Positions 1 through 64,000 of a stretch of DNA of 64,000 nt are shown here, one piece after another. The stretch is from Bacteroidales bacterium. GTDB taxonomy: Bacteria > Bacteroidota > Bacteroidia > Bacteroidales > WCHB1-69. Positions within the stretch are counted from its first letter, which is position 1, and every line of letters starts with the position of its first letter. The notes beneath the pieces are model-generated. The model was given only the letters and a program-made list of their open reading frames with translations, did no database searches and had not been told where the DNA came from. A program made the position numbers and the translations under genes. The stretch covers positions 5,708 to 69,707 of the forward strand of contig JBGURX010000038.1 in assembly GCA_045132235.1 (NCBI GenBank), read 5' to 3'.

Positions 1-2171
1 TCGGGATACTTATAATTTGGTTTGCTGCCCATCTCAATTTCCAACGCATCGCCATGGGCAATCATTTCATACTTGATTTGGGTATTGTAATAGGGCTTTC
101 CATTCAATTTAACAGACTGGATATAAGCATTTTTCTTGCTTTGATTTTTGCAGATAATAGTAAAAGTCTTTCCATTTTCGAGATGAATCTTCACTTCGTC
201 GAAAATCGGGGAGCCGAGGTCGTATCGGTTGCTGCCCGGGGCGATGGTATAGAAGCCCATGGCGCTCATGACGTACCAGGCCGACATCTGGCCGCAGTCC
301 TCGTTACCGCACAGCCCGTCGGGGGCATCAGTGTAAAGTTCGGTGAGGATGCGGCGCACCACCTGCTGCGTTTTCCACGGCTGGTCAACATGATTGTATA
401 GGTAGGGAGCGTGGTGGCCGGGCTCGTTGCCGTGCGCATACTGCCCGATGATGCCGGTGAGGTCCACCTGTTCACGTCCCGTCATCTTTGCATTGCCGAA
501 AAAGAGGGTATCCAGCATTTGAGCCACATGCTGTTTGCCGCCCGCCAACTTCACGTAGGTGTTAAAATCGTGCGGCACGTAGGTGGAATACTGCCATGAG
601 TTGGCCTCCGTGAAGTGGTTGTTCACCTCCGCCGGATCGAAGGGCTGGATGAAGGCCCCGTTGCTACGCGGGTGCATAAAACCGTTCTCATCCAGAATGT
701 TTCTGTAGTAGTGACTGCGTTTCCCAAATCGATACTCTGTTTCGTCATCTCCTAAATCCTTGGCATACTGACTGATGCACCAGTCGTCAAAGCAGTATTC
801 CAATGTTTTGGATACCGACTCATGCTCTTTGTCGGCGGGAATGTACTCGTATTTCGCAAACTCGGGGCGGCCCAATTTCGGCAGTTCCGCCGAAGCCACC
901 ATCGCTTCCAACATTTTCTTCTTGTCGTAATCGCCTATTCCTTTGCGACTTGCATCCAAAATCACGGGGATGGCGTGGTAGCCGATCATGCACCACGTTT
1001 CAAAAGCAGAAAGTTCCCACATGGGCAACTGACCACCCTGTTCGTAGGCCAGCAGGAAGGTGTTGAGGAAGTCGTTGGTGCGTTTGCGGTCGATGAGGTT
1101 GAGGAGCGGATGCAGGGCGCGGTAGGTATCCCACAGCGAGAAGACCGTATAGACCTTGTGGCCGTCGCCGCGGTGGATCTGATCATCCTGACCGCGGTAG
1201 CGCCCGTCGAGGTCGGAAAACTCGTATGGAGACAGAAAACAATGATACAGAGCGGTATAGAAAATTCTCATATCATTCTCCTCCCCTTTCACCTCAATCT
1301 TACCCAGCTCTTTATTCCAGGCATCGTTGGCGCGTTGACGGTAGAGGTCGAAGTTGAAAGTAGGTGTTTCCACGAGGTTGGCGCGGGCTCCAGCAATATC
1401 CACCGCCGAGATACCCACATTGAGGACGACCTGCCGCACCGTGTCGGCGAAATAGACCAGTGCCTTGAGGTTGCCGCCTTGGGTATGGTCGTTGGTATTG
1501 AGGAGGGTGGAATCCCTGAAAAACAGCACCTTGACAGCAGGCTGCGACATTTTCATACAGAAATGGGCATACTGTTTGTCGCTCCATGCGCGGGAGACAC
1601 GGTAACCCGTAATCTCTTGGTTGTTCACCACCTCGAGATAACTGTCCAGCACAATGTCGCGGTGGGCGAGGTCAATGACGATGCCGTGGGGCTGGCCGTC
1701 GTTGGCGAAAGTATAGCGGTGGCAGCCCACGTGGGTGGTGGCGGTCAGTTCGGCCAGCACATTCGGGGTTTCCAGCTGCACGGAGTAGTAGCCTGGACTG
1801 GCGGTTTCGTGCTGGTGCGAGAATTTCGAGCAGTAGCGGCTGTTGACCGGGGATCCCTCGCCGGCGAAAGGCATCACGAGGATGTCGCCGTAGTCGGAGC
1901 AGCCGGTGCCGCTGAGGTGGGTATGGGAGAAGCCGTACACCACATCGTCGCTGTAGTGGTAGCCCGAGCAGCCGTCCCAGCCGGAGAGGCGTGTATCGGG
2001 ACCGAGTTGGACGGCCCCGAAGGGAACGAGCGCGCCGGGGAAAGTGTGGCCATGTGCGTCGGTGCCGACGAAGGGGTTGACATACTGGGTGAAATTCTGG
2101 GCCATCATCCGTGCGGGAGCGCACAGCAGAAGAGTGGCGAAGAGAACGAGGGTGATACGGGTATATTTCAT
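1..2171 (-). CDS. GH92 family alpha-mannosidase (3' end cut by window edge)
   Basis: Minus-strand frame stays open to the left edge, so it is absent from the ORF track (no stop in window). My translation from ATG 2171 gives MKYTRITLVLFATLLLCAPARMMAQNFTQYVNPFVGTDAHGHTFPGA ... GFSHTHLSGTG ... GNEDCGQMSAWY, hallmark GH92 motifs, with an N-terminal signal peptide. Confidence 0.9.
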   Translation of the reverse strand, partial: MKYTRITLVLFATLLLCAPARMMAQNFTQYVNPFVGTDAHGHTFPGALVPFGAVQLGPDTRLSGWDGCSGYHYSDDVVYGFSHTHLSGTGCSDYGDILVMPFAGEGSPVNSRYCSKFSHQHETASPGYYSVQLETPNVLAELTATTHVGCHRYTFANDGQPHGIVIDLAHRDIVLDSYLEVVNNQEITGYRVSRAWSDKQYAHFCMKMSQPAVKVLFFRDSTLLNTNDHTQGGNLKALVYFADTVRQVVLNVGISAVDIAGARANLVETPTFNFDLYRQRANDAWNKELGKIEVKGEENDMRIFYTALYHCFLSPYEFSDLDGRYRGQDDQIHRGDGHKVYTVFSLWDTYRALHPLLNLIDRKRTNDFLNTFLLAYEQGGQLPMWELSAFETWCMIGYHAIPVILDASRKGIGDYDKKKMLEAMVASAELPKLGRPEFAKYEYIPADKEHESVSKTLEYCFDDWCISQYAKDLGDDETEYRFGKRSHYYRNILDENGFMHPRSNGAFIQPFDPAEVNNHFTEANSWQYSTYVPHDFNTYVKLAGGKQHVAQMLDTLFFGNAKMTGREQVDLTGIIGQYAHGNEPGHHAPYLYNHVDQPWKTQQVVRRILTELYTDAPDGLCGNEDCGQMSAWYVMSAMGFYTIAPGSNRYDLGSPIFDEVKIHLENGKTFTIICKNQSKKNAYIQSVKLNGKPYYNTQIKYEMIAHGDALEIEMGSKPNYKYP

Positions 2172-2191
2172 GTGATTTTGAATTGATGCTG

Positions 2192-2199
2192 CAAAAATA
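2192..2199 (-). promoter_or_regulatory. Bacteroidota-type -7 box (TAnnTTTG) for the GH92 gene
   Basis: Plus strand reads CAAAAATA, which is TATTTTTG on minus, 20 nt upstream of the ATG at 2171. Confidence 0.5.
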
Positions 2200-2232
2200 C
2201 ATTTTTTTCATGAGAAATCATAGGAAAAGTTG

Positions 2233-2240
2233 TATCTTTG
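2233..2240 (+). promoter_or_regulatory. Bacteroidota-type -7 box (TAnnTTTG) for the murD-like gene
   Basis: TATCTTTG lies 52 nt upstream of the ATG at 2293. Confidence 0.5.
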
Positions 2241-2292
2241 CAAGTTTGAAATAGGAGGGGCTACAGCTCTGAATATGAAATGATAAGCCATT

Positions 2293-3681
2293 ATGAGAAA
2301 GGACAAAATCATAGAATTTTTCAAAGACAAGAAAATTGTCATCGTGGGATTCGGGCGTGAAGGCATTTCCGCCTACAAACTCATCCGGAAGCACTACCCC
2401 AAGCTGCCGCTCACCATCGCCGACCGCAGTCCCCTGATCCATCTCGAAGACTTCCCCGAAGACAAGCACCTGAAGATTGTGGCGGGCGAGGAGTACGACC
2501 AAAACCTCAACCAATACGAGGTCATCCTCAAATCACCGGGCGTCAACTTCAACAATCTCAACTACTTCATCCCCAAGGAGAAATTCGTCACCCAGACCGA
2601 GCTCTTCCTGTTGGCCTACGGCGACAACGTCATCGGCGTGACCGGCACGAAGGGCAAAAGCACCACGGCATCGCTCATCTACCACATCCTCTCGAACTCA
2701 GTAGGCAACACGGTGCTGGCCGGAAACATCGGCACCCCCTTCTTCGACATCATCGAGCAGATTGACGACGACACCACCGTCGTGGCCGAGCTGTCGGCAC
2801 ACCAGCTGGAGTACACCGACCATTCGCCCCACATCGCCATCCTGCTCAACCTCTACCAAGAACACCTCGACCACTTCAACACCTTCAACAACTACCAGCT
2901 CGCCAAACTCAACATCACCGAACACCAGCAGGAGAGCGACATCCTCATCTACAACTTCGATGACCGCTACATCCCCGGCCTCATCGAAAGCCACCAACTG
3001 CAACGGCGTTTCATTCCCTTCAGCAGTCAGACTACGCTAAAAAATGGCGCATTCTGCACGAAAAATGACATCGTGCTGATGAAAAACAACGAGCAGATCT
3101 GCACGATTCCCATTGAGGGAAGGCCCAACATACCCGGACGGCACAACAACAACAATATCATGGCAGCAGTATTAGCCTGCAAAGCCAAAGGCATTGCCGA
3201 TGCCGATATCATCCGCAACATCAGCACATTCAAGGGATTGGAGCACCGTATGGAGCTGGTGGGCACTTTTAAGGACATCACTTTTTACAACGACAGCATC
3301 TCCACCATACCGGAAGCCACCATTGCGGCGCTCAACACCATCAAACGAGTTGACACACTGATTATTGGAGGATTTGACCGCGGCATCGACTACTCGGTTC
3401 TCATCAACCACCTCCGTGAAAATCCGGTGCGCAACATCGTCTTTGTGGGGAAAGTCGGCGAGCGTGTTCTGACGGAATGGAAAGCAGCGGGCAATCCCCT
3501 CCCCGAGCACTATCTCGTAGAGAATGACTATGCCAAAATCGTGGCTTTCGCCTATGCACACACGACCCCCGGCAGCAGCTGTCTGCTCTCCCCCGCCGCC
3601 GCCTCGTACGACCAGTTCAAAGACTTCACCGTGCGCGGCAGAACCTTCAAAACCTTGGTTCAGCAACAGGCTGAAGCCTAA
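2293..3681 (+). CDS. murD: UDP-N-acetylmuramoyl-L-alanine--D-glutamate ligase (MurD family)
   Basis: 462 aa. N-terminal Rossmann-like segment KKIVIVGFGREG, Mur ligase P-loop GVTGTKGKSTT, and C-terminal FKGLEHRMELVG, which is typical of MurD. Confidence 0.8.
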   Translation: MRKDKIIEFFKDKKIVIVGFGREGISAYKLIRKHYPKLPLTIADRSPLIHLEDFPEDKHLKIVAGEEYDQNLNQYEVILKSPGVNFNNLNYFIPKEKFVTQTELFLLAYGDNVIGVTGTKGKSTTASLIYHILSNSVGNTVLAGNIGTPFFDIIEQIDDDTTVVAELSAHQLEYTDHSPHIAILLNLYQEHLDHFNTFNNYQLAKLNITEHQQESDILIYNFDDRYIPGLIESHQLQRRFIPFSSQTTLKNGAFCTKNDIVLMKNNEQICTIPIEGRPNIPGRHNNNNIMAAVLACKAKGIADADIIRNISTFKGLEHRMELVGTFKDITFYNDSISTIPEATIAALNTIKRVDTLIIGGFDRGIDYSVLINHLRENPVRNIVFVGKVGERVLTEWKAAGNPLPEHYLVENDYAKIVAFAYAHTTPGSSCLLSPAAASYDQFKDFTVRGRTFKTLVQQQAEA

Positions 3682-3715
3682 ACCCATCTTCCACCTCTTT
3701 AAAAACCCAAAAACA

Positions 3716-6397
3716 ATGAAAAAGCTCTTCCTCCTCGATGCCATGGCTCTGATTTACAGGGCTTATTATGCCATGATCAAGAGTCCGCGCTACACCACCA
3801 CCGGGCTCAACACCTCCGCCATGCTGGGGTTCACCAACACGCTGTACGAGGTCATCAAGAACGAAAAACCCACGCACATTGCCGTGGCGTTCGACACCGG
3901 CGCGCCCACGCTGCGCCACGCCGACTTCGAGGAGTACAAAGCCAACCGCGAGGCCACTCCCGACGACATCGTCACGGCCATCCCCTACATCAAACGCATC
4001 ATCACCGCCTTTGGAATCCCGATATTGTCGAAAGACGGCTACGAAGCCGACGACATCGTGGGCACCGTGGCCAAACAGGCTGAAATAGATGGTTTTGAGG
4101 TCTATATGATGACCTCCGACAAAGACTACGGACAGCTGGTGTCGGAGCACATTTTCATGTACAAACCTGCCAAATTTGGGCAGAAAGCCGAGGTGGTCGG
4201 CGTGGAGGGCATCTGCGAGAAATACGGCATCCAGCAGCCCGAGCAGCTCATCGACATGCTGGGGTTGTGGGGCGACAGTTCCGACAACATCCCGGGCGTG
4301 CCGGGCATCGGCGAGGTGAAAGCCAAGAAACTGATTGCCCAGTTCGGCAGCATCGAGAACATCTATGCCCGCATCAACGAGGTAGATAATGCCAAACTTC
4401 GGCAGACTCTCATTGACAACGAGGAGCAGGCATTGAAGTCGAAAGCATTGGCAACCATCATTTTAGACGTTCCCATCGAATATCAATGGGATGACATGAA
4501 ATTCGGAAACATCCATGTCAGCGATTTGCAGGCGGTGTTTGCGGAACTCCAGTTCAAAACCCTGTCGGCTCGCATCTTCAACGACCTGCAGCTGACGGCC
4601 AGCAAGCAGCCCGCTGCACCCGACCTGTTTGCTGAAGCCGAACAGCAGGAAGCGGCTGTTCCCGAATTACCTTTATTCAACAGCTTCGAACAGCAAGAGC
4701 ATCATTTTGAAGCCGTTAACCAGTACGACGGCACAGGCAACCTCTACTTCGAGTGGCTGCTGAACGAGGGGAAAATTGCCGGCTTCTTCTATGCCGATGA
4801 ACAGCACATCTTCTATCATCTCCTTGAAAAAGAGCACCATTACTTCAAAGACATTCTCCGAAATATTTTCGGAAAAGAACGGCTTATCATCACTTATAAC
4901 TGCAAACAGAGCTACAAATTCTTGGAGCTGTTAGGCATTCCTGTCAAAGCCCATTTCTTCGATTTGCAGATTGCCCACTACCTTATCCAGCCCGAAAACT
5001 CGCACCTGCTTCCCAACCTCGCAGAAAACTATTTGAACTATACGATGCTTCCGGAAATCAAAAAGATACAGCCATCTGTTAAAGAATTACTCGAAAGAAC
5101 AGACGAGCAGGTGGAGATTTATCGTCAACTTTATCCTATTTTCAATAAAGAATTGACGGACAATAATTTGCAAAGTCTTTTTAAAGAAATAGAAATGCCC
5201 TTGGCCCCTGTGCTGGCAAAGATGGAGAACAACGGCATCCACTTGGACAAGGAGACGCTTGCGGAGAGTTCGCGACAGATTGGCGAGGAGATTGCGTCAC
5301 TGGAGGAGCAGATTTACACGCTTGCAGGCGGTCAGTTCAACATCGGATCACCGAAGCAGCTGGGCGAGGTGCTGTTTGAGAAGCTGCACATCATTGAGAA
5401 TGCGAAGTTGACCAAGACCAAGCAGTACCAGACCGGCGAGGAGATTCTGGTGAAGTTGGCGGCCAAGCATCCCATTGTACCGCTGATTTTGGAGTGGAGA
5501 GGTCTTACCAAACTGAAATCCACCTATATAGATGCGCTGCCTCAGTTGGTAAATCCGGTCACGGGGCGCATCCACACCACCTTCAACCAGACGGTGACGG
5601 CCACGGGGCGGCTCAGTTCCACCAACCCGAACCTGCAGAACATCCCCATCCGGACGGCGCGCGGCAAGGAGTTGCGCAAGGCCTTCACCCCCACCACGGA
5701 AGGGTCGGTCATCATGGCGGCCGACTACTCGCAGGTGGAGCTGCGCATCATGGCGGCGGTGAGCGGCGACACGGCCATGATCAACGCTTTCCAGCACAAT
5801 GTGGACATCCATGCCATGACCGCCGCACGGGTTTACGGGGTGGACTTGGCCCATGTGACGCCCGACATGCGCCGGTCGGCCAAAACCGTCAACTTCGGCA
5901 TCATCTACGGCATCTCCGCCTTCGGACTGGCCGACAGGCTCTACATTTCGCAAAAGGAGGCCCGCGACCTGATCGACGGGTACTACCGACAATTCCCCAA
6001 AATCATCTCTTACCTTAACGAAACCATCGAGTTCGCGCACCAGCACGGCTATGTGGAGACGCTGCTGCACCGCCGCCGCTACATCCGCGACATCAACGCG
6101 GCCAACGGAATGCTGCGCAAAGCCGCCGAACGCAATGCCATCAACGCGCCGATACAGGGCACTGCCGCCGACCTCATCAAAATCGCTATGATACAAGTGG
6201 ATAGAGAGATGAGCCGACGCGGACTGAAGAGCAAAATGCTGCTGCAAATCCACGACGAACTGGTCTTCGAGGTACCCAAAGAGGAAATCGAAGAGATGAA
6301 AGAACTGGTGGTGGGCATCATGAACAACGCCATCCAGATGGACGTGCCGTTGGCCACCGAAGTCAACTACGGTTCTTCGTGGTTTGATGCGCACTGA
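3716..6397 (+). CDS. polA: DNA polymerase I
   Basis: 5'-3' exonuclease N-terminus (LLDAMALIYRAYYA). Pol A-family motifs DYSQVELR, RRSAKTVNFGIIYG and QIHDELVFE. Start moved from track start 3524 to the in-frame ATG at 3716, just after the murD stop. Confidence 0.95.
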   Translation: MKKLFLLDAMALIYRAYYAMIKSPRYTTTGLNTSAMLGFTNTLYEVIKNEKPTHIAVAFDTGAPTLRHADFEEYKANREATPDDIVTAIPYIKRIITAFGIPILSKDGYEADDIVGTVAKQAEIDGFEVYMMTSDKDYGQLVSEHIFMYKPAKFGQKAEVVGVEGICEKYGIQQPEQLIDMLGLWGDSSDNIPGVPGIGEVKAKKLIAQFGSIENIYARINEVDNAKLRQTLIDNEEQALKSKALATIILDVPIEYQWDDMKFGNIHVSDLQAVFAELQFKTLSARIFNDLQLTASKQPAAPDLFAEAEQQEAAVPELPLFNSFEQQEHHFEAVNQYDGTGNLYFEWLLNEGKIAGFFYADEQHIFYHLLEKEHHYFKDILRNIFGKERLIITYNCKQSYKFLELLGIPVKAHFFDLQIAHYLIQPENSHLLPNLAENYLNYTMLPEIKKIQPSVKELLERTDEQVEIYRQLYPIFNKELTDNNLQSLFKEIEMPLAPVLAKMENNGIHLDKETLAESSRQIGEEIASLEEQIYTLAGGQFNIGSPKQLGEVLFEKLHIIENAKLTKTKQYQTGEEILVKLAAKHPIVPLILEWRGLTKLKSTYIDALPQLVNPVTGRIHTTFNQTVTATGRLSSTNPNLQNIPIRTARGKELRKAFTPTTEGSVIMAADYSQVELRIMAAVSGDTAMINAFQHNVDIHAMTAARVYGVDLAHVTPDMRRSAKTVNFGIIYGISAFGLADRLYISQKEARDLIDGYYRQFPKIISYLNETIEFAHQHGYVETLLHRRRYIRDINAANGMLRKAAERNAINAPIQGTAADLIKIAMIQVDREMSRRGLKSKMLLQIHDELVFEVPKEEIEEMKELVVGIMNNAIQMDVPLATEVNYGSSWFDAH

Positions 6398-6807
6398 CGG
6401 ATTTCGTCGTAGGTATAGCCTTTCGACATCAAATGCCGATACAGCTTGGCTTTGTCGGCACCGGGATTTTCCCTATGCCAACGTTCCACCAAGTATTGCA
6501 AATTCTTTTCGTATAGACCTTTATCAAGATTGTTGAGCTGCTCTGTAATGATGGCTGAGCTGACGCCGCGCTGCAAAAGCTCGGCACGGATTTTCACCCT
6601 TCCCCATCGGTTATAGGTCATCTTGCCCCGTACAAAACCCTCGGCGAAGCGGGTATCATCCACGAAACCCTCCTCCAGCAGCTCCTGCATCAGATGCTCG
6701 GATTCCTGCTCCGACATCTTTAACTCTGCCATTTTTTTGCGCACTTCCAAGGCACTTCTATCTCGGAAAGCACAATATTTCAATATTTTAGCATAATTAT
6801 CCATCAC
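6367..6807 (-). CDS. recX: RecX family regulatory protein
   Basis: 146 aa, with helical repeats such as YCAFRDRSALEVRKKM and FVDDTRFAEGFVRGK typical of RecX. Converges on polA and overlaps its 3' end. Confidence 0.8.
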   Translation of the reverse strand: MMDNYAKILKYCAFRDRSALEVRKKMAELKMSEQESEHLMQELLEEGFVDDTRFAEGFVRGKMTYNRWGRVKIRAELLQRGVSSAIITEQLNNLDKGLYEKNLQYLVERWHRENPGADKAKLYRHLMSKGYTYDEIRQCASNHEEP

Positions 6808-6844
6808 ACAAAACCCTCTAAAAGGCGACTTCGGCGGATAGATA

Positions 6845-9800
6845 TTACTTCTGGATCACCAGTTTGCTAACCGAGCACTGGTTGCCGCACCATACTTTCA
6901 CGAGATAGATTCCCGTGCTGTAGGGCAAGGCCATTTCCGTACGGTTCACAGATGTGTTGAAGCTGTCGGCATGGATGGTCTGTCCGAGCAGGTTGCAAAC
7001 CTCGACGCGGGTGAACGGGCTGTCGGATTCCACCACAACCTTGTCGTTGGCGGGATTCGGGAAGATGCGGACAGCGACTGATGACTCGTACTCATGCACC
7101 CCTACCACGCAAGAAGGCGCAGATGGGCTGCTTTCGCCAACAATACAAACGCCAGCCACCGTGAAGCAGTTTTCGCCCTCCACAGTAGGCACGGTGCAAC
7201 AGGTATTGGGGATGTACTCAGCCACCACTTCTCCATTGCGATAAATGGTGTAGCTCTGCGCAGCAGGGACGGCATTCCAGCACACTGTTGCTCTTCCGCC
7301 CGAAATGGTCACTGCATTGACATTCGCAGGCACTGCACTGCAATCGACTCCGCACGATGGTGAATTATGCGTAAAAGAACCTGCAACCGGCGTACCAGAA
7401 GAAGCGTAAATCTGCATGCCATAGTTGTTTTCAATCTCGAAAGAGATCTCCGCATCATAGCTCGACTGGACGGGTGAACCCACAAAGTAGTAGTCGATAT
7501 TGCCCGCCTCGCAGGTATATACGATGGCTGTATCCAAAGAGCCCGATTCCAAAGTGATTTCAGCTATCACCGTATTGCCGCGCTTCATTTGGATCTTCGC
7601 ACCGTTCCAGCCATCGCCGTACTGGTCGTGCATGATGATGCGCACAAAGCAGTTGCACGGATCGGTGGTGAAGCTGCCGCTCTGCCATGTCCCGAAATCG
7701 TCATTCCCACAGACAGGCTGCAAATAGTAATAATAGGTAGTACCACCATTAAGGTAATTAATATGGAACACTTCGCTTTGTATAAGCGTGTCCAGCACAT
7801 TGGCGTAACCCGACGGGTCAGCCAACGGATATTCAGCCATTTTCAGATGCCAAGCCACATCGGAGCCATTGACATTGTCCCATGTAAGGGTTGCCTGATT
7901 GCCCGACACTCCGCTGACGGCAATGTGCTGGGCTGGCCAGCAGTCGGTATGCAACAGAATGGAAAGCTCGTCAACCAAGCAGTAATTGAAATCGGAAACA
8001 CCATTGTGACGAATGGCGATATAGCGGTTACCTCCTGTGAGAGTGGTGTTTGCAAATGAAACGGACTGGAAGTTCCACACCCCTGCAGCATCCGGAGTAA
8101 AGGTAACAACATGCTCAAAAGTGGCATAGTCATTGGGACTTGACATCACACCCACCTCCAAGCTGCCCGAGAGGTTGGCGTCTTCAAAAAAGAGATACAT
8201 CGAAAGTGACAGGTCGTGGATGTCAGTTCCGATGGCGGGCGAAATGGCGTAGGTTTGCATATTGGAACCCGTGCAGAAGAGAAGGCTGTTGTCGCCATTG
8301 ACCGAAGAGATGCCGGAGATGGAAGGCGTGATGGAAGACTGGTAATACGAGGTGGCGGGACGGCTCCAGCAGGCGGGGAAGGCGTTGCTTCCCGTACCAT
8401 AGTCGTCGAAATTCTCATAATAGGGCAATGTGACGATGGTACCGCAGCCAGTGGTGAAGCTCACCACATGGCTCCATTCGCTGTAATTGTTGGTGGAACA
8501 GGCGGAACGGGCATAGAGGTAGTAAGTCGTCAACGGATTAAGATTCTGAAGGTTATAAGTCGTTGAGGAGACGTTTGTCGGAGTGGCCGAAGAGGGATTG
8601 GCGAGGGGGACATCCGACACTACAATCTGCCAATTATTGGCAGAACCAACCTCTGTCCAAGTGATGGTGGCGCCATTGCCAGTGACATCGGAGGCGGTAA
8701 GGTTGGCGGGGGCGAGGCAGCCCGACGCGGCGCGGAGGTTCACTTCGTCAAGGTAGCAGTTGCGGCCGCCGCCGGCAGTGAAGAGGAAGCCGACATAGAC
8801 GGAGGAGTGCGCACCTGCGGCGGGGATCATCACGTCATAGTCGGTCCAGCCTGACAACGCGTTGTGGTAGCGCGGGATAAGACCCTGCGGGGCATTGTTC
8901 CAAGTCGTACCGTCGAAGGAGTACTGCACCTGCACGCCTTCGGTGACCGCCTCTGGGTTCTCGCTACCATGATACCATTTGAAGTTGACATCCAGCACAT
9001 TAGTGCCGACAGTGGAAATTTCAGGTGAGACCAGTCGTCCTTGGCGGCCAGACTGATAACTGCCGCTGGCCCACTGTGCCATGGCGGAGCCGGCCGCAGG
9101 CGACACGAAAGGATTCTGTCCGCTGGCCACAAAGTTCATGGTGGAAGATCCCGTCACTTGCTGGAATGACCAGCAGGCGGGCATTTCGCCATAGGTAAAA
9201 CCCTCTTGCAGCGGCAAAGAAGCGGTGCCGCAGATAGTGGTGAAAATCGTGGAGCTCCACGCACTGTAGTCGCCGCCGCAAACCGACTGCACATAGAAGT
9301 AGTAGGTGGTATTGGGCGACAGATTGTTGTATGTGATGGTAGGATTATTGACGGTAGAGGGATTTGTACCGGCGAAATTCGTGATGGGGGTGGTAGAGCG
9401 GAGCACACGCCACTGCGTGGCAGTACCGGCTTCGGTCCAGTTCAGCGTGGCCGCCTGAGAAGTGATGCCGGTGGCCTGAACATTCACAGGGTTGAGGCAG
9501 TCGGGCATCTCATCTACAAGCACGTTATCGATGTACGACACCGCATTACCTTCATGTTGAATCAGGATGTAACGGCCGCTGCCTGTATAGGAGTCAAAAT
9601 GAACCTCTTGGTGATAAACCATGCCTGTCATGGCCAGAGTTATCGTGTCGATATTGACCATGGAGGTCGATTGTGACCAGTCGGGGAAGTCAATCACGGA
9701 AATGACGATCCGGTTGCCGGTATTCTGCACACTCAAATCAAAACTGATGCGCAAGCCGTTGAGCGGCACGGACATCTCGGGCAGGGCGGCGATACAATAC

Positions 9801-10024
9801 CCGTTGAAAGCAAGGCATTGTTCAATACCCTGCAGTACTGGATAAGGGTAGTTATTGTTGTCTTGCATTTTGGTCCAACAGTCCGGAAAGGAGTTGATAC
9901 CCGTATAGCAGCTCTCAAAATCTATCGAGTAAGGGATGGTTTCAGGATCACACTGGGCTTGAGCGGAAAAGACGATTCCGCAGCAGAACACACTGAGAAA
10001 AAGAACACGCAAAAAGTTTTTCAT
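6845..10024 (-). CDS. Secreted multi-domain T9SS cargo protein (FN3-like and MAM/choice-of-anchor-like domains, YGDGWNG module, type-A CTD)
   Basis: The track ORF extends to 10144, but the ATG at 10024 gives a clean signal peptide (MKNFLRVLFLSVFCCGIVFSAQA). Contains repeated FN3-like units (...TLNWTEAG...TTYYFYVQSVCGG...). The C-terminal 75 aa match the T9SS sorting-domain pattern. Confidence 0.85.
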   Translation of the reverse strand: MKNFLRVLFLSVFCCGIVFSAQAQCDPETIPYSIDFESCYTGINSFPDCWTKMQDNNNYPYPVLQGIEQCLAFNGYCIAALPEMSVPLNGLRISFDLSVQNTGNRIVISVIDFPDWSQSTSMVNIDTITLAMTGMVYHQEVHFDSYTGSGRYILIQHEGNAVSYIDNVLVDEMPDCLNPVNVQATGITSQAATLNWTEAGTATQWRVLRSTTPITNFAGTNPSTVNNPTITYNNLSPNTTYYFYVQSVCGGDYSAWSSTIFTTICGTASLPLQEGFTYGEMPACWSFQQVTGSSTMNFVASGQNPFVSPAAGSAMAQWASGSYQSGRQGRLVSPEISTVGTNVLDVNFKWYHGSENPEAVTEGVQVQYSFDGTTWNNAPQGLIPRYHNALSGWTDYDVMIPAAGAHSSVYVGFLFTAGGGRNCYLDEVNLRAASGCLAPANLTASDVTGNGATITWTEVGSANNWQIVVSDVPLANPSSATPTNVSSTTYNLQNLNPLTTYYLYARSACSTNNYSEWSHVVSFTTGCGTIVTLPYYENFDDYGTGSNAFPACWSRPATSYYQSSITPSISGISSVNGDNSLLFCTGSNMQTYAISPAIGTDIHDLSLSMYLFFEDANLSGSLEVGVMSSPNDYATFEHVVTFTPDAAGVWNFQSVSFANTTLTGGNRYIAIRHNGVSDFNYCLVDELSILLHTDCWPAQHIAVSGVSGNQATLTWDNVNGSDVAWHLKMAEYPLADPSGYANVLDTLIQSEVFHINYLNGGTTYYYYLQPVCGNDDFGTWQSGSFTTDPCNCFVRIIMHDQYGDGWNGAKIQMKRGNTVIAEITLESGSLDTAIVYTCEAGNIDYYFVGSPVQSSYDAEISFEIENNYGMQIYASSGTPVAGSFTHNSPSCGVDCSAVPANVNAVTISGGRATVCWNAVPAAQSYTIYRNGEVVAEYIPNTCCTVPTVEGENCFTVAGVCIVGESSPSAPSCVVGVHEYESSVAVRIFPNPANDKVVVESDSPFTRVEVCNLLGQTIHADSFNTSVNRTEMALPYSTGIYLVKVWCGNQCSVSKLVIQK
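6848..7072 (-). other. T9SS type-A C-terminal sorting domain (Por_Secre_tail type)
   Basis: VRIFPNPANDKVVVESD...GIYLVKVWCGNQCSVSKLVIQK shows the characteristic (F/Y)PNPA start, GxY-hydrophobic motif and K-hydrophobic tail. Confidence 0.8.
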
Positions 10025-10060
10025 AATAACAATGATGGTTGGTTTGTAAAAAATGAGCGG

Positions 10061-10068
10061 CAAAGATA
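10061..10068 (-). promoter_or_regulatory. -7 box (TAnnTTTG) for the 6845-10024 T9SS cargo gene
   Basis: Plus strand reads CAAAGATA, which is TATCTTTG on minus, 36 nt upstream of the ATG at 10024. Confidence 0.5.
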
Positions 10069-10113
10069 CAGAAAAAAAGCAAGTGAAACGTGTTTTGGGA
10101 GAAAAAAATTTCA

Positions 10114-10121
10114 TACCTTTG
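10114..10121 (+). promoter_or_regulatory. -7 box (TAnnTTTG) for the ComEA-like gene
   Basis: TACCTTTG lies 55 nt upstream of the ATG at 10177. Confidence 0.5.
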
Positions 10122-10176
10122 CGAAGTATCTTTTTGTCAATCAATTCAATAATAACTTACTAAACTCAAATGTACT

Positions 10177-10893
10177 ATGAAAAAGTTTTTCAACATTCCA
10201 CGCGGCGAATTCATTGCGACAGCGGTGTTGCTCGCCCTCATCATTGCAGTTTTTTCAGCCTATTGTCTGTACGACACGAAAGCGGCGGGGCCGGCTGACT
10301 TGGACAAATTCCGCAGCAAGGTGGAGCGATTTTACGCGGAGCAACAGGCGGCGGACGACTCGGCGCGGGCCGCGCGGGAAAAGCGGTGGCAGCGGGGATG
10401 GAACGGCAAAGGGGGCGGATACTGGCGGGATGACACCATCCGCGGGCGGGGCGACAGCAGCAAGTTCCAGCCGTACCGTCCACAGTATGAAATTGTGAAA
10501 ATCGACCTCAACCGCTGCGACACCAGCGACATCATGCGGGTGCCCACCTTCGGCAGCAAGCGGGCGCAGAAGCTGGTGGAGTATCGCGAGCGGCTTGGTG
10601 GGTTTCACTCCCTCTCGCAACTTCAGGAAGTCTATGTTCTTCAGAATGTTGACCTTGAACTCTGCAAAAAACATTTCACCCTCTCCCCTGCCCACATCCG
10701 GAAAATCCACATCAACACAGCCACTTACAAAGAACTGATTGCCCATCCTTACATGGATGCCTATCTCACCAAAACCATCCTCAGTTATCGCGATAAAAAC
10801 GGGAAAATCAACAACATGGAAGAATTCCAACGTATCACACACGCTTATAAGGAGTTAGTGGAACGACTCCGACCCTATCTCGACTTCGATTAG
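10177..10893 (+). CDS. ComEA-like helix-hairpin-helix DNA-binding membrane protein
   Basis: 238 aa. N-terminal TM helix, then two HhH-like units (DLNRCDTSDIMRVPTFGSKRAQKLVEYRERLGGF and INTATYKELIAHPYMDAYLTKTILSYR). Confidence 0.7.
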   Translation: MKKFFNIPRGEFIATAVLLALIIAVFSAYCLYDTKAAGPADLDKFRSKVERFYAEQQAADDSARAAREKRWQRGWNGKGGGYWRDDTIRGRGDSSKFQPYRPQYEIVKIDLNRCDTSDIMRVPTFGSKRAQKLVEYRERLGGFHSLSQLQEVYVLQNVDLELCKKHFTLSPAHIRKIHINTATYKELIAHPYMDAYLTKTILSYRDKNGKINNMEEFQRITHAYKELVERLRPYLDFD

Positions 10894-10932
10894 CGCAGGT
10901 AATTTTTTTGTTTTTCATATTAAAATATATTG

Positions 10933-10940
10933 TACTTTTG
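10933..10940 (+). promoter_or_regulatory. -7 box (TAnnTTTG) for hppA
   Basis: TACTTTTG lies 60 nt upstream of the ATG at 11001. Confidence 0.5.
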
Positions 10941-11000
10941 CAAGTTAAAATCTGATTTTAAAGGAAATTATTAAAATATTAAATATCAAAATTTTACAAA

Positions 11001-13442
11001 ATGAAAAAGTATTTATTACTGCTGTCTGCGCTGGCCTGTCCCTTCCTTTTGTCGGCCAGTGAGGCGGATTTGACGCTTCCGAACTTCAAAGATGTCACCT
11101 TTTTCAACGGTGCAGTCACCGGGCAGGCACTCCTGCTCTGGGGTTCCATCATCGTGCTTCTCGGACTATTGTTCGGGTTGTTCCAGGCACTGAGAATCAA
11201 GAAACATCCCGTACACCGTGCGATGAAGAGCGTGTCGAACACCATTTACGAGACCTGCAAGACCTACCTGCTGCAGCAGGGCAAGTTCCTGCTCATCCTG
11301 TTTGTCATCATCGGGGCAGTCATTTGCTTCTATTTCGGCGGATTGAACCACATGTCCATCGACCGCATCCTGCTCATCCTGCTGTGGACGATCTTGGGTA
11401 TCGGCGGTTCCTATGCCGTGGCATGGTTCGGCATCCGCATCAACACATGGGCCAACTGCCGCACCTCCTTTGCTTCATTGGAGGGCAAGCCGTGGCCGGT
11501 GGTGAAGCTCCCCCTCCAGTCGGGCATGAGCGTCGGTTTGCTGCTCATCACCATCGAGCTGATTCTGATGCTTGTCATCCTGCTGTTCATCCCCAAAGAC
11601 AGCGCCGGTGCATGTCTGATCGGTTTTGCTATTGGTGAATCGCTGGGTGCCAGTGCCTTGCGTATTGCCGGTGGTATCTTCACCAAGATTGCCGACATTG
11701 GTTCCGACCTGATGAAAGTGATTTTCAAGATTGGCGAGGATGACCCGCGCAACCCGGGTGTCATTGCCGACTGCACGGGTGACAATGCCGGTGACAGCGT
11801 AGGCCCCACCGCCGACGGTTTCGAGACCTATGGTGTGACGGGCGTGGCCCTCATCTCGTTCATCATCCTTGCACTCGCCTCCAGTCCCGAGCTGCAGGCT
11901 CTTCTGATTGTCTGGATTTTCGCCATGCGTATCCTCATGGTGTTCACCTCCGTTTTCTCCTACGGTATCAACCAGTGGATTTCCGCTGCCAAATACAAGA
12001 AAGCCAGCAACTTCAACTTTGAAGCCCCGCTCACCTCTTTGGTATGGATCACCTCCATCATCTCCATCATTGTGACGTATGCCATCAGCTATCTGCTGCT
12101 CAACAACTACCAGATTGCGGCCACAGACTCTCTGATTGGCGGTTTGCAGCCTGACCCGAGCATGTGGTGGCGTTTGGCCTCCATCATCAGTTTGGGTACG
12201 CTGGCGGCGGCCATCATTCCCGAGCTCACCAAGGCATTCACCAGTTCCAACTCCCGCCACGTGCAGGAGGTAGTGACAGCCTCGCGCGAGGGCGGTTCCT
12301 CTCTCACCATCCTTTCCGGTATGGTAGCCGGCAACTTCAGTGCCTTCTGGAAAGGCCTTGTGATGATGGGCCTGATGTTTGTCGCTTTCATGGTTTCCTG
12401 CAGCGGTCTCAACATCTTCGGCGACTACTCCGCCATCTTCGCCTTCGGCCTTGTGGCCTTCGGTTTCCTCGGCATGGGTCCCGTGACCATCGCGGTGGAC
12501 AGCTACGGACCGGTAACCGACAATGCACAGTCGGTGTTCGAGCTTTCGCAGATTGAAAGCATCCCCGCCATCAAGTCCGACATCGAGAAAGAGTACGGCT
12601 TTGTACCGAACTTTGAGAAGGGCAAGTACTTCTTGGAGGCCAACGACGGAGCCGGTAACACCTTCAAGGCCACGGCCAAGCCCGTGCTCATCGGCACGGC
12701 AGTGGTCGGTGCCACCACCATGATTTTCGCCATCATCCTGATGCTCAAGAAAGCAGGTCTGCTGGACCTCAGTCTGACGAACGCTCCGGTCATCCTCGGT
12801 TTCATCACCGGCGGTGCGGTCATCTACTGGTTCAGCGGTGCCTCCATGCAGGCCGTCACCACGGGTGCCTACCGTGCAGTGGAGTTCATCAAGCAGAACC
12901 TCAATCTCGACAAGAGCGAGGCCGACATCGAGGATTCAAAGACCGTGGTGAGAATCTGCACCCGCTATGCACAGCAGGGCATGTGGAACATCTTCGCCGT
13001 GATTTTCTGCCTCACCTTGGCTTTCGCCTTCTTCGACCCCAACTTCTTCGTTTCCTACCTCATCTCACTGGCTGTGTTCGGTCTGTTCCAAGCCATCTAC
13101 ATGGCCAATGCCGGTGGTGCGTGGGATAACGCCAAGAAGGTAGTGGAAGTGGACTTGCAGGAGAAAAACACTGATCTGCACGCCGCCACGGTGGTGGGCG
13201 ACACGGTGGGTGACCCCTATAAGGACACCTCTTCCGTGGCCATGAACCCCATCATCAAGTTCTCCACGCTGTTCGGCATGCTGGCCGCGGAAATCGCCGT
13301 GGTGATGAAGCTGGCCGCCCAGAATGGTGACGCGACCGACTACACTCCCTACATCGGCGCTGCATTCCTCGTGGTGGGTTTAGTGTTTGTGTATCGTTCC
13401 TTCTACGGCATGAGAATCAAAACCGAGAAAAAGAAAAAATAG
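11001..13442 (+). CDS. hppA: Membrane-bound ion-translocating pyrophosphatase
   Basis: 813 aa polytopic protein with the M-PPase motifs GDNAGDSVGPTADGFETYG and VGDTVGDPYKDTSSVAMNPIIKF. Confidence 0.95.
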   Translation: MKKYLLLLSALACPFLLSASEADLTLPNFKDVTFFNGAVTGQALLLWGSIIVLLGLLFGLFQALRIKKHPVHRAMKSVSNTIYETCKTYLLQQGKFLLILFVIIGAVICFYFGGLNHMSIDRILLILLWTILGIGGSYAVAWFGIRINTWANCRTSFASLEGKPWPVVKLPLQSGMSVGLLLITIELILMLVILLFIPKDSAGACLIGFAIGESLGASALRIAGGIFTKIADIGSDLMKVIFKIGEDDPRNPGVIADCTGDNAGDSVGPTADGFETYGVTGVALISFIILALASSPELQALLIVWIFAMRILMVFTSVFSYGINQWISAAKYKKASNFNFEAPLTSLVWITSIISIIVTYAISYLLLNNYQIAATDSLIGGLQPDPSMWWRLASIISLGTLAAAIIPELTKAFTSSNSRHVQEVVTASREGGSSLTILSGMVAGNFSAFWKGLVMMGLMFVAFMVSCSGLNIFGDYSAIFAFGLVAFGFLGMGPVTIAVDSYGPVTDNAQSVFELSQIESIPAIKSDIEKEYGFVPNFEKGKYFLEANDGAGNTFKATAKPVLIGTAVVGATTMIFAIILMLKKAGLLDLSLTNAPVILGFITGGAVIYWFSGASMQAVTTGAYRAVEFIKQNLNLDKSEADIEDSKTVVRICTRYAQQGMWNIFAVIFCLTLAFAFFDPNFFVSYLISLAVFGLFQAIYMANAGGAWDNAKKVVEVDLQEKNTDLHAATVVGDTVGDPYKDTSSVAMNPIIKFSTLFGMLAAEIAVVMKLAAQNGDATDYTPYIGAAFLVVGLVFVYRSFYGMRIKTEKKKK

Positions 13443-13486
13443 TCTGACGGCTATACATATTTATTATTCATTTAATAAGCAAAAAA

Positions 13487-14632
13487 ATGAAGCGAATCCT
13501 TCCGTTCCTTCTTGTCGCCCTTGCAGCGACCTTCCTTACCGCATGCAGCAACAGCAAAGCCAAAAACGACGAAGCCATCAAGGTGGCCGACGACGAGGTG
13601 ATTGTCTATTTCTGCAAAGACATCACCCCCGAGAACATTCTGAAGCTGTACGAGGCTTTGGGCGTGAAGCATGAGGGCAAGATCGGCCTGAAGGTGCACT
13701 TTGGGGAGGATGGCAACCAGAACTTCCTGAACCCCGAACTGTTGCGCCCGCTGGTGAAAAAGACGAACGCCACTTTTGTGGAGACCAACGTGCTGTATGT
13801 CAGCAAGCGCCGTTTCACCGACCAGCACATCGCCTTGGCCAAGGAGCACGGCTTCACCTTCGCACCCATCGACATATTGGATGCGGACGGGGAGATTGAA
13901 TACGATGCCAAGGGGCTGAAGCATTTCGACAAGATCAAGACGGGAAGTCATTTCGCCAATTACGATGCCTACATCATCTATTCGCACTTCAAAGGTCACG
14001 GTTCGGCCGGTTTCGGCGGGGCCATCAAGAACGTGTCGATGGGGTTCGCCTCGCCGGGCGGCAAAATGGCCATGCATGCCTCGAACGTGCCGGCGGTCAG
14101 GAACGGCCACAAATGCGTGCACTGCAACCGCTGTGTGCAGCAGTGTCCGGCCAACGCCATCGTGCTCACCGAAGGCGGTCCTGTGATCGACAGCAGCAAG
14201 TGCCTTGGCTGCGCCAAGTGCATCGCGGAATGCGGCTTCGGCATCTTCAGTCCCGACAAATTCAGTTCGGGAGAGGAATTCCTCGAGAAGCTGGTGGAAT
14301 ATGCGAAGGTGTTTGTGGAGCAGAAGCCGATGGTGTTCATCAACGTGATGGACAACATCTCAAAGACGTGCGACTGCTCTGCGAAGGCCCCGAAGCCCTT
14401 CATGGACAAAATCGGGGCGGTGGCTTCTACCGACATTGTGGCTGTAGATATGGTCTGCCACGAGCTGTGTGCCAAGAAACAGCACACCGAAGATGCCTTC
14501 AAGGATGTGAACGACGTGAGCGGACTCGGGCAGTGCGAATACGCTGCCAAATTAGGCATGGGCAAGACAAAATACGTGCTGGTGGATGTCACCACCGGCA
14601 AGCGCATCACCCTGGAGGAAGCGTTGAAATAG
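13487..14632 (+). CDS. DUF362-like protein with two 4Fe-4S ferredoxin-type motifs and a lipoprotein-like N-terminus
   Basis: 381 aa with CVHCNRCVQQCP and CLGCAKCIAEC cluster motifs. The N-terminus MKRILPFLLVALAATFLTAC resembles a signal peptidase II lipobox. Confidence 0.65.
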   Translation: MKRILPFLLVALAATFLTACSNSKAKNDEAIKVADDEVIVYFCKDITPENILKLYEALGVKHEGKIGLKVHFGEDGNQNFLNPELLRPLVKKTNATFVETNVLYVSKRRFTDQHIALAKEHGFTFAPIDILDADGEIEYDAKGLKHFDKIKTGSHFANYDAYIIYSHFKGHGSAGFGGAIKNVSMGFASPGGKMAMHASNVPAVRNGHKCVHCNRCVQQCPANAIVLTEGGPVIDSSKCLGCAKCIAECGFGIFSPDKFSSGEEFLEKLVEYAKVFVEQKPMVFINVMDNISKTCDCSAKAPKPFMDKIGAVASTDIVAVDMVCHELCAKKQHTEDAFKDVNDVSGLGQCEYAAKLGMGKTKYVLVDVTTGKRITLEEALK

Positions 14633-14653
14633 AGCTTGAGGAGGCAGACCGGC

Positions 14654-15757
14654 ATGTACCTTCACTCCATTCAGATCACCAACTTCAAGAACTACGAACA
14701 GGCGGATTTCACCTTTTCGGAGAATGTGAATGCGGTGGTGGGCGACAACGGGTCGGGCAAGACCAACCTGCTGGATGCCATCCACTACTTATCGTTTTGC
14801 AAGAGTTACTTCTCGGCACAGGACCAGCAGTCGGTGCGGTTTGACACCGATTTTTTCGCGATACACGGAGAGTTTGTCGGGCAGCAGGACGAGCGCACGC
14901 GGCGGGTGAGCTGCATCTACAAGGCGGGCGGTCGCAAGGTGATGAAGCTGAACCAGAAGGAGTATGAGCGGCTGAGCGAGCACATCGGGGCATTCCCCTC
15001 CATCATGGTGGCGCCGGTGGACAGCAACCTGATCCACGAGGGCAGCGAGTTGCGCCGCAAGTTCTTCGACATGATCATCTCGCAGTTCGACAAGGAGTAC
15101 CTGCAGTCGCTGATTGCATACCAGAAGTTGCTGGCGCAACGCAACTCGCTGCTGAAACAGATGTTCGAGCAGGGGCACTACGATCGTTCGCTGGTGCAGA
15201 TTTACGACCTGCAGATGGCACCGCTGGCGCAGTCGGTGCATGAGCGGAGAGGGGCTTTTCTTTCTGATATACAGCCTATTTTCCAAAAGCATTACGAGTT
15301 TCTGGCCGACAGTCGCGAAGAGGTGGGCATTGCTTACCAGTCGGCGCTGCACGAGGCGACGATGGAGGAGTTGCTGCGCAGGAACGAGCAGGCGGATTTC
15401 AGAAGCGGTTTCACCTGCGCGGGGGTGCACAAAGACGACTACGAATTCGTGATGAACGGAAAAAATGTCCGAAAGTACAGTTCGCAGGGGCAGCAGAAAA
15501 CCTTCCTATTGGCACTGAAACTCACGCAGTTTGACTATATTTTCGAGAAAAAAAAGGTAAAACCCATCCTTTTATTAGACGATATTTTCGACAAACTAGA
15601 CGAGAAACGCATTCAAAAACTTTTGTATTTAGTTGGGAATGAACACTTTGGACAAGTATTTCTTTCCGATACCGACCCCAAGAGAGTGGAGCGGATTTTG
15701 ACGGCTCACGACATCAGTCACAAGATTTTCACCATCACCAGCCATCCTTCAGTTTAA
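14654..15757 (+). CDS. recF: DNA replication and repair protein RecF
   Basis: MYLHSIQITNFKNY start, Walker A GDNGSGKTNLLDAI, and C-terminal LLLDDIFDKLD Walker B-like motif. Start moved from 14636 to the ATG at 14654. Confidence 0.9.
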   Translation: MYLHSIQITNFKNYEQADFTFSENVNAVVGDNGSGKTNLLDAIHYLSFCKSYFSAQDQQSVRFDTDFFAIHGEFVGQQDERTRRVSCIYKAGGRKVMKLNQKEYERLSEHIGAFPSIMVAPVDSNLIHEGSELRRKFFDMIISQFDKEYLQSLIAYQKLLAQRNSLLKQMFEQGHYDRSLVQIYDLQMAPLAQSVHERRGAFLSDIQPIFQKHYEFLADSREEVGIAYQSALHEATMEELLRRNEQADFRSGFTCAGVHKDDYEFVMNGKNVRKYSSQGQQKTFLLALKLTQFDYIFEKKKVKPILLLDDIFDKLDEKRIQKLLYLVGNEHFGQVFLSDTDPKRVERILTAHDISHKIFTITSHPSV

Positions 15758-15849
15758 TTTTGTAAAAAATAAATCATTGTCTATCAATTTTATAAGAATT
15801 ATAACAGAAAAATATGAAAGACGATGATTCCCCAATCAAAAAAAAGTAG

Positions 15850-15857
15850 TACTTTTG
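15850..15857 (+). promoter_or_regulatory. -7 box (TAnnTTTG) for acpP
   Basis: TACTTTTG lies 24 nt upstream of the ATG at 15882. Confidence 0.5.
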
Positions 15858-15881
15858 CACAAATTTTTAAAGTGAATTACA

Positions 15882-16118
15882 ATGGAAGAATTGATCGAAG
15901 AAGTAAAAGAAATCATCGCAGAGAAATTAAGCGTTGACAAAGAAGACATCACCTTGGAGAAGAGTTTCACCGCTGACCTTGGTGCTGATTCGCTTGACAC
16001 TGTCGAATTGATTATGGAATTCGAGAAGAAGTTCAACATCACGATTCCTGATGAAGTGAGCGAAACGATTCACACGGTTGGCGACGCTGTAGAATACATC
16101 AAGAATAACCGCAAATAA
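15882..16118 (+). CDS. acpP: Acyl carrier protein
   Basis: 78 aa with the phosphopantetheine attachment motif [14 protein letters not shown]. Confidence 0.95.
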
Positions 16119-16135
16119 CACTTTCCCCTCATCGT

Positions 16136-17380
16136 ATGGAATTGCGACGAGTTGTTGTTACCGGTATCGGAGCTCTGACACCGATTGGTAATAATGTTGC
16201 CGAATATTGGGGCGGTCTCCTTACCGGGAGAAACGGTGTCAATTACATCACGCACTTTGACGCGAGCGGGTACAAGACCACTTTTGCCTGCGAGTTGAAG
16301 GGTTTTGACATGTCGAAATACATGGACCCGCGTGAGGCCCGCAAGATGGACAACTGTTCCCTCTATGCGATTGCCGCCTCAGTGGAGGCCATGACGGATG
16401 CAGGGCTTGCACCCGGAACCTACAATCCCGACCGTGCGGGAGCCATCATCGGCACTGGCATCGGCGGGGTGACCACCAGTTCGTACGAGATCTTCGACGA
16501 GGCCGCACGGGGTGGAGTTCCGAAGTACAGCCCGTTTTTCATTCTCCGTTCGTTAAGCAACATGATTGCCGGCAACCTCTCGCTCCGCTTCGGACTAAGG
16601 GGGCCGGCCTACATCGTTTCCGCTGCCTGCACATCGGCGGCGGTGGCGTTGTGGAATGCCTGCAATTTCATCCGGTCGGGACAGTGCGACCTGATTCTCA
16701 CGGGCGGCACGGAGGCCGGCATTGCGCCGGTGGGCATCGGCGGCTTCAACAGCATGCGTGCCCTCTCCACCCGCAACGACGACATCCGCACCGCATCACG
16801 CCCCTTTTCCATCGGGCGCGACGGTTTCGTGATGGGAGAAGGATCCGGCATCCTGATACTGGAGGAGTATGAACACGCGGTCAAGCGCGGCGCCAAGATA
16901 TACGCCGAAGTGGCCGGCATCGGACTCACCTCCGACGCCTACCACTCGACCCATCCGCGTCCGGACGGCGCCGGTGCCCGTCTGGCCATGAAACTCGCCT
17001 TGCAGGAAGGCCGTATCGCCCCGGAAGATGTGAAACACATCAACACGCACGGCACCTCCACCCCGCTGGGCGACAGCGCCGAATGCCGCGCCATACAGGA
17101 CCTTTTCGGCACGCATGCCAAAGACATTCTCTTCAACTCCACCAAGTCAATGACCGGTCACCTGATGGGTGCCGGCACCGCCATCGAGAGTATCGCCACC
17201 ATTATGGAGCTCCAGAACGGCGTGGTGCACCCCACCATCAACTTCATGGGACGCGATCCCGAGTTGCCCGACTGGAACTTCTGCATCTACGGTCCAGAGG
17301 AATGTAAAACCGACTATGCCTTGTGTAACGCCTTCGGATTTGGCGGACACAACGCAGCCATTCTTTACAAGAAAATATAA
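16136..17380 (+). CDS. fabF: Beta-ketoacyl-ACP synthase II
   Basis: 414 aa. Active-site Cys context SAACTSAA, HGTSTPLGD, and C-terminal NAFGFGGHNAAIL. Confidence 0.95.
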   Translation: MELRRVVVTGIGALTPIGNNVAEYWGGLLTGRNGVNYITHFDASGYKTTFACELKGFDMSKYMDPREARKMDNCSLYAIAASVEAMTDAGLAPGTYNPDRAGAIIGTGIGGVTTSSYEIFDEAARGGVPKYSPFFILRSLSNMIAGNLSLRFGLRGPAYIVSAACTSAAVALWNACNFIRSGQCDLILTGGTEAGIAPVGIGGFNSMRALSTRNDDIRTASRPFSIGRDGFVMGEGSGILILEEYEHAVKRGAKIYAEVAGIGLTSDAYHSTHPRPDGAGARLAMKLALQEGRIAPEDVKHINTHGTSTPLGDSAECRAIQDLFGTHAKDILFNSTKSMTGHLMGAGTAIESIATIMELQNGVVHPTINFMGRDPELPDWNFCIYGPEECKTDYALCNAFGFGGHNAAILYKKI

Positions 17381-17391
17381 AAACCAGCGTT

Positions 17392-18117
17392 TTGTTCAGC
17401 ATAGGCAAACCCACCGATCCACACGCGAAGGAGATTGCAAAGTTTCTCCGCAACGTCATCGGCATACGCCCCGGCAACCTTGAGATTTACCTCACCGCGC
17501 TGACCCACCGTTCGGCATCGAGCAACGTGATGGAGGGGCATAACCTGAACAACGAACGCCTTGAATATCTGGGAGATGCCGTGTTGGATGCCATCATGGC
17601 AGAATTCCTTTTCAAAAAATATCCTTTGAAATTTGAAGGCGAGCTCACCGAGATGCGCTCCAAATTGGTGAGCCGCGAGCGGCTGGGACAGTTGTCGCGC
17701 AAGATGCACCTCAACGAGCTCATCACCATCAACCCCAACGCCCATGCCAAGTCGGCGGGCGGCGACGCCTTCGAAGCCCTCGTGGGCGCGCTCTTTTTGG
17801 ACAAAGGGTACGAAAAGACCAAGCAGATTGTGCTCAAGAAAATCTTCGAAAGCAACTACAATCTGGACGAGATTGTGAAGGAGGATATCAACTTCAAGAG
17901 CAAGATCATCAACTGGGCACAGCACAACCACAAGAAGGTGGTCTTCGACCATGAGATTGTGGAACAGCGTCGCAACTCGCGGCTCTATCGCGTAAAACTC
18001 ACCCTCGACGGGCAGCCCTGCGCCGAAGGGCTGGAGTACACCATCAAGAAGGCCGAACAGATTGCCGCCCAGCGGGCTTGCGACAAGATTTTCCCCAAAG
18101 AAGAAGAGGAAAAATAA
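17392..18117 (+). CDS. rnc: Ribonuclease III
   Basis: RNase III signature ERLEYLGDAVLD and a C-terminal dsRBD-like segment. The track start is a TTG codon and no nearby ATG exists. The acpP-fabF-rnc order is common in Bacteroidota. Confidence 0.88.
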   Translation: MFSIGKPTDPHAKEIAKFLRNVIGIRPGNLEIYLTALTHRSASSNVMEGHNLNNERLEYLGDAVLDAIMAEFLFKKYPLKFEGELTEMRSKLVSRERLGQLSRKMHLNELITINPNAHAKSAGGDAFEALVGALFLDKGYEKTKQIVLKKIFESNYNLDEIVKEDINFKSKIINWAQHNHKKVVFDHEIVEQRRNSRLYRVKLTLDGQPCAEGLEYTIKKAEQIAAQRACDKIFPKEEEEK

Positions 18118-18129
18118 CTTTCACCCACC

Positions 18130-19713
18130 ATGATACAAATCCGTCCTTTCTGTATCGTCCTTATCGTCACCCTTATATCTTTTTTGACAGGATGCCGGCA
18201 CAAGCCTGACGACAAGAAAGAGGAAACGGTCAAGGGAAACACAGAAAAAACAGCGGCACTTGCTCCCCTACCCGACACCATTTACTCCTCTGTGGAGGCT
18301 TTGGAATACACGATTACCGTGTTTGACTCGCTGACCGACGGGCATTTGGCTTGGATGGAGGACCCCTACACCGAAGCGCCCGGCGTGTTCACCTTCCGCG
18401 GCAACCATCAGCGCAATGCCGACTTCCACGGCACTGTGAAGGGCAGGCCCGACACGGTGGTCATCGACTGGGTGTTCCGCACCGGCTTCGACGAGCGGGT
18501 CACCAGCTTCGGCAGCTGGGGCGGCGGCACCGGATGGACCGGACAGCCGCTGTATGTGGAGTGGCCCGACAGCTGCATGGAGCGGTTCCGCAAAGAGAGT
18601 ACGGCACTCACCAAACACTTTGACAAACAAGAGATTATCATCGGTTCATTGGATGCACACCTTTATTTCATCAACTTCCAGACCGGCGACTCGTCGCGGC
18701 GCAGCTTTTACGTAGGCAACACCATCAAAGGCACGCCCTCGCTGGACCCCGACCTGAACGGCAACCTGTACGTGGGACAGGGAATCCCGTGCGTGCAGCC
18801 CTTCGGCGCGCTGACCTTCAACCTGTTCAGCCACCGGCGGACACAGATGTTCGGACGCGACGGGCGGGCACAGCGGCATTGGCACGCCTACGACTCCTCC
18901 CCCATCCGCGTCGGCCAGTTTCTGTTCCGGCTGGGCGAGAACGGCACCGTTTACAAGTTCCTCTGCACCGGCGACACGCTGAAACTGCACTCCACGCTGC
19001 GCTACCATGCCAAAGGCCGCGGGGCGGCGGGCATCGAATCGTCGATGGCGGTGTATCGCAACTACGGCTATTTCTCTGACAACCATGGCAATATCGTCTG
19101 CATCAACCTCAACAACCTGCAGCCTGTATGGCACTACTTCAACCACGACGACAGCGATGGCACACCCGTTCTGGAAGTGGAAGATGGAATTCCCTATCTC
19201 TATACCGGCTGCGAGATTGACAAACAGCAGACCGGCTACGGTTATCTTACCAAGCTGAATGCCCTCAACGGCGAGGAGGTGTGGTCAACGGCCGTGGAGG
19301 GCTGCAAAGCCACCTTCAACGGCAAGCACTTCGACGGCGGTTTCTATGCCACGCCGCTGTTGGGACAAGGAAACTGTAAACATTTGATATTCGCCAACTT
19401 CGTGCGCAACACTCCGCCAATGTCGGGAGATTTCATGGCCTTCAACAAGCAGACAGGCGAAGTGATTTACCGCATTCCACTTCGATACTACGCATGGTCG
19501 TCGCCCGTCGCCTTGTACAATGAGAACAACGAGATGTTCATCTTCACCGGCGACACCACGGGATACATCTATCTGATTGACGCCGCGACCGGCGAGGTGA
19601 TTTTCAAGAAATTAGTGGGCAATAATTTCGAGTCATCGCCCGTTGTAATTAATAACCATGTGGTGGTGGGCTCGCGCGGACAGGAGATTTATAAGTTTAC
19701 GGTGGGGAGGTGA
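18130..19713 (+). CDS. Lipoprotein with PQQ-like beta-propeller repeats
   Basis: 527 aa with lipobox LISFLTGC. Repeated W/G-rich blades (e.g. LNALNGEEVWS, FNKQTGEVIYR, IDAATGEVIFK) typical of PQQ/BamB-like propellers. Confidence 0.55.
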   Translation: MIQIRPFCIVLIVTLISFLTGCRHKPDDKKEETVKGNTEKTAALAPLPDTIYSSVEALEYTITVFDSLTDGHLAWMEDPYTEAPGVFTFRGNHQRNADFHGTVKGRPDTVVIDWVFRTGFDERVTSFGSWGGGTGWTGQPLYVEWPDSCMERFRKESTALTKHFDKQEIIIGSLDAHLYFINFQTGDSSRRSFYVGNTIKGTPSLDPDLNGNLYVGQGIPCVQPFGALTFNLFSHRRTQMFGRDGRAQRHWHAYDSSPIRVGQFLFRLGENGTVYKFLCTGDTLKLHSTLRYHAKGRGAAGIESSMAVYRNYGYFSDNHGNIVCINLNNLQPVWHYFNHDDSDGTPVLEVEDGIPYLYTGCEIDKQQTGYGYLTKLNALNGEEVWSTAVEGCKATFNGKHFDGGFYATPLLGQGNCKHLIFANFVRNTPPMSGDFMAFNKQTGEVIYRIPLRYYAWSSPVALYNENNEMFIFTGDTTGYIYLIDAATGEVIFKKLVGNNFESSPVVINNHVVVGSRGQEIYKFTVGR

Positions 19714-19714
19714 A

Positions 19715-19788
19715 AATTGAAAGTTGAGAGTTGAGAGTTGAGAGTTGAAAGTTAAGAAGTTAAGAAGTTAAGAAACTAAGAAATTAGG
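19715..19788 (+). repeat. Tandem heptamer/octamer array (AGTTGAG x3-4, then AGTTAAGA x3 plus variants)
   Basis: Read directly: AATTGAA AGTTGAG AGTTGAG AGTTGAG AGTTGAA AGTTAAGA AGTTAAGA AGTTAAGA AACTAAGA AATTAGG, starting 2 nt after the stop of the 18130-19713 gene. Confidence 0.9.
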
Positions 19789-19806
19789 TCATTAAAAAAC
19801 ATAATT

Positions 19807-21456
19807 ATGGAAAGAATTTTCATTTCGTTGTTATCGGCATTGTTATTGATGGCAGGTGTGCAGGCGCAGACTGAAGTAAATTCCAAGGTGGAGAAAGCCA
19901 CGGTTTACCTCAACGGTGCCACGCTCACCCACACCGCCACCGCTGCCCTGAAGAGCGGCAGTCAGGAGGTGGTCATCACCGGACTGAGCCCCGACATTGT
20001 GCTCAGCAGCCTGAAAGTCACCGCGAATGGTGTGCTCATTGCCTCCACGGAGTTTTCCACCGACTTTCTCACCCTCCAAGAGGAGAGGACACACATCAAA
20101 AAGATGGAGGACTCGTTGGAAATGTACAAGCAAAAGCGGCTGGATGTGACGAATGACCTCGATGGCTACGAGCACATGCTGAGACTGCTCAAAGAGGGCA
20201 CCCTCCACAACATGCAGCAGACGCAACAAACCGTGTCGGTGGCGGACATCAATGCCAACATGGAGCTGTACAAAGCCAAAGCAGGTGCCTTGCAGAAGAG
20301 CATTGACGAATGCGACAGCAAAATTTCCCAGCTAAACGGAACCATTCAACGGTTGGAAAACCAAATCAAGCAGGACAAGTCCCAAGGCCTCCACACGCAG
20401 GGCGTGCTGCACCTGTCGGTGAGCGTGCCCAAGGCTCTCACTACCGAATTCACCATCACCTACTTCACTGAAATGGCGGCATGGACTCCCTGCTACGACC
20501 TCAACATCCACGACATGGAGCAACAGGTGACACTGCAGGCCAAGGCACAAGTACAGCAGACCACTGGGCTGGACTGGAACCACGTACAGCTCACCCTGTC
20601 GAACGCCACCCCCAACCGAACCACTGAGGCTCCCGTATTCTCCCCGTGGTTTCTCAATTTCAGAAATTACTATGCGCCGAGAAAAGAGAATCTAAGAAGC
20701 AATGTCGTCTCCTATTCATTTACTTCGGATGTTGAGGAATCGGAAGCGCCTTATGACGCAGGTTATGTCGCAGGTGTAACCGCAACTGCTGAAGCGAAAC
20801 CGATGCCCATCCTGATGAACGACTACGTGGATGTGGACATGCAGGAGGTGCATGTGAACTATGTCATCTCACTGCCCTACGACATTCCCGGCAATGGCAA
20901 AATTCAACTCATTGATTTGAAAGACTATACCATCAATGCAGAGTATAAATACTACAGCATTCCGAAGCTGTCGGACGAAACCTACCTGGTGGGCACCCTG
21001 TCGGGCTACGAGCAGTACGGCCTGCTGCCCGGCTACGCCACGGTGACCTTCAACAACACCTTCGTGGGCAAGACGCTCATCAACCCGAATGTAGCCGACA
21101 GTCTGTTCACCATCACCCTCGCCACCGACCCGCGCATCGCGGTGAAACGCGAAAAACAGCAGCAGTACTGCGAGACCAAGCACGTGGGCAACAGCACCAC
21201 GGTCACCCAGTCGTACCTGATTACGGTAAAGAACAACCAGAGCAAGGAGGTAAAACTGACGTTGAAGGAGCAGTATCCCATCTCCAGCGACAAGGATATC
21301 GAGGTGAAGGTGACCAACATCACGCCGGCAGCCACTTACAACAAGAGCGACATCGGCGTGGTGACATGGGATGTGAACCTGAAGGCGGGCGAAACACGCA
21401 CGTTCAGCATCACTTACAGCGTGAAGCACCCGAAGGACAGGAACATCAGCTGGTAG
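19807..21456 (+). CDS. DUF4139/DUF4140-like (MuiA-like) secreted protein
   Basis: 549 aa with a signal peptide. N-terminal ATVYLNGATLTHTATAALKSGSQEVVITGLSPDIVLSSLKV followed by a coiled-coil segment, matching my memory of the DUF4140/DUF4139 architecture. Confidence 0.65.
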   Translation: MERIFISLLSALLLMAGVQAQTEVNSKVEKATVYLNGATLTHTATAALKSGSQEVVITGLSPDIVLSSLKVTANGVLIASTEFSTDFLTLQEERTHIKKMEDSLEMYKQKRLDVTNDLDGYEHMLRLLKEGTLHNMQQTQQTVSVADINANMELYKAKAGALQKSIDECDSKISQLNGTIQRLENQIKQDKSQGLHTQGVLHLSVSVPKALTTEFTITYFTEMAAWTPCYDLNIHDMEQQVTLQAKAQVQQTTGLDWNHVQLTLSNATPNRTTEAPVFSPWFLNFRNYYAPRKENLRSNVVSYSFTSDVEESEAPYDAGYVAGVTATAEAKPMPILMNDYVDVDMQEVHVNYVISLPYDIPGNGKIQLIDLKDYTINAEYKYYSIPKLSDETYLVGTLSGYEQYGLLPGYATVTFNNTFVGKTLINPNVADSLFTITLATDPRIAVKREKQQQYCETKHVGNSTTVTQSYLITVKNNQSKEVKLTLKEQYPISSDKDIEVKVTNITPAATYNKSDIGVVTWDVNLKAGETRTFSITYSVKHPKDRNISW

Positions 21457-21457
21457 G

Positions 21458-21492
21458 AGTTGAAAGTTAAGAGTTAAGAGTTAAGGAGTTAG
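21458..21492 (+). repeat. Second heptamer array (AGTTGAA, AGTTAAG x3, GAGTTAG)
   Basis: Read directly. It fills the 32-nt gap between the convergent stops of the DUF4139-like gene and sod, and runs into the sod stop codon. Confidence 0.9.
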
Positions 21493-22070
21493 AAGCGTTG
21501 CTCTACTACCTGCCAGTTGACGATTGACCAGAGGGCGTTGAGGTGGTCGGGACGGCGGTTCTGATAATCAAGATAATAGGCGTGCTCCCACACATCAAAG
21601 GTAAGTAATGGAGTGAGGCCTTTCTGCACGGGGTTGGCGGCGTTGGTCTCCTGTGTGATGACGAGCTTGCCATCGGCGTCGGCGGAGAGCCACACCCAGC
21701 CGGATCCGAAGAGCGTGGCGCCGGCCTGCACGAACTCTTTCTGGAACGCCTCGAAAGAGCCGAACTGCGCATCGATGGCGGCAGCCAGTTTGCCCACAGG
21801 ACGGTTGTCGGCTTTCGGAGCGGCGAACTGCAGGAAATAGAGGTTGTGGTTCAGAATCTGTCCGGCATTGTTGAGCATACCGCCGGAAGCCTTCTTCACA
21901 ATCTCCTCCAAAGGCATTCCTTCAAAAGAAGTGCCGGCGATGGCCGCATTGAGATTGTTGACATACCCTTGCAAATGTTTTCCGTGATGGAATCCGATGG
22001 TTTGGGCAGAGATTACCGGTTCCAAAGCATTAGCTTCATAAGGCAACGTAATTAATTCAAATTTTCCCAT
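21489..22070 (-). CDS. sod: Fe/Mn superoxide dismutase
   Basis: MGKFELITLPYEANALEPVIS...FHHGKHLQGYV...DVWEHAYYLDYQNRRPD. Start moved to the ATG at 22070. Confidence 0.95.
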   Translation of the reverse strand: MGKFELITLPYEANALEPVISAQTIGFHHGKHLQGYVNNLNAAIAGTSFEGMPLEEIVKKASGGMLNNAGQILNHNLYFLQFAAPKADNRPVGKLAAAIDAQFGSFEAFQKEFVQAGATLFGSGWVWLSADADGKLVITQETNAANPVQKGLTPLLTFDVWEHAYYLDYQNRRPDHLNALWSIVNWQVVEQRF

Positions 22071-22094
22071 GGTAATTTTTTTATAATGACGGGG

Positions 22095-22102
22095 CAAAGA
22101 TA
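22095..22102 (-). promoter_or_regulatory. -7 box (TAnnTTTG) for sod
   Basis: Plus strand reads CAAAGATA, which is TATCTTTG on minus, 24 nt upstream of the ATG at 22070. Confidence 0.5.
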
Positions 22103-22160
22103 CGAATTAAACTGAAAATTGAAAGGTGAAAATGGAAAATAAAAGTTCGCAAAAAAATCG

Positions 22161-22168
22161 TAACTTTG
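22161..22168 (+). promoter_or_regulatory. -7 box (TAnnTTTG) for the 22187 operon
   Basis: TAACTTTG lies 18 nt upstream of the ATG at 22187. The track start at 22166 falls inside this box, so it was rejected. Confidence 0.5.
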
Positions 22169-22186
22169 CACCCTGATTTTGTTAGT

Positions 22187-23233
22187 ATGGAAAAGAAGCA
22201 GAAATCGGCTACGGAGCTGTTGAAGAAGGTGCTCAAATTCATCCTGTTTGTCGGGGTGGGCGTGTTTTTCGTATGGATTTCCATCCGGAAATTGTCGGCG
22301 GAAGATGTCGCTCATCTGAAAGAGAGTGCACGGCAGGTGACGAAAGGCACGGCGTGGCTCTTTTTGTTCCTTGCCTTTTTGGCGGGGGCGATATCGAACT
22401 ACATCCGCGCCCTGCGGCAGCGGCAGTTGCTGCAACCTCTCGGCTACGAGACGCGCCGCAGCATGGTCTTCTATTCCGTAATGGTTTGTTATTTAGCTAA
22501 CTACGTCTTTCCTCGTCTCGGAGAAGTGTTGCGATGCACCTTCCTGCAGCGTTACGAGAAAGTGCCTTTTGAGAAGTCGTTGGGCACGGTGGTTACGGAA
22601 CGTGCCGTGGATTTCATCATCATGGTGGGCATCTTCATCGCGGCATTTTTGCTGAACACCGGTCTGATGGACTCGCTCCACATCGGCGACCTGACGTTGC
22701 GCGAGACGCTTCATGCGAAGATTGACGGCATGGTGAGCAACCATACCCTTTACATTGTCATCGGGGCTTTCATTCTGCTGGTGGCGCTCATCATTTTCAC
22801 CCGCAAATGGTGGTCGAAAGTGACTTTGTTTGTCAAAATCAAAGACTTTTTTGTCGGAATTTGGCAGGGTTTGATTTCCATCAAAGACGTGCGGAGACCG
22901 TGGCTCTTCATCTTTTACTCACTGATAATATGGGTATTATGGGTGTTGGAGACCGTATTCTGTTTTCAGGCGTTCGACTATCTCTCAGGCTATACCTTCG
23001 TGATGATGTTCACGGTGTTTGCGATGGGCAACATCGGCTTTTTGATCGGCCCCGGCGGCATCGGCACCTACCCGCTGATTGTAGCGGCCATGATTGTATT
23101 GTACAGCGGCACTGACATGTATGCCCCCGGACTGGCCACCGGCTGGATTGCATGGGGCGTGCAGACCGTGCAGGTGCTCACCCTCGGTCTCTTCTCGCTG
23201 GCAGCGACCGCATTGATGAAACGAAAGGAGTAG
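22187..23233 (+). CDS. Flippase-like / lysylphosphatidylglycerol-synthase-TM-region family membrane protein (UPF0104-like)
   Basis: About 348 aa polytopic membrane protein. Basic N-terminus, then about 8 hydrophobic segments. The family call comes from general resemblance only. Confidence 0.55.
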   Translation: MEKKQKSATELLKKVLKFILFVGVGVFFVWISIRKLSAEDVAHLKESARQVTKGTAWLFLFLAFLAGAISNYIRALRQRQLLQPLGYETRRSMVFYSVMVCYLANYVFPRLGEVLRCTFLQRYEKVPFEKSLGTVVTERAVDFIIMVGIFIAAFLLNTGLMDSLHIGDLTLRETLHAKIDGMVSNHTLYIVIGAFILLVALIIFTRKWWSKVTLFVKIKDFFVGIWQGLISIKDVRRPWLFIFYSLIIWVLWVLETVFCFQAFDYLSGYTFVMMFTVFAMGNIGFLIGPGGIGTYPLIVAAMIVLYSGTDMYAPGLATGWIAWGVQTVQVLTLGLFSLAATALMKRKE

Positions 23234-23235
23234 CC

Positions 23236-23706
23236 ATGATAGAAGATATTGAAAGAAAGATTATTACCGCTGCGCAGTGGCAGAAACCGGAAGGCCGGAA
23301 GGTGGTGTTCACCAACGGCTGCTTCGACATCCTGCACCGCGGCCATGCCACCTACCTGGCCCAAGCGCGCGAGCTGGGCGACCTGCTGGTGGTGGGGCTC
23401 AACACCGATGCCTCCGTACGTCGGCTCAAGGGTCCTTCCAGACCCGTCAACAGCGAGCGCGACCGTGCCTTCCTGCTCGCTTCGCTCGCTTGCGTGGATT
23501 TCGTCATCCTCTTCGACGAGGACACCCCCGAGCAGCTCATCCACCAAGTGCAACCCGACGTGCTGGTCAAGGGCGGCGACTACACCCTCGACAACATCGT
23601 AGGAGCAGATTTCGTGCTCCAAAACGGTGGCGCCGTCACCACCATTCCCTTCGTTGACGGATATTCCACAACATTAACCTTACAAAAAATTTCACAACAA
23701 GCATGA
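23236..23706 (+). CDS. rfaE2: D-glycero-beta-D-manno-heptose-1-phosphate adenylyltransferase-like cytidylyltransferase (RfaE domain II type)
   Basis: 156 aa. VFTNGCFDILHRGHATYL (HxGH nucleotidyltransferase motif), NTDASVRRLKGPSRPVN and LVKGGDY closely follow my memory of the E. coli HldE C-terminal domain. Confidence 0.8.
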   Translation: MIEDIERKIITAAQWQKPEGRKVVFTNGCFDILHRGHATYLAQARELGDLLVVGLNTDASVRRLKGPSRPVNSERDRAFLLASLACVDFVILFDEDTPEQLIHQVQPDVLVKGGDYTLDNIVGADFVLQNGGAVTTIPFVDGYSTTLTLQKISQQA

Positions 23707-24713
23707 AAAAAATCACTCTTTTTCTGGCTATCACGTTCATCGCATTCTCCTGCTTTGCACAGGACGACATTCTGAGTCCCTTCGACGGATCAGGATCTGC
23801 CACCACTCCCCCACCCGCCGACAGAAACCTCATCACCGAAAACTATCAGATTCCCTCCTACAACCTCTATCTTCAGGATTGGAACACAGAATATCTGAAA
23901 ATCAAATCATTGGGCATTTCTTTTGGAAATAATGAAGACATCAAAATCATCCTTGTGGAGAGTCACAACAATGATTTCTCGATGCCTTGCGAGATGTACA
24001 GGCTCACCAGCAAATATGGCAACCGCAAGGGCGGCAACCACACCGGCGTTGACCTCGCCCTGACCAAGGGAGCCCCCATCCGCTGCTGCTTCGACGGCGT
24101 GGTGCGCATGGCGAAAGACTACAGCAGCTACGGCAAAACCGTGGTGGTGCGCCACTACAACGGATTGGAGACCGTGTATGCCCACCTTGACTCCATCTGC
24201 GTGGTTCCCAACGAGATAGTGACTGCGGGACAGCTGGTAGGCACCGCCGGCAGCTCCGGACGCGCCAGCGGCGTGCACCTCCACTTCGAGACCCGCTTCC
24301 TGTACGAGCATTTCGACCCCGAGAAGATGATCGACTTCGGCAGCGGCGACCTCATCAGCAACATCCTCACCATCGCCAAGTCCGAACTTGATTTCGACAC
24401 AGCACCCGAAGCACCGGCAACCGCACAAACTCCCGCTCCGACACCTGCTCCTGCCACATCCAGCAACAACACTCCGGCAACGGCCAACAATGCCCCAGCC
24501 GCCACCAACCCCACCCCGAAACCCACTCCACAACCTGCCCCCAGCACTCCCAACAATAACAACAGCGAATCGGTCATCCACACCGTTGTGTCGGGCGACA
24601 CATTGTACGGCATCGCCAGAAAATATGGCACTACTGTTGACAAACTTCTAAAACTCAACAATCTGACAGAAGAAAGCAAACTCCAGTTAGGACAAAAGAT
24701 CCGCGTTAAATGA
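23703..24713 (+). CDS. M23 family metallopeptidase with Pro/Thr/Ala-rich linker and C-terminal LysM domain
   Basis: Signal peptide, HTGVDLAL and GVHLHFETR zinc motifs, a low-complexity linker (APEAPATAQTPAPTPAPATSS...), and LysM (HTVVSGDTLYGIARKYGTTVDKLLKLNNL). ATGA overlap with the upstream gene. Confidence 0.85.
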   Translation: MKKITLFLAITFIAFSCFAQDDILSPFDGSGSATTPPPADRNLITENYQIPSYNLYLQDWNTEYLKIKSLGISFGNNEDIKIILVESHNNDFSMPCEMYRLTSKYGNRKGGNHTGVDLALTKGAPIRCCFDGVVRMAKDYSSYGKTVVVRHYNGLETVYAHLDSICVVPNEIVTAGQLVGTAGSSGRASGVHLHFETRFLYEHFDPEKMIDFGSGDLISNILTIAKSELDFDTAPEAPATAQTPAPTPAPATSSNNTPATANNAPAATNPTPKPTPQPAPSTPNNNNSESVIHTVVSGDTLYGIARKYGTTVDKLLKLNNLTEESKLQLGQKIRVK

Positions 24714-27298
24714 AAAAATGGATGCTCTATCTCGCCTTTTGCATGCTGTCGCTGACGGCATGGGCGACCCATCAGCGGGCCGGCGAGATCACCTACGAGC
24801 ATCTGAGCGGTCTCACCTACCGTTTTACCATCATCACCTACACCTACACCCCCAGCGCCGCCGACCGTCCGCAGATCGAGATGCTGTGGGGCGACGGCAC
24901 CTCTTCCGTCGTTGACCGTTACCAGAAAATCAACATGGACAACGACATCAGCCGCAACATCTACATCACCGAGCACACCTACCCCTCCACCGGCACCTAC
25001 CATGTCACCTTTGAAGACCCCAACCGCAACAACGGCATCGTCAACATCCCCAACTCGGTCAACATTCCGTTTTTCCTCGAAACCATACTGGTTATCAATC
25101 CGTTTCTCGGAGCCAATTCCTCACCGCAGCTACTGAACCCGCCCATTGACAACGGCTGCACCAGCGTACCCTACTACCACAACCCGGGGGCTTACGACCC
25201 TGACGGTGACAGTTTGAGCTACAGTCTCATCGCCTGCCGGGGCTACAACGGCGAGGACATTCCCGGCTACGCGCTGCCGGCGGCCAGCAACTACATCAGC
25301 ATCGACCCGCAGACCGGCGACCTTACGTGGGATTCGCCGATGGCGGTGGGCGAATACAACATTGCGATTCTCATCAGCGAATGGCGGCACGGCGTGCTCA
25401 TCGGGTCGGTGGTGCGCGACATGCAGATCACCATTCTCGCCTGCAACAACCAGCCGCCGGAAATCATCACCTGCATGGACACCTGCATCACCGCCGGACA
25501 GACGCTCCAACTCACGGTGACAGCCACCGATGCCAATTCCACTGTCGTGCGGCTCACGGCCACCGGCGGGGTTTTCGGTCTCTCCGACCATCACGCCACC
25601 TTCCCCACAGCCGAAGGCACGCCGCCTGTCAGCAGCCAGTTTGTGTGGAACACCACCTGCAGCCACATCCGACTGGCGCCCTACAGCGTGCTTTTCAAGG
25701 CGGTGGACAACGGCCCGCAGGTCAATCTCACATCATACAAAACACTGAACATCAATGTAGTGGCACCAAAACCCGAGAATGTGGTGGCGGAGCCGGTGGG
25801 CAACACCATCGAGGTGTCGTGGTCGCTGCATGCCTGCACACAAACCGCTGGCTACAGAATCTACCGGCGCAACGGCAGCTACGACTTCGAGCCCGACAAC
25901 TGCGAGACGGGACTGCCCGGCTACACCGGCTACCAGCTGGTAGGCGAGACACACGACTGGAGCGACTGCCTCTTCACCGACGACGGCAGCACCCTGTCCC
26001 TTTACCACGGCAATGAATACTGCTACCGTGTGGTGGCTTACTACGCTGACGGCTCGGAAAGCTACGTGTCGGATGAGGCCTGCACGGTGCTGCACAACGA
26101 CGTGCCCCGTCTCACCCACGCCGACATTGACGTTACCGACAGCGAAAACGGCATCATCTACGTGGAGTGGCTGCGACCCACAGAACTTGACACGATACAG
26201 TATCCCGGTCCGCAGTACCAGTATCGGCTGTATCGAGCCAACTCACTACAACCCAACGATTTCCAGCTCATCTATACGGGCATGTCGCTGCAAGACACCC
26301 AGTTCACCGACATGGGATTGAACACCCTTGAGCTGACCTACATTTACAAGGTGGAGGTATGGGCGGAAGTGCACGACAGCCTCGTGCTGGCCGGCACGTC
26401 GGATGCGGCCTCGTCGGTTTGGCTGGCGATTACCCCGCAGGACTGCGCCCTGCTGCTCGAATGGGGCGCTGCTGTGCCGTGGACCAACACCGAGTACACG
26501 GTCTTCCGATGGAATGAAAACACCCAGCAGTTCGACTCCATCGCCACCACAACAGTGCTTTCCTACACCGACCGCGGTTTGCTGAATGGCACCTCCTACT
26601 GTTACATCGTGCGGTCAACGGGCGGCTACTTTGCACCTGACACCATCGCGCCGTTCCTGAACCGCTCGCAGAAAGATTGTGCCGTGCCCGCCGACCTCAC
26701 CCCGCCGGAAGTGCCGCAGCTGACCGTCACCACCGACTGCGAGACCGTGGAACTGAGCTGGACATTTTCCAACGACTCCGCATATCTTGATGTATATCAA
26801 TATTATATCTATTATAAATCTACTATTGACGAAGATTTCAGCATCCTTGACTCCTTCTATCTCCCCAACGATTGTTACACCACACATTGCATCTATTCGC
26901 TCACCGAACTGCCCTACGTCATCGGCTGTTTTGCCATGGCCGCCATCGACACGGTGGGCAACCTCTCGCAACGCTCCGATTCGGTCTGCTTCGACATCGA
27001 CGACTGCTTCACCTACGAACTGCCCAACGTGCTCACTCCCAACGGCGACGGCTACAACGACATCCTTGTCCCCTTCCCCTATAAAAATGTGCAAGGTGTT
27101 GATTTTTATCTATATAATCGTTGGGGAAGATTGGTTTATAAAACTTCGGACATCGACATCAACTGGGACGGAACGGATATGAACAGCCATCAGGCCTCGT
27201 CCGACGGCACCTATTACTATGTCTGTCAAGTGCATCTGCACTCTTTGCACGGTCCGATGACCAAAGAGTTGCACGGCACCCTTACCGTTATTCGCTAA
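24710..27298 (+). CDS. T9SS type-B (gliding-motility-associated CTD, CHU_C type) cargo protein
   Basis: 862 aa with a signal peptide and N-terminal THQRAGEITYEH module. The C-terminal 94 aa YELPNVLTPNGDGYNDILVPF...YNRWGRLVY...WDG...DGTYYY match the type-B sorting-domain pattern. ATGA overlap with the M23 gene. Confidence 0.85.
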   Translation: MKKWMLYLAFCMLSLTAWATHQRAGEITYEHLSGLTYRFTIITYTYTPSAADRPQIEMLWGDGTSSVVDRYQKINMDNDISRNIYITEHTYPSTGTYHVTFEDPNRNNGIVNIPNSVNIPFFLETILVINPFLGANSSPQLLNPPIDNGCTSVPYYHNPGAYDPDGDSLSYSLIACRGYNGEDIPGYALPAASNYISIDPQTGDLTWDSPMAVGEYNIAILISEWRHGVLIGSVVRDMQITILACNNQPPEIITCMDTCITAGQTLQLTVTATDANSTVVRLTATGGVFGLSDHHATFPTAEGTPPVSSQFVWNTTCSHIRLAPYSVLFKAVDNGPQVNLTSYKTLNINVVAPKPENVVAEPVGNTIEVSWSLHACTQTAGYRIYRRNGSYDFEPDNCETGLPGYTGYQLVGETHDWSDCLFTDDGSTLSLYHGNEYCYRVVAYYADGSESYVSDEACTVLHNDVPRLTHADIDVTDSENGIIYVEWLRPTELDTIQYPGPQYQYRLYRANSLQPNDFQLIYTGMSLQDTQFTDMGLNTLELTYIYKVEVWAEVHDSLVLAGTSDAASSVWLAITPQDCALLLEWGAAVPWTNTEYTVFRWNENTQQFDSIATTTVLSYTDRGLLNGTSYCYIVRSTGGYFAPDTIAPFLNRSQKDCAVPADLTPPEVPQLTVTTDCETVELSWTFSNDSAYLDVYQYYIYYKSTIDEDFSILDSFYLPNDCYTTHCIYSLTELPYVIGCFAMAAIDTVGNLSQRSDSVCFDIDDCFTYELPNVLTPNGDGYNDILVPFPYKNVQGVDFYLYNRWGRLVYKTSDIDINWDGTDMNSHQASSDGTYYYVCQVHLHSLHGPMTKELHGTLTVIR

Positions 27299-27311
27299 CA
27301 CACTATTTTCC

Positions 27312-27725
27312 ATGCAGATACAGCAGCGCAAAACCGAAAACCGAACCGAATGTTTCGACATTATCCGCAGGAAATGGGTGCCGATGACGCCAGAGGAGAC
27401 GGTGCGACAGTTTCTCATCCACTTTATGATTGAAGAGAGAAAAATTCCGGCGATACGGATTTCTGTGGAGCGTGAGATCACCGTCAACGGGTTGAAACGG
27501 CGGTATGACTTGGTGGTTTACAGTCCTGCCGGCACGCCGCAGGCCGTCATCGAGTGCAAGGCGCCGCACGTGAAGCTCTCCCAAGAGGTGGTGGAACAGG
27601 CGGGGCGCTACAACAAAACCCTGCATGCCCCTTTCATCGGGGTGAGCAATGGCAAGCAGAGTCTTTTTTTCAGGATTGATTTTGATTCGGAGAAGATTGA
27701 TTTTTTGGAAGGATGGCCTTTTTAA
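27312..27725 (+). CDS. HsdR-N-terminal-domain-like PD-(D/E)xK fold protein
   Basis: 137 aa. RYDLVVYSPAGTPQAVIECKAP fits a D...E-x-K nuclease-fold core. Resembles stand-alone type I restriction enzyme R N-terminal domain proteins. Confidence 0.55.
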   Translation: MQIQQRKTENRTECFDIIRRKWVPMTPEETVRQFLIHFMIEERKIPAIRISVEREITVNGLKRRYDLVVYSPAGTPQAVIECKAPHVKLSQEVVEQAGRYNKTLHAPFIGVSNGKQSLFFRIDFDSEKIDFLEGWPF

Positions 27726-27743
27726 TCAGAAAAACATAAAGAT

Positions 27744-28625
27744 ATGAGAGCATACGTATTCCCCGGACAGGGGGCACAATTCATCGGGATGGGCAAAGAG
27801 CTGTACGACAGCCGGCCGGCTGCCCGCGACCTTTTCGAGCGCGCCAACGAGGTGTTGGGGTTCCGCATCACCGACATCATGTTTGCCGGCACGGATGAGG
27901 AGCTGAAGATGACCAAGGTGACACAGCCGGCAGTATTCTTGCACTCTGTCATTGAGTATCTTACCACCGATGTGCCGGCGCCCGACATGGTGGCCGGGCA
28001 TTCGCTCGGGGAGTTCTCGGCATTGGTGGCCAACAAAGTGCTTGCCTTTGAGGATGCGCTGCGGCTGGTCAGCCAGCGTGCCTTGGCCATGCAGAAAGCC
28101 TGCGAGGTACGTCCATCCACGATGGCCGCCATCCTGAAATTCGACGACCAGAAGATCGAGGAGGTCTGCGCTTCCATCACCGAAGAGGTGGTGGTGACGG
28201 CCAACTACAACAGTCCCGGCCAGTTGGTGATTTCGGGCTCTGTGGAGGGGGTTGACTTAGCGATACAGAAGCTGCGCGACATAGGGGCGCGACGGGTACT
28301 GCCGCTCAATGTGGGCGGGGCGTTCCACTCACCGCTGATGCTGCCGGCGCAGGAGGAGCTGGCGACAGCCATTGAACAGACCGACTTCCACGAACCCATC
28401 TGTCCTATCTACCAGAACATCAGCGCACAAGGCACCACAGATCTCACCATCATCCAACAGAACCTCAAAGACCAGCTCACCCATCCGGTGCGATGGACGC
28501 AGTCGGTGCAGCAGATGGTGGCCGATGGTGCCACCGAATTTGTAGAGTTCGGTCCGGGCGAGGTGTTATGCGGGCTGGTACGCCGCATCGCGCCGGAAGT
28601 GGCGGACGGAGTGCGGCACATCTGA
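27744..28625 (+). CDS. fabD: Malonyl-CoA-ACP transacylase
   Basis: 293 aa. FPGQGAQFIGMG start and active-site GHSLGEFSAL. Confidence 0.95.
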   Translation: MRAYVFPGQGAQFIGMGKELYDSRPAARDLFERANEVLGFRITDIMFAGTDEELKMTKVTQPAVFLHSVIEYLTTDVPAPDMVAGHSLGEFSALVANKVLAFEDALRLVSQRALAMQKACEVRPSTMAAILKFDDQKIEEVCASITEEVVVTANYNSPGQLVISGSVEGVDLAIQKLRDIGARRVLPLNVGGAFHSPLMLPAQEELATAIEQTDFHEPICPIYQNISAQGTTDLTIIQQNLKDQLTHPVRWTQSVQQMVADGATEFVEFGPGEVLCGLVRRIAPEVADGVRHI

Positions 28626-28656
28626 ACAGGAGAACTCACACACAGCCACTTACCCT

Positions 28657-29058
28657 CTATGCGCTCTGCTCCCCCGGATACAGCAATGCGCAACGGTCGA
28701 TGATGTCGCCGGCCAGGTCAAAACCTGCCTCACAAACCTTTTTGTTCTTATTGCCATCATACCCCATTACAAGGTGCATGGTACTATAACCCGTGTTGAC
28801 ATAAGTCAACAATTTCTTATCCCGCTTACCCGCAGCTTCTTTGTATTTAGCGATTGAGGGGCGTCCTTTCCCCTCCTGCACCTGCAGCACAGCATCGAGT
28901 GCCACTAAGCAACCCAACCATAGAATGTTACCGGCTGTCTTGACATACTTGCTGTCGGTGTAGCATTTCAATTCCGCATCATAATTCGCTTTCTTGATGA
29001 TTTCTTGAGCATTGGCCACATAACGGCGCGCTTCATCAATAGGATTTTTCATTTCCAT
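28657..29058 (-). CDS. Small hypothetical protein (possibly DUF5618-like)
   Basis: 133 aa, all-helical looking, with no signal peptide. It has its own -7 box and lower GC than its neighbours by eye. The family name is recalled with low certainty. Confidence 0.45.
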   Translation of the reverse strand: MEMKNPIDEARRYVANAQEIIKKANYDAELKCYTDSKYVKTAGNILWLGCLVALDAVLQVQEGKGRPSIAKYKEAAGKRDKKLLTYVNTGYSTMHLVMGYDGNKNKKVCEAGFDLAGDIIDRCALLYPGEQSA

Positions 29059-29083
29059 CGTACATCATTTATAGTTACGGCTG

Positions 29084-29091
29084 CAAAGATA
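29084..29091 (-). promoter_or_regulatory. -7 box (TAnnTTTG) for the 28657-29058 gene
   Basis: Plus strand reads CAAAGATA, which is TATCTTTG on minus, 25 nt upstream of the ATG at 29058. Confidence 0.45.
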
Positions 29092-29216
29092 TAACAAAAA
29101 AAATAAAATTTTTGCAAATTTTTAAATAATTTTTCTCCTTGAGAATAAGATAATTGGCTAACACTCTGCAACATTTTTGCAGCAGCAAAATCTCTTAAAA
29201 AGTAGAAATCAAACTT

Positions 29217-31094
29217 TTATCTCCCTCCGTGCGTCACGGTAAACTTCTCCTGCAGGAGGCCTGCCTCGGTCTGTAAACGAACGATGTAGGTGCCGGCAGC
29301 CCAGTCGGCCACAGCAATCTCAACACGCTCGGCATTCGGCTGTGCGCGATAGACGCATCTGCCCGACAGGTCGAACACCTCCACCTGCTGCAGCACAGCA
29401 GTGTTTTCCATCGTCAGCTGCGTGGATGCAGGCATGGGATAGATTTTGAGCTGAGAAGCGAAATCCCTCACCTCATTGGGAAGCGTGTCGCCCGGTCTGA
29501 GATACCAGAAAGAGAGTGAGTCGTGGATATACGTGCGAATATCATAGATATTCAGCGCACTGACATAGCCATTCGACAGAAAAGGCTGTGGGTCGGTGGA
29601 ATAGTTGATTTCCGTACGGTGCGCACTCTGCGAATAATTGGCATTGTTAATCTGTCCGTCCGTGGTGAGCGTGCCTCCCGGACGATAGACATAAACCTCA
29701 TCCAGTATATCCTCTCCATTCCAGCTGGCATTACCTTCAAAATTGGTGTTGATGCGGTAAATCACTGCGCCGCCATTGGGGATATAGGCCTCGAAGGGAC
29801 CGTTGGATTTTCGATATTCAATGACGAAAAACTCGTCAGGGTCTTCCGAATTGATGCGATAGCATATTTTTTCGGGGACGGACGAGCTCACCGGACGAAG
29901 CACATAACGTCCTGAGTTCTCGATGAGGGGAATCTCCTGAATCCAATTCCCGTAACGGTACTTCATGTACGTGCCCCAGTGCTGTGGATGATAGGCGTTC
30001 TGCGCCATCAAGTCCCAGCCACCGACAGGAGTGAACCCCAGTGTGTCGCTATAGTGGTAAAGATCGGGGGCACCGAGTGAATGCGACATCTCGTGGCATA
30101 GGGTGGAATTGCTGAAATACCATTCGTTATCACTCATTTCAAAATTGAAATCCCACACACGCAGTCCATTGATATACACCTCCTCGCCATACAGGCACCA
30201 ACGATGAGGCCAGATCAGGTCGGCCCATCCGGCCACATCACCACGAACCACAAAGCAGATATTGTCCACCAGACCGTCGTTGTTATAGTCAAGGTTGATA
30301 CCCGTAGGCACCATATTGTTTTCGTTCACAAAATCCACCGCCCGTTTCAGCAGCTGCATCTCACGGGTAGTGCGGTTGTCATTCTCATTATCATCATTAT
30401 AACCCATCGGATTGGCTTCCGACCAAGGCATATAATAATCTCTCGGATAGATATCCTCGTAAGATACAATGTTGTCATCCGAGCTTTGCGGCAGGAGGTA
30501 CGAGCGGACAAAAAGCTGGTTGTAAGTATTGTATCTGAAATAGTTGAACATGGAGTTGGTGTAGTTGCCCGTAGGAGACAGCGAACCGCCGCTGGAGGCA
30601 GCCGAAGAGTCGTTGAACATGAGATTCACCTGACTGTAAGTCTGCTGGAAGGGCGCATCGCCGGCGAAACGGATGAAAATCACGAGATTGTTGAAATCAC
30701 CGTGGTTGGCATTTCCGTCGCGGGTGGTGTTCGCACGGCGTGCCTCAATGGGCTGCATCATGGCATCGTATCGTTTGTGCCACTCGGCACTGGATATGCG
30801 GGCATTGGGAGTCAGGCCGACCGATGCAGGGTTCACCTTCCCGGCCACAAAAGCCGTGGGCACCACTTTTCCATTCTCCCGCTGACCATAAACAAAATAG
30901 CCGGTGGCAGGATCCTGCACGATGGTATATCCCTCTGCATCATGCAGATAGTGATAAAACTCGTCGCCCGTAGCGAAGCAGTGAAGGGTGTCACCGTTAG
31001 GTTGCACCACCGTCTGCGGAATATTACTGAAATAGGCGGCATTTGCACAGGAAAGTACCAAGAGCAGGAGGATCAGTGATAATGCTTTTCTCAT
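29217..31094 (-). CDS. M6-family (immune inhibitor A-like) metalloprotease with T9SS type-A CTD
   Basis: The real start is ATG 31094 (MRKALSLILLLLVLSCANA); the track ORF up to 32309 is a spurious extension. Shows PNGDTLHCFATGDEFYHYLHDAEGYTIV, the zinc motif CHEMSHSLGAPDLYHY, and a C-terminal 77-aa sorting domain (LKIYPMPAS...GTYIVRL...). Confidence 0.8.
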   Translation of the reverse strand: MRKALSLILLLLVLSCANAAYFSNIPQTVVQPNGDTLHCFATGDEFYHYLHDAEGYTIVQDPATGYFVYGQRENGKVVPTAFVAGKVNPASVGLTPNARISSAEWHKRYDAMMQPIEARRANTTRDGNANHGDFNNLVIFIRFAGDAPFQQTYSQVNLMFNDSSAASSGGSLSPTGNYTNSMFNYFRYNTYNQLFVRSYLLPQSSDDNIVSYEDIYPRDYYMPWSEANPMGYNDDNENDNRTTREMQLLKRAVDFVNENNMVPTGINLDYNNDGLVDNICFVVRGDVAGWADLIWPHRWCLYGEEVYINGLRVWDFNFEMSDNEWYFSNSTLCHEMSHSLGAPDLYHYSDTLGFTPVGGWDLMAQNAYHPQHWGTYMKYRYGNWIQEIPLIENSGRYVLRPVSSSVPEKICYRINSEDPDEFFVIEYRKSNGPFEAYIPNGGAVIYRINTNFEGNASWNGEDILDEVYVYRPGGTLTTDGQINNANYSQSAHRTEINYSTDPQPFLSNGYVSALNIYDIRTYIHDSLSFWYLRPGDTLPNEVRDFASQLKIYPMPASTQLTMENTAVLQQVEVFDLSGRCVYRAQPNAERVEIAVADWAAGTYIVRLQTEAGLLQEKFTVTHGGR

Positions 31095-31178
31095 TCTAAA
31101 AATCATTAAAATCATACAAAATAACAAAGAAGAAGTGGTGATTTTTACAACAACCTCACCCTTTCCGCTTTGCGGCTG

Positions 31179-31186
31179 CAAAAATA
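31179..31186 (-). promoter_or_regulatory. -7 box (TAnnTTTG) for the M6 protease gene
   Basis: Plus strand reads CAAAAATA, which is TATTTTTG on minus, 84 nt upstream of the ATG at 31094. Confidence 0.4.
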
Positions 31187-31232
31187 AAAAAAATCTTGCT
31201 TTGTGGTAGGGAAAATTTCCATTGATTTTGTG

Positions 31233-31240
31233 TAAATTTG
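31233..31240 (+). promoter_or_regulatory. -7 box (TAnnTTTG) for porQ
   Basis: TAAATTTG lies 16 nt upstream of the ATG at 31257. Confidence 0.5.
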
Positions 31241-31256
31241 CAGCCAAATTTTTAAG

Positions 31257-32348
31257 ATGAGAATCCGAACCATTTTCCTGTCCATCCTGTTTGTTTCCCT
31301 TGTCGGGGTAATGCACGCGCAAGTGGGCGGTCAGTATATATACAACTTTCTGACCCTCAACCACTCCAGCCGTGTGGCAGGCTTGGGCGGAGGACTCATC
31401 GCGGTATATGACGACGACCCGTCGATGCTGCTCAACAACCCGTCGCTCATCGGCGAACGGCACCACACTGCGTTGGAGGTGAATGCGGTGGACTACTTTT
31501 CCAACGCCTCCTACGGCTCCGCGCTCTACTCCCACACCTTCAAGAAGGCGGGCAGTTTTGTGTTTGGCATGGAGATGGTGAACTACGGGAAGTTCACCGC
31601 CACCGACGAGTACGGCATCGAGCAGGGCTATTTCCACGCCGGCGACTACGCCGCCACGGTGGCATGGGGCCGCCAGCTCGACAGCTGCTTCTCCATCGGC
31701 GCCGACCTCAAGCTGATCTACTCGGCCTACGAGTCGTACCAGTCGTTCGGACTGGCCGTGGACGTGGCGGGCAGCTATGTCAACCACAAGAAACGCCTCG
31801 CCTTGTCGCTGATGGCGCGCAACATCGGCACGCCCATCGTGAACTACGTGCCCGGACAGTTCGAGAAGCTGCCCTTCGACCTGCAGATTGCCTTTTCGCA
31901 GCGGTTCAAGTTCCTGCCGGTACGCTACCACATCTCGCTCCACCACCTCTACCGCTGGAACATGGCCTATGTGGGGCCCAACAACCCGCTGTTGGAGTAC
32001 GACGTCATCTCCAAAGAGCCGATCTACCCCAGCAAGGCGGCACAGTTCTTCGACAACTTTTTCCGCCACATCAACTTCGCCATCGAAATCATCCCTGCGA
32101 AATTCCTCTCCTTCTATGTGGCTTACAACCACAACCGACGGCAGGAGATGAACATCCCGCAGAAGCGCACCCTCGCCGGCTTCTCCTACGGTTTCTCCAT
32201 CAACATCAAATCCATCCGCTTCGGATTCTCTCGCATGCACTACGCCACCGGCGCCGTGCCCAACTTCTTCGACTTCTCCGTCAACATCAACGAGCTGTCG
32301 AAACTTCATCAGGAAAACAAAATGAAAAAATTACAACGAACCAACTAA
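31257..32348 (+). CDS. porQ: T9SS outer-membrane beta-barrel protein PorQ
   Basis: 363 aa with a signal peptide. N-terminal GGQYIYNFLTLNHSSRVAGLGGGLIAVYDDDPSMLLNNPSLIG matches the PorQ-family opening I remember. Alternating beta-strand pattern to the end. Confidence 0.7.
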   Translation: MRIRTIFLSILFVSLVGVMHAQVGGQYIYNFLTLNHSSRVAGLGGGLIAVYDDDPSMLLNNPSLIGERHHTALEVNAVDYFSNASYGSALYSHTFKKAGSFVFGMEMVNYGKFTATDEYGIEQGYFHAGDYAATVAWGRQLDSCFSIGADLKLIYSAYESYQSFGLAVDVAGSYVNHKKRLALSLMARNIGTPIVNYVPGQFEKLPFDLQIAFSQRFKFLPVRYHISLHHLYRWNMAYVGPNNPLLEYDVISKEPIYPSKAAQFFDNFFRHINFAIEIIPAKFLSFYVAYNHNRRQEMNIPQKRTLAGFSYGFSINIKSIRFGFSRMHYATGAVPNFFDFSVNINELSKLHQENKMKKLQRTN

Positions 32349-32354
32349 CCGACC

Positions 32355-33557
32355 ATGATACCTTTTTCTCCACCCAGAATCGACGAACGCACCCTCGAGG
32401 AGGTCTGTGCCGCGCTGAAGTCCGGCTGGATCACCACCGGCCCGCGTGTAAAGAAGTTCGAGGATATGCTCTCCCGCTACTGCCACGTGCAGAACGTGCT
32501 GTGTGTCAGTTCCAACTCAGCAGGGATGGAGCTGATGCTGCACTGGTTCGGCGTGGGTCCCGGCGACGAGGTCATCGTGCCGGCCTACACCTACTGCGCC
32601 ACTGCCAACGTGGTGGTGCACTGCGGCGCGAAGCCCGTGATGGTGGATGTGGATGAAAACTTCTGCATCGCGCCGGAGGCCGTTCGCCGCGCCATCACCC
32701 CACGCACCAAGGTCATCATGCCCGTCGATATCGCCGGCTTTCCCTGCGACTATGACGCACTCAACGCCATCGTGCGCGACGAAGCCGTGCGGCGGCAATT
32801 CACCCCCAGCAACGAGATTCAGCGACAACTCGGCCGCATCCTGCTACTGGAAGACGCTGCCCACTCGCTCGGCGCCCGCTACCACGGACAGCCTCTCGGC
32901 ACCCAAGCCGACCTCGCCGTCTTCTCCTTCCACGCCGTCAAGAACCTCACCACCGCTGAGGGCGGCGCCATCTGCCTCAACCTCCCCGAGCCTTTCAACA
33001 ATGAAAATTTGTACAAACAACTGAAAATCAAATCACTGCACGGACAAAGCAAGGATGCACTCTCCAAAACCCAAGCGGGCAACTGGCGGTACGATGTCAC
33101 CGAGGCCGGCTACAAGTGCAACATGACCGACGTGCACGCCGCCATCGGCATCGTGGAGCTGGAACGCTACGACACGGAGACACTCCCCCGCCGCAAGCAG
33201 ATTTTCGATGCCTACAGCAACGCCTTCCGCAACGACCCACGCTTCCAAATCCCCACCTACGAAACCGACGAAAAGACCTCTTCTTACCACGTTTATCCTT
33301 TAAGAATCAAAGGAATAACCGAACAGCAACGCGATGAAATCATGCAGCGTATCTTTGCCCAAGAGGTCAGTGTGAACGTGCACTTCATCCCACTGCCCCT
33401 GCTCAGCTTCTATAAAAACAACGGCTACGACATCCAACATTATCCCACCACTTACGACAACTACTCCCGCGAAATCTCCCTGCCGGTCTATTACGACCTC
33501 ACCGACGAACAGGTGCAGACCGTCATCCAAGCCGTCATTCATGCCATGAACAGCTAA
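32355..33557 (+). CDS. DegT/DnrJ/EryC1/StrS family PLP-dependent sugar aminotransferase
   Basis: 400 aa. GWITTGPRVKKFE, GDEVIVPAYTYCATAN, and the PLP-lysine context FSFHAVKNLTTAEGGAI. Starts 6 nt after the porQ stop. Confidence 0.88.
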   Translation: MIPFSPPRIDERTLEEVCAALKSGWITTGPRVKKFEDMLSRYCHVQNVLCVSSNSAGMELMLHWFGVGPGDEVIVPAYTYCATANVVVHCGAKPVMVDVDENFCIAPEAVRRAITPRTKVIMPVDIAGFPCDYDALNAIVRDEAVRRQFTPSNEIQRQLGRILLLEDAAHSLGARYHGQPLGTQADLAVFSFHAVKNLTTAEGGAICLNLPEPFNNENLYKQLKIKSLHGQSKDALSKTQAGNWRYDVTEAGYKCNMTDVHAAIGIVELERYDTETLPRRKQIFDAYSNAFRNDPRFQIPTYETDEKTSSYHVYPLRIKGITEQQRDEIMQRIFAQEVSVNVHFIPLPLLSFYKNNGYDIQHYPTTYDNYSREISLPVYYDLTDEQVQTVIQAVIHAMNS

Positions 33558-33614
33558 TCATCCTGAAATTCATTAATAAAAAAAATATAAATAATTGATT
33601 ATAAATAAATTATC

Positions 33615-34586
33615 ATGTCAAAGAAAGAGAAAACGCCGCAAGATATCCAAGACCGCAAGAAAAGAATCCGCGTAGCCCTGCTCTGCATCTCAGCTATTCT
33701 TATCTTTTATATCGGAGCCAATTTTTTGAAAGGCATCAATGTTTTTCACAAAAAGACCTACTATTATTGCGTGATGGACGATGCCAGCGGCATACAGCAG
33801 AACACTCCCGTGTATCTGGCCGGCTACAAAATCGGGCAGGTGCAGGAGGTGGAGATGTTGAGTGCCAACCCGCCCCGCATCTGCGCGAAAATCATGCTCA
33901 GCGAGAAGGTGGACATCCCCACCGACTCCAAGCTGAAGCTGAAATCGAGCAGCATTCTCGGCGGCATGCAATTAGACTTGATGATGGGCAAGGCCACCGC
34001 CTATTTCCAGAACAACGACACCATCGCCAGTTTCAAGGAGGCTGGACTGCTGGACGGCATCGATGACATGAAGGCCAAGATTGGCAGCGTGGTGGCCTCG
34101 GTTGACACCATCGGCCTCGAGCTCAAAGACCTGCTGCACAAGGATGGCGGCGGTGAATCGCTGCGCAACACCCTCGCCAACATTGAGGACGCCACCGACA
34201 ACCTCAACAGCATCCTCGCCGACAACAAGGGCAAGGTGAGCAGCCTCGTCACCAGTCTGCAAAAATTCGGCAACACGCTGGAGGACGCTTCTCCCAAGCT
34301 GAACGAAATCCTTGACAACTTCGACAATATCAGCGACACCGTCGCCAAGGCCGACATCGCCGGTGTCATCACCAATGCCAACAGCACCATCAAAGAGGTG
34401 CAAACCCTCGTTGCAAAAGCCAACAACGGCGACGGCACCGTGGCCGCACTGCTCAACGACGAAGGCTTAGTGAAGAAAATCGACGACACCATCAAGAGTC
34501 TCAACGATTTGCTCAAGGATTTCCAAGATAATCCGCGCCACTATCTGAAACCGCTGGGAGAAAAGAAGAAGAAATCTAAGAAATAG
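33615..34586 (+). CDS. MlaD/MCE family protein
   Basis: 323 aa. N-terminal TM anchor, an MCE core (VYLAGYKIGQVQEVEM), and a long helical C-terminal region. Confidence 0.75.
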   Translation: MSKKEKTPQDIQDRKKRIRVALLCISAILIFYIGANFLKGINVFHKKTYYYCVMDDASGIQQNTPVYLAGYKIGQVQEVEMLSANPPRICAKIMLSEKVDIPTDSKLKLKSSSILGGMQLDLMMGKATAYFQNNDTIASFKEAGLLDGIDDMKAKIGSVVASVDTIGLELKDLLHKDGGGESLRNTLANIEDATDNLNSILADNKGKVSSLVTSLQKFGNTLEDASPKLNEILDNFDNISDTVAKADIAGVITNANSTIKEVQTLVAKANNGDGTVAALLNDEGLVKKIDDTIKSLNDLLKDFQDNPRHYLKPLGEKKKKSKK

Positions 34587-34588
34587 GG

Positions 34589-35641
34589 CTACTTCGCCCG
34601 CACCGGGAAGTTGGCGGTCTGCTCGGTCTTGTACTTTCCATTCTCGTCATAGATAAAGTACGCCGACAGGTTCCCCATTCCCTTTCCATGGTCTAAATAT
34701 TCCATGGCCTTTTCGCGTCCCATCACCATAAAGGCTGTGGCGAGTGCATCCACGTAGGCGCAATAGAAGCCGCTTTCATCCATCACCGGCACCTGATACA
34801 CCACCGTCACGCTCAACAGGTCGGACTCTTCGGAGCGGCCGGTTTTAGGGTTGATGATGTGGCTGTAGCGATGTCCGTCGCGCACATGGTAGTTGCGGTA
34901 ATTGCCGCTCGTGGCCACCGCCATGCGGCTGTTGGTCGCCCGGCCCGTCTCAAACGTATAGTCCGACTCCACCGCCCCGTCCTTCGTTGTCGTCGGCACC
35001 TGTATGCCCACGCGCCACGGCACCGGCTCATCCCCGCGCACCTTCACCCCACTGGTCAGCAACTCGCCGCCGATGTCCACAATAAAATCCTTGATTCCCC
35101 TTTTCAGCAACAGTTTCCCCACCCGATCCACCGCATGGCCTTTGGCAATGGCGTTGAAATCCAGCTGCATACGCGGATCCTCCTTCATCAAGCCCTCGCA
35201 CGGTACCCACTGCAGCTTTTCGTAGCCCACAAACTGCATGATGGAGTCGATGGCGGCCTCGCTCACATCGCCTTCCTTGTCCTTGGCGAAGCCCCACTGC
35301 CGGATCAGCGGACCGGCGGTCACGTCGAATGCGCCGTCCGTCTTCTCACTCACCCGCAAGGCTTCATCCAGCAACTCAGCAAAATGGAACTCCCACAAAC
35401 CCGGCTCGTTGCGGTTGAACTTCGACACCGCCGAGTTCTCGTCAAACAGCGAATAGACGCTGTTCACCTCTTTCAGCACAGAATCTATCTGGCTTTCAAT
35501 ACCTTCCACCGGCTTATCGCTGATGTAGGTGACACGATAATAGGTACCGAAGGCAAAGCCCTCTATCACCTCGGGCTGCGGCTTCTTGCACGACACAACA
35601 AGCACAGCTAAAGCTGCGAAAATCAGAAGTTTATTTTTCAT
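34589..35641 (-). CDS. apbE: FAD:protein FMN transferase (ApbE family lipoprotein)
   Basis: 350 aa with lipobox VVSC, FDVTAGPLIRQWGF, and SGNYRNYHVRDGHRYSHIINP. Confidence 0.9.
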   Translation of the reverse strand: MKNKLLIFAALAVLVVSCKKPQPEVIEGFAFGTYYRVTYISDKPVEGIESQIDSVLKEVNSVYSLFDENSAVSKFNRNEPGLWEFHFAELLDEALRVSEKTDGAFDVTAGPLIRQWGFAKDKEGDVSEAAIDSIMQFVGYEKLQWVPCEGLMKEDPRMQLDFNAIAKGHAVDRVGKLLLKRGIKDFIVDIGGELLTSGVKVRGDEPVPWRVGIQVPTTTKDGAVESDYTFETGRATNSRMAVATSGNYRNYHVRDGHRYSHIINPKTGRSEESDLLSVTVVYQVPVMDESGFYCAYVDALATAFMVMGREKAMEYLDHGKGMGNLSAYFIYDENGKYKTEQTANFPVRAK

Positions 35642-35656
35642 AAAAAGGATTATTCC

Positions 35657-36868
35657 CTATTTAAGGTGCAGATTATGCCCCATCTTCTCCTGCTTGGTTT
35701 TGAGGTAGAAACGGTTGATGTCGTTCGGCTCGATGATGATCGGAACGGTCTCCACAATCTCGATGCCGTGACCGAGCAGTCCGGCACGTTTGGCTGGGTT
35801 GTTGGTGATGAGGCGCAGTCGGGTGGCTTTCTGGTCGCGGAGAATCTGCGCACCGATGCCATAGTCGCGCTCGTCGGCCTTGAAGCCGAGTTCGAGGTTG
35901 GCCTCCACGGTGTCGCGGCCCAGCTCCTGCAGATGATACGCCCGCAGCTTGTTCACCAAGCCGATGCCACGGCCTTCCTGGTTCATGTAGAGCACCATTC
36001 CCCTCCCCTCTTTATCAACCATCTCCATCGAGCGGTGCAGCTGCGCGCCGCAGTCGCACTTGCACGAGCCGAAAATGTCGCCCGTGACACAGGAGGAGTG
36101 CACGCGCACCAGCACGTCGTCGCCCTCGTTCCACTCGCCCTTGCGGAGCACCAGATGAGTAAGGCCGTTGTTGAGCTGCGTGTAGGCAATCAGGTTGAAA
36201 TCGCCCCACTGCGTCGGCAGCTTCACCTCCTGCTCCTTGCGGATGAGCGTCTCGGTCTTGACACGATAGGCGATGAGGTCTTGTATGGTGATGATTTTGA
36301 TGCCGTAGTGGGCGGCCACCTCCATCAGCTGGGGCACACGCGCCATGGTGCCGTCGGGGTTGATGATTTCGATGAGTGCACCCACCGGCTGTAAACCGGC
36401 CAGACGGGTGAGGTCAACGGCGGCTTCGGTATGGCCAGCGCGCACCAGCACACCGCCGTCGCGGGCACGCAGCGGGTTGATATGCCCCGGACGGCCGAAG
36501 TCCTCCGGCTTGTGTCCCGGCTCCGCCAGCGCCTTGATGGTGGTGGCGCGGTCGTACATCGACACACCCGTGGTGCAGCCGTGTCCCAGCAGGTCCACCG
36601 TCACTGTGAAAGGCGTTCCCAATAGCGAGGTGTTGTTGTTCACCTGCATCTCCAAGTCCAGCTCGCGGCAGCGGTCCGCGCTCATCGGCGCACACAGCAC
36701 CCCGCGGCCGTATTGCATCATGAAATTCACCTTCTCAGGCGTAATCTTCTCGGCAGCAATGATAAAATCGCCTTCATTTTCGCGATCTTCATCATCCACC
36801 ACAATCAAAAATTTGCCTTCGCGAAAATCCTCAATCGCCTCTTCTATCGTATTGAATTTAATTTCCAT
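35657..36868 (-). CDS. ribBA: Bifunctional 3,4-dihydroxy-2-butanone-4-phosphate synthase / GTP cyclohydrolase II
   Basis: 403 aa. [12 protein letters not shown] (RibB) and [22 protein letters not shown] (RibA zinc site). Confidence 0.95.
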
Positions 36869-36920
36869 ATAAAATTTACGAGTTAATGATTTAGTAATTA
36901 TCCAATTATCAACATCTAAA

Positions 36921-38162
36921 CTATTTATTGGGCACCAATTTCTGGAAATGAAGCCCTTTCACGGCCCACTGTCCGCTATCGGCCGTTGAGGTGTGGTAGC
37001 GGAAGCCGATACGGATGTCGCCTGACAGGCCATTCAGAACGCCCACCTGCGCACGGTAGAAGCTCGCGCCATCGCGATAGTCGCTGTATGTCAGCGGATT
37101 CCACTCTGTGGTGGCAGGATCGCCGGTGTAGTTGGTGGTGTAATAGATGGTGAATTTGCTCTGGGCGGTGGCATCGGTGTTGAAGAAGGCCTCCTCCACA
37201 TAGAGGGTGCTTTCCTCCACGGTGGCTTTCGGCAGCACGGGCGACACGAGCCACTCGTCGGTGGCAGCATTAACGCCGTTGTGCAGCATATAGTCCTGAT
37301 TGGTGACCCAACCGGTATAATCCCAACCCGTACCGTTGGCGGTGGAGACAGAATATACATCCTGCACAGAACCGAAGGAGAGCACGTCATCGCTGGTGCG
37401 CAGCATCAGCTGGTAGGTGGAGTTATATACGGAAAGGATGCCGACCAAGTCGCCGGTACCGCCGGGAACCAACGCCTTGCGGAACTTGGCATAGTTGGAG
37501 GTACGCACCACGAGGTTGGTCACCGCCTCGCCGTTCACGCTCTTGATGGCGCGGGAGGTGGTGGCAGTCTCTTCCGACCACGGCTTACCCACTGCATCAG
37601 TGGCGAATTCCACATTGTGCAGACGCACCAAGCGGCACACGTTGCCCTCGTTAATGTCGTAGGCGCTCATGATGTCGATGGGCGCCACCGGCTGCGGCAG
37701 CCCGTCGCGATGGAGGTACTGGTCCAAGTAGTGGCCATCCACACGGCCCACATCGCCGTTGTAAATCCAGCCCACCTGATACACGCCATGGTAGTTGCCC
37801 ACCACAAGACCGCTGCAGTCAAGATAGACGGTCTGTCCCACGGGATAGGTGTGGCACAGGCCTGTCTGGTTGATTTGCAGCTGGATGGCGCCGGTCTCGT
37901 CCTGGATGACCATATTCTTGTAGAAGTTGCCACCCTCGTCGGAACTCACCACCGTAGCCCGCACGATGAAGGTCTCACCGGCATGGCAGATGGAGTCGAG
38001 ATGCCCCGCGTTGGTATATACATTGATGATATCTTGAATGGTCTTGTTAGCAGGCTCACCGGTATAGGTCGGCACCTCAAAGGCGGGGTCTTCCCACTTG
38101 TTGCAGGAGGTGAAGGTGAGCACTGCGGCCATCATCAGAATCAGGGAAAGATATTTTTTCAT
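36921..38162 (-). CDS. Surface lipoprotein, N-terminal OB-fold-like (DUF5689-like) domain plus C-terminal choice-of-anchor-J-like domain (paralog A)
   Basis: 413 aa with lipobox LTFTSC. Core [31 protein letters not shown]. The C-terminal WLVSP...IYYTTNYTG...IRIGFRY pattern. A clear paralog of the next gene. Confidence 0.7.
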
Positions 38163-38180
38163 GATGAAAGGATTTTAGGA

Positions 38181-39422
38181 TTAACGGACAGGCGTGCCCT
38201 TGACTTGCACGCTGTTGATGCGCCAGTTGGCGCCATTGGCATCGCGGTAGCGGAAGGCGATACGGAAGTTGCTGTTAGCGGTGACCTCCGCCGGAAGGAC
38301 TTCCAGCTTGTTGAATCGCACCCAGCCATTCTCATCGATGGAGGTGCCGTTGAAAGAGGTGCTGTAATACATCTCCATCAGGCCATTGTCGGAGGCGTTG
38401 GCCACATCCTCCACGGCGACAAACACATTCTGGTAGCCGCTCAGTCCGGTGATGGACGGAGATACCAGCCAGCTGTCAATCAACGTACTATTCTGATTTT
38501 GAATGGCAAAGGCGTGACCAGTGGCATAATAGAACCAGCCCGCATCGCCCTGCACGCTCCAGCCCTGCCCGTCGAGCGGGTTCTGGTTGAGGTCAACGCT
38601 GTACACGGTCTGCACGTCAGAGGGATTGACACCGCCGCCGCCCGCGATGCGCACATCCGCCAGCGAGCGGATGATAAGCTGCGGGGTGGTGTTGTAGATG
38701 GTGAGGATGCCGTAGATGTCGCCCTCGCCCTCCGGCAGCAGCGTGTTGGCGAAAGTAGCGTAGCTGCTGGTACGCAGCACAATCTCCGTATTGTCGCCCA
38801 TCACGATGTTGCGTGAAGTGTTGGCGCCTGCATCGCAGTAGTTGGCCTTTCCGCCATCCTCAAAATGGCAGCCTTCCAGCTTCACCAAGCGGTTGTACAT
38901 GCTCTCGTCAAGCTCGTTTTTGGAGGTGATGACCAACGCCTCGGGTTCCGCCCCGCACACGCCATCGCGGTGCAGGTACATGTCCTCGCGTGAGGAGGAG
39001 ATGCCCGTCATGGCGCCATCGACCCATAAACCGAGCTGCTTGTTCTTGCGGTAGTCGCCAATCACCAAGCCATCGCACTCCACAAAGATGCGCTGTCCGA
39101 TGCTGTACTTGGGATAGAGGTGCGAGTCATCCACCTTGATCATGATGGCGCCCGTCTCATCCTGAATGGTGAGATACTTATAGCAGTTGCCCTCCTGATC
39201 GCTGGAGGTGACCACACCCGTGATGACGGTGCCTTCAGGGATTTCAGAGTAGCTGTCGGTGCCGCTCACCGTGTGGTACGAGAGCAGCTCCTCGATGGTC
39301 ATGTTGGCCGTGCCGGGGTAGGTCAGCACGGGAGCCACGTCCAGCTCCTTGTTGCACCCCGCCGCCAGCAACGCCAGCAGCGCGACCGCCATCATCGTTT
39401 TTACTTTGCCGATTGTATTCAT
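38181..39422 (-). CDS. Surface lipoprotein, N-terminal OB-fold-like (DUF5689-like) domain plus C-terminal choice-of-anchor-J-like domain (paralog B)
   Basis: 413 aa with lipobox LLAAGC. Core [31 protein letters not shown]. The C-terminal WLVSP...MYYSTSFNG...FRIAFRY pattern. Confidence 0.7.
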   Translation of the reverse strand: MNTIGKVKTMMAVALLALLAAGCNKELDVAPVLTYPGTANMTIEELLSYHTVSGTDSYSEIPEGTVITGVVTSSDQEGNCYKYLTIQDETGAIMIKVDDSHLYPKYSIGQRIFVECDGLVIGDYRKNKQLGLWVDGAMTGISSSREDMYLHRDGVCGAEPEALVITSKNELDESMYNRLVKLEGCHFEDGGKANYCDAGANTSRNIVMGDNTEIVLRTSSYATFANTLLPEGEGDIYGILTIYNTTPQLIIRSLADVRIAGGGGVNPSDVQTVYSVDLNQNPLDGQGWSVQGDAGWFYYATGHAFAIQNQNSTLIDSWLVSPSITGLSGYQNVFVAVEDVANASDNGLMEMYYSTSFNGTSIDENGWVRFNKLEVLPAEVTANSNFRIAFRYRDANGANWRINSVQVKGTPVR

Positions 39423-39440
39423 AGTGAAGATTTTTATCTG

Positions 39441-41954
39441 TTATTGAAAGCTGTAATTGATGCCGATGTAGAAGGTCAGTCCCTGTGCATAATAGTACTT
39501 GTTGGGGAACTTGTTGACATTGTAGCCGCTGTAGTCGAAACGGCGCTGCTCCCAGCCGGAGGTCACGAGGTTCTTGTTGTTGGTGAGGTTGGTGATGCTG
39601 ACGTTGAAGCCGATGGTGTTACTCTTCACCTTCCACGACTTGCTGACGGAGAGGTCGAGAGTGAACTGGCCTTTGCAACGCTCTTGGGCGACCAGCTGCT
39701 GGTAGAGCTCGCTGTTCACATCCAGCGTGCCACGAGCCGCCGTGGTGCGACGCTCGGGGTTCATATCCACATAAATCTTGTCGAAATAGTTGGCATTGAG
39801 ATTGACATACCAATACTTGTAGTTGAATTTCAGACCGAGGGTACCGGCCACCTGCGGGGTGCCGGCCACGTGGAAGTTCTTCCAATACACCAGCTCGTCA
39901 TATTCGCTCTTTCCATTGCCCAAAATATCGTAGCCGTTGTCGGCCGTGATGGTGACATTCGGACGGCTGGTATAGATATAGTCGCCGTAGTTGCCCGCCA
40001 GCGCGATGGTGAACATCGAGCCGATCGGAATCTCCACGCCCAGCTCCACGCCCATGTTCCGCTTGTCGATGCCTGTCATGGCATAGTTCACGAAGCTGCC
40101 GTAGTCGTCGTGGTAGAAGCTGAACTGGTCGGTGACATCCATGAACTTGTAGTAATACATCGAGAGGCGCATCCGCATGAAGGGATAGCGCATGATGTAG
40201 GAGAAATCGGCGCCGAGGTCTTTCTCGCTCACCAGATTCTTCACATAGTCGTTGCGAATGGTGGGGCTGATGAAAGCATCGAGGATGCTGGGAGCCTGCG
40301 TCTGCCACTGGGCATTCAGCACCAAATAGTTACGACCGTTAATCTTGTAGGTAAGACCGGCTTTCACGCCATAGTCGGGGAAGAATTTCTTTTCGGAGCT
40401 GCCCTGCGAGTTGTCGGGGAAACGGCCGTTGCGCATGTAACCCACGCGCCACATCTCGGTAGCGGTGGCGTTCAAGCCCACGTGGAAGTCGATATGGCTG
40501 TAGGCGAACTTGGCCGTGGCCCAGAGGTTCTGCTTGAAGATGTTGTAGGTGTAGTCGTAGCCGAACTTGTCGCCCACGCCGAGGTGTGCGCCGATGTTGT
40601 CGAGGTCGTCGTACAGCAGGTAGGGATTTTCAGGACTTTCGCCGTCGGCGTACTTGTCTTCATTCAACCAGTAGGCACCTCCCAACAAATCATTGATGGT
40701 CTTGTAATTGCGCTGATGATAGCCGCGGATGTCGATACCGCCGGCCAGTTTGATGTGGTCAGAAAGGTTGGCCACGACATTCGAGGAGCCCGACACCTGC
40801 ACATGGTCGATGACGCGGTTTTCCACGATATACTGGGCGCGCTCGTCGGAGGCGGCGGCCAGCTGGTTGACTTCATAGAAGTGGTCCCAGTCGAGCTGGC
40901 GGAAGTCGCGGTTATGCAGCCACTGGTCGGTGTACCATGCCTGCAGGGTGGTGTCGTCGGTGATGTAGCTGGGCAGGTAGCGGTAGTAGTCGGGACGCGG
41001 GTCCGGCACGTCGGCCCAGTTGAGCGAGGTGGTGCTCTGGCGGCCGAAGCTGCTTCCTATATTCGTGGTAATTTGATATTTACCATTTTCAGGGGTAAAG
41101 AAATGCGAGAGCATGAACACCGGCTCGTAGGTATCGCGAATGCGGGCGTTGCGTTTCTTGCCGTTGTACCAGCCCCAGTTGGAGTTGTAGTAGTGGTCGC
41201 CGGTAAGGTCGTACACCTCCTGTGTGGAGTTGCTTTGCAGACTCTTGGAGGTGGGAGACCCCCACAGCGAGAGGTTGAGGGCGTGCTCGTTGTTGATGCG
41301 TTTTTCTGCGGAGAAGAAGTAGGCGAAGCCCGTGTAGGAGCTACCGTCCGCGTAGCTCAGCTGGCTGCCGAAGCGCGTGGAGGCGGAGGCGGCGAACGCC
41401 CAGCCGTTCTTCATCAGGCCGGTGGCGTAGGTAAGCATGATGCGGTTGTTGTAGTTGCGGTTGCACAGCGAGTAGTTGGCATGGAACTGATGGCGATAGT
41501 TGGAGGCGCGGGTGCTGTAGTTGGTGGAGCCGCCCACGTCGCCGAAATTGAAGGTCACGGGGTCGAGGTTCGCCACATTCTCGGGCCAGCGGAACACGCG
41601 GTTGAGGCCACCCCATTGGGCGTAGGTGGCGCGCCCCGTCACGAGGCTCTCCATTTCCAGCCCGTTGATGGCAATAGTCTGGTACTTCGAGTCGATGCCG
41701 CGGGCCTTGAAGTAGGCGATGCCGAAGGCGTAGGAAGTGTTGCTGCTGTAGATGTCGCGCGACGAGTGCAGCAGTCCGGGCACGAAGCCGCCGGCGGTAG
41801 ATTCCTCATCGTCGAGCCCTTCCGTGTCGAAGGAGGGCACCTCCGCGCCGCCGCGAGTGTTCGCAACGCTGTCAGTTTGCGTTTGATCTTCTTGTGAAAA
41901 TCCTGTAAAGCAAATCATTACAAGAGATAAAACGAGCCATAACGCTTTTTTCAT
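39441..41954 (-). CDS. TonB-dependent-receptor-like outer-membrane beta-barrel (no SusD partner)
   Basis: Start moved to ATG 41954 (MKKALWLVLSLVMICFTGFSQ). Plug-like segment FKARGIDSKYQTIAINGLEM, about 800 aa of alternating strands, and an aromatic C-terminus (GINYSFQ). Confidence 0.72.
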   Translation of the reverse strand: MKKALWLVLSLVMICFTGFSQEDQTQTDSVANTRGGAEVPSFDTEGLDDEESTAGGFVPGLLHSSRDIYSSNTSYAFGIAYFKARGIDSKYQTIAINGLEMESLVTGRATYAQWGGLNRVFRWPENVANLDPVTFNFGDVGGSTNYSTRASNYRHQFHANYSLCNRNYNNRIMLTYATGLMKNGWAFAASASTRFGSQLSYADGSSYTGFAYFFSAEKRINNEHALNLSLWGSPTSKSLQSNSTQEVYDLTGDHYYNSNWGWYNGKKRNARIRDTYEPVFMLSHFFTPENGKYQITTNIGSSFGRQSTTSLNWADVPDPRPDYYRYLPSYITDDTTLQAWYTDQWLHNRDFRQLDWDHFYEVNQLAAASDERAQYIVENRVIDHVQVSGSSNVVANLSDHIKLAGGIDIRGYHQRNYKTINDLLGGAYWLNEDKYADGESPENPYLLYDDLDNIGAHLGVGDKFGYDYTYNIFKQNLWATAKFAYSHIDFHVGLNATATEMWRVGYMRNGRFPDNSQGSSEKKFFPDYGVKAGLTYKINGRNYLVLNAQWQTQAPSILDAFISPTIRNDYVKNLVSEKDLGADFSYIMRYPFMRMRLSMYYYKFMDVTDQFSFYHDDYGSFVNYAMTGIDKRNMGVELGVEIPIGSMFTIALAGNYGDYIYTSRPNVTITADNGYDILGNGKSEYDELVYWKNFHVAGTPQVAGTLGLKFNYKYWYVNLNANYFDKIYVDMNPERRTTAARGTLDVNSELYQQLVAQERCKGQFTLDLSVSKSWKVKSNTIGFNVSITNLTNNKNLVTSGWEQRRFDYSGYNVNKFPNKYYYAQGLTFYIGINYSFQ

Positions 41955-41985
41955 ATCCTTAATTTTGGTGATACTTTTCCATCTG

Positions 41986-41993
41986 CAAAAATA
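41986..41993 (-). promoter_or_regulatory. -7 box (TAnnTTTG) for the receptor/lipoprotein operon
   Basis: Plus strand reads CAAAAATA, which is TATTTTTG on minus, 31 nt upstream of the ATG at 41954 and downstream of the giant-gene terminator. Confidence 0.5.
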
Positions 41994-42017
41994 CATCAAA
42001 ATATTGAAACATCCACC

Positions 42018-42064
42018 AAAAAAAAGAAAAGAGGCGATGGAAGATTTTTCACTTCCACCGCCTC
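42018..42064 (-). terminator. Rho-independent terminator of the giant gene
   Basis: The minus-strand RNA reads GAGGCGGUGGAAG-UGAAAAAU-CUUCCAUCGCCUC, a 13-bp stem with one G-U pair, followed by UUUUCUUUUUUUU. It begins 23 nt after the stop codon. Confidence 0.8.
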
Positions 42065-42087
42065 TGAAAAGGCATTTTTGAGGCTGA

Positions 42088-45000
42088 CTACTTGGTCACC
42101 ACCAATTTCTTGGTGATCACCTTGTCGTTGTCGCGGAGGTTCACGAAGTAAACACCTGCTGACCAGCCATTCACATTCAGATCGATGGTACCGGTGTGCG
42201 TTCCATTGACAGCGTACACCACCTTGCCGCTCATATCGGTCACCGTCAGCTGGGCGCCATCCACAGTACATTGTACATGGACGATGTCGCGAGCCGGGTT
42301 CGGATAGAAATCGAGCTGGCTGAGGTCGTTGTCGTTGATACCCATAGGAGCGCCATTGGGGCTGGCAGGCACGCTGTAGTTCACGGTAGCCGTAGAGAGC
42401 ACTGTGCTCGTAGATACGGCAGACTGACCGCCAGCGTACTGGGAACCGTTGTAAGCGATACCCACATCACTACCACGCTCCATTTCAACCAAGGTAAACA
42501 CAATCTGATATTCACCCGGCTGGTTCCAAGTAGCATTAATCTGGCTATTGGTAGCTTCCATGAAGTGGAGATAGAAGTAGTTGAAGTTGAACATGTTCAT
42601 CAAGCTGAAGGTGTTTTCAATCATGTTGCCGCTTCCCTGCTCCAGGTCACTGCCCACATAGGTGTTCAATGCCGGGAAGTAGGTAGAGATGTGGATGTTG
42701 GCCACATTGTTCACCGTTGACATCGGCTGTTCACCTCTGAGAATCACATAGTTGACAGCCAATTGAGTATTCGGCTCATAGCCGTTACCCTCACAGGTCA
42801 TCTCCACAGTGGAAGTAGCAGACTGAACGGTCGCTTCATTGTAACCATTCACCAGCAGAGTCGGCAGCGTGCCATCGCCCTCTTCCTCTTCAACGGCATC
42901 CACCGTGAAGGTGATGTTGGCCGTGGACAAAGTATCGCCTACCGTGCTGAAATAACCGCCAATGTTACGGGTATGGCCATTGAACGTGTAGGTCAGATTC
43001 TGGTCTTGACCATCGTTACGGCTCATCAAAGCAAAGGCGATCTCGTACTCACCGGCTTCCGTGAAAGAATGGGTAATCTTGTTATCCCTGCCATTCAGGA
43101 AGTGCATGTAGAAGTAATCGAGGTAGTTGACACTGAATCTGAAGGTGTTGCCCGGGATGGTGCCTTCGGGTTCATAGACCACTTCACCAACATAGTTGTT
43201 CAGCAGCCAGGTACCCATATAGAGCTCACCACCGCAATCAGCATTGATATTGGTTACCAGCTCACCATCCTTGAAGACTGAGTAAGCGATGGCCACCTTG
43301 GTATCTTGATCCATGCTGTTGGCGTAAGCAATGAGGCTGTACTCATTTTCACCTGTTTCTTCAGCCACCATGAACGCTTCACCGTTATGCGAATCGGTCA
43401 CCGTCAGTTGCAACGTAACAATACTGTCGCAACCGGTAGCAGCCGTCAGATTGACGGTTTGCGAGCCGGCGGACTCGAAGATGAGGCCATTCCATTCATA
43501 CGGCAGTTCAGTTACGTCGATGGATTCTTGAACCGTCACATTATAGATCGGGTTGATGGTCAGATTGACCTCGAAATAGGTATCGCAGCCTTCCTGTTCC
43601 GGAATATAACCGGTGATCACATCATCACCACTGGTATATTCAATACCGTCAGGTGCAACATAGGTAGTACCCTCGCAAATTGCTGTATCAATCAACAGGG
43701 TAGGATTCTCATTAATCACGATGGTGACATTTTCGCTGACCACGCAAGCACCGGCATACACGCTGTAGGAGATTGCGGACTCGAACTGGTCTGCATCAAG
43801 CGACAGTACATTACTACCAATAACAGTTTCGTTGTCAATGGTCCATCTGATTGTGTCGGCATTGCCACTGACTTCGAGTGACAGAGCAGCCGTTTCAGCA
43901 TTGGCGCAGACTTCAGTACCGAACAGTTCCACTGTCAGCATCGGGTCGAAGACGATCGTCACGCGGCGGATGCTGTCGCAGCCGTTGGCAGCCTGCTGAG
44001 CGTACACCACGTTCACGGTGGTGTCACCCATCACCTCAAACTCCTGCCCGTTCTCACTATAGATGAACGGCATGTCTTGGTCGGCGCAGAAGTGAACCGT
44101 ACTGTCTGCATAGGCCGTCGGCAAAATATGCAGCGTCAACTGGGTGATGCTGTCGCAAGCGTTGTCAGTCTCATCATAGTTGTAAGTCACAACGACGTAA
44201 CCGTCCTCGTCCTCTACCCAGTCGCTGGTATTGGCACGTGTCACAGGCATATTGCGCAGCTCGGCGATTTCCTCAGCGGTCAGTTCAAATCCGTTTTCTG
44301 AATAGCCGTATCCCTCGCAAACCTCGCCGCTGACCTCAGCAAAGCCGAATTCGTCATTGTACACCGGATTGATGGTCAAGGTAAGGCGGGCATAGAAGAT
44401 ACCGCAATCGGTACGGCCTGTCTCCACCATGGTTACATACGTTCCAGTCTCAGCAGTTTCGTCTGCACTCACATTGAAGATGTCATCCACATAAGGCTCG
44501 CCTCGGCAAACCGAAGCCTCATAGTCAACAGTGTCGCCCACCGGAACAGCGGTCAGCACGACGGAGTCGGTAACTGAGCAGCTGATAAACGGGAAATCAG
44601 AGATGGGTTCGAAGGTCTGGTTCTGGTCAGGATCGATAATCTGCTGATCATTGGGCTGATCAATGACAGGAGCATACGGCAGATAGTTGTTTGTTCCTGT
44701 GAGATAGATGGTCACGGTTTCGTTCACCGTCACACTGGCTTGAAGCGGGTCGTTACCCACGATTGCCGTACCTGCCGGACCCCAAGTGTAGTCATCGGCA
44801 TTTCCAGTAGCCGTCAAAACAATCTCCCGACCTTCGCAAACACGTGTACCCGGAGTGTAGATGCCCACTTCAGGCAGCGGGAGGAGGAAGATGGTCAACG
44901 TAACCGTGCTGTCGCAACCGGCCTCTGTCTGGCCATTCAAGGTGAACACAGCGGTATTGGCACCGTTAGCCACCTGTGCGATGGTGTCGGCAGAGAGGGT

Positions 45001-48000
45001 GAAGTTATTATCCTCGTACGGAGCATTCTCGCAAACGAAAGCCGTGTCGAACAGTGCATAGGCCGGATTCACCGTCAGGGTGAAGGTGACCACCGTGTCG
45101 GATACCTGATACGGGTCGGAGAACTCGATCTGCTGAGGTTCTTCAGTGGAAGCCGTGAATTCATGACCGTGATATACGAACGGCACTTCGGTGGAGCAGA
45201 TAACCGTGTCGAGGTCCATATACACCGTGTCAACAGAGTAGTGCATCACTATAGAGTCAACAGCGAGGTCGCCGGCGATTCTGGTAGAGCCGCCACCACC
45301 CACCAAGTGCGGGTCATTCTGATTGAAGGTCAGGACATAGTCTTCACCTCCTTCGCGGCCACGCAGGTAGAACTTGATCTTGTAATCACCCGGCAAATCC
45401 CAACGTGCAGTGAGTTGGCTCGGGGCCTGGTTGAGGAAGTCAAGGTAGAAGTAGGTGTAGTAATAGTTCATTATTCTGAAGGTATTGGCGGGAATGCTGC
45501 CCGTACCCGTACGCAGCTGTCTGCCGAAGGATCCGTGTGCATCGGCATAGTAAGTGCTGAAATAGACATATCCGAAGTCTTCCACATTGTCGAGGATTTC
45601 ACCGTTACGGTAAATCTCATAGTCAACAGCGACCTTCATGTTGTCAAGACCGCCGCTGGTGACATCCACGCTATACTGAGCGGTCTCACCCAACTCAGCA
45701 GCCTCGGTGACCGTATTGATGTCGAAGCCGGTGGTAGAGGTACCCAGTACGATATGGAGGATGCTGTCGCAACCATTTTCACGCTGGTAAACGATATCAT
45801 ACTCACCTTCGGTTTCGTAGATATGGTCGTCATCGTAAGCGTAAGGCAGCTGCATCGGAGCCACCGTCACATGGAGGGTGTCGCTGTATGCGCTGTTCAC
45901 TGTCAGATGCAGGTTGTAAGTGGCGGTGCAATCGCCGTAAGGAGCATCCGTCGTGTAGTTGCCAGATTCTGTATAGGTTTCACCGGTCACATCCCAGATG
46001 AACGAACCGCAAGCCATCGCAGCGGTGTCGATGACCACGCTGCCGTCGGTGCTGTGAAGCAGATGCAAAGTGGTAATCAAGCTGTCGCAACCCGAAGCGT
46101 AACGCACTGTATCGTAGAAGTCACCGACGCCGGTGTAGGTCACGCCATTCCATGTGTAGCTGCTGCAGTCATCGTTCAAGGTCACCGTGAACTCGTCATA
46201 AGAGACCGTGTTGACCGTCACGTTAATCGGATACATCTGGTAATTGCCTTCATTACCGGCGAAGACCTCGTAGTAGCCTGCACCCGTAATTTCAGTGCCA
46301 TATTCGTAGAAGGGCAGATCACGTTCGCAAACCACCGTGTCGAGGCTCGGCATTGTATCCACAACACCCACATGGAAGTTGATGTAACGGATATCAGCAA
46401 AAATTCTGCCATTAGGCTGAGAACCTGCGCCACCCATCACCTGACCGTGGTCATCCGTATAAGCATAGTCCATACCGCCATCCATGCCGATCACCACCAG
46501 TTCGAGTTTGTACTCGCCGGGTTCATTCCAGCTGGCCGTCACCGTGTTGGTGAGGGTAGCGAAGTAGTCGGCATAGAAGTAGTCGTAATCGTAGTTGTAG
46601 AGCGAGAAGGTGTTGCCCGGGACATTACCGGTACCCGTTCTCACCACATCACCGAACTGCTGACCCACCTCAGGCATATAGGTGGAGATGCTCACACTGC
46701 CATAGTCGCTCACAATGTCAATCAGCGTGTCGTTCTTATAGAGATTGTAGGAGATGGCCATTTGTGCACCCGGATAGTCGCAATCCTTGCGGAGGTTGAA
46801 TTCCGCAGAAGCAGCCTGGTTCACCGGCATCACCACGTCGGCAACCGGAACATCCAGATAAGGCTCGTTGGAGATGGTGAACTCAAGGGAGTACACGATG
46901 CTGTCGCATGCGTGATTATCAAGGTCGCTGAAGCTACTGACGCAAGGCACCACCTGTGTACGATAGATAACGGTGTCAGCCATTGTCACATCACCGATGG
47001 CCTCACCCGTCACAGGCCACACATAGGGCTGCAGCGGGTTGTTGCAGTAATGTACTCTCACAGAACGCTCGATCGGATAGGTCACATCCAGCATGAGATA
47101 TACCACACTGTCGCAGCCGCCGTCCGTCGTATATTTGAAGGTGTAGGCACCCGAGTGATCGCAGACGGTTGGCGGATAGTAATCGGGATCAAACACATAG
47201 TTGAGGTCAGAGGCACAGATATGGACAGTCGTATCCTTTGCGATGAGATTGACGCGGAGTGAAGCCTCGGCAGTGGCCGAACAGCCGTTCTCTGCATCGT
47301 ATCCCGTCACCGTATAAACCCATGTACCCTGAGCCGCCGGTGTAGCGTTCACATCGGCACCCACTTGAGCGTCAAGTCCTTCACCGCTCCATGAGAAGGT
47401 TGCACCTTCCAATGTGCTGCTGGCACTCAGGTGGTAGGAAGGACCAAGGCAAACGGTGTCAAAAGCAGGAGTAACCGTGAGGTGGAGTGACGGATGAACC
47501 GAAATCTGCACCGCATTGCTGTAGCCCACGCCGCATGCGTTGGTGTCGGCATAGCGCAGCCACATATTGTTCCACGTATCAGCATCCACACCGTTGTTCA
47601 CATCCACAGCCGTGAGGGTGTTATCAGCGGTAAGGGCGCTGTCGGCACTCAAGTACCAGAACGTGGCCAGTGAATTCAAGCCGCCATCGTCCACAACCTC
47701 AGGTGTCTCAAGGTTGAATTCGTCGCCGGAGCAGTAGGTGGCGCCTGAATAGGCAAGCTCACCCAGTGTCGGGACATCGTTCACCAGCAACAACACGGAA
47801 TCGGTATGCATTGCACCACATTCATTGCCAATGTAGTAGCGCACCCATGTGTTGTTCATACCATAGTCGATGATGGTGTCATCGGAGAAGCGGATGTAAT
47901 AGTCTGAACCGTAAACTGCCGTGTACTCCCAGCCTTTCACGATAGTACCACCGAACTCATGTGTTACAGGCGGAACGACGGCCAAAGTCTGACCGGCACA

Positions 48001-51000
48001 AACCGCACCTTCAAGCGCGGTGAGGTTCTCTGCCCAAGGAGACTCCCAGAACTCCAGCGTGATGGTGTCGGACAACACCTCGCCGCAGCCATTGGAAGCA
48101 TAATACCATGCCTTCACCGTATCAGAATAGCGGAACTCCTGTGAGGCATTGAAATCAACATCCTCGCCATTAATGTTCAGACGCCAGCCTTGTTGAGTAT
48201 CGGCATTGCTGTTGTTGTGCCACTCGATTTCAGGCACGTAGGAATCCCAATCGAAGGTGGTCGGTGCACACATCGGGTCGGGCTGCTGCAGTGATGCAAC
48301 AACCGGCAGGCTATCCACCGTAATCTGAACGGCATTGCTGTAGCCTGTCTCGCAGAGTGTGGTCACATAGTAGCGCACCCACCAGCCGTTGTAGCTTTCG
48401 CTCACGGCAACTGAATCGGTGAACTCTTGGAAAGTCACACCATCCTGTGAGCATTCCCAACCCTGTGCCTCCACTGTTACGCCAAGTTCTGACAGATAGG
48501 TGGTGAACGACGGGGTTGCAATACCCAGCGGATTGCGGGCGCAAATGCGTGCAGGAGCCTCGATAGTGGCAATATCAGCAGGATTCAGCACATAGATGGT
48601 CTTGGACTTGCACTCGGTGGCACCGCAGACTTCAGATTCCAGTCTCACGAAGTAAGAGGTGGTAACCGTCGGGGTGACTGTCACAGAAGCGTAGCTGCTT
48701 TCCATACCCCGTGAAATCTCCACGCCGTCGCAGCTTCCAGAGGTCCACACGTAATCAGTAATGTCGCCTTGTGAAGCACCCACAGCCGAAATGGTGGCAG
48801 ACTGACCTGCGCAAATGATCGTATCGGTAGCGTTGAGCTCCATTTCCTCGACAGAAGAAGGATTGCAGATCCTCACAGAGAATCTACGAGCGTTTTCTGA
48901 TACACAGCCGAACTGAGTCTCACCTGTGAGGGTGTAATAAATGTTACCCAAGAAGTAGCGGTTGGAAGTTGCTGACGGGAAGTCGCTGGTGGAAGCCGTA
49001 GCATCCGCGCCATAACCCGCATGTACTTTCAACACGTTGGTACTCGGAGCGGTCAGCACATCGCCGATGTGAATACCCTGTGTATTGTTGGACGAAATAC
49101 CATAAGGTCTGAAATAGAGGTTAGCATCGCTCATCACATAGAAGCTGAATTTCTGACCAGCGTAAATTTCGACAGGATTGTCCAACGGGATGTTGCAAAG
49201 CGTTGCCTGGGTCTGGTGGAGGTTTCCATTGTAAACGAGGTTCCAGCCCGCGCTGTTGGTGGCTGCACCCTCGCAGCTACCCAAACGGCAATACACCTTG
49301 ACATTCGATGCGTTGTTTGCATTGTCGGAGTAACGCGGGTAGAAGCTGATGGTGTCCACCGTAAGGTTGGCGCTGGCGGTCAGATCCACAAAGACACCCT
49401 TTCCGTCTCTATCGTAAATATCCAGTTCTTCCGGATTGGTGGAGAAGGAACCCGACACCGAGATCAGGTCGGTGGCAGCGTATGCAAAGAAGTAATTATT
49501 ACCACTAGCGTAATCATAGGGAGGCTCAATATGGAACGCTTCCCCACTGTTGCTATAGCCAAGGAAGTTGTTATCGGCATCCATCCACAGCAGCCACGGC
49601 TGTTCTTGCTCGGCGTCACTTTGAGCGTATGCAGTCTGACCAGCGAGCAGGATTTCAGATCCGCGACAAACACGATTGCTGGCAGCAGGTTCTCCATTTT
49701 CATCGGACACGTATGCAATGCTAGGTCTATCGATTGCTGTTATGGTCACACTGACTTCAGTAAGCTGTGACTCGCAGAGGTATCTTTCGGGGAAGTAGTA
49801 ATGGATACGCACATAACCGTTCTGGGTATTGCCATCGGGTTTAGCGGGGTAAACGGATACGCTGCCCGCGAGGGTTTGTGCGTCGGTGAGGTAGAGGTTG
49901 CTGTTGAGCAGGCAACCTGACGGGTAGTTCTGTGCGGTTTCTTCGGTATAGATGTAGCCGCTACCGCCGCCACCGCCGCCGTTGATGTTACTGCCTGCGC
50001 CAGCGGCACCGCCGTACCAGCCGCCGCCGCCACCGCCGCCATTGAGGGCGACACCTGTATAGGCTCTACCGAAGGCATTGTTGCTATGGTCGCCAGAATA
50101 GGTCTGGCCACCGCCCTCGCCGCCGGGCACCTCCTGCGTGCCACTCAAGCCCGACTCGCCGATTCCGCCGGCCAAACCGCCGCCGCAACCACCAGCCACT
50201 TGATAATTGCCGCCCATATAGCCGCTACCGCCGCCACCACCAGCCACAATCAGACGGCTGAAGTAGTGGTCGTTGCTGTTCACATCGGCATGGAGGAGGG
50301 AGATGTCGGATGCACCGCCACCGCCACCGCCGATACCTTCAGACGCGGGCTGACCGCCGTTGTAACCGCCGTTGTTGACGTGGCCATTGACACTGCCGCC
50401 CACATACACAAACAGGGAGTCAATGCCTTCGAGCTGGGTGAGCGTACCGCGGGAGTAACCGCCACGGCCGCCTTTCGCCTCAGTAAAATCAGTTATCATG
50501 TTACCGCCATCGGCACCCCACACCTCCATGGTGATACGGGTAGCCTCAGCGGGGATTGCGAAGCCCTGCACATCGCCAGTGAACACGAAGTCGCGCTGGC
50601 CCTCCACCGAGGAGGCAAGCAGGCTACGATAAGCCTTCACGTAGTAGGTGGTATTGGCAATGTTCTTGCCGCCTTCGAGATCGAAATAGATACCGCGGTT
50701 CACCTCTTGCGTGCAAGCGGCATCGGAGTACCAAATATAAGTATAGCTATCATCAGGATTGTCAATCACCAGTCTGCCGGGAGTACCGCAAACCAACTGC
50801 AGGTTTTCCACTTCAGGCTGTACGAGTTCCTGTATCGTGATGATAACCGGAGTAGGATCAATCAAACAGAGTGTATCATATCTGGGAGCGAGATAGGAGA
50901 TGATGGCGACGCCATTGCCTTCGCGGCCGGTGATGCTTGCACCGCCTTCCGGATTCGGCATGGCAGCGTTGCCAGAGATCAGGGCAGGACTGTAGAGGAC

Positions 51001-54000
51001 GCTGGTGTAGTAGCCGCTACCGCCGCCGCCGGCACCTGCATTGGGGGCACCTGATGCACCGCCGCCGCCGCCGAACCAACCGGCACCGCCGCCGCCGCCG
51101 CCAGCGTAGCCGCTGCCGCCATTGCCGCCATAACCAGAGCCGCCTGCAGTAGCACCCGTAGCACCTGTACCACCCATTTCGGTGGTGGCACCTGTACCGT
51201 TGACACCCGTCACATTGGTGTTACCGTCGCCGCATGCGTTACCGCCACCATATCCACCATTGCCGCCAGCGGAAGCACCGCCACCGCCACCGGCCACAAG
51301 GATACGATGCTGCACGGTATTGCCGCCCAAGCGCACATCGGTGGCACCGCCACCGCCAGCACCCGGACAATAGCCGGCATTACCCGTGCTGGCAGAGCCG
51401 CCATTACCGCCGCCGTTGAAACCGCCTTCAATGGCTCTACCCGTCTCACCATTAACACCGTCGTTGCCTTGTCCACCGACATTCACATACAGTCTTTCGC
51501 CCTCTTCAACGTGCAGCGTACCGACAGCATAACCGCCGTTGCCACCATGGCGGGTGACCGACGAGCTGGCCACTGCATTACCACCCTGGGCACCCCAGAG
51601 TTTCAGCGTCACTTCGTTCACATCGTGAGGAACGACGAATTCGAAGGTTTCGCCTGAGTAGTTAATCACAGAATCCACCAGATCGATACCTTCTGTGGTG
51701 CGGAGGCCGAAGGCGCGCACATAGTAGGTGGTGGTAGCACCGATGGCCGGGAGTTCCCATGTGGTACCCTGATGCAGCAGCTGTGTACACTGCGCATCGG
51801 CGTACCAGTTGTAGAACAGGCCTTCAACGGGATTGACCACCTCAAGGGTAGCCGTCTCACCGCAGGAGATTGTAGCTCCATTCACCTGCACCGGCTGGGC
51901 CGGAGCCACGGTAAGGTTCACCGTACCATTCTGGGAATAGCAGCCCTTGCCCAAACCTCTGTAAGAGATGGTCACATCATCCAAATTCACGCGCAAGGTA
52001 CTGCTTGATGAATATTGATGACGGAAAGCGATGTAAACCGTACGACCTGCGTAGGATGACAGGTCATACACATGCTGCTGATAGCCAGCGGACTGGACAA
52101 TAGTTTCAGAATTGATCATATTGACGAAGTCGTTGACCGAAGTACCCGTAGTAGATACATACACCTTAAATTGCGTAGAACTGGTACTGCCGGTACTCAT
52201 ATTCTGTCCCATGGTCCACCAAGAGAGGGAGACCTCCTGCGAGCCTTCCGGAATATAGACAGCCGGCGTCACCAGCCAGTTATCCGGTGACAGATAAGGA
52301 CTAAGCAAGGTCGGCACATACAACAATGACGATACAAAGTTGCTACCTGTATGAGCAGCATCAGCGGCGTTGGTCAGTGACCATCTATAGCCATCACCAT
52401 CATTGTCGATACGAGTCCAATTGGCAGGAATAACGCCTCCTTCGAAGCTCTCGTTCAGCAGGTAATCTGCCGGCTGGAGGAGGTTGCTGTAGCTGCGCAG
52501 GTAATAGGGATAGGTGCCTTCACCTTGTGTTACAGTGAGGGCCGTACCCTGAGCGAGCGTATTTTCAAAATTGGCATCATCGCTCCACTCATAGAGGAAG
52601 GCCTCATCCGGATTGCTCACCTCCAAGGTGACCGGCTGGCCGCAAGCGGCTTGCATATCCTCGCCCGACGGTATGGGGTGGCTGTTCACCTCCACCGTAT
52701 GTGACACCGGGCTGGAGGGGCAGGCTGACTGCAAGCCCGCTGCCACATGCCACAGGGTGGTGGTTTCGGTCAAGTAAGGCAGTGTAACCGTGGAACCCGT
52801 AGCATAAAGCTCGGTACAGCCGGCATCCAAGAACCATGAGTGCTGCACTTCCACATCTTCCACAGCGGTTAATTCAGCGGAAGCACCGCAATAGAGCGGA
52901 GTAGAGTAGTCCGTTATCAGATTTTCGTAGGGGTAAGTCCACGGAGCCAAAATGGTGATGGTGTAACTACCTTCGGATTCCACCTCACGGCTTTGATCAC
53001 ATCTATCCAAAATCGAACGGGTGTATGTGTAGCTACTGCCTACGGAAAGGGTCTGAAGTTCTTCTACGCTAATGGTATAGTATGCATTATGTGCATTTTC
53101 ATTGTCGATGAGTACACCATCGCGGTACCAATTGTAGCTTTCCGCTCTTCCGTTGTCGAGGGAGGCGATGGTGAAAGCTGCCGACTGACACACCTCGCTG
53201 CTACCCTCTGCAATTGCACCACCAACAGAAGTCGATGCAGGAGCCAGAGTAAGCTTAAGATTCAAACGATAATTCTGGACATACTTCGTACCGCTATATG
53301 AACCCATATTGTAAGGATTGGGATCATAGCTATCGCTATGGCCAGATATCAATGCACTCGTAGCCTCTGTATAATAGAAGTAGAGAGTACTATAACCCGA
53401 AGTGTATTCATGCATACCTATCATCAAGTTACTATTGCCATCATAATCAAATGGTTCGTCAAGCGTAATGGTTGTCCAACCCTGACTAAAGGTTACGGTA
53501 CCACTAAACACCCTGTCAGCCGCTGTTACAGGCTCCCAGTCTGTATTGTCGGCGAAACTGCTTCTGGACACATTCTTCATGAAAACATCCACGCTATTGG
53601 TTTGTGTGCTACTGCTTGACATGTTAAAACTAATTGAAGTAATTTGACCAGAACCGCCAATTTCAGCAGCAGTATAAATCTGCTCCACATAAGAGTAACC
53701 CCACAATGAATTGAACGGGCCATAATAGGTTGTTCCCGTGCCATTTCCAATCGTAATTTCATCAGGAGTAGCTAACGCGCTCTCTGGTCTGAAGCTAACC
53801 ACATTGCTCCAGTTGGTGCTTTGTCCGAGGTCGGAGCCGCAATCGGCTTTCACTCGGGCATAATAGTTTGTACCAGGTATCAAGCAGTTAATGGTGAACG
53901 GATTTTCGGTCACCACCTGCTGCTGTGTGGTAGTGCTAGTGAAACTAGCGCTGGTGCTGTATTCCAAAATCCAGCTGGTGGCGTCACCTGCCTGATCCCA

Positions 54001-57000
54001 TCCAAGAGTGGCGCTCCACGCCGTCAAGTCATTCACATGGAGGTTGGTGGGGGTGGGACACATTTCCAAAGTGGTGAAATAGATAGGATCGCTCCAATCG
54101 CTCTCCACACCATTACAAACACTCTGCACCTGGGCACCATATAAGGTTTCAGGAGACAGACCCGTAAGGGTATAGGGATTCGAAACACCGCTCAACGCAT
54201 CGAATGTGCCTAAGTTAATGCCGTTCGTCGTCTCGGTTAAATTAACGCCATCACCATCTGACATACTTTGTAAAAACATCTCAAAAGTATAGGTATGACC
54301 TGCTTGGAACACAAAGTCATTAGCTCGTGCATCTCTGTTACCATTTGCCCCCGCTATGTAAATCTTATCATTAGGAGAGGGGTTGGTGATACACCAGTCG
54401 TAAGTACCGGCAGGGAGCAAAATTGTCACGCTATTGTCTCTCACCACATTTTCAGTACTACAATCGCCGTCTGCATTGGCAGGGATCTTGATTGGGAAGT
54501 TCGCATAAATACCCTCGTTACCTGAGCAGGCAGCTGACAAATAGCCAGAGGTCGGGATAACGGAACCATAGAGACTATGGGTGGGGTCAAGCAACAGTTG
54601 GTATCCAGTACCGTCGCTCCACACATCACCCGCCACCAATGTTACGATGGCGAAATCGCCTTCCACACTGCGGATATTGAAGCTTTCACCATTGCCGCTC
54701 CACAGGAGTTCCGTACTGTTGTAAGTGGTGTTGTCGGCACTGAGGTTGGTGGGCGCCGTAATGGCGAAGTTGGCCACCAGATGACGGTCGCCCGTAGCTC
54801 TGAACATATAAGTGGCATCGGTAGAGACCACCGTTCCATTTTCCGTCCAGTTGACGAAGCCCAGACAGCCTTCACCAGAAGTTGCAGTAAGGATGACAAT
54901 ATCCTGACATGCGGCATAGACACCCGTACCGCTCACGGTGCCCGTACCGCTCGGACTGACCTCTGCTGAAACAGTGGCCGTACCGGCGCTCGTCTGGTCG
55001 CAGAGGCCAATATGCAGCTGATTCTTTACGTTCGTCACATAACCCGAATAGGAAGAGGGGCTTGACGGATTGAAGGCTGTACCATCCTGATAAATGTAGA
55101 TAGCCTGATTGCCATCAGCGGGATAGACATAGCAAGCCATTCCAGATGAATAAGAACCCGTCTTGTCATTCACCACCACCACGAGATTGTTGACGCCATC
55201 GTACTCAAACGCGCGGTCCAATTCGAAAGTAATCCATTCACCAGCGGTCATCGAAACGGTAGAAGTGCCGCTATATACCTTATCGGCATTGGTTACCGCA
55301 ATCCAGTCGCTGCCACTTGCAAAACTTTCCTTTGCAGTATGTTTCATGTAGATGTCGTATTGACGAGCGCGTGTTTCACCTCCGTTGTAGAAGGAGATGC
55401 TGCTGATGGTACCGCCGCCGCCGATTTCGCAGGGGGTATAGATCTGCTGCGTAAGGGAGTAATCATAGAAACTTTCCGAGGGAAGGAAAGCATTGGTGAC
55501 GGAGCCACCGCTGCCCAACACTTCCACGGTGGGACAGACGCGGGCCAATGTGGTGAAGGTCACCGGTGAAGACCAGCTTCCTGGCTCACCCTCGCAAACG
55601 CCCTGCACCCGCACCTGATAAGTGGTACGGAAGGCAAGGTTGTCGAGTGATGTGCTGGTGGTGCTGATATTCGTAGCGGCATCAATCCAGCTGTCGGCAG
55701 AGGCAAGCTTATACTGTACATTGTAGCTGTCGGCGTTGCCGCTCCAAGTAACATCGGCGCTGGCATCACCAATATTGGACACTGCCAAGCCGCTGACGGG
55801 GCAGGTTTCCAGTGTGGTAAAGGAAACGGGAGCGCTCCAACCACTATTGGTACCGTCGCACACACTTTGCACCTGTACCAAATATGTGGTGCCGGCATCA
55901 AGTCCAGAGAGGGTTGTGCTTTCCGAGTTGCTAGAAACCACAACAGGTGTACCCGGAATTTCCATCAAAATGTCATCAATATAGAACTTGTCCTCATAAT
56001 TATTCACACTACCATCCTTATCGTATGACCATTTGAAGGTATGAACACCCGCAGCAACAGAGTAGGTATGTTGTCTCCAGTCTATTTCACCTTCTTCTTG
56101 TAATTGTTGCTCTCCATCAATATAGAAGCGACCATGGTCGCAACAGCTTTCTGAAGACACACGGCTATAGAAGCTGATGGTACCTGCCACAGGGTATGTA
56201 GCCATCAACGAAATTTCCGATGAGGTGGAGACGAAACCTGAGCTACTGGCGAGACAGTAAGCACCACTATGCGGAGTAACGCTGGAGATACTCCACGGAT
56301 AAGTATTATTATTATCGAAGGCTGCATCTATGCTGCCATCATTGAAATCATACGCACCCACAATGGGGTAATAGCTTATGTTGTATGAATCGCCACTCCC
56401 ATTCCATGAAATATCTGCAGTATGGGCTGTTTCATTACCCACAACAAGAGATACTGGCGGAGAGCAGGACTCAAGAGTCGTAAACGTAACAGGACTGCTC
56501 CAAGTGCCACCATTGCCGTCGCAAATCCCCTGCACCTGCACCAGGTAAGTGGTTTCCGGGGTGAGGCCGGTGAGGGTGGTACTCGTTGAGCTGCTGCTCA
56601 CTATTGTGGGGGTACCAGGAATCAATAAGAGAACATCATCAATATAGTATCTATCCTCACCGTTGTCCACACTAACATCCTTGCTGAAAGACCATGTGAA
56701 GATATGAGTACCCGCAGCGACGGAATATGTATGCTGTCTCCAATCAATTTCTCCCTCCTCACTATATTGCTGGACTCCGTCAATATAGAAATAGCCATGG
56801 TCGCAACAGCTTTCTGAAGATACACGGCTGTAGAAACTGATGATGCCTGTCGAAGTGAATGTAGCCGTCAGCGAGATATCTGAAGTAGTGCTGGCGTAAC
56901 CACCGTTTCCACTACCAATACAATAGCTACCACTATGTGGAGAGGTAGATGAAATGCCCCACGAATAGGAGGAGGAATTGCTGAAACCGGAGATGCTTCC

Positions 57001-59622
57001 ATTGTTAAAATCATAGGAGGCCAATTCCGTCATGGCAGCATAGCTCACATTGTAGCTGGAGCCAGAACCACTCCATGAGATATCGGCGGTACGACCAGTT
57101 AAATTGCTCACAATAAGACTAGTAGGAGTAGGAACATTCACCACGAAGTTGGCTGTCAGCGTGCGAGCGCTACTGACCGTGAACGAATAATTCGGATCAG
57201 TTGACACCACCGTACCATTCTCAGTCCAGTTTTCAAACACATAACAGCTGGACGAGGGAGTGGCGGAAAGGCTGGCGGTACCGCACATGCTGACGCTACC
57301 TGCACCGCTCACCGTACCTGCTCCGCTGGGGTTGACATTGGCGGTGATATTGGCCGTACCCGAGCACTTCGCTATCGAGATATTGTCCACTGCCGCAGGA
57401 GGCTGGGTACCGCCACTGCCGTCGTTGGCCCACATGAAAACGAGGTAGTAATTGCCCGCTGACACGCTGGGGGTAGCCAGATGGGTTTGCCAGTCGGATG
57501 ACACATTCAACTTAGAGCCGCCATCCAAAGAGATCCAGCCACTTGGAGAAGAGCTCATATAGCTATATGAGGAAGTACTACCATCTGGGAGCACACCTGC
57601 AGTAAAAGTGGCCGAAGCAGGAGCCAGCCACACTCTCAAATAGTCATAACTACCCTCACCATAGCCTTTCCAGTCGTAAGATACATTGTATTGTCCTCCC
57701 CCAAATGACAACAATTTGGTGGCATAGGATATTTGAATACTGCCGACAGTGTATGCATTGCTGGATCCACCGTTGTTGGAAATGTAAAGGCTATGGGTGC
57801 CACCGTGGTTGGTAGCCGTGCCGACAACCCATGCATTTGTACTGTTCACGAACTCCCACTGGGGAGAGCTCTCAAAGGTCTCTGTCCAACCATTGTCAAC
57901 TGAAGTAGCTTCTATCGAGGTAGTGAAGGAGATAGGGCCTGCCCAGTTGCTCTGCTCACTGCCGCAATTGGAACGGACATAAACCTCATACGATGTCAAT
58001 GGAGAAAGTCCTGTGAGAGTGTAAGAAGAGGTAGTGATTCCAGTAACGGTGACGGGGGCACCAGAGCCCATGGCGGAAATATTGACATTGTCAATGCCAA
58101 GTCCATAACCATATTCATCGGTGTGCCTGAAGCCGATTTGACAATTAGCAGCACAAGCGGCTGCAGGGAGTGTAACACTCTGTGTTGTCCACCCAGAATG
58201 TGCCGCTGTTGTACTAAAAACAGGTCCCTGCCAAGCGCCTCCATTTAAGCGGTAATAAACATATAAGTAATCGATGTCACCACTCCAAGAACGATTCACA
58301 TAACTGAATGAAAGAGTGGCGTTAGATGCACCGCTCAGATCCATGGAGGGTGTAATCAGGTAGGTCGTATTACCTGTTGAAGAATGCGTTATCATTGCGT
58401 TATAATTTCCCGAAGCGGCACCTGTACTTGACGAATAGTCACCCGTACCAACCGACCACGAACTACTTCCAGAACTCGACCAGCCCGAGGGCATGGAACC
58501 TCCTTCAAATCCCTCATTCAGGTATGTGGTGGACGCAACAGTCATATACTGCAAATCGTAACTACTAGCATCTCCCGTCCAACTAACAGAAGCCGTGCTT
58601 GACGTTATATTTCCAACAGTAACATTGGTAGGTCTTGCGCAGGAAGGTCCTGAACCCGGGGTAATGCAAAGCTTAATATTATTGCGGTATTGTGTATAGG
58701 ACTTGCTTCCACTAAAAGAAGTGGTTGAAAGTTCTGGACAATAGCTATCGCTATACCAATGAATACCACTGTAAAAATCTGTTGTGTGTGTACGGAACTT
58801 ATATGAACTACCTGGATAGCCACTGGTTGGGTCATACATACAGACCAGGAGGTTGCTGCTACCATCATACTCAAACGGAGTGGTGAGGTTGATGGTTATC
58901 CAGCCCGAACTACTGGCAGAAAAGGTGCCATTCCATACCAAATCACTGGCTGAAATAGGCTCCATATCGGTGTTGCTTGAAAAAGAAGATCTACTCACAT
59001 TCTTCATATAAAGCTTTACATTCGACATAGAGAAGCTACTGGAATAGTCATAATAGAAGCTGATGGAGTTGATGGTACCCGCTGTCCCTATTTCATCAGG
59101 TTTGTAAAGCTGTTGAGTTAGCGAGTAATTAAAATACATATTGACAGGGTAGTAATAGTAAATAGTTGTACCACTACCAATCGACACCTCATTGTCGCAG
59201 TCAGCTGTGGAGCCACCGCCGCCGCCACCGCCAGGGCAAGTGTAGGTTGCAGGGAATCCACTTCCGCTACTACTGGATACAAGCGTCTGTCCACCAACAG
59301 AAACTGTATAAGAAGTCTCACCATCCCACGAGCCGGAGGTCCATGTCAACTGAATAGTAGTGCCGGCGGGAATATTAACCGTACCGCTATTTGAGCTACC
59401 ACTACTGATAGTCAGAGTAGCAATCGTGGAACTCGTACTTGCATTAATTACATTAATGGCAGCTCCGTTCCATCCGTCACCATAGCTGTCTGTAAGACTA
59501 TAGCTTAAGGTACACTGTCCCCGTAAGCTCTGTCCGAAGCCGAAGCACATCAGCATCGCCAACAGCAGGGGGAGTTGGGCAATGCGGGAAGATTTTTTCT
59601 GAAAGGATAAAGTTGCTTTCAT
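42088..59622 (-). CDS. Giant (5,844 aa) mosaic T9SS-secreted surface protein
   Basis: Longest ORF in the window. The track start is 59691, but the in-frame ATG at 59622 is directly followed by a signal peptide (MKATLSFQKKSSRIAQLPLLLAMLMCFGFG). The C-terminal 75 aa match a T9SS type-A CTD. My residue count of the track protein closed exactly at 5867, and spot checks at both ends agreed with the nucleotide sequence. Confidence 0.9.
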   Translation of the reverse strand: MKATLSFQKKSSRIAQLPLLLAMLMCFGFGQSLRGQCTLSYSLTDSYGDGWNGAAINVINASTSSTIATLTISSGSSNSGTVNIPAGTTIQLTWTSGSWDGETSYTVSVGGQTLVSSSSGSGFPATYTCPGGGGGGGSTADCDNEVSIGSGTTIYYYYPVNMYFNYSLTQQLYKPDEIGTAGTINSISFYYDYSSSFSMSNVKLYMKNVSRSSFSSNTDMEPISASDLVWNGTFSASSSGWITINLTTPFEYDGSSNLLVCMYDPTSGYPGSSYKFRTHTTDFYSGIHWYSDSYCPELSTTSFSGSKSYTQYRNNIKLCITPGSGPSCARPTNVTVGNITSSTASVSWTGDASSYDLQYMTVASTTYLNEGFEGGSMPSGWSSSGSSSWSVGTGDYSSSTGAASGNYNAMITHSSTGNTTYLITPSMDLSGASNATLSFSYVNRSWSGDIDYLYVYYRLNGGAWQGPVFSTTAAHSGWTTQSVTLPAAACAANCQIGFRHTDEYGYGLGIDNVNISAMGSGAPVTVTGITTSSYTLTGLSPLTSYEVYVRSNCGSEQSNWAGPISFTTSIEATSVDNGWTETFESSPQWEFVNSTNAWVVGTATNHGGTHSLYISNNGGSSNAYTVGSIQISYATKLLSFGGGQYNVSYDWKGYGEGSYDYLRVWLAPASATFTAGVLPDGSTSSYSYMSSSPSGWISLDGGSKLNVSSDWQTHLATPSVSAGNYYLVFMWANDGSGGTQPPAAVDNISIAKCSGTANITANVNPSGAGTVSGAGSVSMCGTASLSATPSSSCYVFENWTENGTVVSTDPNYSFTVSSARTLTANFVVNVPTPTSLIVSNLTGRTADISWSGSGSSYNVSYAAMTELASYDFNNGSISGFSNSSSYSWGISSTSPHSGSYCIGSGNGGYASTTSDISLTATFTSTGIISFYSRVSSESCCDHGYFYIDGVQQYSEEGEIDWRQHTYSVAAGTHIFTWSFSKDVSVDNGEDRYYIDDVLLLIPGTPTIVSSSSTSTTLTGLTPETTYLVQVQGICDGNGGTWSSPVTFTTLESCSPPVSLVVGNETAHTADISWNGSGDSYNISYYPIVGAYDFNDGSIDAAFDNNNTYPWSISSVTPHSGAYCLASSSGFVSTSSEISLMATYPVAGTISFYSRVSSESCCDHGRFYIDGEQQLQEEGEIDWRQHTYSVAAGVHTFKWSYDKDGSVNNYEDKFYIDDILMEIPGTPVVVSSNSESTTLSGLDAGTTYLVQVQSVCDGTNSGWSAPVSFTTLETCPVSGLAVSNIGDASADVTWSGNADSYNVQYKLASADSWIDAATNISTTSTSLDNLAFRTTYQVRVQGVCEGEPGSWSSPVTFTTLARVCPTVEVLGSGGSVTNAFLPSESFYDYSLTQQIYTPCEIGGGGTISSISFYNGGETRARQYDIYMKHTAKESFASGSDWIAVTNADKVYSGTSTVSMTAGEWITFELDRAFEYDGVNNLVVVVNDKTGSYSSGMACYVYPADGNQAIYIYQDGTAFNPSSPSSYSGYVTNVKNQLHIGLCDQTSAGTATVSAEVSPSGTGTVSGTGVYAACQDIVILTATSGEGCLGFVNWTENGTVVSTDATYMFRATGDRHLVANFAITAPTNLSADNTTYNSTELLWSGNGESFNIRSVEGDFAIVTLVAGDVWSDGTGYQLLLDPTHSLYGSVIPTSGYLSAACSGNEGIYANFPIKIPANADGDCSTENVVRDNSVTILLPAGTYDWCITNPSPNDKIYIAGANGNRDARANDFVFQAGHTYTFEMFLQSMSDGDGVNLTETTNGINLGTFDALSGVSNPYTLTGLSPETLYGAQVQSVCNGVESDWSDPIYFTTLEMCPTPTNLHVNDLTAWSATLGWDQAGDATSWILEYSTSASFTSTTTQQQVVTENPFTINCLIPGTNYYARVKADCGSDLGQSTNWSNVVSFRPESALATPDEITIGNGTGTTYYGPFNSLWGYSYVEQIYTAAEIGGSGQITSISFNMSSSSTQTNSVDVFMKNVSRSSFADNTDWEPVTAADRVFSGTVTFSQGWTTITLDEPFDYDGNSNLMIGMHEYTSGYSTLYFYYTEATSALISGHSDSYDPNPYNMGSYSGTKYVQNYRLNLKLTLAPASTSVGGAIAEGSSEVCQSAAFTIASLDNGRAESYNWYRDGVLIDNENAHNAYYTISVEELQTLSVGSSYTYTRSILDRCDQSREVESEGSYTITILAPWTYPYENLITDYSTPLYCGASAELTAVEDVEVQHSWFLDAGCTELYATGSTVTLPYLTETTTLWHVAAGLQSACPSSPVSHTVEVNSHPIPSGEDMQAACGQPVTLEVSNPDEAFLYEWSDDANFENTLAQGTALTVTQGEGTYPYYLRSYSNLLQPADYLLNESFEGGVIPANWTRIDNDGDGYRWSLTNAADAAHTGSNFVSSLLYVPTLLSPYLSPDNWLVTPAVYIPEGSQEVSLSWWTMGQNMSTGSTSSTQFKVYVSTTGTSVNDFVNMINSETIVQSAGYQQHVYDLSSYAGRTVYIAFRHQYSSSSTLRVNLDDVTISYRGLGKGCYSQNGTVNLTVAPAQPVQVNGATISCGETATLEVVNPVEGLFYNWYADAQCTQLLHQGTTWELPAIGATTTYYVRAFGLRTTEGIDLVDSVINYSGETFEFVVPHDVNEVTLKLWGAQGGNAVASSSVTRHGGNGGYAVGTLHVEEGERLYVNVGGQGNDGVNGETGRAIEGGFNGGGNGGSASTGNAGYCPGAGGGGATDVRLGGNTVQHRILVAGGGGGASAGGNGGYGGGNACGDGNTNVTGVNGTGATTEMGGTGATGATAGGSGYGGNGGSGYAGGGGGGAGWFGGGGGASGAPNAGAGGGGSGYYTSVLYSPALISGNAAMPNPEGGASITGREGNGVAIISYLAPRYDTLCLIDPTPVIITIQELVQPEVENLQLVCGTPGRLVIDNPDDSYTYIWYSDAACTQEVNRGIYFDLEGGKNIANTTYYVKAYRSLLASSVEGQRDFVFTGDVQGFAIPAEATRITMEVWGADGGNMITDFTEAKGGRGGYSRGTLTQLEGIDSLFVYVGGSVNGHVNNGGYNGGQPASEGIGGGGGGASDISLLHADVNSNDHYFSRLIVAGGGGGSGYMGGNYQVAGGCGGGLAGGIGESGLSGTQEVPGGEGGGQTYSGDHSNNAFGRAYTGVALNGGGGGGGWYGGAAGAGSNINGGGGGGSGYIYTEETAQNYPSGCLLNSNLYLTDAQTLAGSVSVYPAKPDGNTQNGYVRIHYYFPERYLCESQLTEVSVTITAIDRPSIAYVSDENGEPAASNRVCRGSEILLAGQTAYAQSDAEQEQPWLLWMDADNNFLGYSNSGEAFHIEPPYDYASGNNYFFAYAATDLISVSGSFSTNPEELDIYDRDGKGVFVDLTASANLTVDTISFYPRYSDNANNASNVKVYCRLGSCEGAATNSAGWNLVYNGNLHQTQATLCNIPLDNPVEIYAGQKFSFYVMSDANLYFRPYGISSNNTQGIHIGDVLTAPSTNVLKVHAGYGADATASTSDFPSATSNRYFLGNIYYTLTGETQFGCVSENARRFSVRICNPSSVEEMELNATDTIICAGQSATISAVGASQGDITDYVWTSGSCDGVEISRGMESSYASVTVTPTVTTSYFVRLESEVCGATECKSKTIYVLNPADIATIEAPARICARNPLGIATPSFTTYLSELGVTVEAQGWECSQDGVTFQEFTDSVAVSESYNGWWVRYYVTTLCETGYSNAVQITVDSLPVVASLQQPDPMCAPTTFDWDSYVPEIEWHNNSNADTQQGWRLNINGEDVDFNASQEFRYSDTVKAWYYASNGCGEVLSDTITLEFWESPWAENLTALEGAVCAGQTLAVVPPVTHEFGGTIVKGWEYTAVYGSDYYIRFSDDTIIDYGMNNTWVRYYIGNECGAMHTDSVLLLVNDVPTLGELAYSGATYCSGDEFNLETPEVVDDGGLNSLATFWYLSADSALTADNTLTAVDVNNGVDADTWNNMWLRYADTNACGVGYSNAVQISVHPSLHLTVTPAFDTVCLGPSYHLSASSTLEGATFSWSGEGLDAQVGADVNATPAAQGTWVYTVTGYDAENGCSATAEASLRVNLIAKDTTVHICASDLNYVFDPDYYPPTVCDHSGAYTFKYTTDGGCDSVVYLMLDVTYPIERSVRVHYCNNPLQPYVWPVTGEAIGDVTMADTVIYRTQVVPCVSSFSDLDNHACDSIVYSLEFTISNEPYLDVPVADVVMPVNQAASAEFNLRKDCDYPGAQMAISYNLYKNDTLIDIVSDYGSVSISTYMPEVGQQFGDVVRTGTGNVPGNTFSLYNYDYDYFYADYFATLTNTVTASWNEPGEYKLELVVIGMDGGMDYAYTDDHGQVMGGAGSQPNGRIFADIRYINFHVGVVDTMPSLDTVVCERDLPFYEYGTEITGAGYYEVFAGNEGNYQMYPINVTVNTVSYDEFTVTLNDDCSSYTWNGVTYTGVGDFYDTVRYASGCDSLITTLHLLHSTDGSVVIDTAAMACGSFIWDVTGETYTESGNYTTDAPYGDCTATYNLHLTVNSAYSDTLHVTVAPMQLPYAYDDDHIYETEGEYDIVYQRENGCDSILHIVLGTSTTGFDINTVTEAAELGETAQYSVDVTSGGLDNMKVAVDYEIYRNGEILDNVEDFGYVYFSTYYADAHGSFGRQLRTGTGSIPANTFRIMNYYYTYFYLDFLNQAPSQLTARWDLPGDYKIKFYLRGREGGEDYVLTFNQNDPHLVGGGGSTRIAGDLAVDSIVMHYSVDTVYMDLDTVICSTEVPFVYHGHEFTASTEEPQQIEFSDPYQVSDTVVTFTLTVNPAYALFDTAFVCENAPYEDNNFTLSADTIAQVANGANTAVFTLNGQTEAGCDSTVTLTIFLLPLPEVGIYTPGTRVCEGREIVLTATGNADDYTWGPAGTAIVGNDPLQASVTVNETVTIYLTGTNNYLPYAPVIDQPNDQQIIDPDQNQTFEPISDFPFISCSVTDSVVLTAVPVGDTVDYEASVCRGEPYVDDIFNVSADETAETGTYVTMVETGRTDCGIFYARLTLTINPVYNDEFGFAEVSGEVCEGYGYSENGFELTAEEIAELRNMPVTRANTSDWVEDEDGYVVVTYNYDETDNACDSITQLTLHILPTAYADSTVHFCADQDMPFIYSENGQEFEVMGDTTVNVVYAQQAANGCDSIRRVTIVFDPMLTVELFGTEVCANAETAALSLEVSGNADTIRWTIDNETVIGSNVLSLDADQFESAISYSVYAGACVVSENVTIVINENPTLLIDTAICEGTTYVAPDGIEYTSGDDVITGYIPEQEGCDTYFEVNLTINPIYNVTVQESIDVTELPYEWNGLIFESAGSQTVNLTAATGCDSIVTLQLTVTDSHNGEAFMVAEETGENEYSLIAYANSMDQDTKVAIAYSVFKDGELVTNINADCGGELYMGTWLLNNYVGEVVYEPEGTIPGNTFRFSVNYLDYFYMHFLNGRDNKITHSFTEAGEYEIAFALMSRNDGQDQNLTYTFNGHTRNIGGYFSTVGDTLSTANITFTVDAVEEEEGDGTLPTLLVNGYNEATVQSATSTVEMTCEGNGYEPNTQLAVNYVILRGEQPMSTVNNVANIHISTYFPALNTYVGSDLEQGSGNMIENTFSLMNMFNFNYFYLHFMEATNSQINATWNQPGEYQIVFTLVEMERGSDVGIAYNGSQYAGGQSAVSTSTVLSTATVNYSVPASPNGAPMGINDNDLSQLDFYPNPARDIVHVQCTVDGAQLTVTDMSGKVVYAVNGTHTGTIDLNVNGWSAGVYFVNLRDNDKVITKKLVVTK
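42091..42324 (-). other. T9SS type-A C-terminal sorting domain of the giant protein
   Basis: LSQLDFYPNPARDIVHVQCTVDGAQLTVTDMSGKVVY...GWSAGVYFVNLRDNDKVITKKLVVTK. Confidence 0.85.
49777..50595 (-). other. Glycine-rich domain copy 2 (Pfam Gly_rich / ALK-LTK GRD type)
   Basis: aa 3033-3305 of the track ORF: ITMEVWGADGGN...GGRGGYSRGTL...LFVYVGGS...GGGGGGASDISL...RLIVAGGGGGSGY...GGGGGGGWYGG...GGGGGGSGYIY...NGYVRIHYY. Confidence 0.75.
50887..51654 (-). other. Glycine-rich domain copy 1 (Pfam Gly_rich / ALK-LTK GRD type)
   Basis: aa 2680-2935 of the track ORF: VTLKLWGAQGGN...GGNGGYAVGTL...LYVNVGGQG...GAGGGGATDVRL...RILVAGGGGGAS...GGGGGGAGWFGGGGGAS...GGGGSGYY...GNGVAIISY. Confidence 0.75.
54226..54654 (-). 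other. Gingipain/HagA adhesin-like domain (DUF2436 type)
   Basis: aa 1680-1822: DVWSDGTGYQLLLDPTHSLYGSVIPTSG...IPANADGD...LLPAGTYDWCITNPSPNDKIYIAGANGNRDARANDFVFQAGHTYTFEM...DGDGVNL. Confidence 0.7.
55804..57132 (-). repeat. Tandem in-frame duplication (2 units of about 221 aa) inside the giant gene
   Basis: Units aa 854-1076 and 1077-1296 align throughout. An identical 26-mer CCATGGTCGCAACAGCTTTCTGAAGA occurs at 56795-56820 and 56132-56157, giving a period of 663 nt. Confidence 0.85.
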
Positions 59623-60131
59623 AGTTGATGGTTTATGATTAATACTAATTTTGATATCTGTATATGGTATATGTTTGTTTTCAGGTTTCACGGATAAGGG
59701 CTTATTTTTTTTCGCCAGTTTGGTCTTTTATCAGTTGTGCTATGATAGTTTTTTAGATTTGATTATCAATTTTTGTTTTGTTGACGCGCTTCAACGCGCC
59801 TGTGCGATTTTGTTATATACGTTTTTCCACTGTTTTAGTTTCAAGTGAATGGATATTTTTTTTCAGCCGATGGGCATGAGCGAGACATGCGTATAGAAAA
59901 ATCAACATCGGTTTGTGGATAAAAATGGAGCATCAGAGCGCACAATTGCACCACACAACCCAACGGCGGTCAAAGAACCTGCGTTTACAATGAACGGACA
60001 ATCAAAAGTTTAGCAAAAGCATAAACCTTTCCCATCCAATTCAAAAAAATCGGGTGCAAGATAATAAAAAAATCAATATCATTCCGCAAGCCACGAAAAA
60101 AAAGTTCTACACAGGTTTGCAAGATATTTTA

Positions 60132-60139
60132 TATTTTTG
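60132..60139 (+). promoter_or_regulatory. -7 box (TAnnTTTG) for truB-anmK
   Basis: TATTTTTG lies 25 nt upstream of the ATG at 60165. It sits inside the track ORF that starts at GTG 60054, which argues for the shorter start. Confidence 0.5.
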
Positions 60140-60164
60140 CAGCCGCAAAAGAATCATCCTTCAC

Positions 60165-60878
60165 ATGAAAATCATCCACGCAGCCCGCTTCACCATCGAC
60201 GAAGAAATCTACCAACAGGAGGACAACGTGTTTGTGTTCGACAAGCCCTACCAGTGCACCTCCTTCGACCTCGTGTCGAAGGTGAAATGGAACATGAAGC
60301 GCCAATTCGGCAAGAAGGTGAAGGTGGGCCATGCCGGCACCCTCGACCCGTTGGCCACCGGCGTAATGATCATCTGCACAGGCAAATACACCAAACAGAT
60401 TGAGCAGTACCAGTCGCGGGAGAAGGAGTACACCGGCACGTTCCGGCTGGGCGAGACCACCCCGAGCTACGACATGGAGAAGGAGGTGGACGCCCACTAC
60501 CCTACCGAACATATCACCGAAGAGATGGTGCGGGCGGCAGCCGCCTCGTTCATCGGCGAGCAGCAGCAGGTGCCCCCGCAGTTTTCGGCAGTGCGCATAG
60601 CAGGCCGCAGGGCCTTTTCGTATGCCCGTCAAGGAGAAGATGTGGAGATCACCCCGCGCAGCATCACCATCAGCGAGTTTGAAATCACCCGCTGCGAGTT
60701 GCCCGATGTGGATTTCAGAATCGTCTGTTCCAAAGGCACTTACATCCGCTCCATCGCCCGTGACTTCGGCCTGGCGCTGGAGAGCGGCGCACACCTCACG
60801 GCCCTGCGGCGCACCCGCGTGGGCGACTTCCGCGTGGAGGACGCCATCGTGCCCATCCCCATCATCCCCAACGAATAA
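60165..60878 (+). CDS. truB: tRNA pseudouridine(55) synthase
   Basis: FVFDKPYQCTSFDLVSKVK and the catalytic-Asp motif GHAGTLDPLATGV. About 237 aa. Confidence 0.9.
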   Translation: MKIIHAARFTIDEEIYQQEDNVFVFDKPYQCTSFDLVSKVKWNMKRQFGKKVKVGHAGTLDPLATGVMIICTGKYTKQIEQYQSREKEYTGTFRLGETTPSYDMEKEVDAHYPTEHITEEMVRAAAASFIGEQQQVPPQFSAVRIAGRRAFSYARQGEDVEITPRSITISEFEITRCELPDVDFRIVCSKGTYIRSIARDFGLALESGAHLTALRRTRVGDFRVEDAIVPIPIIPNE

Positions 60879-60890
60879 TCCCCTACCCTC

Positions 60891-61964
60891 ATGGAAAAAC
60901 AGAATTGGAACCATGCCGTCGGATTAGGCATCATGTCGGGCACCTCGCTCGACGGGCTGGACCTTGCGCTGTGCGAGTTCAGCCGTGAGGCAGAAACATG
61001 GAAATACAAGACCATACGTTGCGAAACCGTTGAGTATGACGCACTTATGCGGAAGCGGCTGCAGGAGGCCGACCGGCTGGGTGCGCTCGAGCTGGTGGCG
61101 CTGGACCGCGAGTTTGCGGCCTATATCGCCGGGCAGGTGGTGAAGTTCTTGGCAGGCAGCCCCGCGCAGCCCGACTTCATCGCATCGCACGGGCAGACGG
61201 TGTATCACCAGCCGGAGCGGGGCATCACGCTGCAGATCGGCAGCGGGGCGGTGATTGCGGCGATGACAGGCATTCCGACGGTTTGCGACTTCCGCACGAC
61301 GGACGTGGCGCTGGGCGGGCAGGGCGCGCCGCTGGTGCCGATTGGCGACAAGCTGCTGTTTGGCGGCTATGCGGCCTGCTTGAACTTGGGCGGGTTCTGC
61401 AACATCTCGTTCGACAGCGGCGCGCGGCGGGTGGCCTTCGACATCGCGCCGTGCAACATGCTGCTGAACACCCTTGCGGCGCGCCTCGGGCAGCCTTACG
61501 ACAAGGGCGGTCTGTACGCCCGCGACGGCTACTTGGTGGACGCACTCACCGCCCGGCTCAACGCGCTGCCCTACTACGCGCAAGGCGGGGCGAAGTCGCT
61601 GGGCAAGGAGTGGTTCGACCGCGAGGTGCTGCCCCTGCTCAACGAGGCGGGTGCGATGCCGCAGGACCTGCTACGCACGGCCGTGGAGCACATCGCCGTG
61701 CAGATAGGCAGAGTGTTGAATGACAACCAGATAGCATCGGTGTTGGTGACGGGCGGCGGGGCGAAGAACAGCTACCTGATGGACCGCATCCGGTGGCATG
61801 CGCCGAACACCATGGTGGTGATTCCCGACGAGGCGACGGTAGATTTCAAGGAGGCGATCATCTTTGCCTTCTTGGGGCTGTTGCGATTGCAGGGCGAATG
61901 CAACTGTCTGGCGGATGTGACCGGGGCGGTGCGCGACAGCGTGGGCGGTGCGGTGTACCGATAA
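60891..61964 (+). CDS. anmK: Anhydro-N-acetylmuramic acid kinase
   Basis: 357 aa. GIMSGTSLDGLDLAL start motif, and GGQGAPLVP. Confidence 0.9.
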   Translation: MEKQNWNHAVGLGIMSGTSLDGLDLALCEFSREAETWKYKTIRCETVEYDALMRKRLQEADRLGALELVALDREFAAYIAGQVVKFLAGSPAQPDFIASHGQTVYHQPERGITLQIGSGAVIAAMTGIPTVCDFRTTDVALGGQGAPLVPIGDKLLFGGYAACLNLGGFCNISFDSGARRVAFDIAPCNMLLNTLAARLGQPYDKGGLYARDGYLVDALTARLNALPYYAQGGAKSLGKEWFDREVLPLLNEAGAMPQDLLRTAVEHIAVQIGRVLNDNQIASVLVTGGGAKNSYLMDRIRWHAPNTMVVIPDEATVDFKEAIIFAFLGLLRLQGECNCLADVTGAVRDSVGGAVYR

Positions 61965-61966
61965 CC

Positions 61967-61984
61967 GCACCCCTATCGGGGTGT
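61967..61984 (+). other. Short GC hairpin just after the anmK stop
   Basis: CACCCC-TATC-GGGGTG forms a 6-bp stem with no U tract. It is a near copy of the stem of the terminator 30 nt downstream. Confidence 0.4.
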
Positions 61985-61996
61985 CTAACCCAAGAC

Positions 61997-62021
61997 AGCA
62001 CCCCTATGGGGTGCTTTTTTT
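61997..62021 (+). terminator. Rho-independent terminator after anmK
   Basis: AGCACCCC-TAT-GGGGTGCT forms an 8-bp stem and is followed by a T7 run. Confidence 0.8.
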
Positions 62022-62034
62022 GTTTTACAATCTA

Positions 62035-62061
62035 CAATTCAAAAAATTGTTGTATTTTTGC
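62035..62061 (+). repeat. 27-nt direct repeat, left copy (contains the hicA -7 box)
   Basis: CAATTCAAAAAATTGTTGTATTTTTGC is identical at 25 of 27 positions to 62694-62720. Confidence 0.85.
62053..62060 (+). promoter_or_regulatory. -7 box (TAnnTTTG) for hicAB
   Basis: TATTTTTG lies 20 nt upstream of the ATG at 62081. Confidence 0.5.
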
Positions 62062-62080
62062 AACTGAAATTCAGTTACAG

Positions 62081-62338
62081 ATGAGCAAGAAAGAAAAACT
62101 AATCAAAAAACTACAATCACTTCCCAAAGATTTCACATACGCGGAATTAGAATCACTATTATCTCAGTTGGGATTTGTGATAGACAACAAGGGCAAAACA
62201 TCCGGTTCTCGAATTCGTTTTTATAACAAAGAACTGAAAGTACAATACTTAGCCCACAAACCACATCCAACAAAAGTAATAAAAGAGATTGCATTAAAAG
62301 ACATTCTATCATTTTTAGAAAACAACAATTTAATATAA
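62081..62338 (+). CDS. hicA: Type II toxin-antitoxin system HicA family toxin
   Basis: 85 aa from ATG 62081 (the track ORF start at 61793 lies inside anmK). FTYAELESLLSQLGF...GSRIRF...HKPHP...IKEIALKDILSFL fits the HicA/YcfA pattern. Confidence 0.78.
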   Translation: MSKKEKLIKKLQSLPKDFTYAELESLLSQLGFVIDNKGKTSGSRIRFYNKELKVQYLAHKPHPTKVIKEIALKDILSFLENNNLI

Positions 62339-62673
62339 TGGAAACACTGAATTACAAGGGATTTATCGGCAGCATAGAGGCCGACCTCAGCGACAACACG
62401 CTGTATGGGAAAGTGCTTGGTTTAGACAAGAGCACCCTTATCACCTACGAAGGGGCTACGCTTACAGAGCTGCAGGAAGACTTTCGCAACGCTGTGGATG
62501 ACTACATCATCCATTGCAAAGAGAACGGAATTCCATTACATAAGTCGTACAGCGGCAGTTTCAATGTGCGCATTCCTGCTGAACTTCATGCGAAAATCGC
62601 CCTTACAGCACAATCCTCTGGCATGTCTCTCAATGCCTATATCCGAAAAATTCTTTCGGCGGCTGTGTTATAA
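62338..62673 (+). CDS. hicB: Type II toxin-antitoxin system HicB family antitoxin
   Basis: 111 aa. YKGFIGSIEADLSDNTLYGKVLG...TYEGATLTELQEDFRNAVDDYIIHCKENG...YSGSFNVRIPAELHAKIALTAQSSGMSLNAYI. TAATG overlap with hicA. Confidence 0.85.
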   Translation: METLNYKGFIGSIEADLSDNTLYGKVLGLDKSTLITYEGATLTELQEDFRNAVDDYIIHCKENGIPLHKSYSGSFNVRIPAELHAKIALTAQSSGMSLNAYIRKILSAAVL

Positions 62674-62693
62674 CGCGAAAGAAAACCGCCATC

Positions 62694-62720
62694 CAATTCA
62701 AAAAAATATTGTATTTTTGC
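62694..62720 (+). repeat. 27-nt direct repeat, right copy (contains the POT transporter -7 box)
   Basis: CAATTCAAAAAAATATTGTATTTTTGC. Confidence 0.85.
62712..62719 (+). promoter_or_regulatory. -7 box (TAnnTTTG) for the POT transporter gene
   Basis: TATTTTTG lies 57 nt upstream of the ATG at 62777. Confidence 0.5.
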
Positions 62721-62776
62721 GGGCTTATTATGAAATTCTAAATTCAATTTTATTATTCACTAAAAATTAAACATTT

Positions 62777-64000
62777 ATGAAACACTTATGGGAAACTAAT
62801 GCGTCCTTGGTCATCTTGTGCGCCATTTTGATCGTCGTGATTCCCTTTTTGGCTTTCTACATTGTAAAAGCCAAGAAAGAGCATCCGAAAGGACTGGTGG
62901 CCGCCGCACTGAGTAACATGGGCGAGCGCTTCGGCTATTACATCATGAATGCCGTGCTAACCTTATTTCTTGTATCGAAATTTGGCCTGCCCAAAGAAAT
63001 TGCGGGAATTATCTTTTCCGTTTTTTACTTCGGCATCTACATTCTGAGTTTGGTGGGCGGTATCATTGCCGACCGCACCCAGAAATACAACAGTACCATC
63101 CAATGGGGTGTAACGCTTATGGCTTTTGGATACATCGCTTTGGCCATACCCTTGTTCAGCAAAGAGGGCGGCTTGATTGTTGACCATAACGGCACTTGGT
63201 GGGCCATTCTTATTTTCACTTGCGTGGCCTTGCTGCTTATCGCCTTCGGTAACGGTCTGTTCAAAGGCAACTTACAGGCTCTGGTAGGACAGATGTACGA
63301 CAATTTCGAAGCCGAAGCCGCCAAGAAAGGTCCCGAAGCCTTGGCCGAAGCCAAAGACAAGCGAGACAGCGGTTTCCAGATTTTCTACGTGTTCATCAAC
63401 ATCGGCGGTGTGATCGCTCCCTTCGTGGCTCCGTTGATCCGCACATGGTGGCTGAAAATCCACAACTTTGTCTATAACGCCGACATGCCCGCTTTGTGCC
63501 ACCAGTACATTGCCGACGGTCAGGTTACCCAGAAATTCACCGAAACCATGAACAACTCGGTAATTGATCCGTCCCTGGTCACGAGCGCAACGCAATTCAG
63601 CTCCGACTATATCGATGTATATAACACGGGTATCCACTATGCATTCATTGCATCAGCACTTGCCATGGTTATTTCACTCATCATTTTCTTTGCCAATAAA
63701 AAAGGCTTCCCGCAGCCCGCAAAAAAAGTTGCTGCCGAGACCGCTGGCTATACCGCTGAAGAGAAAAAGGCGATGGCAAAAGAGATCAAACAAAGACTTT
63801 ATGCTCTCTTCGCTGTGTTGGGCATTGCCATTTTCTTCTGGTTGTCCTTCCACCAAAACACACAGTCACTGAAGTTCTTTGCAAGTGACTTCGTAAACAC
63901 CTCCATGTTCCCCGCAGAAATTTGGGATTCCATGAATCCTCTGTTTGTCATCATCCTGACCCCCCTTATCATGATTCTTTTTGCAGCTCTGGCTCGCAAA
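62777..64000 (+). CDS. Proton-dependent oligopeptide transporter (POT/PTR2 family MFS), 3' end cut by window edge
   Basis: The frame stays open from ATG 62777 to the right edge (408 codons), so it is absent from the ORF track. My translation contains GERFGYYIMNAVLTLFL, GGIIADR, FGNGLFKGNLQALVGQMYD and FYVFINIGG. Confidence 0.9.
   Translation, partial: MKHLWETNASLVILCAILIVVIPFLAFYIVKAKKEHPKGLVAAALSNMGERFGYYIMNAVLTLFLVSKFGLPKEIAGIIFSVFYFGIYILSLVGGIIADRTQKYNSTIQWGVTLMAFGYIALAIPLFSKEGGLIVDHNGTWWAILIFTCVALLLIAFGNGLFKGNLQALVGQMYDNFEAEAAKKGPEALAEAKDKRDSGFQIFYVFINIGGVIAPFVAPLIRTWWLKIHNFVYNADMPALCHQYIADGQVTQKFTETMNNSVIDPSLVTSATQFSSDYIDVYNTGIHYAFIASALAMVISLIIFFANKKGFPQPAKKVAAETAGYTAEEKKAMAKEIKQRLYALFAVLGIAIFFWLSFHQNTQSLKFFASDFVNTSMFPAEIWDSMNPLFVIILTPLIMILFAALARK

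Follow-up and report, generated by a model that had tools for sequence, protein, structure and literature searches.

The gene on the minus strand at positions 42088-59622 of the window (by which we mean the whole stretch of DNA analysed, 64,000 nt from an uncultured gut Bacteroidales bacterium) probably encodes a giant, non-enzymatic adhesin fibre of the cell surface that is exported by the T9SS. Broadly, a C-terminal "stalk" is shared with a group of relatives and an N-terminal "head" differs between them, and comparison of one strain pair shows the locus to be a hypervariable island, with alleles far older than the genome around it. As the first-pass annotation of this DNA had stated, the gene is a single uninterrupted ORF of 17.5 kb, consisting of 5,844 codons and a stop with no internal stops and taking up 27.4% of the window; an open frame of that length is far longer than chance would give. 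The longest frame (42088..59691, minus strand) begins with GTG and has 5,867 aa, and the first ATG, at 59622, gives the 5,844-aa form. The mature protein, of ~621 kDa and pI 4.07, is acidic and Lys-poor (K 1.0%, R 2.2%). The earlier reading of the gene as an autonomous monocistronic unit agrees with a terminator that follows it (placed earlier at 42018-42064, and found here with its stem at 42065..42030), with a separate TAnnTTTG box (41993-41986) for the downstream gene, and with a divergent gene beyond an upstream gap that had been put at 540 nt and measures 542. The genes neighbouring the giant gene are housekeeping genes and include no polysaccharide utilisation locus, and neither Rfam families nor tRNAs were found in the 64-kb window. 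An invertible promoter or phase-variation switch was considered and rejected, since the inverted repeats around the upstream gap are at best 20 nt long at 75% and the 542 nt contain no exact TAnnTTTG (the Bacteroidetes -7 box) on the strand of the gene. A dedicated PorP/SprF-like partner was also sought in the 837-aa product of the downstream gene and was rejected, as this protein has no family or PDB match and no homologue on the contig of the relative L001.

The two ends of the protein carry the signals expected of T9SS cargo (Table 1). The leader, MKATLSFQKKSSRIAQLPLLLAMLMCFGFGQSLRG followed by Q, combines a K/R n-region with a hydrophobic core (residues 14-24) and a c-region that runs to ...SLRG before the Q, so that hydropathy and inspection uphold the Sec signal proposed earlier and place a predicted SPase I site after aa 36, leaving an N-terminal Gln. 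The type A sorting domain (CTD) that had been recognised at the other end lies at the extreme C-terminus and scores above both curated cutoffs, with 55.3 bits for TIGR04183 (cutoff 23) and 51.7 bits for PF18962 (cutoff 27). Just upstream of it is a candidate PorU site between N and G (...SPN-GAP...), read by eye against the published motif of T, E, D or N followed by G, A or S (PMC10202324). Scanning of ORFs in the 64-kb window turned up no T9SS core genes. Proteins with a CTD co-occur with such genes, with few exceptions (PMC10202324), and four ORFs in the window, the giant one and three more, bear a CTD; the three further ORFs make it likely that a T9SS is present in the source genome.

Very large, repetitive surface adhesins exported by the T9SS are known from Flavobacterium johnsoniae, whose SprB and RemA are motility adhesins of the giant or lectin type, and a gliding-motility adhesin of the SprB/RemA kind, moved by the gliding machinery, would be comparable in size (SprB is of several hundred kDa) and, in the case of RemA, would share a type A CTD and a need for PorV (PMC10202324). 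We regard this reading as very unlikely. SprB is marked by a type B CTD, a dependence on SprF and a body of SprB repeats, none of which was found for the window protein: its CTD is of type A and not of type B (TIGR04131 / PF13585), with no match to PF13585, the downstream gene has no PorP/SprF-like family match, and SprB_repeat (PF13573) finds no match in the giant protein, though some of the relatives listed carry it. No gld genes occur among the window ORFs scanned, and gliding is unusual among gut Bacteroidales.

Domains were called by profile searches against Pfam and NCBIfam and by sequence search of the PDB, and repeats by self-comparison. The profiles bear out nearly all of the module calls in the first-pass annotation, with residue numbers that had been set 10-26 too high; thus NWTRIDNDGDGYRWSL begins at 2401 and not at 2411. 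Among the calls that stand are the Cys-bracketed YGDGWNG module with its Gly7 linker, the three ~175-aa modules, the FN3-like domains with others nested inside them, the two InlB-B-repeat-like domains, the gingipain/HagA adhesin-like domain (DUF2436), the choice-of-anchor-J or cleaved-adhesin-like domain, the two ALK/LTK-type glycine-rich domains (GRDs) and the four Tyr-rich modules, each of which could be located.

Table 1. Features of the giant gene and its flanks, listed from the upstream gap to the terminator
Feature	Residues (aa)	Nucleotides	Strand	Basis or remark
Upstream non-coding gap		59623-60164	-	542 nt, up to divergent truB
Sec-type signal peptide	1-36	59515..59622	-	Hydropathy and sequence inspection
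YGDGWNG module, bracketed by Cys37...Cys129	37-130	59233..59514	-	No Pfam model
Gly7 linker	131-137	59212-59232	-	Directly after YGDGWNG module
CBM/lectin-like ~175-aa beta-sandwich, copy 1	142-324	58651..59199	-	Self-similarity
Split FN3 holding MAM	328-367 + 527-568; MAM 380-516	57919..58641	-	Profiles
Stretch with no family match	570-745	57388..57915	-	No Pfam hit
Divergent InlB B-repeat (Flg_new_2), copy 1	760-828	57139..57345	-	Pfam profile, self-hit
Two tandem split FN3, insert ~130-140 aa each	831-1049 + 1051-1270	55813..57132	-	Profiles, self-similarity
~175-aa module, copy 2	1363-1535 (1363-1513 in the self-comparison)	55018-55536	-	Self-similarity
InlB B-repeat (Flg_new_2), copy 2	1553-1621	54760-54966	-	Pfam profile, self-hit
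Split FN3 holding DUF2436	1623-1651 + 1813-1851; DUF2436 1658-1795	54070..54756	-	Profiles
~175-aa module, copy 3	1954-2130	53233-53763	-	Self-similarity
Cleaved_Adhesin / choice-of-anchor J	2388-2552	51967..52461	-	Pfam, NCBIfam
Two ALK/LTK-type glycine-rich domains, Ig_7 between	~2650-2911 + ~3010-3275	49798..51675	-	PF12810 (2673-2911, 3032-3275)
Conserved stalk	3270-5772	42307..49815	-	Collinearity with P0175 and at least 10 other cluster representatives
Tyr-rich ~160-aa beta-sandwich module 1	4271-4429	46336..46812	-	First of four copies
Tyr-rich module 2	4648-4806	45205-45681	-	Second of four copies
Tyr-rich module 3	5425-5589	42856-43350	-	Third of four copies
Tyr-rich module 4	5604-5765	42328-42813	-	Fourth of four copies
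T9SS type A C-terminal sorting domain	5773-5842 of 5844	42097..42306	-	TIGR04183, PF18962
Intrinsic terminator		42020..42065	-	14-bp stem (42065..42030), 8-nt loop, T-run

In the head, the YGDGWNG module recurs in four metagenomic proteins (P0166, P0180, P0167 and P0161) at 43-56% identity, and the ~175-aa module has about 60 metagenomic homologues, none of them with a Pfam model for that region. The latter is predicted to be a beta-sandwich (AF2 pLDDT 94.7) for which Foldseek returns weak PDB matches to CBM and lectin-like domains, with TM up to 0.6 and acetyl-xylan-esterase CBMs as the best. Four FN3 domains are split at one and the same profile position by inserted domains and two more are intact; the two tandem split copies reach 77% protein identity and 74% at the DNA level over a 293-nt stretch. 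The Flg_new_2 matches have E values of 1e-10 and 4e-6. Both GRDs match PF12810 far above its cutoff of 24.5, with 135-160 bits in total, and a profile built from bacterial GRDs reaches structures of the human ALK ectodomain (7mzw, 7n00, 7nx3) over ~215 residues at a marginal E of 0.006-0.02; a single-sequence PDB search with the first GRD gave no match, ALK being reached by profile only. This remote similarity (E about 0.006) joins domains in different settings, as the bacterial copies form a repeated cassette between Ig-like modules of a secreted protein. The literature searched on bacterial ALK-type GRDs and on giant T9SS proteins yielded nothing specific.

Two head domains are typical of the gingipain/HagA proteins of Porphyromonas gingivalis, which are likewise T9SS type A cargo: DUF2436 (PF10365, 155 bits) matches PrtH in the PDB (9isp, E 1.4e-33), and Cleaved_Adhesin (PF07675, 96-98 bits) matches cleaved-adhesin domains of Kgp, which has them as K1-K3 (4itc, E 6e-17; 3m1h, E 1e-15). 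These families, together with the occasional release of type A cargo in place of anchoring (PMC10202324), would fit a HagA/gingipain-type adhesin complex that is cut between its domains and set free as soluble or vesicle-borne fragments. Such processing seems unlikely here, given that each of the two families occurs in one copy with no tandem HA repeats, that a C25 protease domain was found neither in the giant protein (Pfam, NCBIfam, PDB) nor in the window ORFs scanned, that gingipain-type cleavage sites are few because Lys and Arg are scarce, and that the collinear 2,600-aa stalk better fits a single structural unit. About 95% of the window protein is unrelated to the P. gingivalis proteins, and its DUF2436 is inserted in an FN3 loop. 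It is also far larger than a gingipain.

The characterisation of the protein as a mosaic built largely of unassigned modules holds in one respect, in that Pfam covers ~36% of the residues by a tally of domain spans and leaves ~64% with no Pfam model, and has to be amended in another: "unassigned" is not "unknown", as hundreds of metagenomic T9SS proteins contain these modules. Pfam lacks a model for at least four of the recurrent domain families, namely the 175-aa CBM-like sandwich, the Tyr-rich sandwich, the YGDGWNG module and the ~50-aa GCDS repeat. A catalytic reading was rejected. HExxH, whose absence had been remarked on before, is indeed missing from the giant protein, as is HxxEH; none of its four GxSxG strings stands in a hydrolase context, and the Pfam, NCBIfam and PDB searches found no catalytic domain in it. 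The binding or adhesin role suggested earlier gains support from its recognisable domains, all of which are binding or scaffold types (MAM, FN3, Flg_new_2, DUF2436, Cleaved_Adhesin, Ig_7 and GRD).

The stalk consists of Ig_7-like modules, a ~250-aa domain assigned to no family (aa 3345-3590), ~90-aa repeats (aa 3657-4072) and about 13 GCDS-type repeats of ~50 aa (aa 4118-5434), in addition to the Tyr-rich modules. Pfam has no model for the ~2,470 aa that lead up to the CTD, and a PDB sequence search with the last 2,545 aa gave nothing credible. The Tyr-rich module, modelled by AF2 with pLDDT 89.5, has no significant fold match in the PDB or BFVD and was found in 373 proteins among 1.84 billion representatives.

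The queries for homologues were 1,491 aa from the C-terminus, 309 aa from the N-terminus and the marker gene PolA. The relatives are proteins of 3.4-7.8 kaa from Bacteroidales MAGs in which the C-terminal ~2,600 aa are collinear, and their NCBI names say no more than "glycine-rich protein" or "T9SS type A sorting domain-containing protein". The giant protein is thus no orphan; relatives of the whole stalk are already in GenBank (MCK9338528.1, HPT52251.1 and HNW67929.1, each a "glycine-rich protein [Bacteroidales bacterium]") and the kind is already known. Others come from ENA/Logan (P0175, of 5,886 aa; P0332, of 6,634 aa; P0325, of 7,769 aa). These giants, none of them characterised, have in common with the window protein the Ig-like modules, the GCDS repeats, the type A CTD, GRDs upstream of the stalk and four Tyr-rich modules in a 1+1+2 arrangement (P0001, P0005, P0006 and P0174-P0179 each have the four). 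They differ from it in the content and order of modules over the N-terminal ~3,200-3,270 aa, with a stalk identity of 49-63%, and in their GRDs, of which the window protein has 2 and its relatives 4-7 (values 2, 4, 5 and 7). In the comparison with P0175, aa 3270-5844 align as a single HSP of 2,613 aa at 63% identity and the N-terminal part aligns in rearranged patches only, one of which, at 82%, exceeds the identity of the stalk. The same pattern is common to more than 10 relatives of 3.4-7.8 kaa, and such comparisons show a head assembled by module shuffling. P0322, which belongs to the same 90% cluster as P0175, is an allele at the same chromosomal position as the giant gene. A scan of genome contigs gave two loci; the better one, at 49% identity, is truncated and lacks synteny.

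How far the locus departs from its surroundings was assessed in one strain pair, the window and its positional orthologue L004 (from a ~96% identical strain), over the downstream flank only, where gene order is identical. The flanking genes are 95-98% identical in nucleotides, their proteins differ by 2-16 residues, and dS is 0.16 and dN 0.008. Inside the giant gene, nucleotide identity decays through 93%, 84%, 79%, 71%, 65% and 50%, with dS of 0.45-2.3 and dN of 0.10-0.66; dN stays below dS throughout, and dN/dS is imprecise for the stalk because dS is near saturation. The contrast between flanks (95-98%, dS 0.16) and gene (50-84%, dS 0.45-2.3) argues, for this strain pair, that the locus is a hypervariable island with alleles much older than the surrounding genome. 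Their age may be due to recombinational allele exchange, with diversifying or balancing selection acting on a structure exposed at the surface. Composition also sets the gene apart, as had been noted from a few lines counted by eye: the direction of the GC contrast was correct and its size was not, the N-terminal third having 46-51% (not 40-45%) and the neighbours 52-64% (not 55-65%). The compositional signal sits at third codon positions, where the first 2,500 codons have a GC3 of 0.43-0.54 and the gene as a whole one of 0.57, with a climb from 0.43 (5' end) to 0.66 (3' end), as compared to 0.72-0.84 in the housekeeping neighbours. Neither the division into stalk and head nor the excess variability over the flanks figured in the first-pass annotation.

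In relatives, metagenome assemblies are interrupted within this gene, L004 beginning in the GRD region and both L001 and P0007 being truncated, as might be expected if the window sequence were itself a strain chimera, a repeat mis-assembly or a decaying pseudogene. We consider an artefact or decay of this type extremely improbable in view of the 5,844 codons read with no stop, the excess of dS over dN and the conserved module order of the stalk. Collapse of repeats is unlikely because the internal DNA repeats are at most 74% identical, and the reading frame can be argued to have been maintained because intact orthologues of 5,798-5,949 aa exist in independent assemblies, as do the relatives of 6,634 and 7,769 aa.

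What is known of T9SS biology (PMC10202324) suggests how the proposed adhesin fibre would reach the surface: Sec export would deliver it to the periplasm, PorV/Sov-type machinery would recognise the CTD, and PorU would remove it, after which the new C-terminus would probably be joined to anionic LPS (PMC10202324). A protein anchored by its C-terminus would have the conserved ~2,600 aa adjoining the cell, and because type A CTD cargo can be released (PMC10202324) this cell-proximal geometry of the stalk is one that we infer. The stalk would then comprise the Ig-like modules, the ~50-aa GCDS repeats and the four Tyr-rich beta-sandwiches, and the outward-facing part would be the N-terminal ~3,200 aa, a head with three CBM/lectin-like sandwiches, FN3 loops filled by MAM, DUF2436 and other inserts, the cleaved-adhesin domain and the two glycine-rich domains. 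Such a head would bind ligands, which may be glycans of plant fibre, mucus or other cells; its CBM/lectin likeness is weak, with TM of at most 0.6. One special case of the adhesin reading, a scaffold for substrate capture in plant-fibre degradation by which lectin/CBM-like heads would hold the cell, or enzymes secreted separately, onto polysaccharide in the herbivore gut, is rather unlikely on present evidence. The origins of some relatives suit it, in that related contigs are labelled TONG22-1, probably from a buffalo digestive-tract survey (PMC8831627), and a partial relative lies on JAKSMF010000024.1 from a horse-faeces MAG, and so does the resemblance of the three sandwiches to acetyl-xylan-esterase CBMs in the structure search; the weakness of that resemblance, the housekeeping character of the neighbouring genes and the finding of no glycoside hydrolase, esterase, cohesin or dockerin domain argue against it.

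More tentatively, and as a conjecture that we hold to be possible rather than probable, the adhesin fibre may belong to a polymorphic system in which a conserved, T9SS-anchored stalk of folds absent from the PDB (the Tyr-rich module in four copies and the GCDS repeat) serves as a chassis, lectin-like and glycine-rich heads are swapped by recombination with the ALK-type GRDs as ligand-binding elements, and balancing selection, exerted by phages, host immunity or substrate niches, keeps very old alleles within a single species.

Knowledge of the T9SS is unchanged by the giant gene, which extends a known kind. Of everything in gut Bacteroidales genomes, giant surface proteins are understood least, and their genes are places where metagenome assemblies routinely end; the window offers one such gene complete and uninterrupted, with a full module map. 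The Pfam-less domain families are ready targets for domain curation and structural work, and the conserved stalk and variable head are separable units. A hypervariable island in a backbone that is ~96% identical is what one would expect of a structure on which phages, host immunity or substrate specialisation exert pressure.

The first-pass annotation's reading of the giant gene as encoding a mosaic T9SS surface protein is supported by the leader, the C-terminal sorting domain (CTD) and the domain content of the product, which may be described from its sequence as an adhesin-like T9SS cargo; giant multidomain cargo of this type is an established kind, and the giant gene fits it. As had been claimed, the minus-strand reading frame is unbroken, running from a GTG at 59691 to 42088 and comprising 5,844 codons from the first ATG (59622), which is the sensible start; the product then opens with MKATLSFQKKSSRIAQLPLLLAMLMCFGFGQSLRG/Q, whose n-region is basic and whose residues 14-24 form a hydrophobic core. 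The mature protein (~621 kDa) is calculated to be very acidic (pI 4.07), with little Lys (1.0%). The proposal of a monocistronic unit is likewise well supported, since the stop lies 23 nt ahead of a 14-bp stem-loop with a T-run (42065-42020), a separate TATTTTTG box (41993-41986) precedes the following same-strand gene, whose in-frame ATG is at 41954, and beyond the 542-nt upstream gap lies the divergent truB, with its TATTTTTG box at 60132-60139. This gap yielded no plausible ORF, no Rfam family and no repeats of an invertible promoter, nor any exact TAnnTTTG on the giant gene's own strand.

Profile searches of Pfam, NCBIfam and PDB matched nearly every module named in the first-pass annotation, at residue numbers 10-26 lower than it had given (see the table). 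By our own tally of domain spans, Pfam covers ~36% of residues, and nothing significant was found in Pfam or PDB for aa 3300-5770. The suggestion that domains are nested within FN3 domains proved to be literally true: by an HMM made from intact FN3 copies, of which there are two further in the protein, four FN3 domains are interrupted at one shared profile position (~44/46) by inserts of ~160, 140, 125 and 160 aa, the first being the MAM domain and the fourth DUF2436. Self-comparison detected a ~175-aa module three times and a Tyr-rich module of ~160 aa four times. Pfam, NCBIfam and a motif scan found no catalytic family and no HExxH, in agreement with the earlier inspection.

Features of the window (nucleotide positions) and of the giant protein (aa)
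Feature	Position	Strand	Basis or remark
Type A CTD cargo, FN3 protein, 1,099 aa	6845-10144	-	GC3 0.63
Type B CTD cargo (CHU_C / TIGR04131), 862 aa	24710-27298	+	
Type A CTD cargo, M6-like metalloprotease, 1,030 aa	29217-32309	-	GC3 0.57
Two paralogous 413-aa DUF5689 / M949_1556-type lipoproteins	38181-39422, 36921-38162	-	
837-aa protein with signal peptide	39441-41954	-	directly downstream of giant gene
MAM	aa 380-516		profile search
Flg_new_2 (InlB B-repeat)	aa 760-828 and 1553-1621		profile search
DUF2436	aa 1658-1795		profile search; PDB 9isp PrtH, E 1.4e-33
Cleaved_Adhesin / choice_anch_J	aa 2388-2552		profile search; PDB Kgp domains 4itc, 3m1h
Ig_7, several domains			profile search
ALK_LTK_GRD	aa 2673-2911 and 3032-3275		profile search
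GCDS repeat, ~13 copies of ~50 aa	aa 4118-5434		form C..LPY.WNG...GCDS.V.L.LTVN
Por_Secre_tail / TIGR04183	aa 5773-5842		profile search

The analysis shows the export signals of the giant protein, its domain content, the absence of a catalytic domain and the pattern of stalk and head conservation, as well as, for one strain pair, the hypervariability of its gene. From what is known of T9SS biology (PMC10202324), the protein would be exported by Sec, after which its CTD would be recognized and cleaved by PorU, for which there is a candidate N-G site just before the CTD, and the product would be attached to A-LPS; such attachment would leave the conserved C-terminal stalk nearest the cell, with the lectin-like, variable head pointing away from it. 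A processed complex resembling HagA is possible, but each adhesin domain is present in one copy, no C25 protease was found and the protein has few Lys and Arg residues. The type of the CTD, the repeats and the partner gene all speak against a gliding adhesin like SprB.

The giant protein is a member of an uncharacterised family of giants from uncultured Bacteroidales already in public data, among them P0175 (5,886 aa; others in its cluster have 5,798 and 5,949 aa), P0332 (6,634 aa), P0325 (7,769 aa), P0179 (4,529 aa) and P0174 (MCK9338528.1, annotated only as 'glycine-rich protein'). Compared with P0175, aa 3270-5844 align in one HSP of 2,613 aa at 63% identity and the first 3,270 aa in rearranged patches only, one of them at 82%; alignments to more than 10 relatives span the whole of the last ~2,600-3,300 aa and leave most of the first ~2,500 aa uncovered. 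The ALK/LTK-type glycine-rich domain (GRD) is present in 2 copies, as against 4, 5 or 7 in relatives. Public assemblies of relatives often end within the gene (the GRD region is where contigs L004 and L005 begin, and L001 and P0007 are also cut short), and database 'homologues' of head modules are mostly fragments of 170-540 aa on contigs of 1-8 kb, which implies that short-read assemblies under-represent this gene family.

In a ~96% identical strain (contig L004), the chromosomal position of the giant gene is occupied by P0322, a contig-truncated allele from the 90% cluster of P0175, followed 3', as in the window, by genes for the 837-aa protein and the two DUF5689 lipoproteins, a trio thus kept, and by ribBA, apbE, mlaD and an aminotransferase gene. 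The flanks are 95-98% identical in DNA and their encoded proteins differ at 2-16 residues, whereas identity going 5' into the giant gene falls from 93% at the CTD to 84, 79, 71, 65 and 50%, and the GRD region shows indels. Nei-Gojobori estimates for this one strain pair are dS 0.16 and dN 0.008 in the flanks versus dS 0.45-2.3 and dN 0.10-0.66 in the giant gene; the gap in dS implies alleles far older than the backbone, and the pattern suggests that alleles were imported by recombination or maintained over a long time, and not merely that amino acids changed faster. The sole DNA repeat in the gene's interior, a 293-nt pair of 74% identity, makes repeat collapse unlikely, and an assembly artefact is contradicted by this single pair, by intact orthologues in independent assemblies and by dN < dS, which together with the intact frame in those assemblies speaks for a functional gene. 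From 0.43 in the first 500 codons, GC3 increases steadily and reaches 0.60-0.66 in the 3' half, versus 0.72-0.84 in housekeeping neighbours, so that the GC contrast of the first-pass annotation, although exaggerated in its by-eye figures, is real at third codon positions. This gradient, which runs parallel to that of identity to the orthologue, is the pattern that more recent import of the 5' parts, or their import from lower-GC donors, would be expected to leave.

The window neighbours are housekeeping genes (murD, polA, Na+-pyrophosphatase, recF, fabF, rnc, sodB, ribBA, apbE, truB, anmK); both type A cargo genes share with the giant gene a GC3 lower than theirs. A PorP/SprF partner usually adjoins type B cargo; none was found in the genes adjoining the type B cargo here (upstream M23 peptidase, downstream FabD-like acyltransferase). 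Since CTD proteins and T9SS core genes co-occur with few exceptions (PMC10202324) and three further ORFs in the window bear a CTD, this genome likely encodes a T9SS. The 837-aa protein, without a match in Pfam, NCBIfam or PDB, looks by inspection of its sequence like an outer-membrane beta-barrel, and no homologue of it was found beside the more distant relative on L001. PolA is of a Bacteroidales lineage (nearest named match a MAG, 76% identity); contigs near-identical to the window are labelled TONG22-1, probably from the buffalo digestive-tract survey PMC8831627, and another relative is from horse faeces. Just past anmK, at 62001-63000, is a low-GC stretch (0.39); Logan contig L006 (SRR25030090) equals window 60650-63319 at 100% identity, and a HicB match in a gene called on it (window ~62338-62673) suggests a small toxin-antitoxin insertion. 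L003 (TONG22-1 scaffold_103, a 98% identical strain) has at 1-509 a gene for a Y1 transposase, immediately 5' of murD; its alignment with the window ends at 2225, and window 822-2186 holds in place of the transposase a 454-aa ORF that matches no family and whose GC pattern by codon position is odd (GC1 0.73).

The unassigned modules are real, widely recurrent domain families. The ~175-aa module has ~60 metagenomic homologues, mostly fragments on short contigs, and no Pfam model falls on this region in any of them; from their alignment AlphaFold predicts a beta-sandwich (pLDDT 94.7) whose best PDB neighbours are only weak (TM up to 0.6), namely the CBM of acetyl-xylan esterases 7tok and 7toh, the Cwp84 lectin-like domain, PHR domains and CBM35. 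A fibre-capture scaffold would be a special case of adhesion, and the CBM similarity is weak. The Tyr-rich module has a predicted fold (pLDDT 89.5) with no significant neighbour in PDB (best E 0.08, TM <0.3) or BFVD, and in a search of 1.84 billion representatives its profile (21 copies) detects 373 proteins, 23 with E <=1e-30. Further mosaic proteins carry copies of the YGDGWNG module that are 43-56% identical to this one. A bacterial-GRD profile matches human ALK ectodomain structures (E ~0.006 over 215 residues), which agrees with the strong PF12810 match and makes plain that the relationship is remote. Arrays in which the GCDS repeat recurs 20-40 times almost unchanged are present in further T9SS cargo proteins (P0003, P0004, P0013, P0020, P0022, P0026) with differing heads (Peptidase_C10 plus inhibitor domain, LRR, FN3 plus cleaved adhesin), and precomputed Pfam lists suggest that no model covers these arrays. 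What this analysis adds to the earlier reading is the division into stalk and head, the island-like hypervariability of the giant gene, the wide recurrence of the unassigned modules and the finding that the Tyr-rich one has no structural neighbour in PDB or BFVD.

Follow-up and report, generated by a model that had tools for sequence, protein, structure and literature searches.

What are the four tyrosine-rich segments that lie in the C-terminal part of a giant open reading frame of an uncultured rumen or herbivore-gut Bacteroidales bacterium, and what might they do there? The window, a stretch of 64,000 nucleotides analysed as a whole, encodes this reading frame on its minus strand (Table 1). 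An initial annotation had described the segments as copies of one module of about 150 residues with no family that could be named, and had proposed a formal repeat test, profile searches and structure prediction.

The four modules and their host protein

Table 1. Features of the giant reading frame (nucleotide positions in the window)
Feature	Residues	Position	Strand	Basis and remarks
Giant ORF, 5867 aa		42088..59691	minus	Stop-free translation, GTG start
Module M1	4278-4442	46366..46860	minus	HMM/BLAST; positional clade 'quad1'
Module M2	4658-4822	45226..45720	minus	Clade 'quad2' (SH-aLRT 92); copy modelled singly
Module M3	5438-5598	42898..43380	minus	Clade 'quad3'
Acidic linker AVEEEEGDG between M3 and M4		42871..42897	minus	Predicted disordered
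Module M4	5608-5774	42370..42870	minus	Adjoins CTD; clade 'quad4'
T9SS type A C-terminal sorting domain (CTD)	5796-5865	42097..42306	minus	PF18962, TIGR04183

The four segments, all located within the last 1600 residues of the protein, each represent one copy of a domain of ~160 residues that had not been catalogued before. BLASTP aligns them with each other over 117-156 residues at 26-39% identity (38-95 bits), and the formal repeat test is significant for all six pairs, with Smith-Waterman scores of 136-263 (z = 16-37) set against 500 shuffles with a mean of ~34, a standard deviation of ~6 and a maximum of 72. An HMM of the four copies recovers these four and no others in the protein, and nothing elsewhere in the window. 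The claim of a four-fold repeat is thereby borne out, and so are the coordinates and the order of the motifs, each of which was found at its residue and nucleotide positions when counted from the GTG. Only the limits given for M1 need amendment, since it reaches ~18 residues further towards the N-terminus and so gains one more strand, and 'Tyr-rich' holds mildly, at 8.5% tyrosine in the modules versus 6.2% in the remainder of the protein. The divergence of the copies, and the positional orthologues that each of them has in other species, led us to reject both a tandem duplication of recent date and an artefact of the assembly.

[quoted passage not shown] It ends in a C-terminal sorting domain, recognized as Por_Secre_tail by Pfam (PF18962, 2.8e-13) and as TIGR04183 by NCBIfam (2.9e-14), and the genome encodes the corresponding machinery, with the PorU sortase (1217 bits) and SprA (2509 bits) both above cut-off. 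The true start is probably Met24, at which the signal peptide begins. Pfam and NCBIfam scans further assign Cleaved_Adhesin, choice-of-anchor J and DUF2436 adhesin-type domains to the protein, and small Cys-anchored modules occur beside the four modules. M4 ends ~20 residues ahead of the Pfam match to the CTD, and its gap to the CTD envelope is 2 residues. In Porphyromonas gingivalis, type A CTD cargo is anchored C-terminally by PorU; if the protein described here is anchored likewise, as we infer, the four modules would form its cell-proximal part and not the membrane-distal one in which they had initially been placed.

Predicted fold and relation to known families

The AlphaFold2 model of M2 as a single domain is confident and all-β (pLDDT 94.2, pTM 0.88), with 10-12 strands and a short helix. 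The YxYFY motif, previously annotated as one strand, is modelled as a strand of three residues that is followed by a short helix. Foldseek lists V-set Ig, PapD and MSP sandwiches as neighbours, with probabilities of 0.9-1.0 and TMq ≤ 0.41, and finds no match at E ≤ 1e-3 in the PDB and BFVD; these neighbours are generic, and 'Ig-like' is a tentative, model-based class assignment that implies no close match to any solved Ig domain.

In a model of M3, M4 and the CTD, each domain is confident, but both linkers have a pLDDT < 50 (model residues 172-178 between M3 and M4) and the pTM is 0.49, so that no fixed domain orientation is predicted. The best Foldseek matches of this three-domain model are tandem Ig/FN3 stalks of Gram-positive adhesins (the Bap BSP region, 7c7u; PrgB, 8beg; SdrD B), at E-values of 4.5e-9 to 1.7e-6 and with TM-scores of 0.15-0.2 that reflect a generic string of sandwiches only. 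Such stalks share with the window protein the beads-on-a-string arrangement of sandwiches in surface-anchored giants, whereas they rely on sortase and LPXTG for anchoring and secretion where T9SS and PorU would serve here. The three-domain model, and it alone, also matches the IgSF-CTD region of RgpB (5ag8; E 7.8e-6, TM 0.17 on the query and 0.38 on the target). In our preferred reading, the module would fold independently into an Ig-like β-sandwich that keeps a PKD-like 'PGxYxIxF' F-G hairpin.

The earlier statement that no family can be named stands: the modules are not covered by any sequence family in Pfam, NCBIfam or the PDB. It is qualified by a local relationship, at the level of a motif, to the F-G hairpin of PKD/E-set Ig domains. 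Nothing scored above threshold in Pfam and NCBIfam, neither over the module regions of the whole protein nor with the four copies taken singly, with 44 members of the family or with consensus sequences of four subfamilies, and PDB sequence searches with two family profiles yielded at best a PKD chain (6aem) at E 0.12. Comparison by hhalign with PKD and He_PIG repeat profiles reaches a probability of 85-87% over 27 columns, confined to the F-G hairpin, which is the sole link of the module to a known family. Two further relationships were tested by hhalign and rejected, one to Flg_new repeats (probability 0.4%) and one to the CTD itself (0.9%). A search for related loci with the last 430 residues of the protein found no relatives in a collection of genome contigs.

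Could the module then belong to a known superfamily, as an outlying PKD (E-set Ig) domain that has diverged and carries two large insertions, rather than form a family of its own? The hhalign result and the 6aem match point in this direction, as do weak matches to PKD_4 in 7 of the 44 members (best 2.8e-4) and to PKD in 4 of them, and the PKD, He_PIG and Big_9 repeat proteins that make up the low-scoring tail of the search among representatives. PKD (PF00801/PF18911), He_PIG and Big_9 have the hairpin 'x-F-x-x-P-G-x-Y-x-I/V-x-L/F-x-V/L...G' in common with the module and are likewise repeat units of bacterial surface proteins. However, the alignment covers 27 of ~165 columns and gains no confident columns when forced to be longer, while full-length matches among the module subfamilies reach 99.6-99.9%. 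With the four window copies and the consensus sequences of the subfamilies, PKD is matched not at all or only at E ≥ 0.085, below every PKD threshold, and no full-length match at gathering score was obtained. At ~160 residues, the module is twice as long as a PKD domain (~80-90 residues) and contains additional strands and a helix; the ~80 additional residues include the STY strand, the G-x-IP-x-NTF loop, the YxYFY strand with its helix and the GG-x-D and I-GG loops. The WxFGDG motif typical of PKD is absent from the module alignments. We regard the module as a divergent PKD domain only as a doubtful reading, if one to be kept in mind.

Lineage distribution and architectures

Searches among 1.84 billion representatives returned 223 matches, ~102 of them true members. 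The module is present in 102 of 152 genomes of the window's own family, in one genome elsewhere in the same order, and in 0 of 400 other genomes of the phylum; it is thus all but restricted to a single family of rumen/herbivore-gut Bacteroidales. As the initial annotation had suspected, the homologues are T9SS cargo: 90 of the 102 member proteins carry a type A CTD at their C-terminus, confirmed by Pfam in all six that were scanned, and the other 12 end abruptly and look truncated. The last module immediately precedes the CTD, at a median distance of 8 residues, as the IgSF domain does in RgpB.

The proteins follow three recurrent architectures: a set of four copies at conserved positions, a 'bookend' layout with one copy after the signal peptide and one before the CTD (53 representative proteins of 1900-5500 residues), and tandem arrays. 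The largest genus of the family typically has two matches per genome, in a single ORF of 3300-4100 residues. In the tree, copies from nine 50%-identity clusters group by their place among the four, with one clade per position, and the N-terminal copies likewise fall into a different clade from the pre-CTD ones. The window protein has no N-terminal copy, and the same genome also encodes a 'bookend' paralogue (C51, 44205-55019). Across 213 non-redundant instances, the conserved columns are exclusively aromatic, Gly, Pro and Leu/Val, F91 and Y113 being the best kept, with no polar or charged one among them. An enzymatic role was rejected, as there are no conserved polar residues.

Candidate roles of the module

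Unclassified β-sandwich modules are common in giant bacterial adhesins, and we consider that the present one is, on balance, probably a new lineage-specific Ig-like domain of stalks that also serves as a spacer ahead of the CTD. Each module would be one rigid bead of a beads-on-a-string stalk, with flexible linkers and the small Cys-anchored modules connecting the beads. The CTD-adjacent copy would play the part that the IgSF domain has in gingipains, a stable sandwich that may separate the site of CTD cleavage and A-LPS attachment from the remaining cargo and protect the cargo through export. Structures of the pre-CTD IgSF domains are available for RgpB, Kgp and PPAD of P. gingivalis (PDB 5ag8, 1cvr, 4rbm, 4yt9). 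Like the module as modelled, they are β-sandwiches directly N-terminal of a type A CTD with a short flexible linker, but they have ~85 residues as against ~160, show no detectable sequence similarity to the module and a low structural one (the TM-scores for RgpB given above), and differ from it in that the module is also found N-terminally, internally and in tandem arrays. For the IgSF domain of these three proteins, a role as spacer or insulator has been proposed (PMC4804311), and cargo reportedly requires its Ig-like domains in order to be stable while the T9SS secretes it (Sato et al. 2018, as cited in PMC10202324).

Alternatively, the module could bind ligands in the manner of a CBM, using an aromatic YxYFY/NTF platform for plant cell-wall polymers or host glycans, and the giant protein would then be a multivalent adhesin for feed particles. 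Aromatic residues are indeed enriched (FWY 14.3% in the modules versus 11.2% in the remainder of the protein), the organism comes from the rumen or a herbivore gut, the conserved positional clades suggest differing roles of the copies, and the Cleaved_Adhesin, choice-of-anchor J and DUF2436 domains reside in the same protein. Yet single copies, the 44 members and the consensus sequences match no CBM family in Pfam, the fold neighbours are not CBM jelly-rolls, and the family-wide conservation offers no polar or charged residue to accompany the aromatics, which alternate like residues of a buried core. We consider ligand binding of this kind unlikely.

A role in docking, in which the copy at the N-terminus binds the one beside the CTD, in the same molecule or in another, to give loops or head-to-tail polymers on the cell surface, would suit the strikingly regular 'bookend' layout, the two matches per genome typical of the largest genus and the separate clades of the two kinds of copies, but is very improbable given that M3 and M4 do not pack together in the tandem model and that the window protein lacks the N-terminal copy. 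Should the module be a self-complementary domain by which giant T9SS proteins polymerise or close into loops, which we rate, if anything, lower still, it would represent a new way to build surface fibres in Bacteroidota, and the four differentiated copies in the window would be docking sites for partners such as the 'bookend' paralogue.

Some observations sit uneasily with a spacer. Positional identity is kept for longer than a generic spacer needs, hinting at copy-specific partners; a pre-CTD role is impossible for the N-terminal copies; binding might take place at the surface of the aromatic cluster; and the similarity to solved Ig domains is weak.

With the module read as a stalk and spacer domain, no new mechanism is revealed, and its role is most likely structural, not that of a new kind of machine. 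Its regular placement after the signal peptide and before the CTD makes the role of CTD-adjacent sandwiches testable outside Porphyromonas. As a domain family, it can now be annotated in ~600 formerly unassigned residues of the window protein and at both ends of many proteins of 2000-5500 residues from uncultured rumen Bacteroidales.

The module and its four copies

Are the four Tyr-rich segments M1-M4 of the giant T9SS type A cargo protein copies of a single module? All motifs quoted for them in the initial annotation were found at their residue and nucleotide positions, and the segments are related to each other with pairwise identities of 26-39% across 117-156 residues (38-95 bits). Smith-Waterman scores between copies lie at 136-263 (z = 16-37), as against means of ~34 and maxima of 51-72 in 500 composition-preserving shuffles per pair, and a profile from the four copies, as had been proposed, finds these four only, both in the protein and in the six-frame translation of the window. 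M1 stands as a copy, but its start had been set too late and belongs ~18 residues earlier, at aa 4278, because the first strand, present in the other copies, is then included. The Tyr enrichment is modest (8.5% in the modules vs 6.2% in the remaining protein), and the Cys-anchored modules described alongside are there as well, a small ...GCDS... module preceding each of M1, M2 and M3. Taken as a whole, the initial observation is confirmed and its interpretation supported.

The protein continues N-terminally of the modules with FN3, Cleaved_Adhesin/choice-of-anchor J, DUF2436, Ig_7 and ALK/LTK glycine-rich domains and ends in a T9SS type A sorting domain (CTD; PF18962 in Pfam, 2.8e-13; TIGR04183 in NCBIfam, 2.9e-14). 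The genome encodes the corresponding machinery, with a PorU sortase (1217 bits) and a SprA translocon (2509 bits), both above curated cut-offs. A signal-peptide-like stretch begins at Met24 (MKATLSFQKK...), which is probably the real start; with the listed GTG lying 23 codons 5' of it, the initial residue numbers, which we keep here, are probably shifted by 23 relative to the real protein.

Distribution, layout and history

In a HMMER search of 1.84 billion representative proteins, the four-copy profile matched 223 at E <= 1e-3, of which 66 remain at E <= 1e-10; the weak matches with many short stretches belong to repeat proteins of the PKD, He_PIG, Big_9 or Flg_new type, whose similarity is confined to a hairpin. 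Local iteration on 150 listed of the 223 matches yielded 102 true family proteins with 231 domain instances, three of the proteins coming from the genome of the window itself. Besides the giant protein, this genome has two carriers: a 3583-aa T9SS paralogue with SprB repeats on contig C51, in which one diverged module directly follows the signal peptide and another directly precedes the CTD, and a partial protein on contig C19 with a single pre-CTD module.

The initial annotation had raised the question of whether homologues always occur in T9SS cargo. By a CTD profile made from five Pfam-verified CTDs without iteration, 90 of the 102 family proteins have a terminal CTD and none an internal match; of the 51 non-family proteins in the same list, only 9 have a CTD. 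The other 12 family proteins end abruptly, some within a module, or are N-terminal fragments; a complete member lacking a CTD was not seen among the 102. From last module to CTD envelope, the median gap is 8 residues.

Three layouts recur: four copies as in the giant protein; a bookend arrangement, in which one copy follows the signal peptide and another precedes the CTD (53 representative proteins of ~1900-5500 aa among the matches listed); and arrays with three to nine copies in tandem. In the largest genus of the GTDB family, the bookend gene occurs once per genome. In a maximum-likelihood tree of 230 instances, the four-copy subfamily forms one clade (SH-aLRT 96), within which each position clusters with the same position in other proteins, and the N-terminal and pre-CTD copies of bookend proteins fall into separate clades. 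The position-wise grouping identifies M1-M4 as old paralogues held in fixed positions and not as recent duplicates.

The phylogenetic range of the family is narrow and its placement in T9SS cargo notably regular. Whole-genome searches with a 44-member profile detect the module in 17 of 18 other genomes of the same genus, in 102 of 152 genomes and 11 of 22 genera of the GTDB family WCHB1-69 (own genome included), in 1 of ~395 sampled genomes from the rest of the order, and in 0 of 400 of a phylum-wide sample without the own genome. The lone carrier elsewhere in the order belongs to a different Bacteroidales family; its 4000-aa ORF has nine tandem modules with a period of ~340 aa ahead of a Flg_new_2 domain and a CTD of type A. 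Either horizontal transfer or a relic distribution may lie behind this occurrence.

Fold, kinship and possible role

That no family could be named for the module was borne out in the profile tests, in which no Pfam, NCBIfam or PDB sequence family was reached. The copies have no match in Pfam or NCBIfam, the four-copy profile none among PDB chains at E <= 10, and the 44-member profile hits a PKD chain as its sole PDB match (E 0.12). Scanned singly, 7 of the 44 members give sub-threshold PKD_4 matches (best 2.8e-4); consensus sequences of four subfamilies reach at best Y_Y_Y (0.02) and PKD (0.085), and module + CTD fragment proteins carry PF18962 alone in precomputed Pfam annotation. Compared profile to profile with PKD and He_PIG repeats, whose profiles were made from the low-scoring tail of the representative-protein search, the module reaches probabilities of 85-87% over 27 columns only, corresponding to the hairpin 'F-x-x-PG-x-Y-x-I-x-L-x-V..G', and no confident columns are gained when the alignment is made to run further. 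As controls, module subfamilies match each other at 99.6-99.9% across 148-168 columns, and the CTD profile scores 0.9%. Being confined to the hairpin and sub-threshold, these matches leave the module outside PKD by every profile test, although the two may share a remote Ig-type ancestry. In the 635-aa homologue P0022, a precomputed Pfam list has PF26689.1, absent from our local scan; to judge from the order of that list, its place is N-terminal of residue 180, outside the module.

An AlphaFold2 model of M2 (44-sequence alignment; mean pLDDT 94.2, pTM 0.88) has about ten strands and a single short helix. One long strand is formed by the conserved D-Y-E-I-Y motif and the next by the S-T-Y segment; 'YFY' is a three-residue strand leading into the helix LDFLNQ, 'PGDYKIKFYLRGREGGED' forms a long hairpin, and a GG-containing segment and the last hydrophobic strand close the sandwich. 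Foldseek returns nothing at E <= 1e-3 from PDB and BFVD, the nearest folds being V-set Ig (CAR D1), PapD-like, MSP and the PorA N-terminal domain (TMq 0.30-0.41). As modelled, the module is an Ig-like sandwich of generic type that carries large elaborations and lacks a close solved relative. In a second model, M3-linker-M4-linker-CTD from 12 orthologous sequences, the three domains each reach pLDDT ~80-95 and both linkers stay below 50 (EEEEGDG, aa 5601-5607; NGAPMGINDNDLS, aa 5778-5790); at a pTM of 0.49, no fixed mutual orientation is predicted. Its PDB neighbours are Ig/FN3 strings of adhesins (Bap, PrgB, SdrD), titin and fibronectin, and also the RgpB IgSF-CTD tandem 5ag8 (E 7.8e-6).

Over 213 non-redundant instances, the columns at least 55% conserved (M2 numbering: Y34, G40, Y49, G74, P77, F91, F95, G111, Y113, L119, G125, Y132, G141, G142, V161) are all aromatic, aliphatic, Gly or Pro and thus represent a fold signature, not that of a catalytic site or of a ligand site common to all members. 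Combined with the beads-on-a-string models and the strictly kept position beside the CTD, they argue for a structural sandwich specific to this lineage. The copy next to the CTD would parallel the IgSF domain that RgpB, Kgp and PPAD have ahead of their CTD, described as a spacer or insulator whose linker is flexible but protease-resistant (PMC4804311); cargo Ig-like domains are reportedly required for stability in T9SS secretion (Sato et al. 2018, as cited in PMC10202324). [quoted passage not shown] The retained positional orthology and the very regular bookend layout point to more than a spacer and suggest copy-specific partners, and would also fit a ligand- or carbohydrate-binding unit, which we consider unlikely given the make-up of the conserved columns. 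The same two features could reflect docking of the N-terminal onto the pre-CTD copy, a reading we regard as highly improbable. The module represents a real domain family that had not been catalogued before; its kind, the Ig-like modules found in giant surface proteins, is familiar. It is useful for annotation and otherwise of modest significance.

Genomic setting

For the neighbouring housekeeping gene ribBA, identities of 91-98% are found with genes in Bacteroidales MAGs recovered from horse faeces and from the rumen of sheep, yak and cattle, which identifies the organism as an uncultured herbivore-gut Bacteroidales bacterium. ribBA is followed by apbE and lies beyond the genes directly 3' of the giant one, which encode an 852-aa protein without NCBIfam match and two tandem 413-aa paralogues resembling the M949_1556 lipoprotein family (5.5e-41 and 9.1e-32, under cut-off).

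Coordinates of the giant gene, its surroundings and related loci
Feature	Location	Strand	Basis or remark
Giant cargo ORF	window 42088-59691	minus	open reading frame; 5867 codons from GTG, no break
Listed GTG up to Met24	window 59622-59691	minus	
M1	aa 4278-4442		
M2	aa 4658-4822		
M3	aa 5438-5598		
M4	aa 5608-5774		
852-aa gene and 413-aa pair	window 36921-41999	minus	3' of giant gene
T9SS cargo gene, type B CTD	window 24710-27298	plus	profile match (TIGR04131, 1.3e-11)
T9SS cargo gene, M6-type metalloprotease, type A CTD	window 29217-32309	minus	
truB and anmK	window 60054-61964	plus	adjoin 5' end of giant gene
C51 paralogue	G000:C51:44205-55019; L091:2203-12954	minus	own genome
Nine-module ORF	L093:3926-15928 (G240:C1)		lone carrier elsewhere in order
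Module + CTD ORF locus	L094:1628-4342		ENA metagenome contig

On the opposite strand, truB and anmK adjoin the giant gene. On the metagenome contig, a 262-aa module + CTD ORF shares its strand with truB and anmK and lies directly 5' of them; it seems that the locus was rearranged between relatives, or that the contig's gene is truncated.
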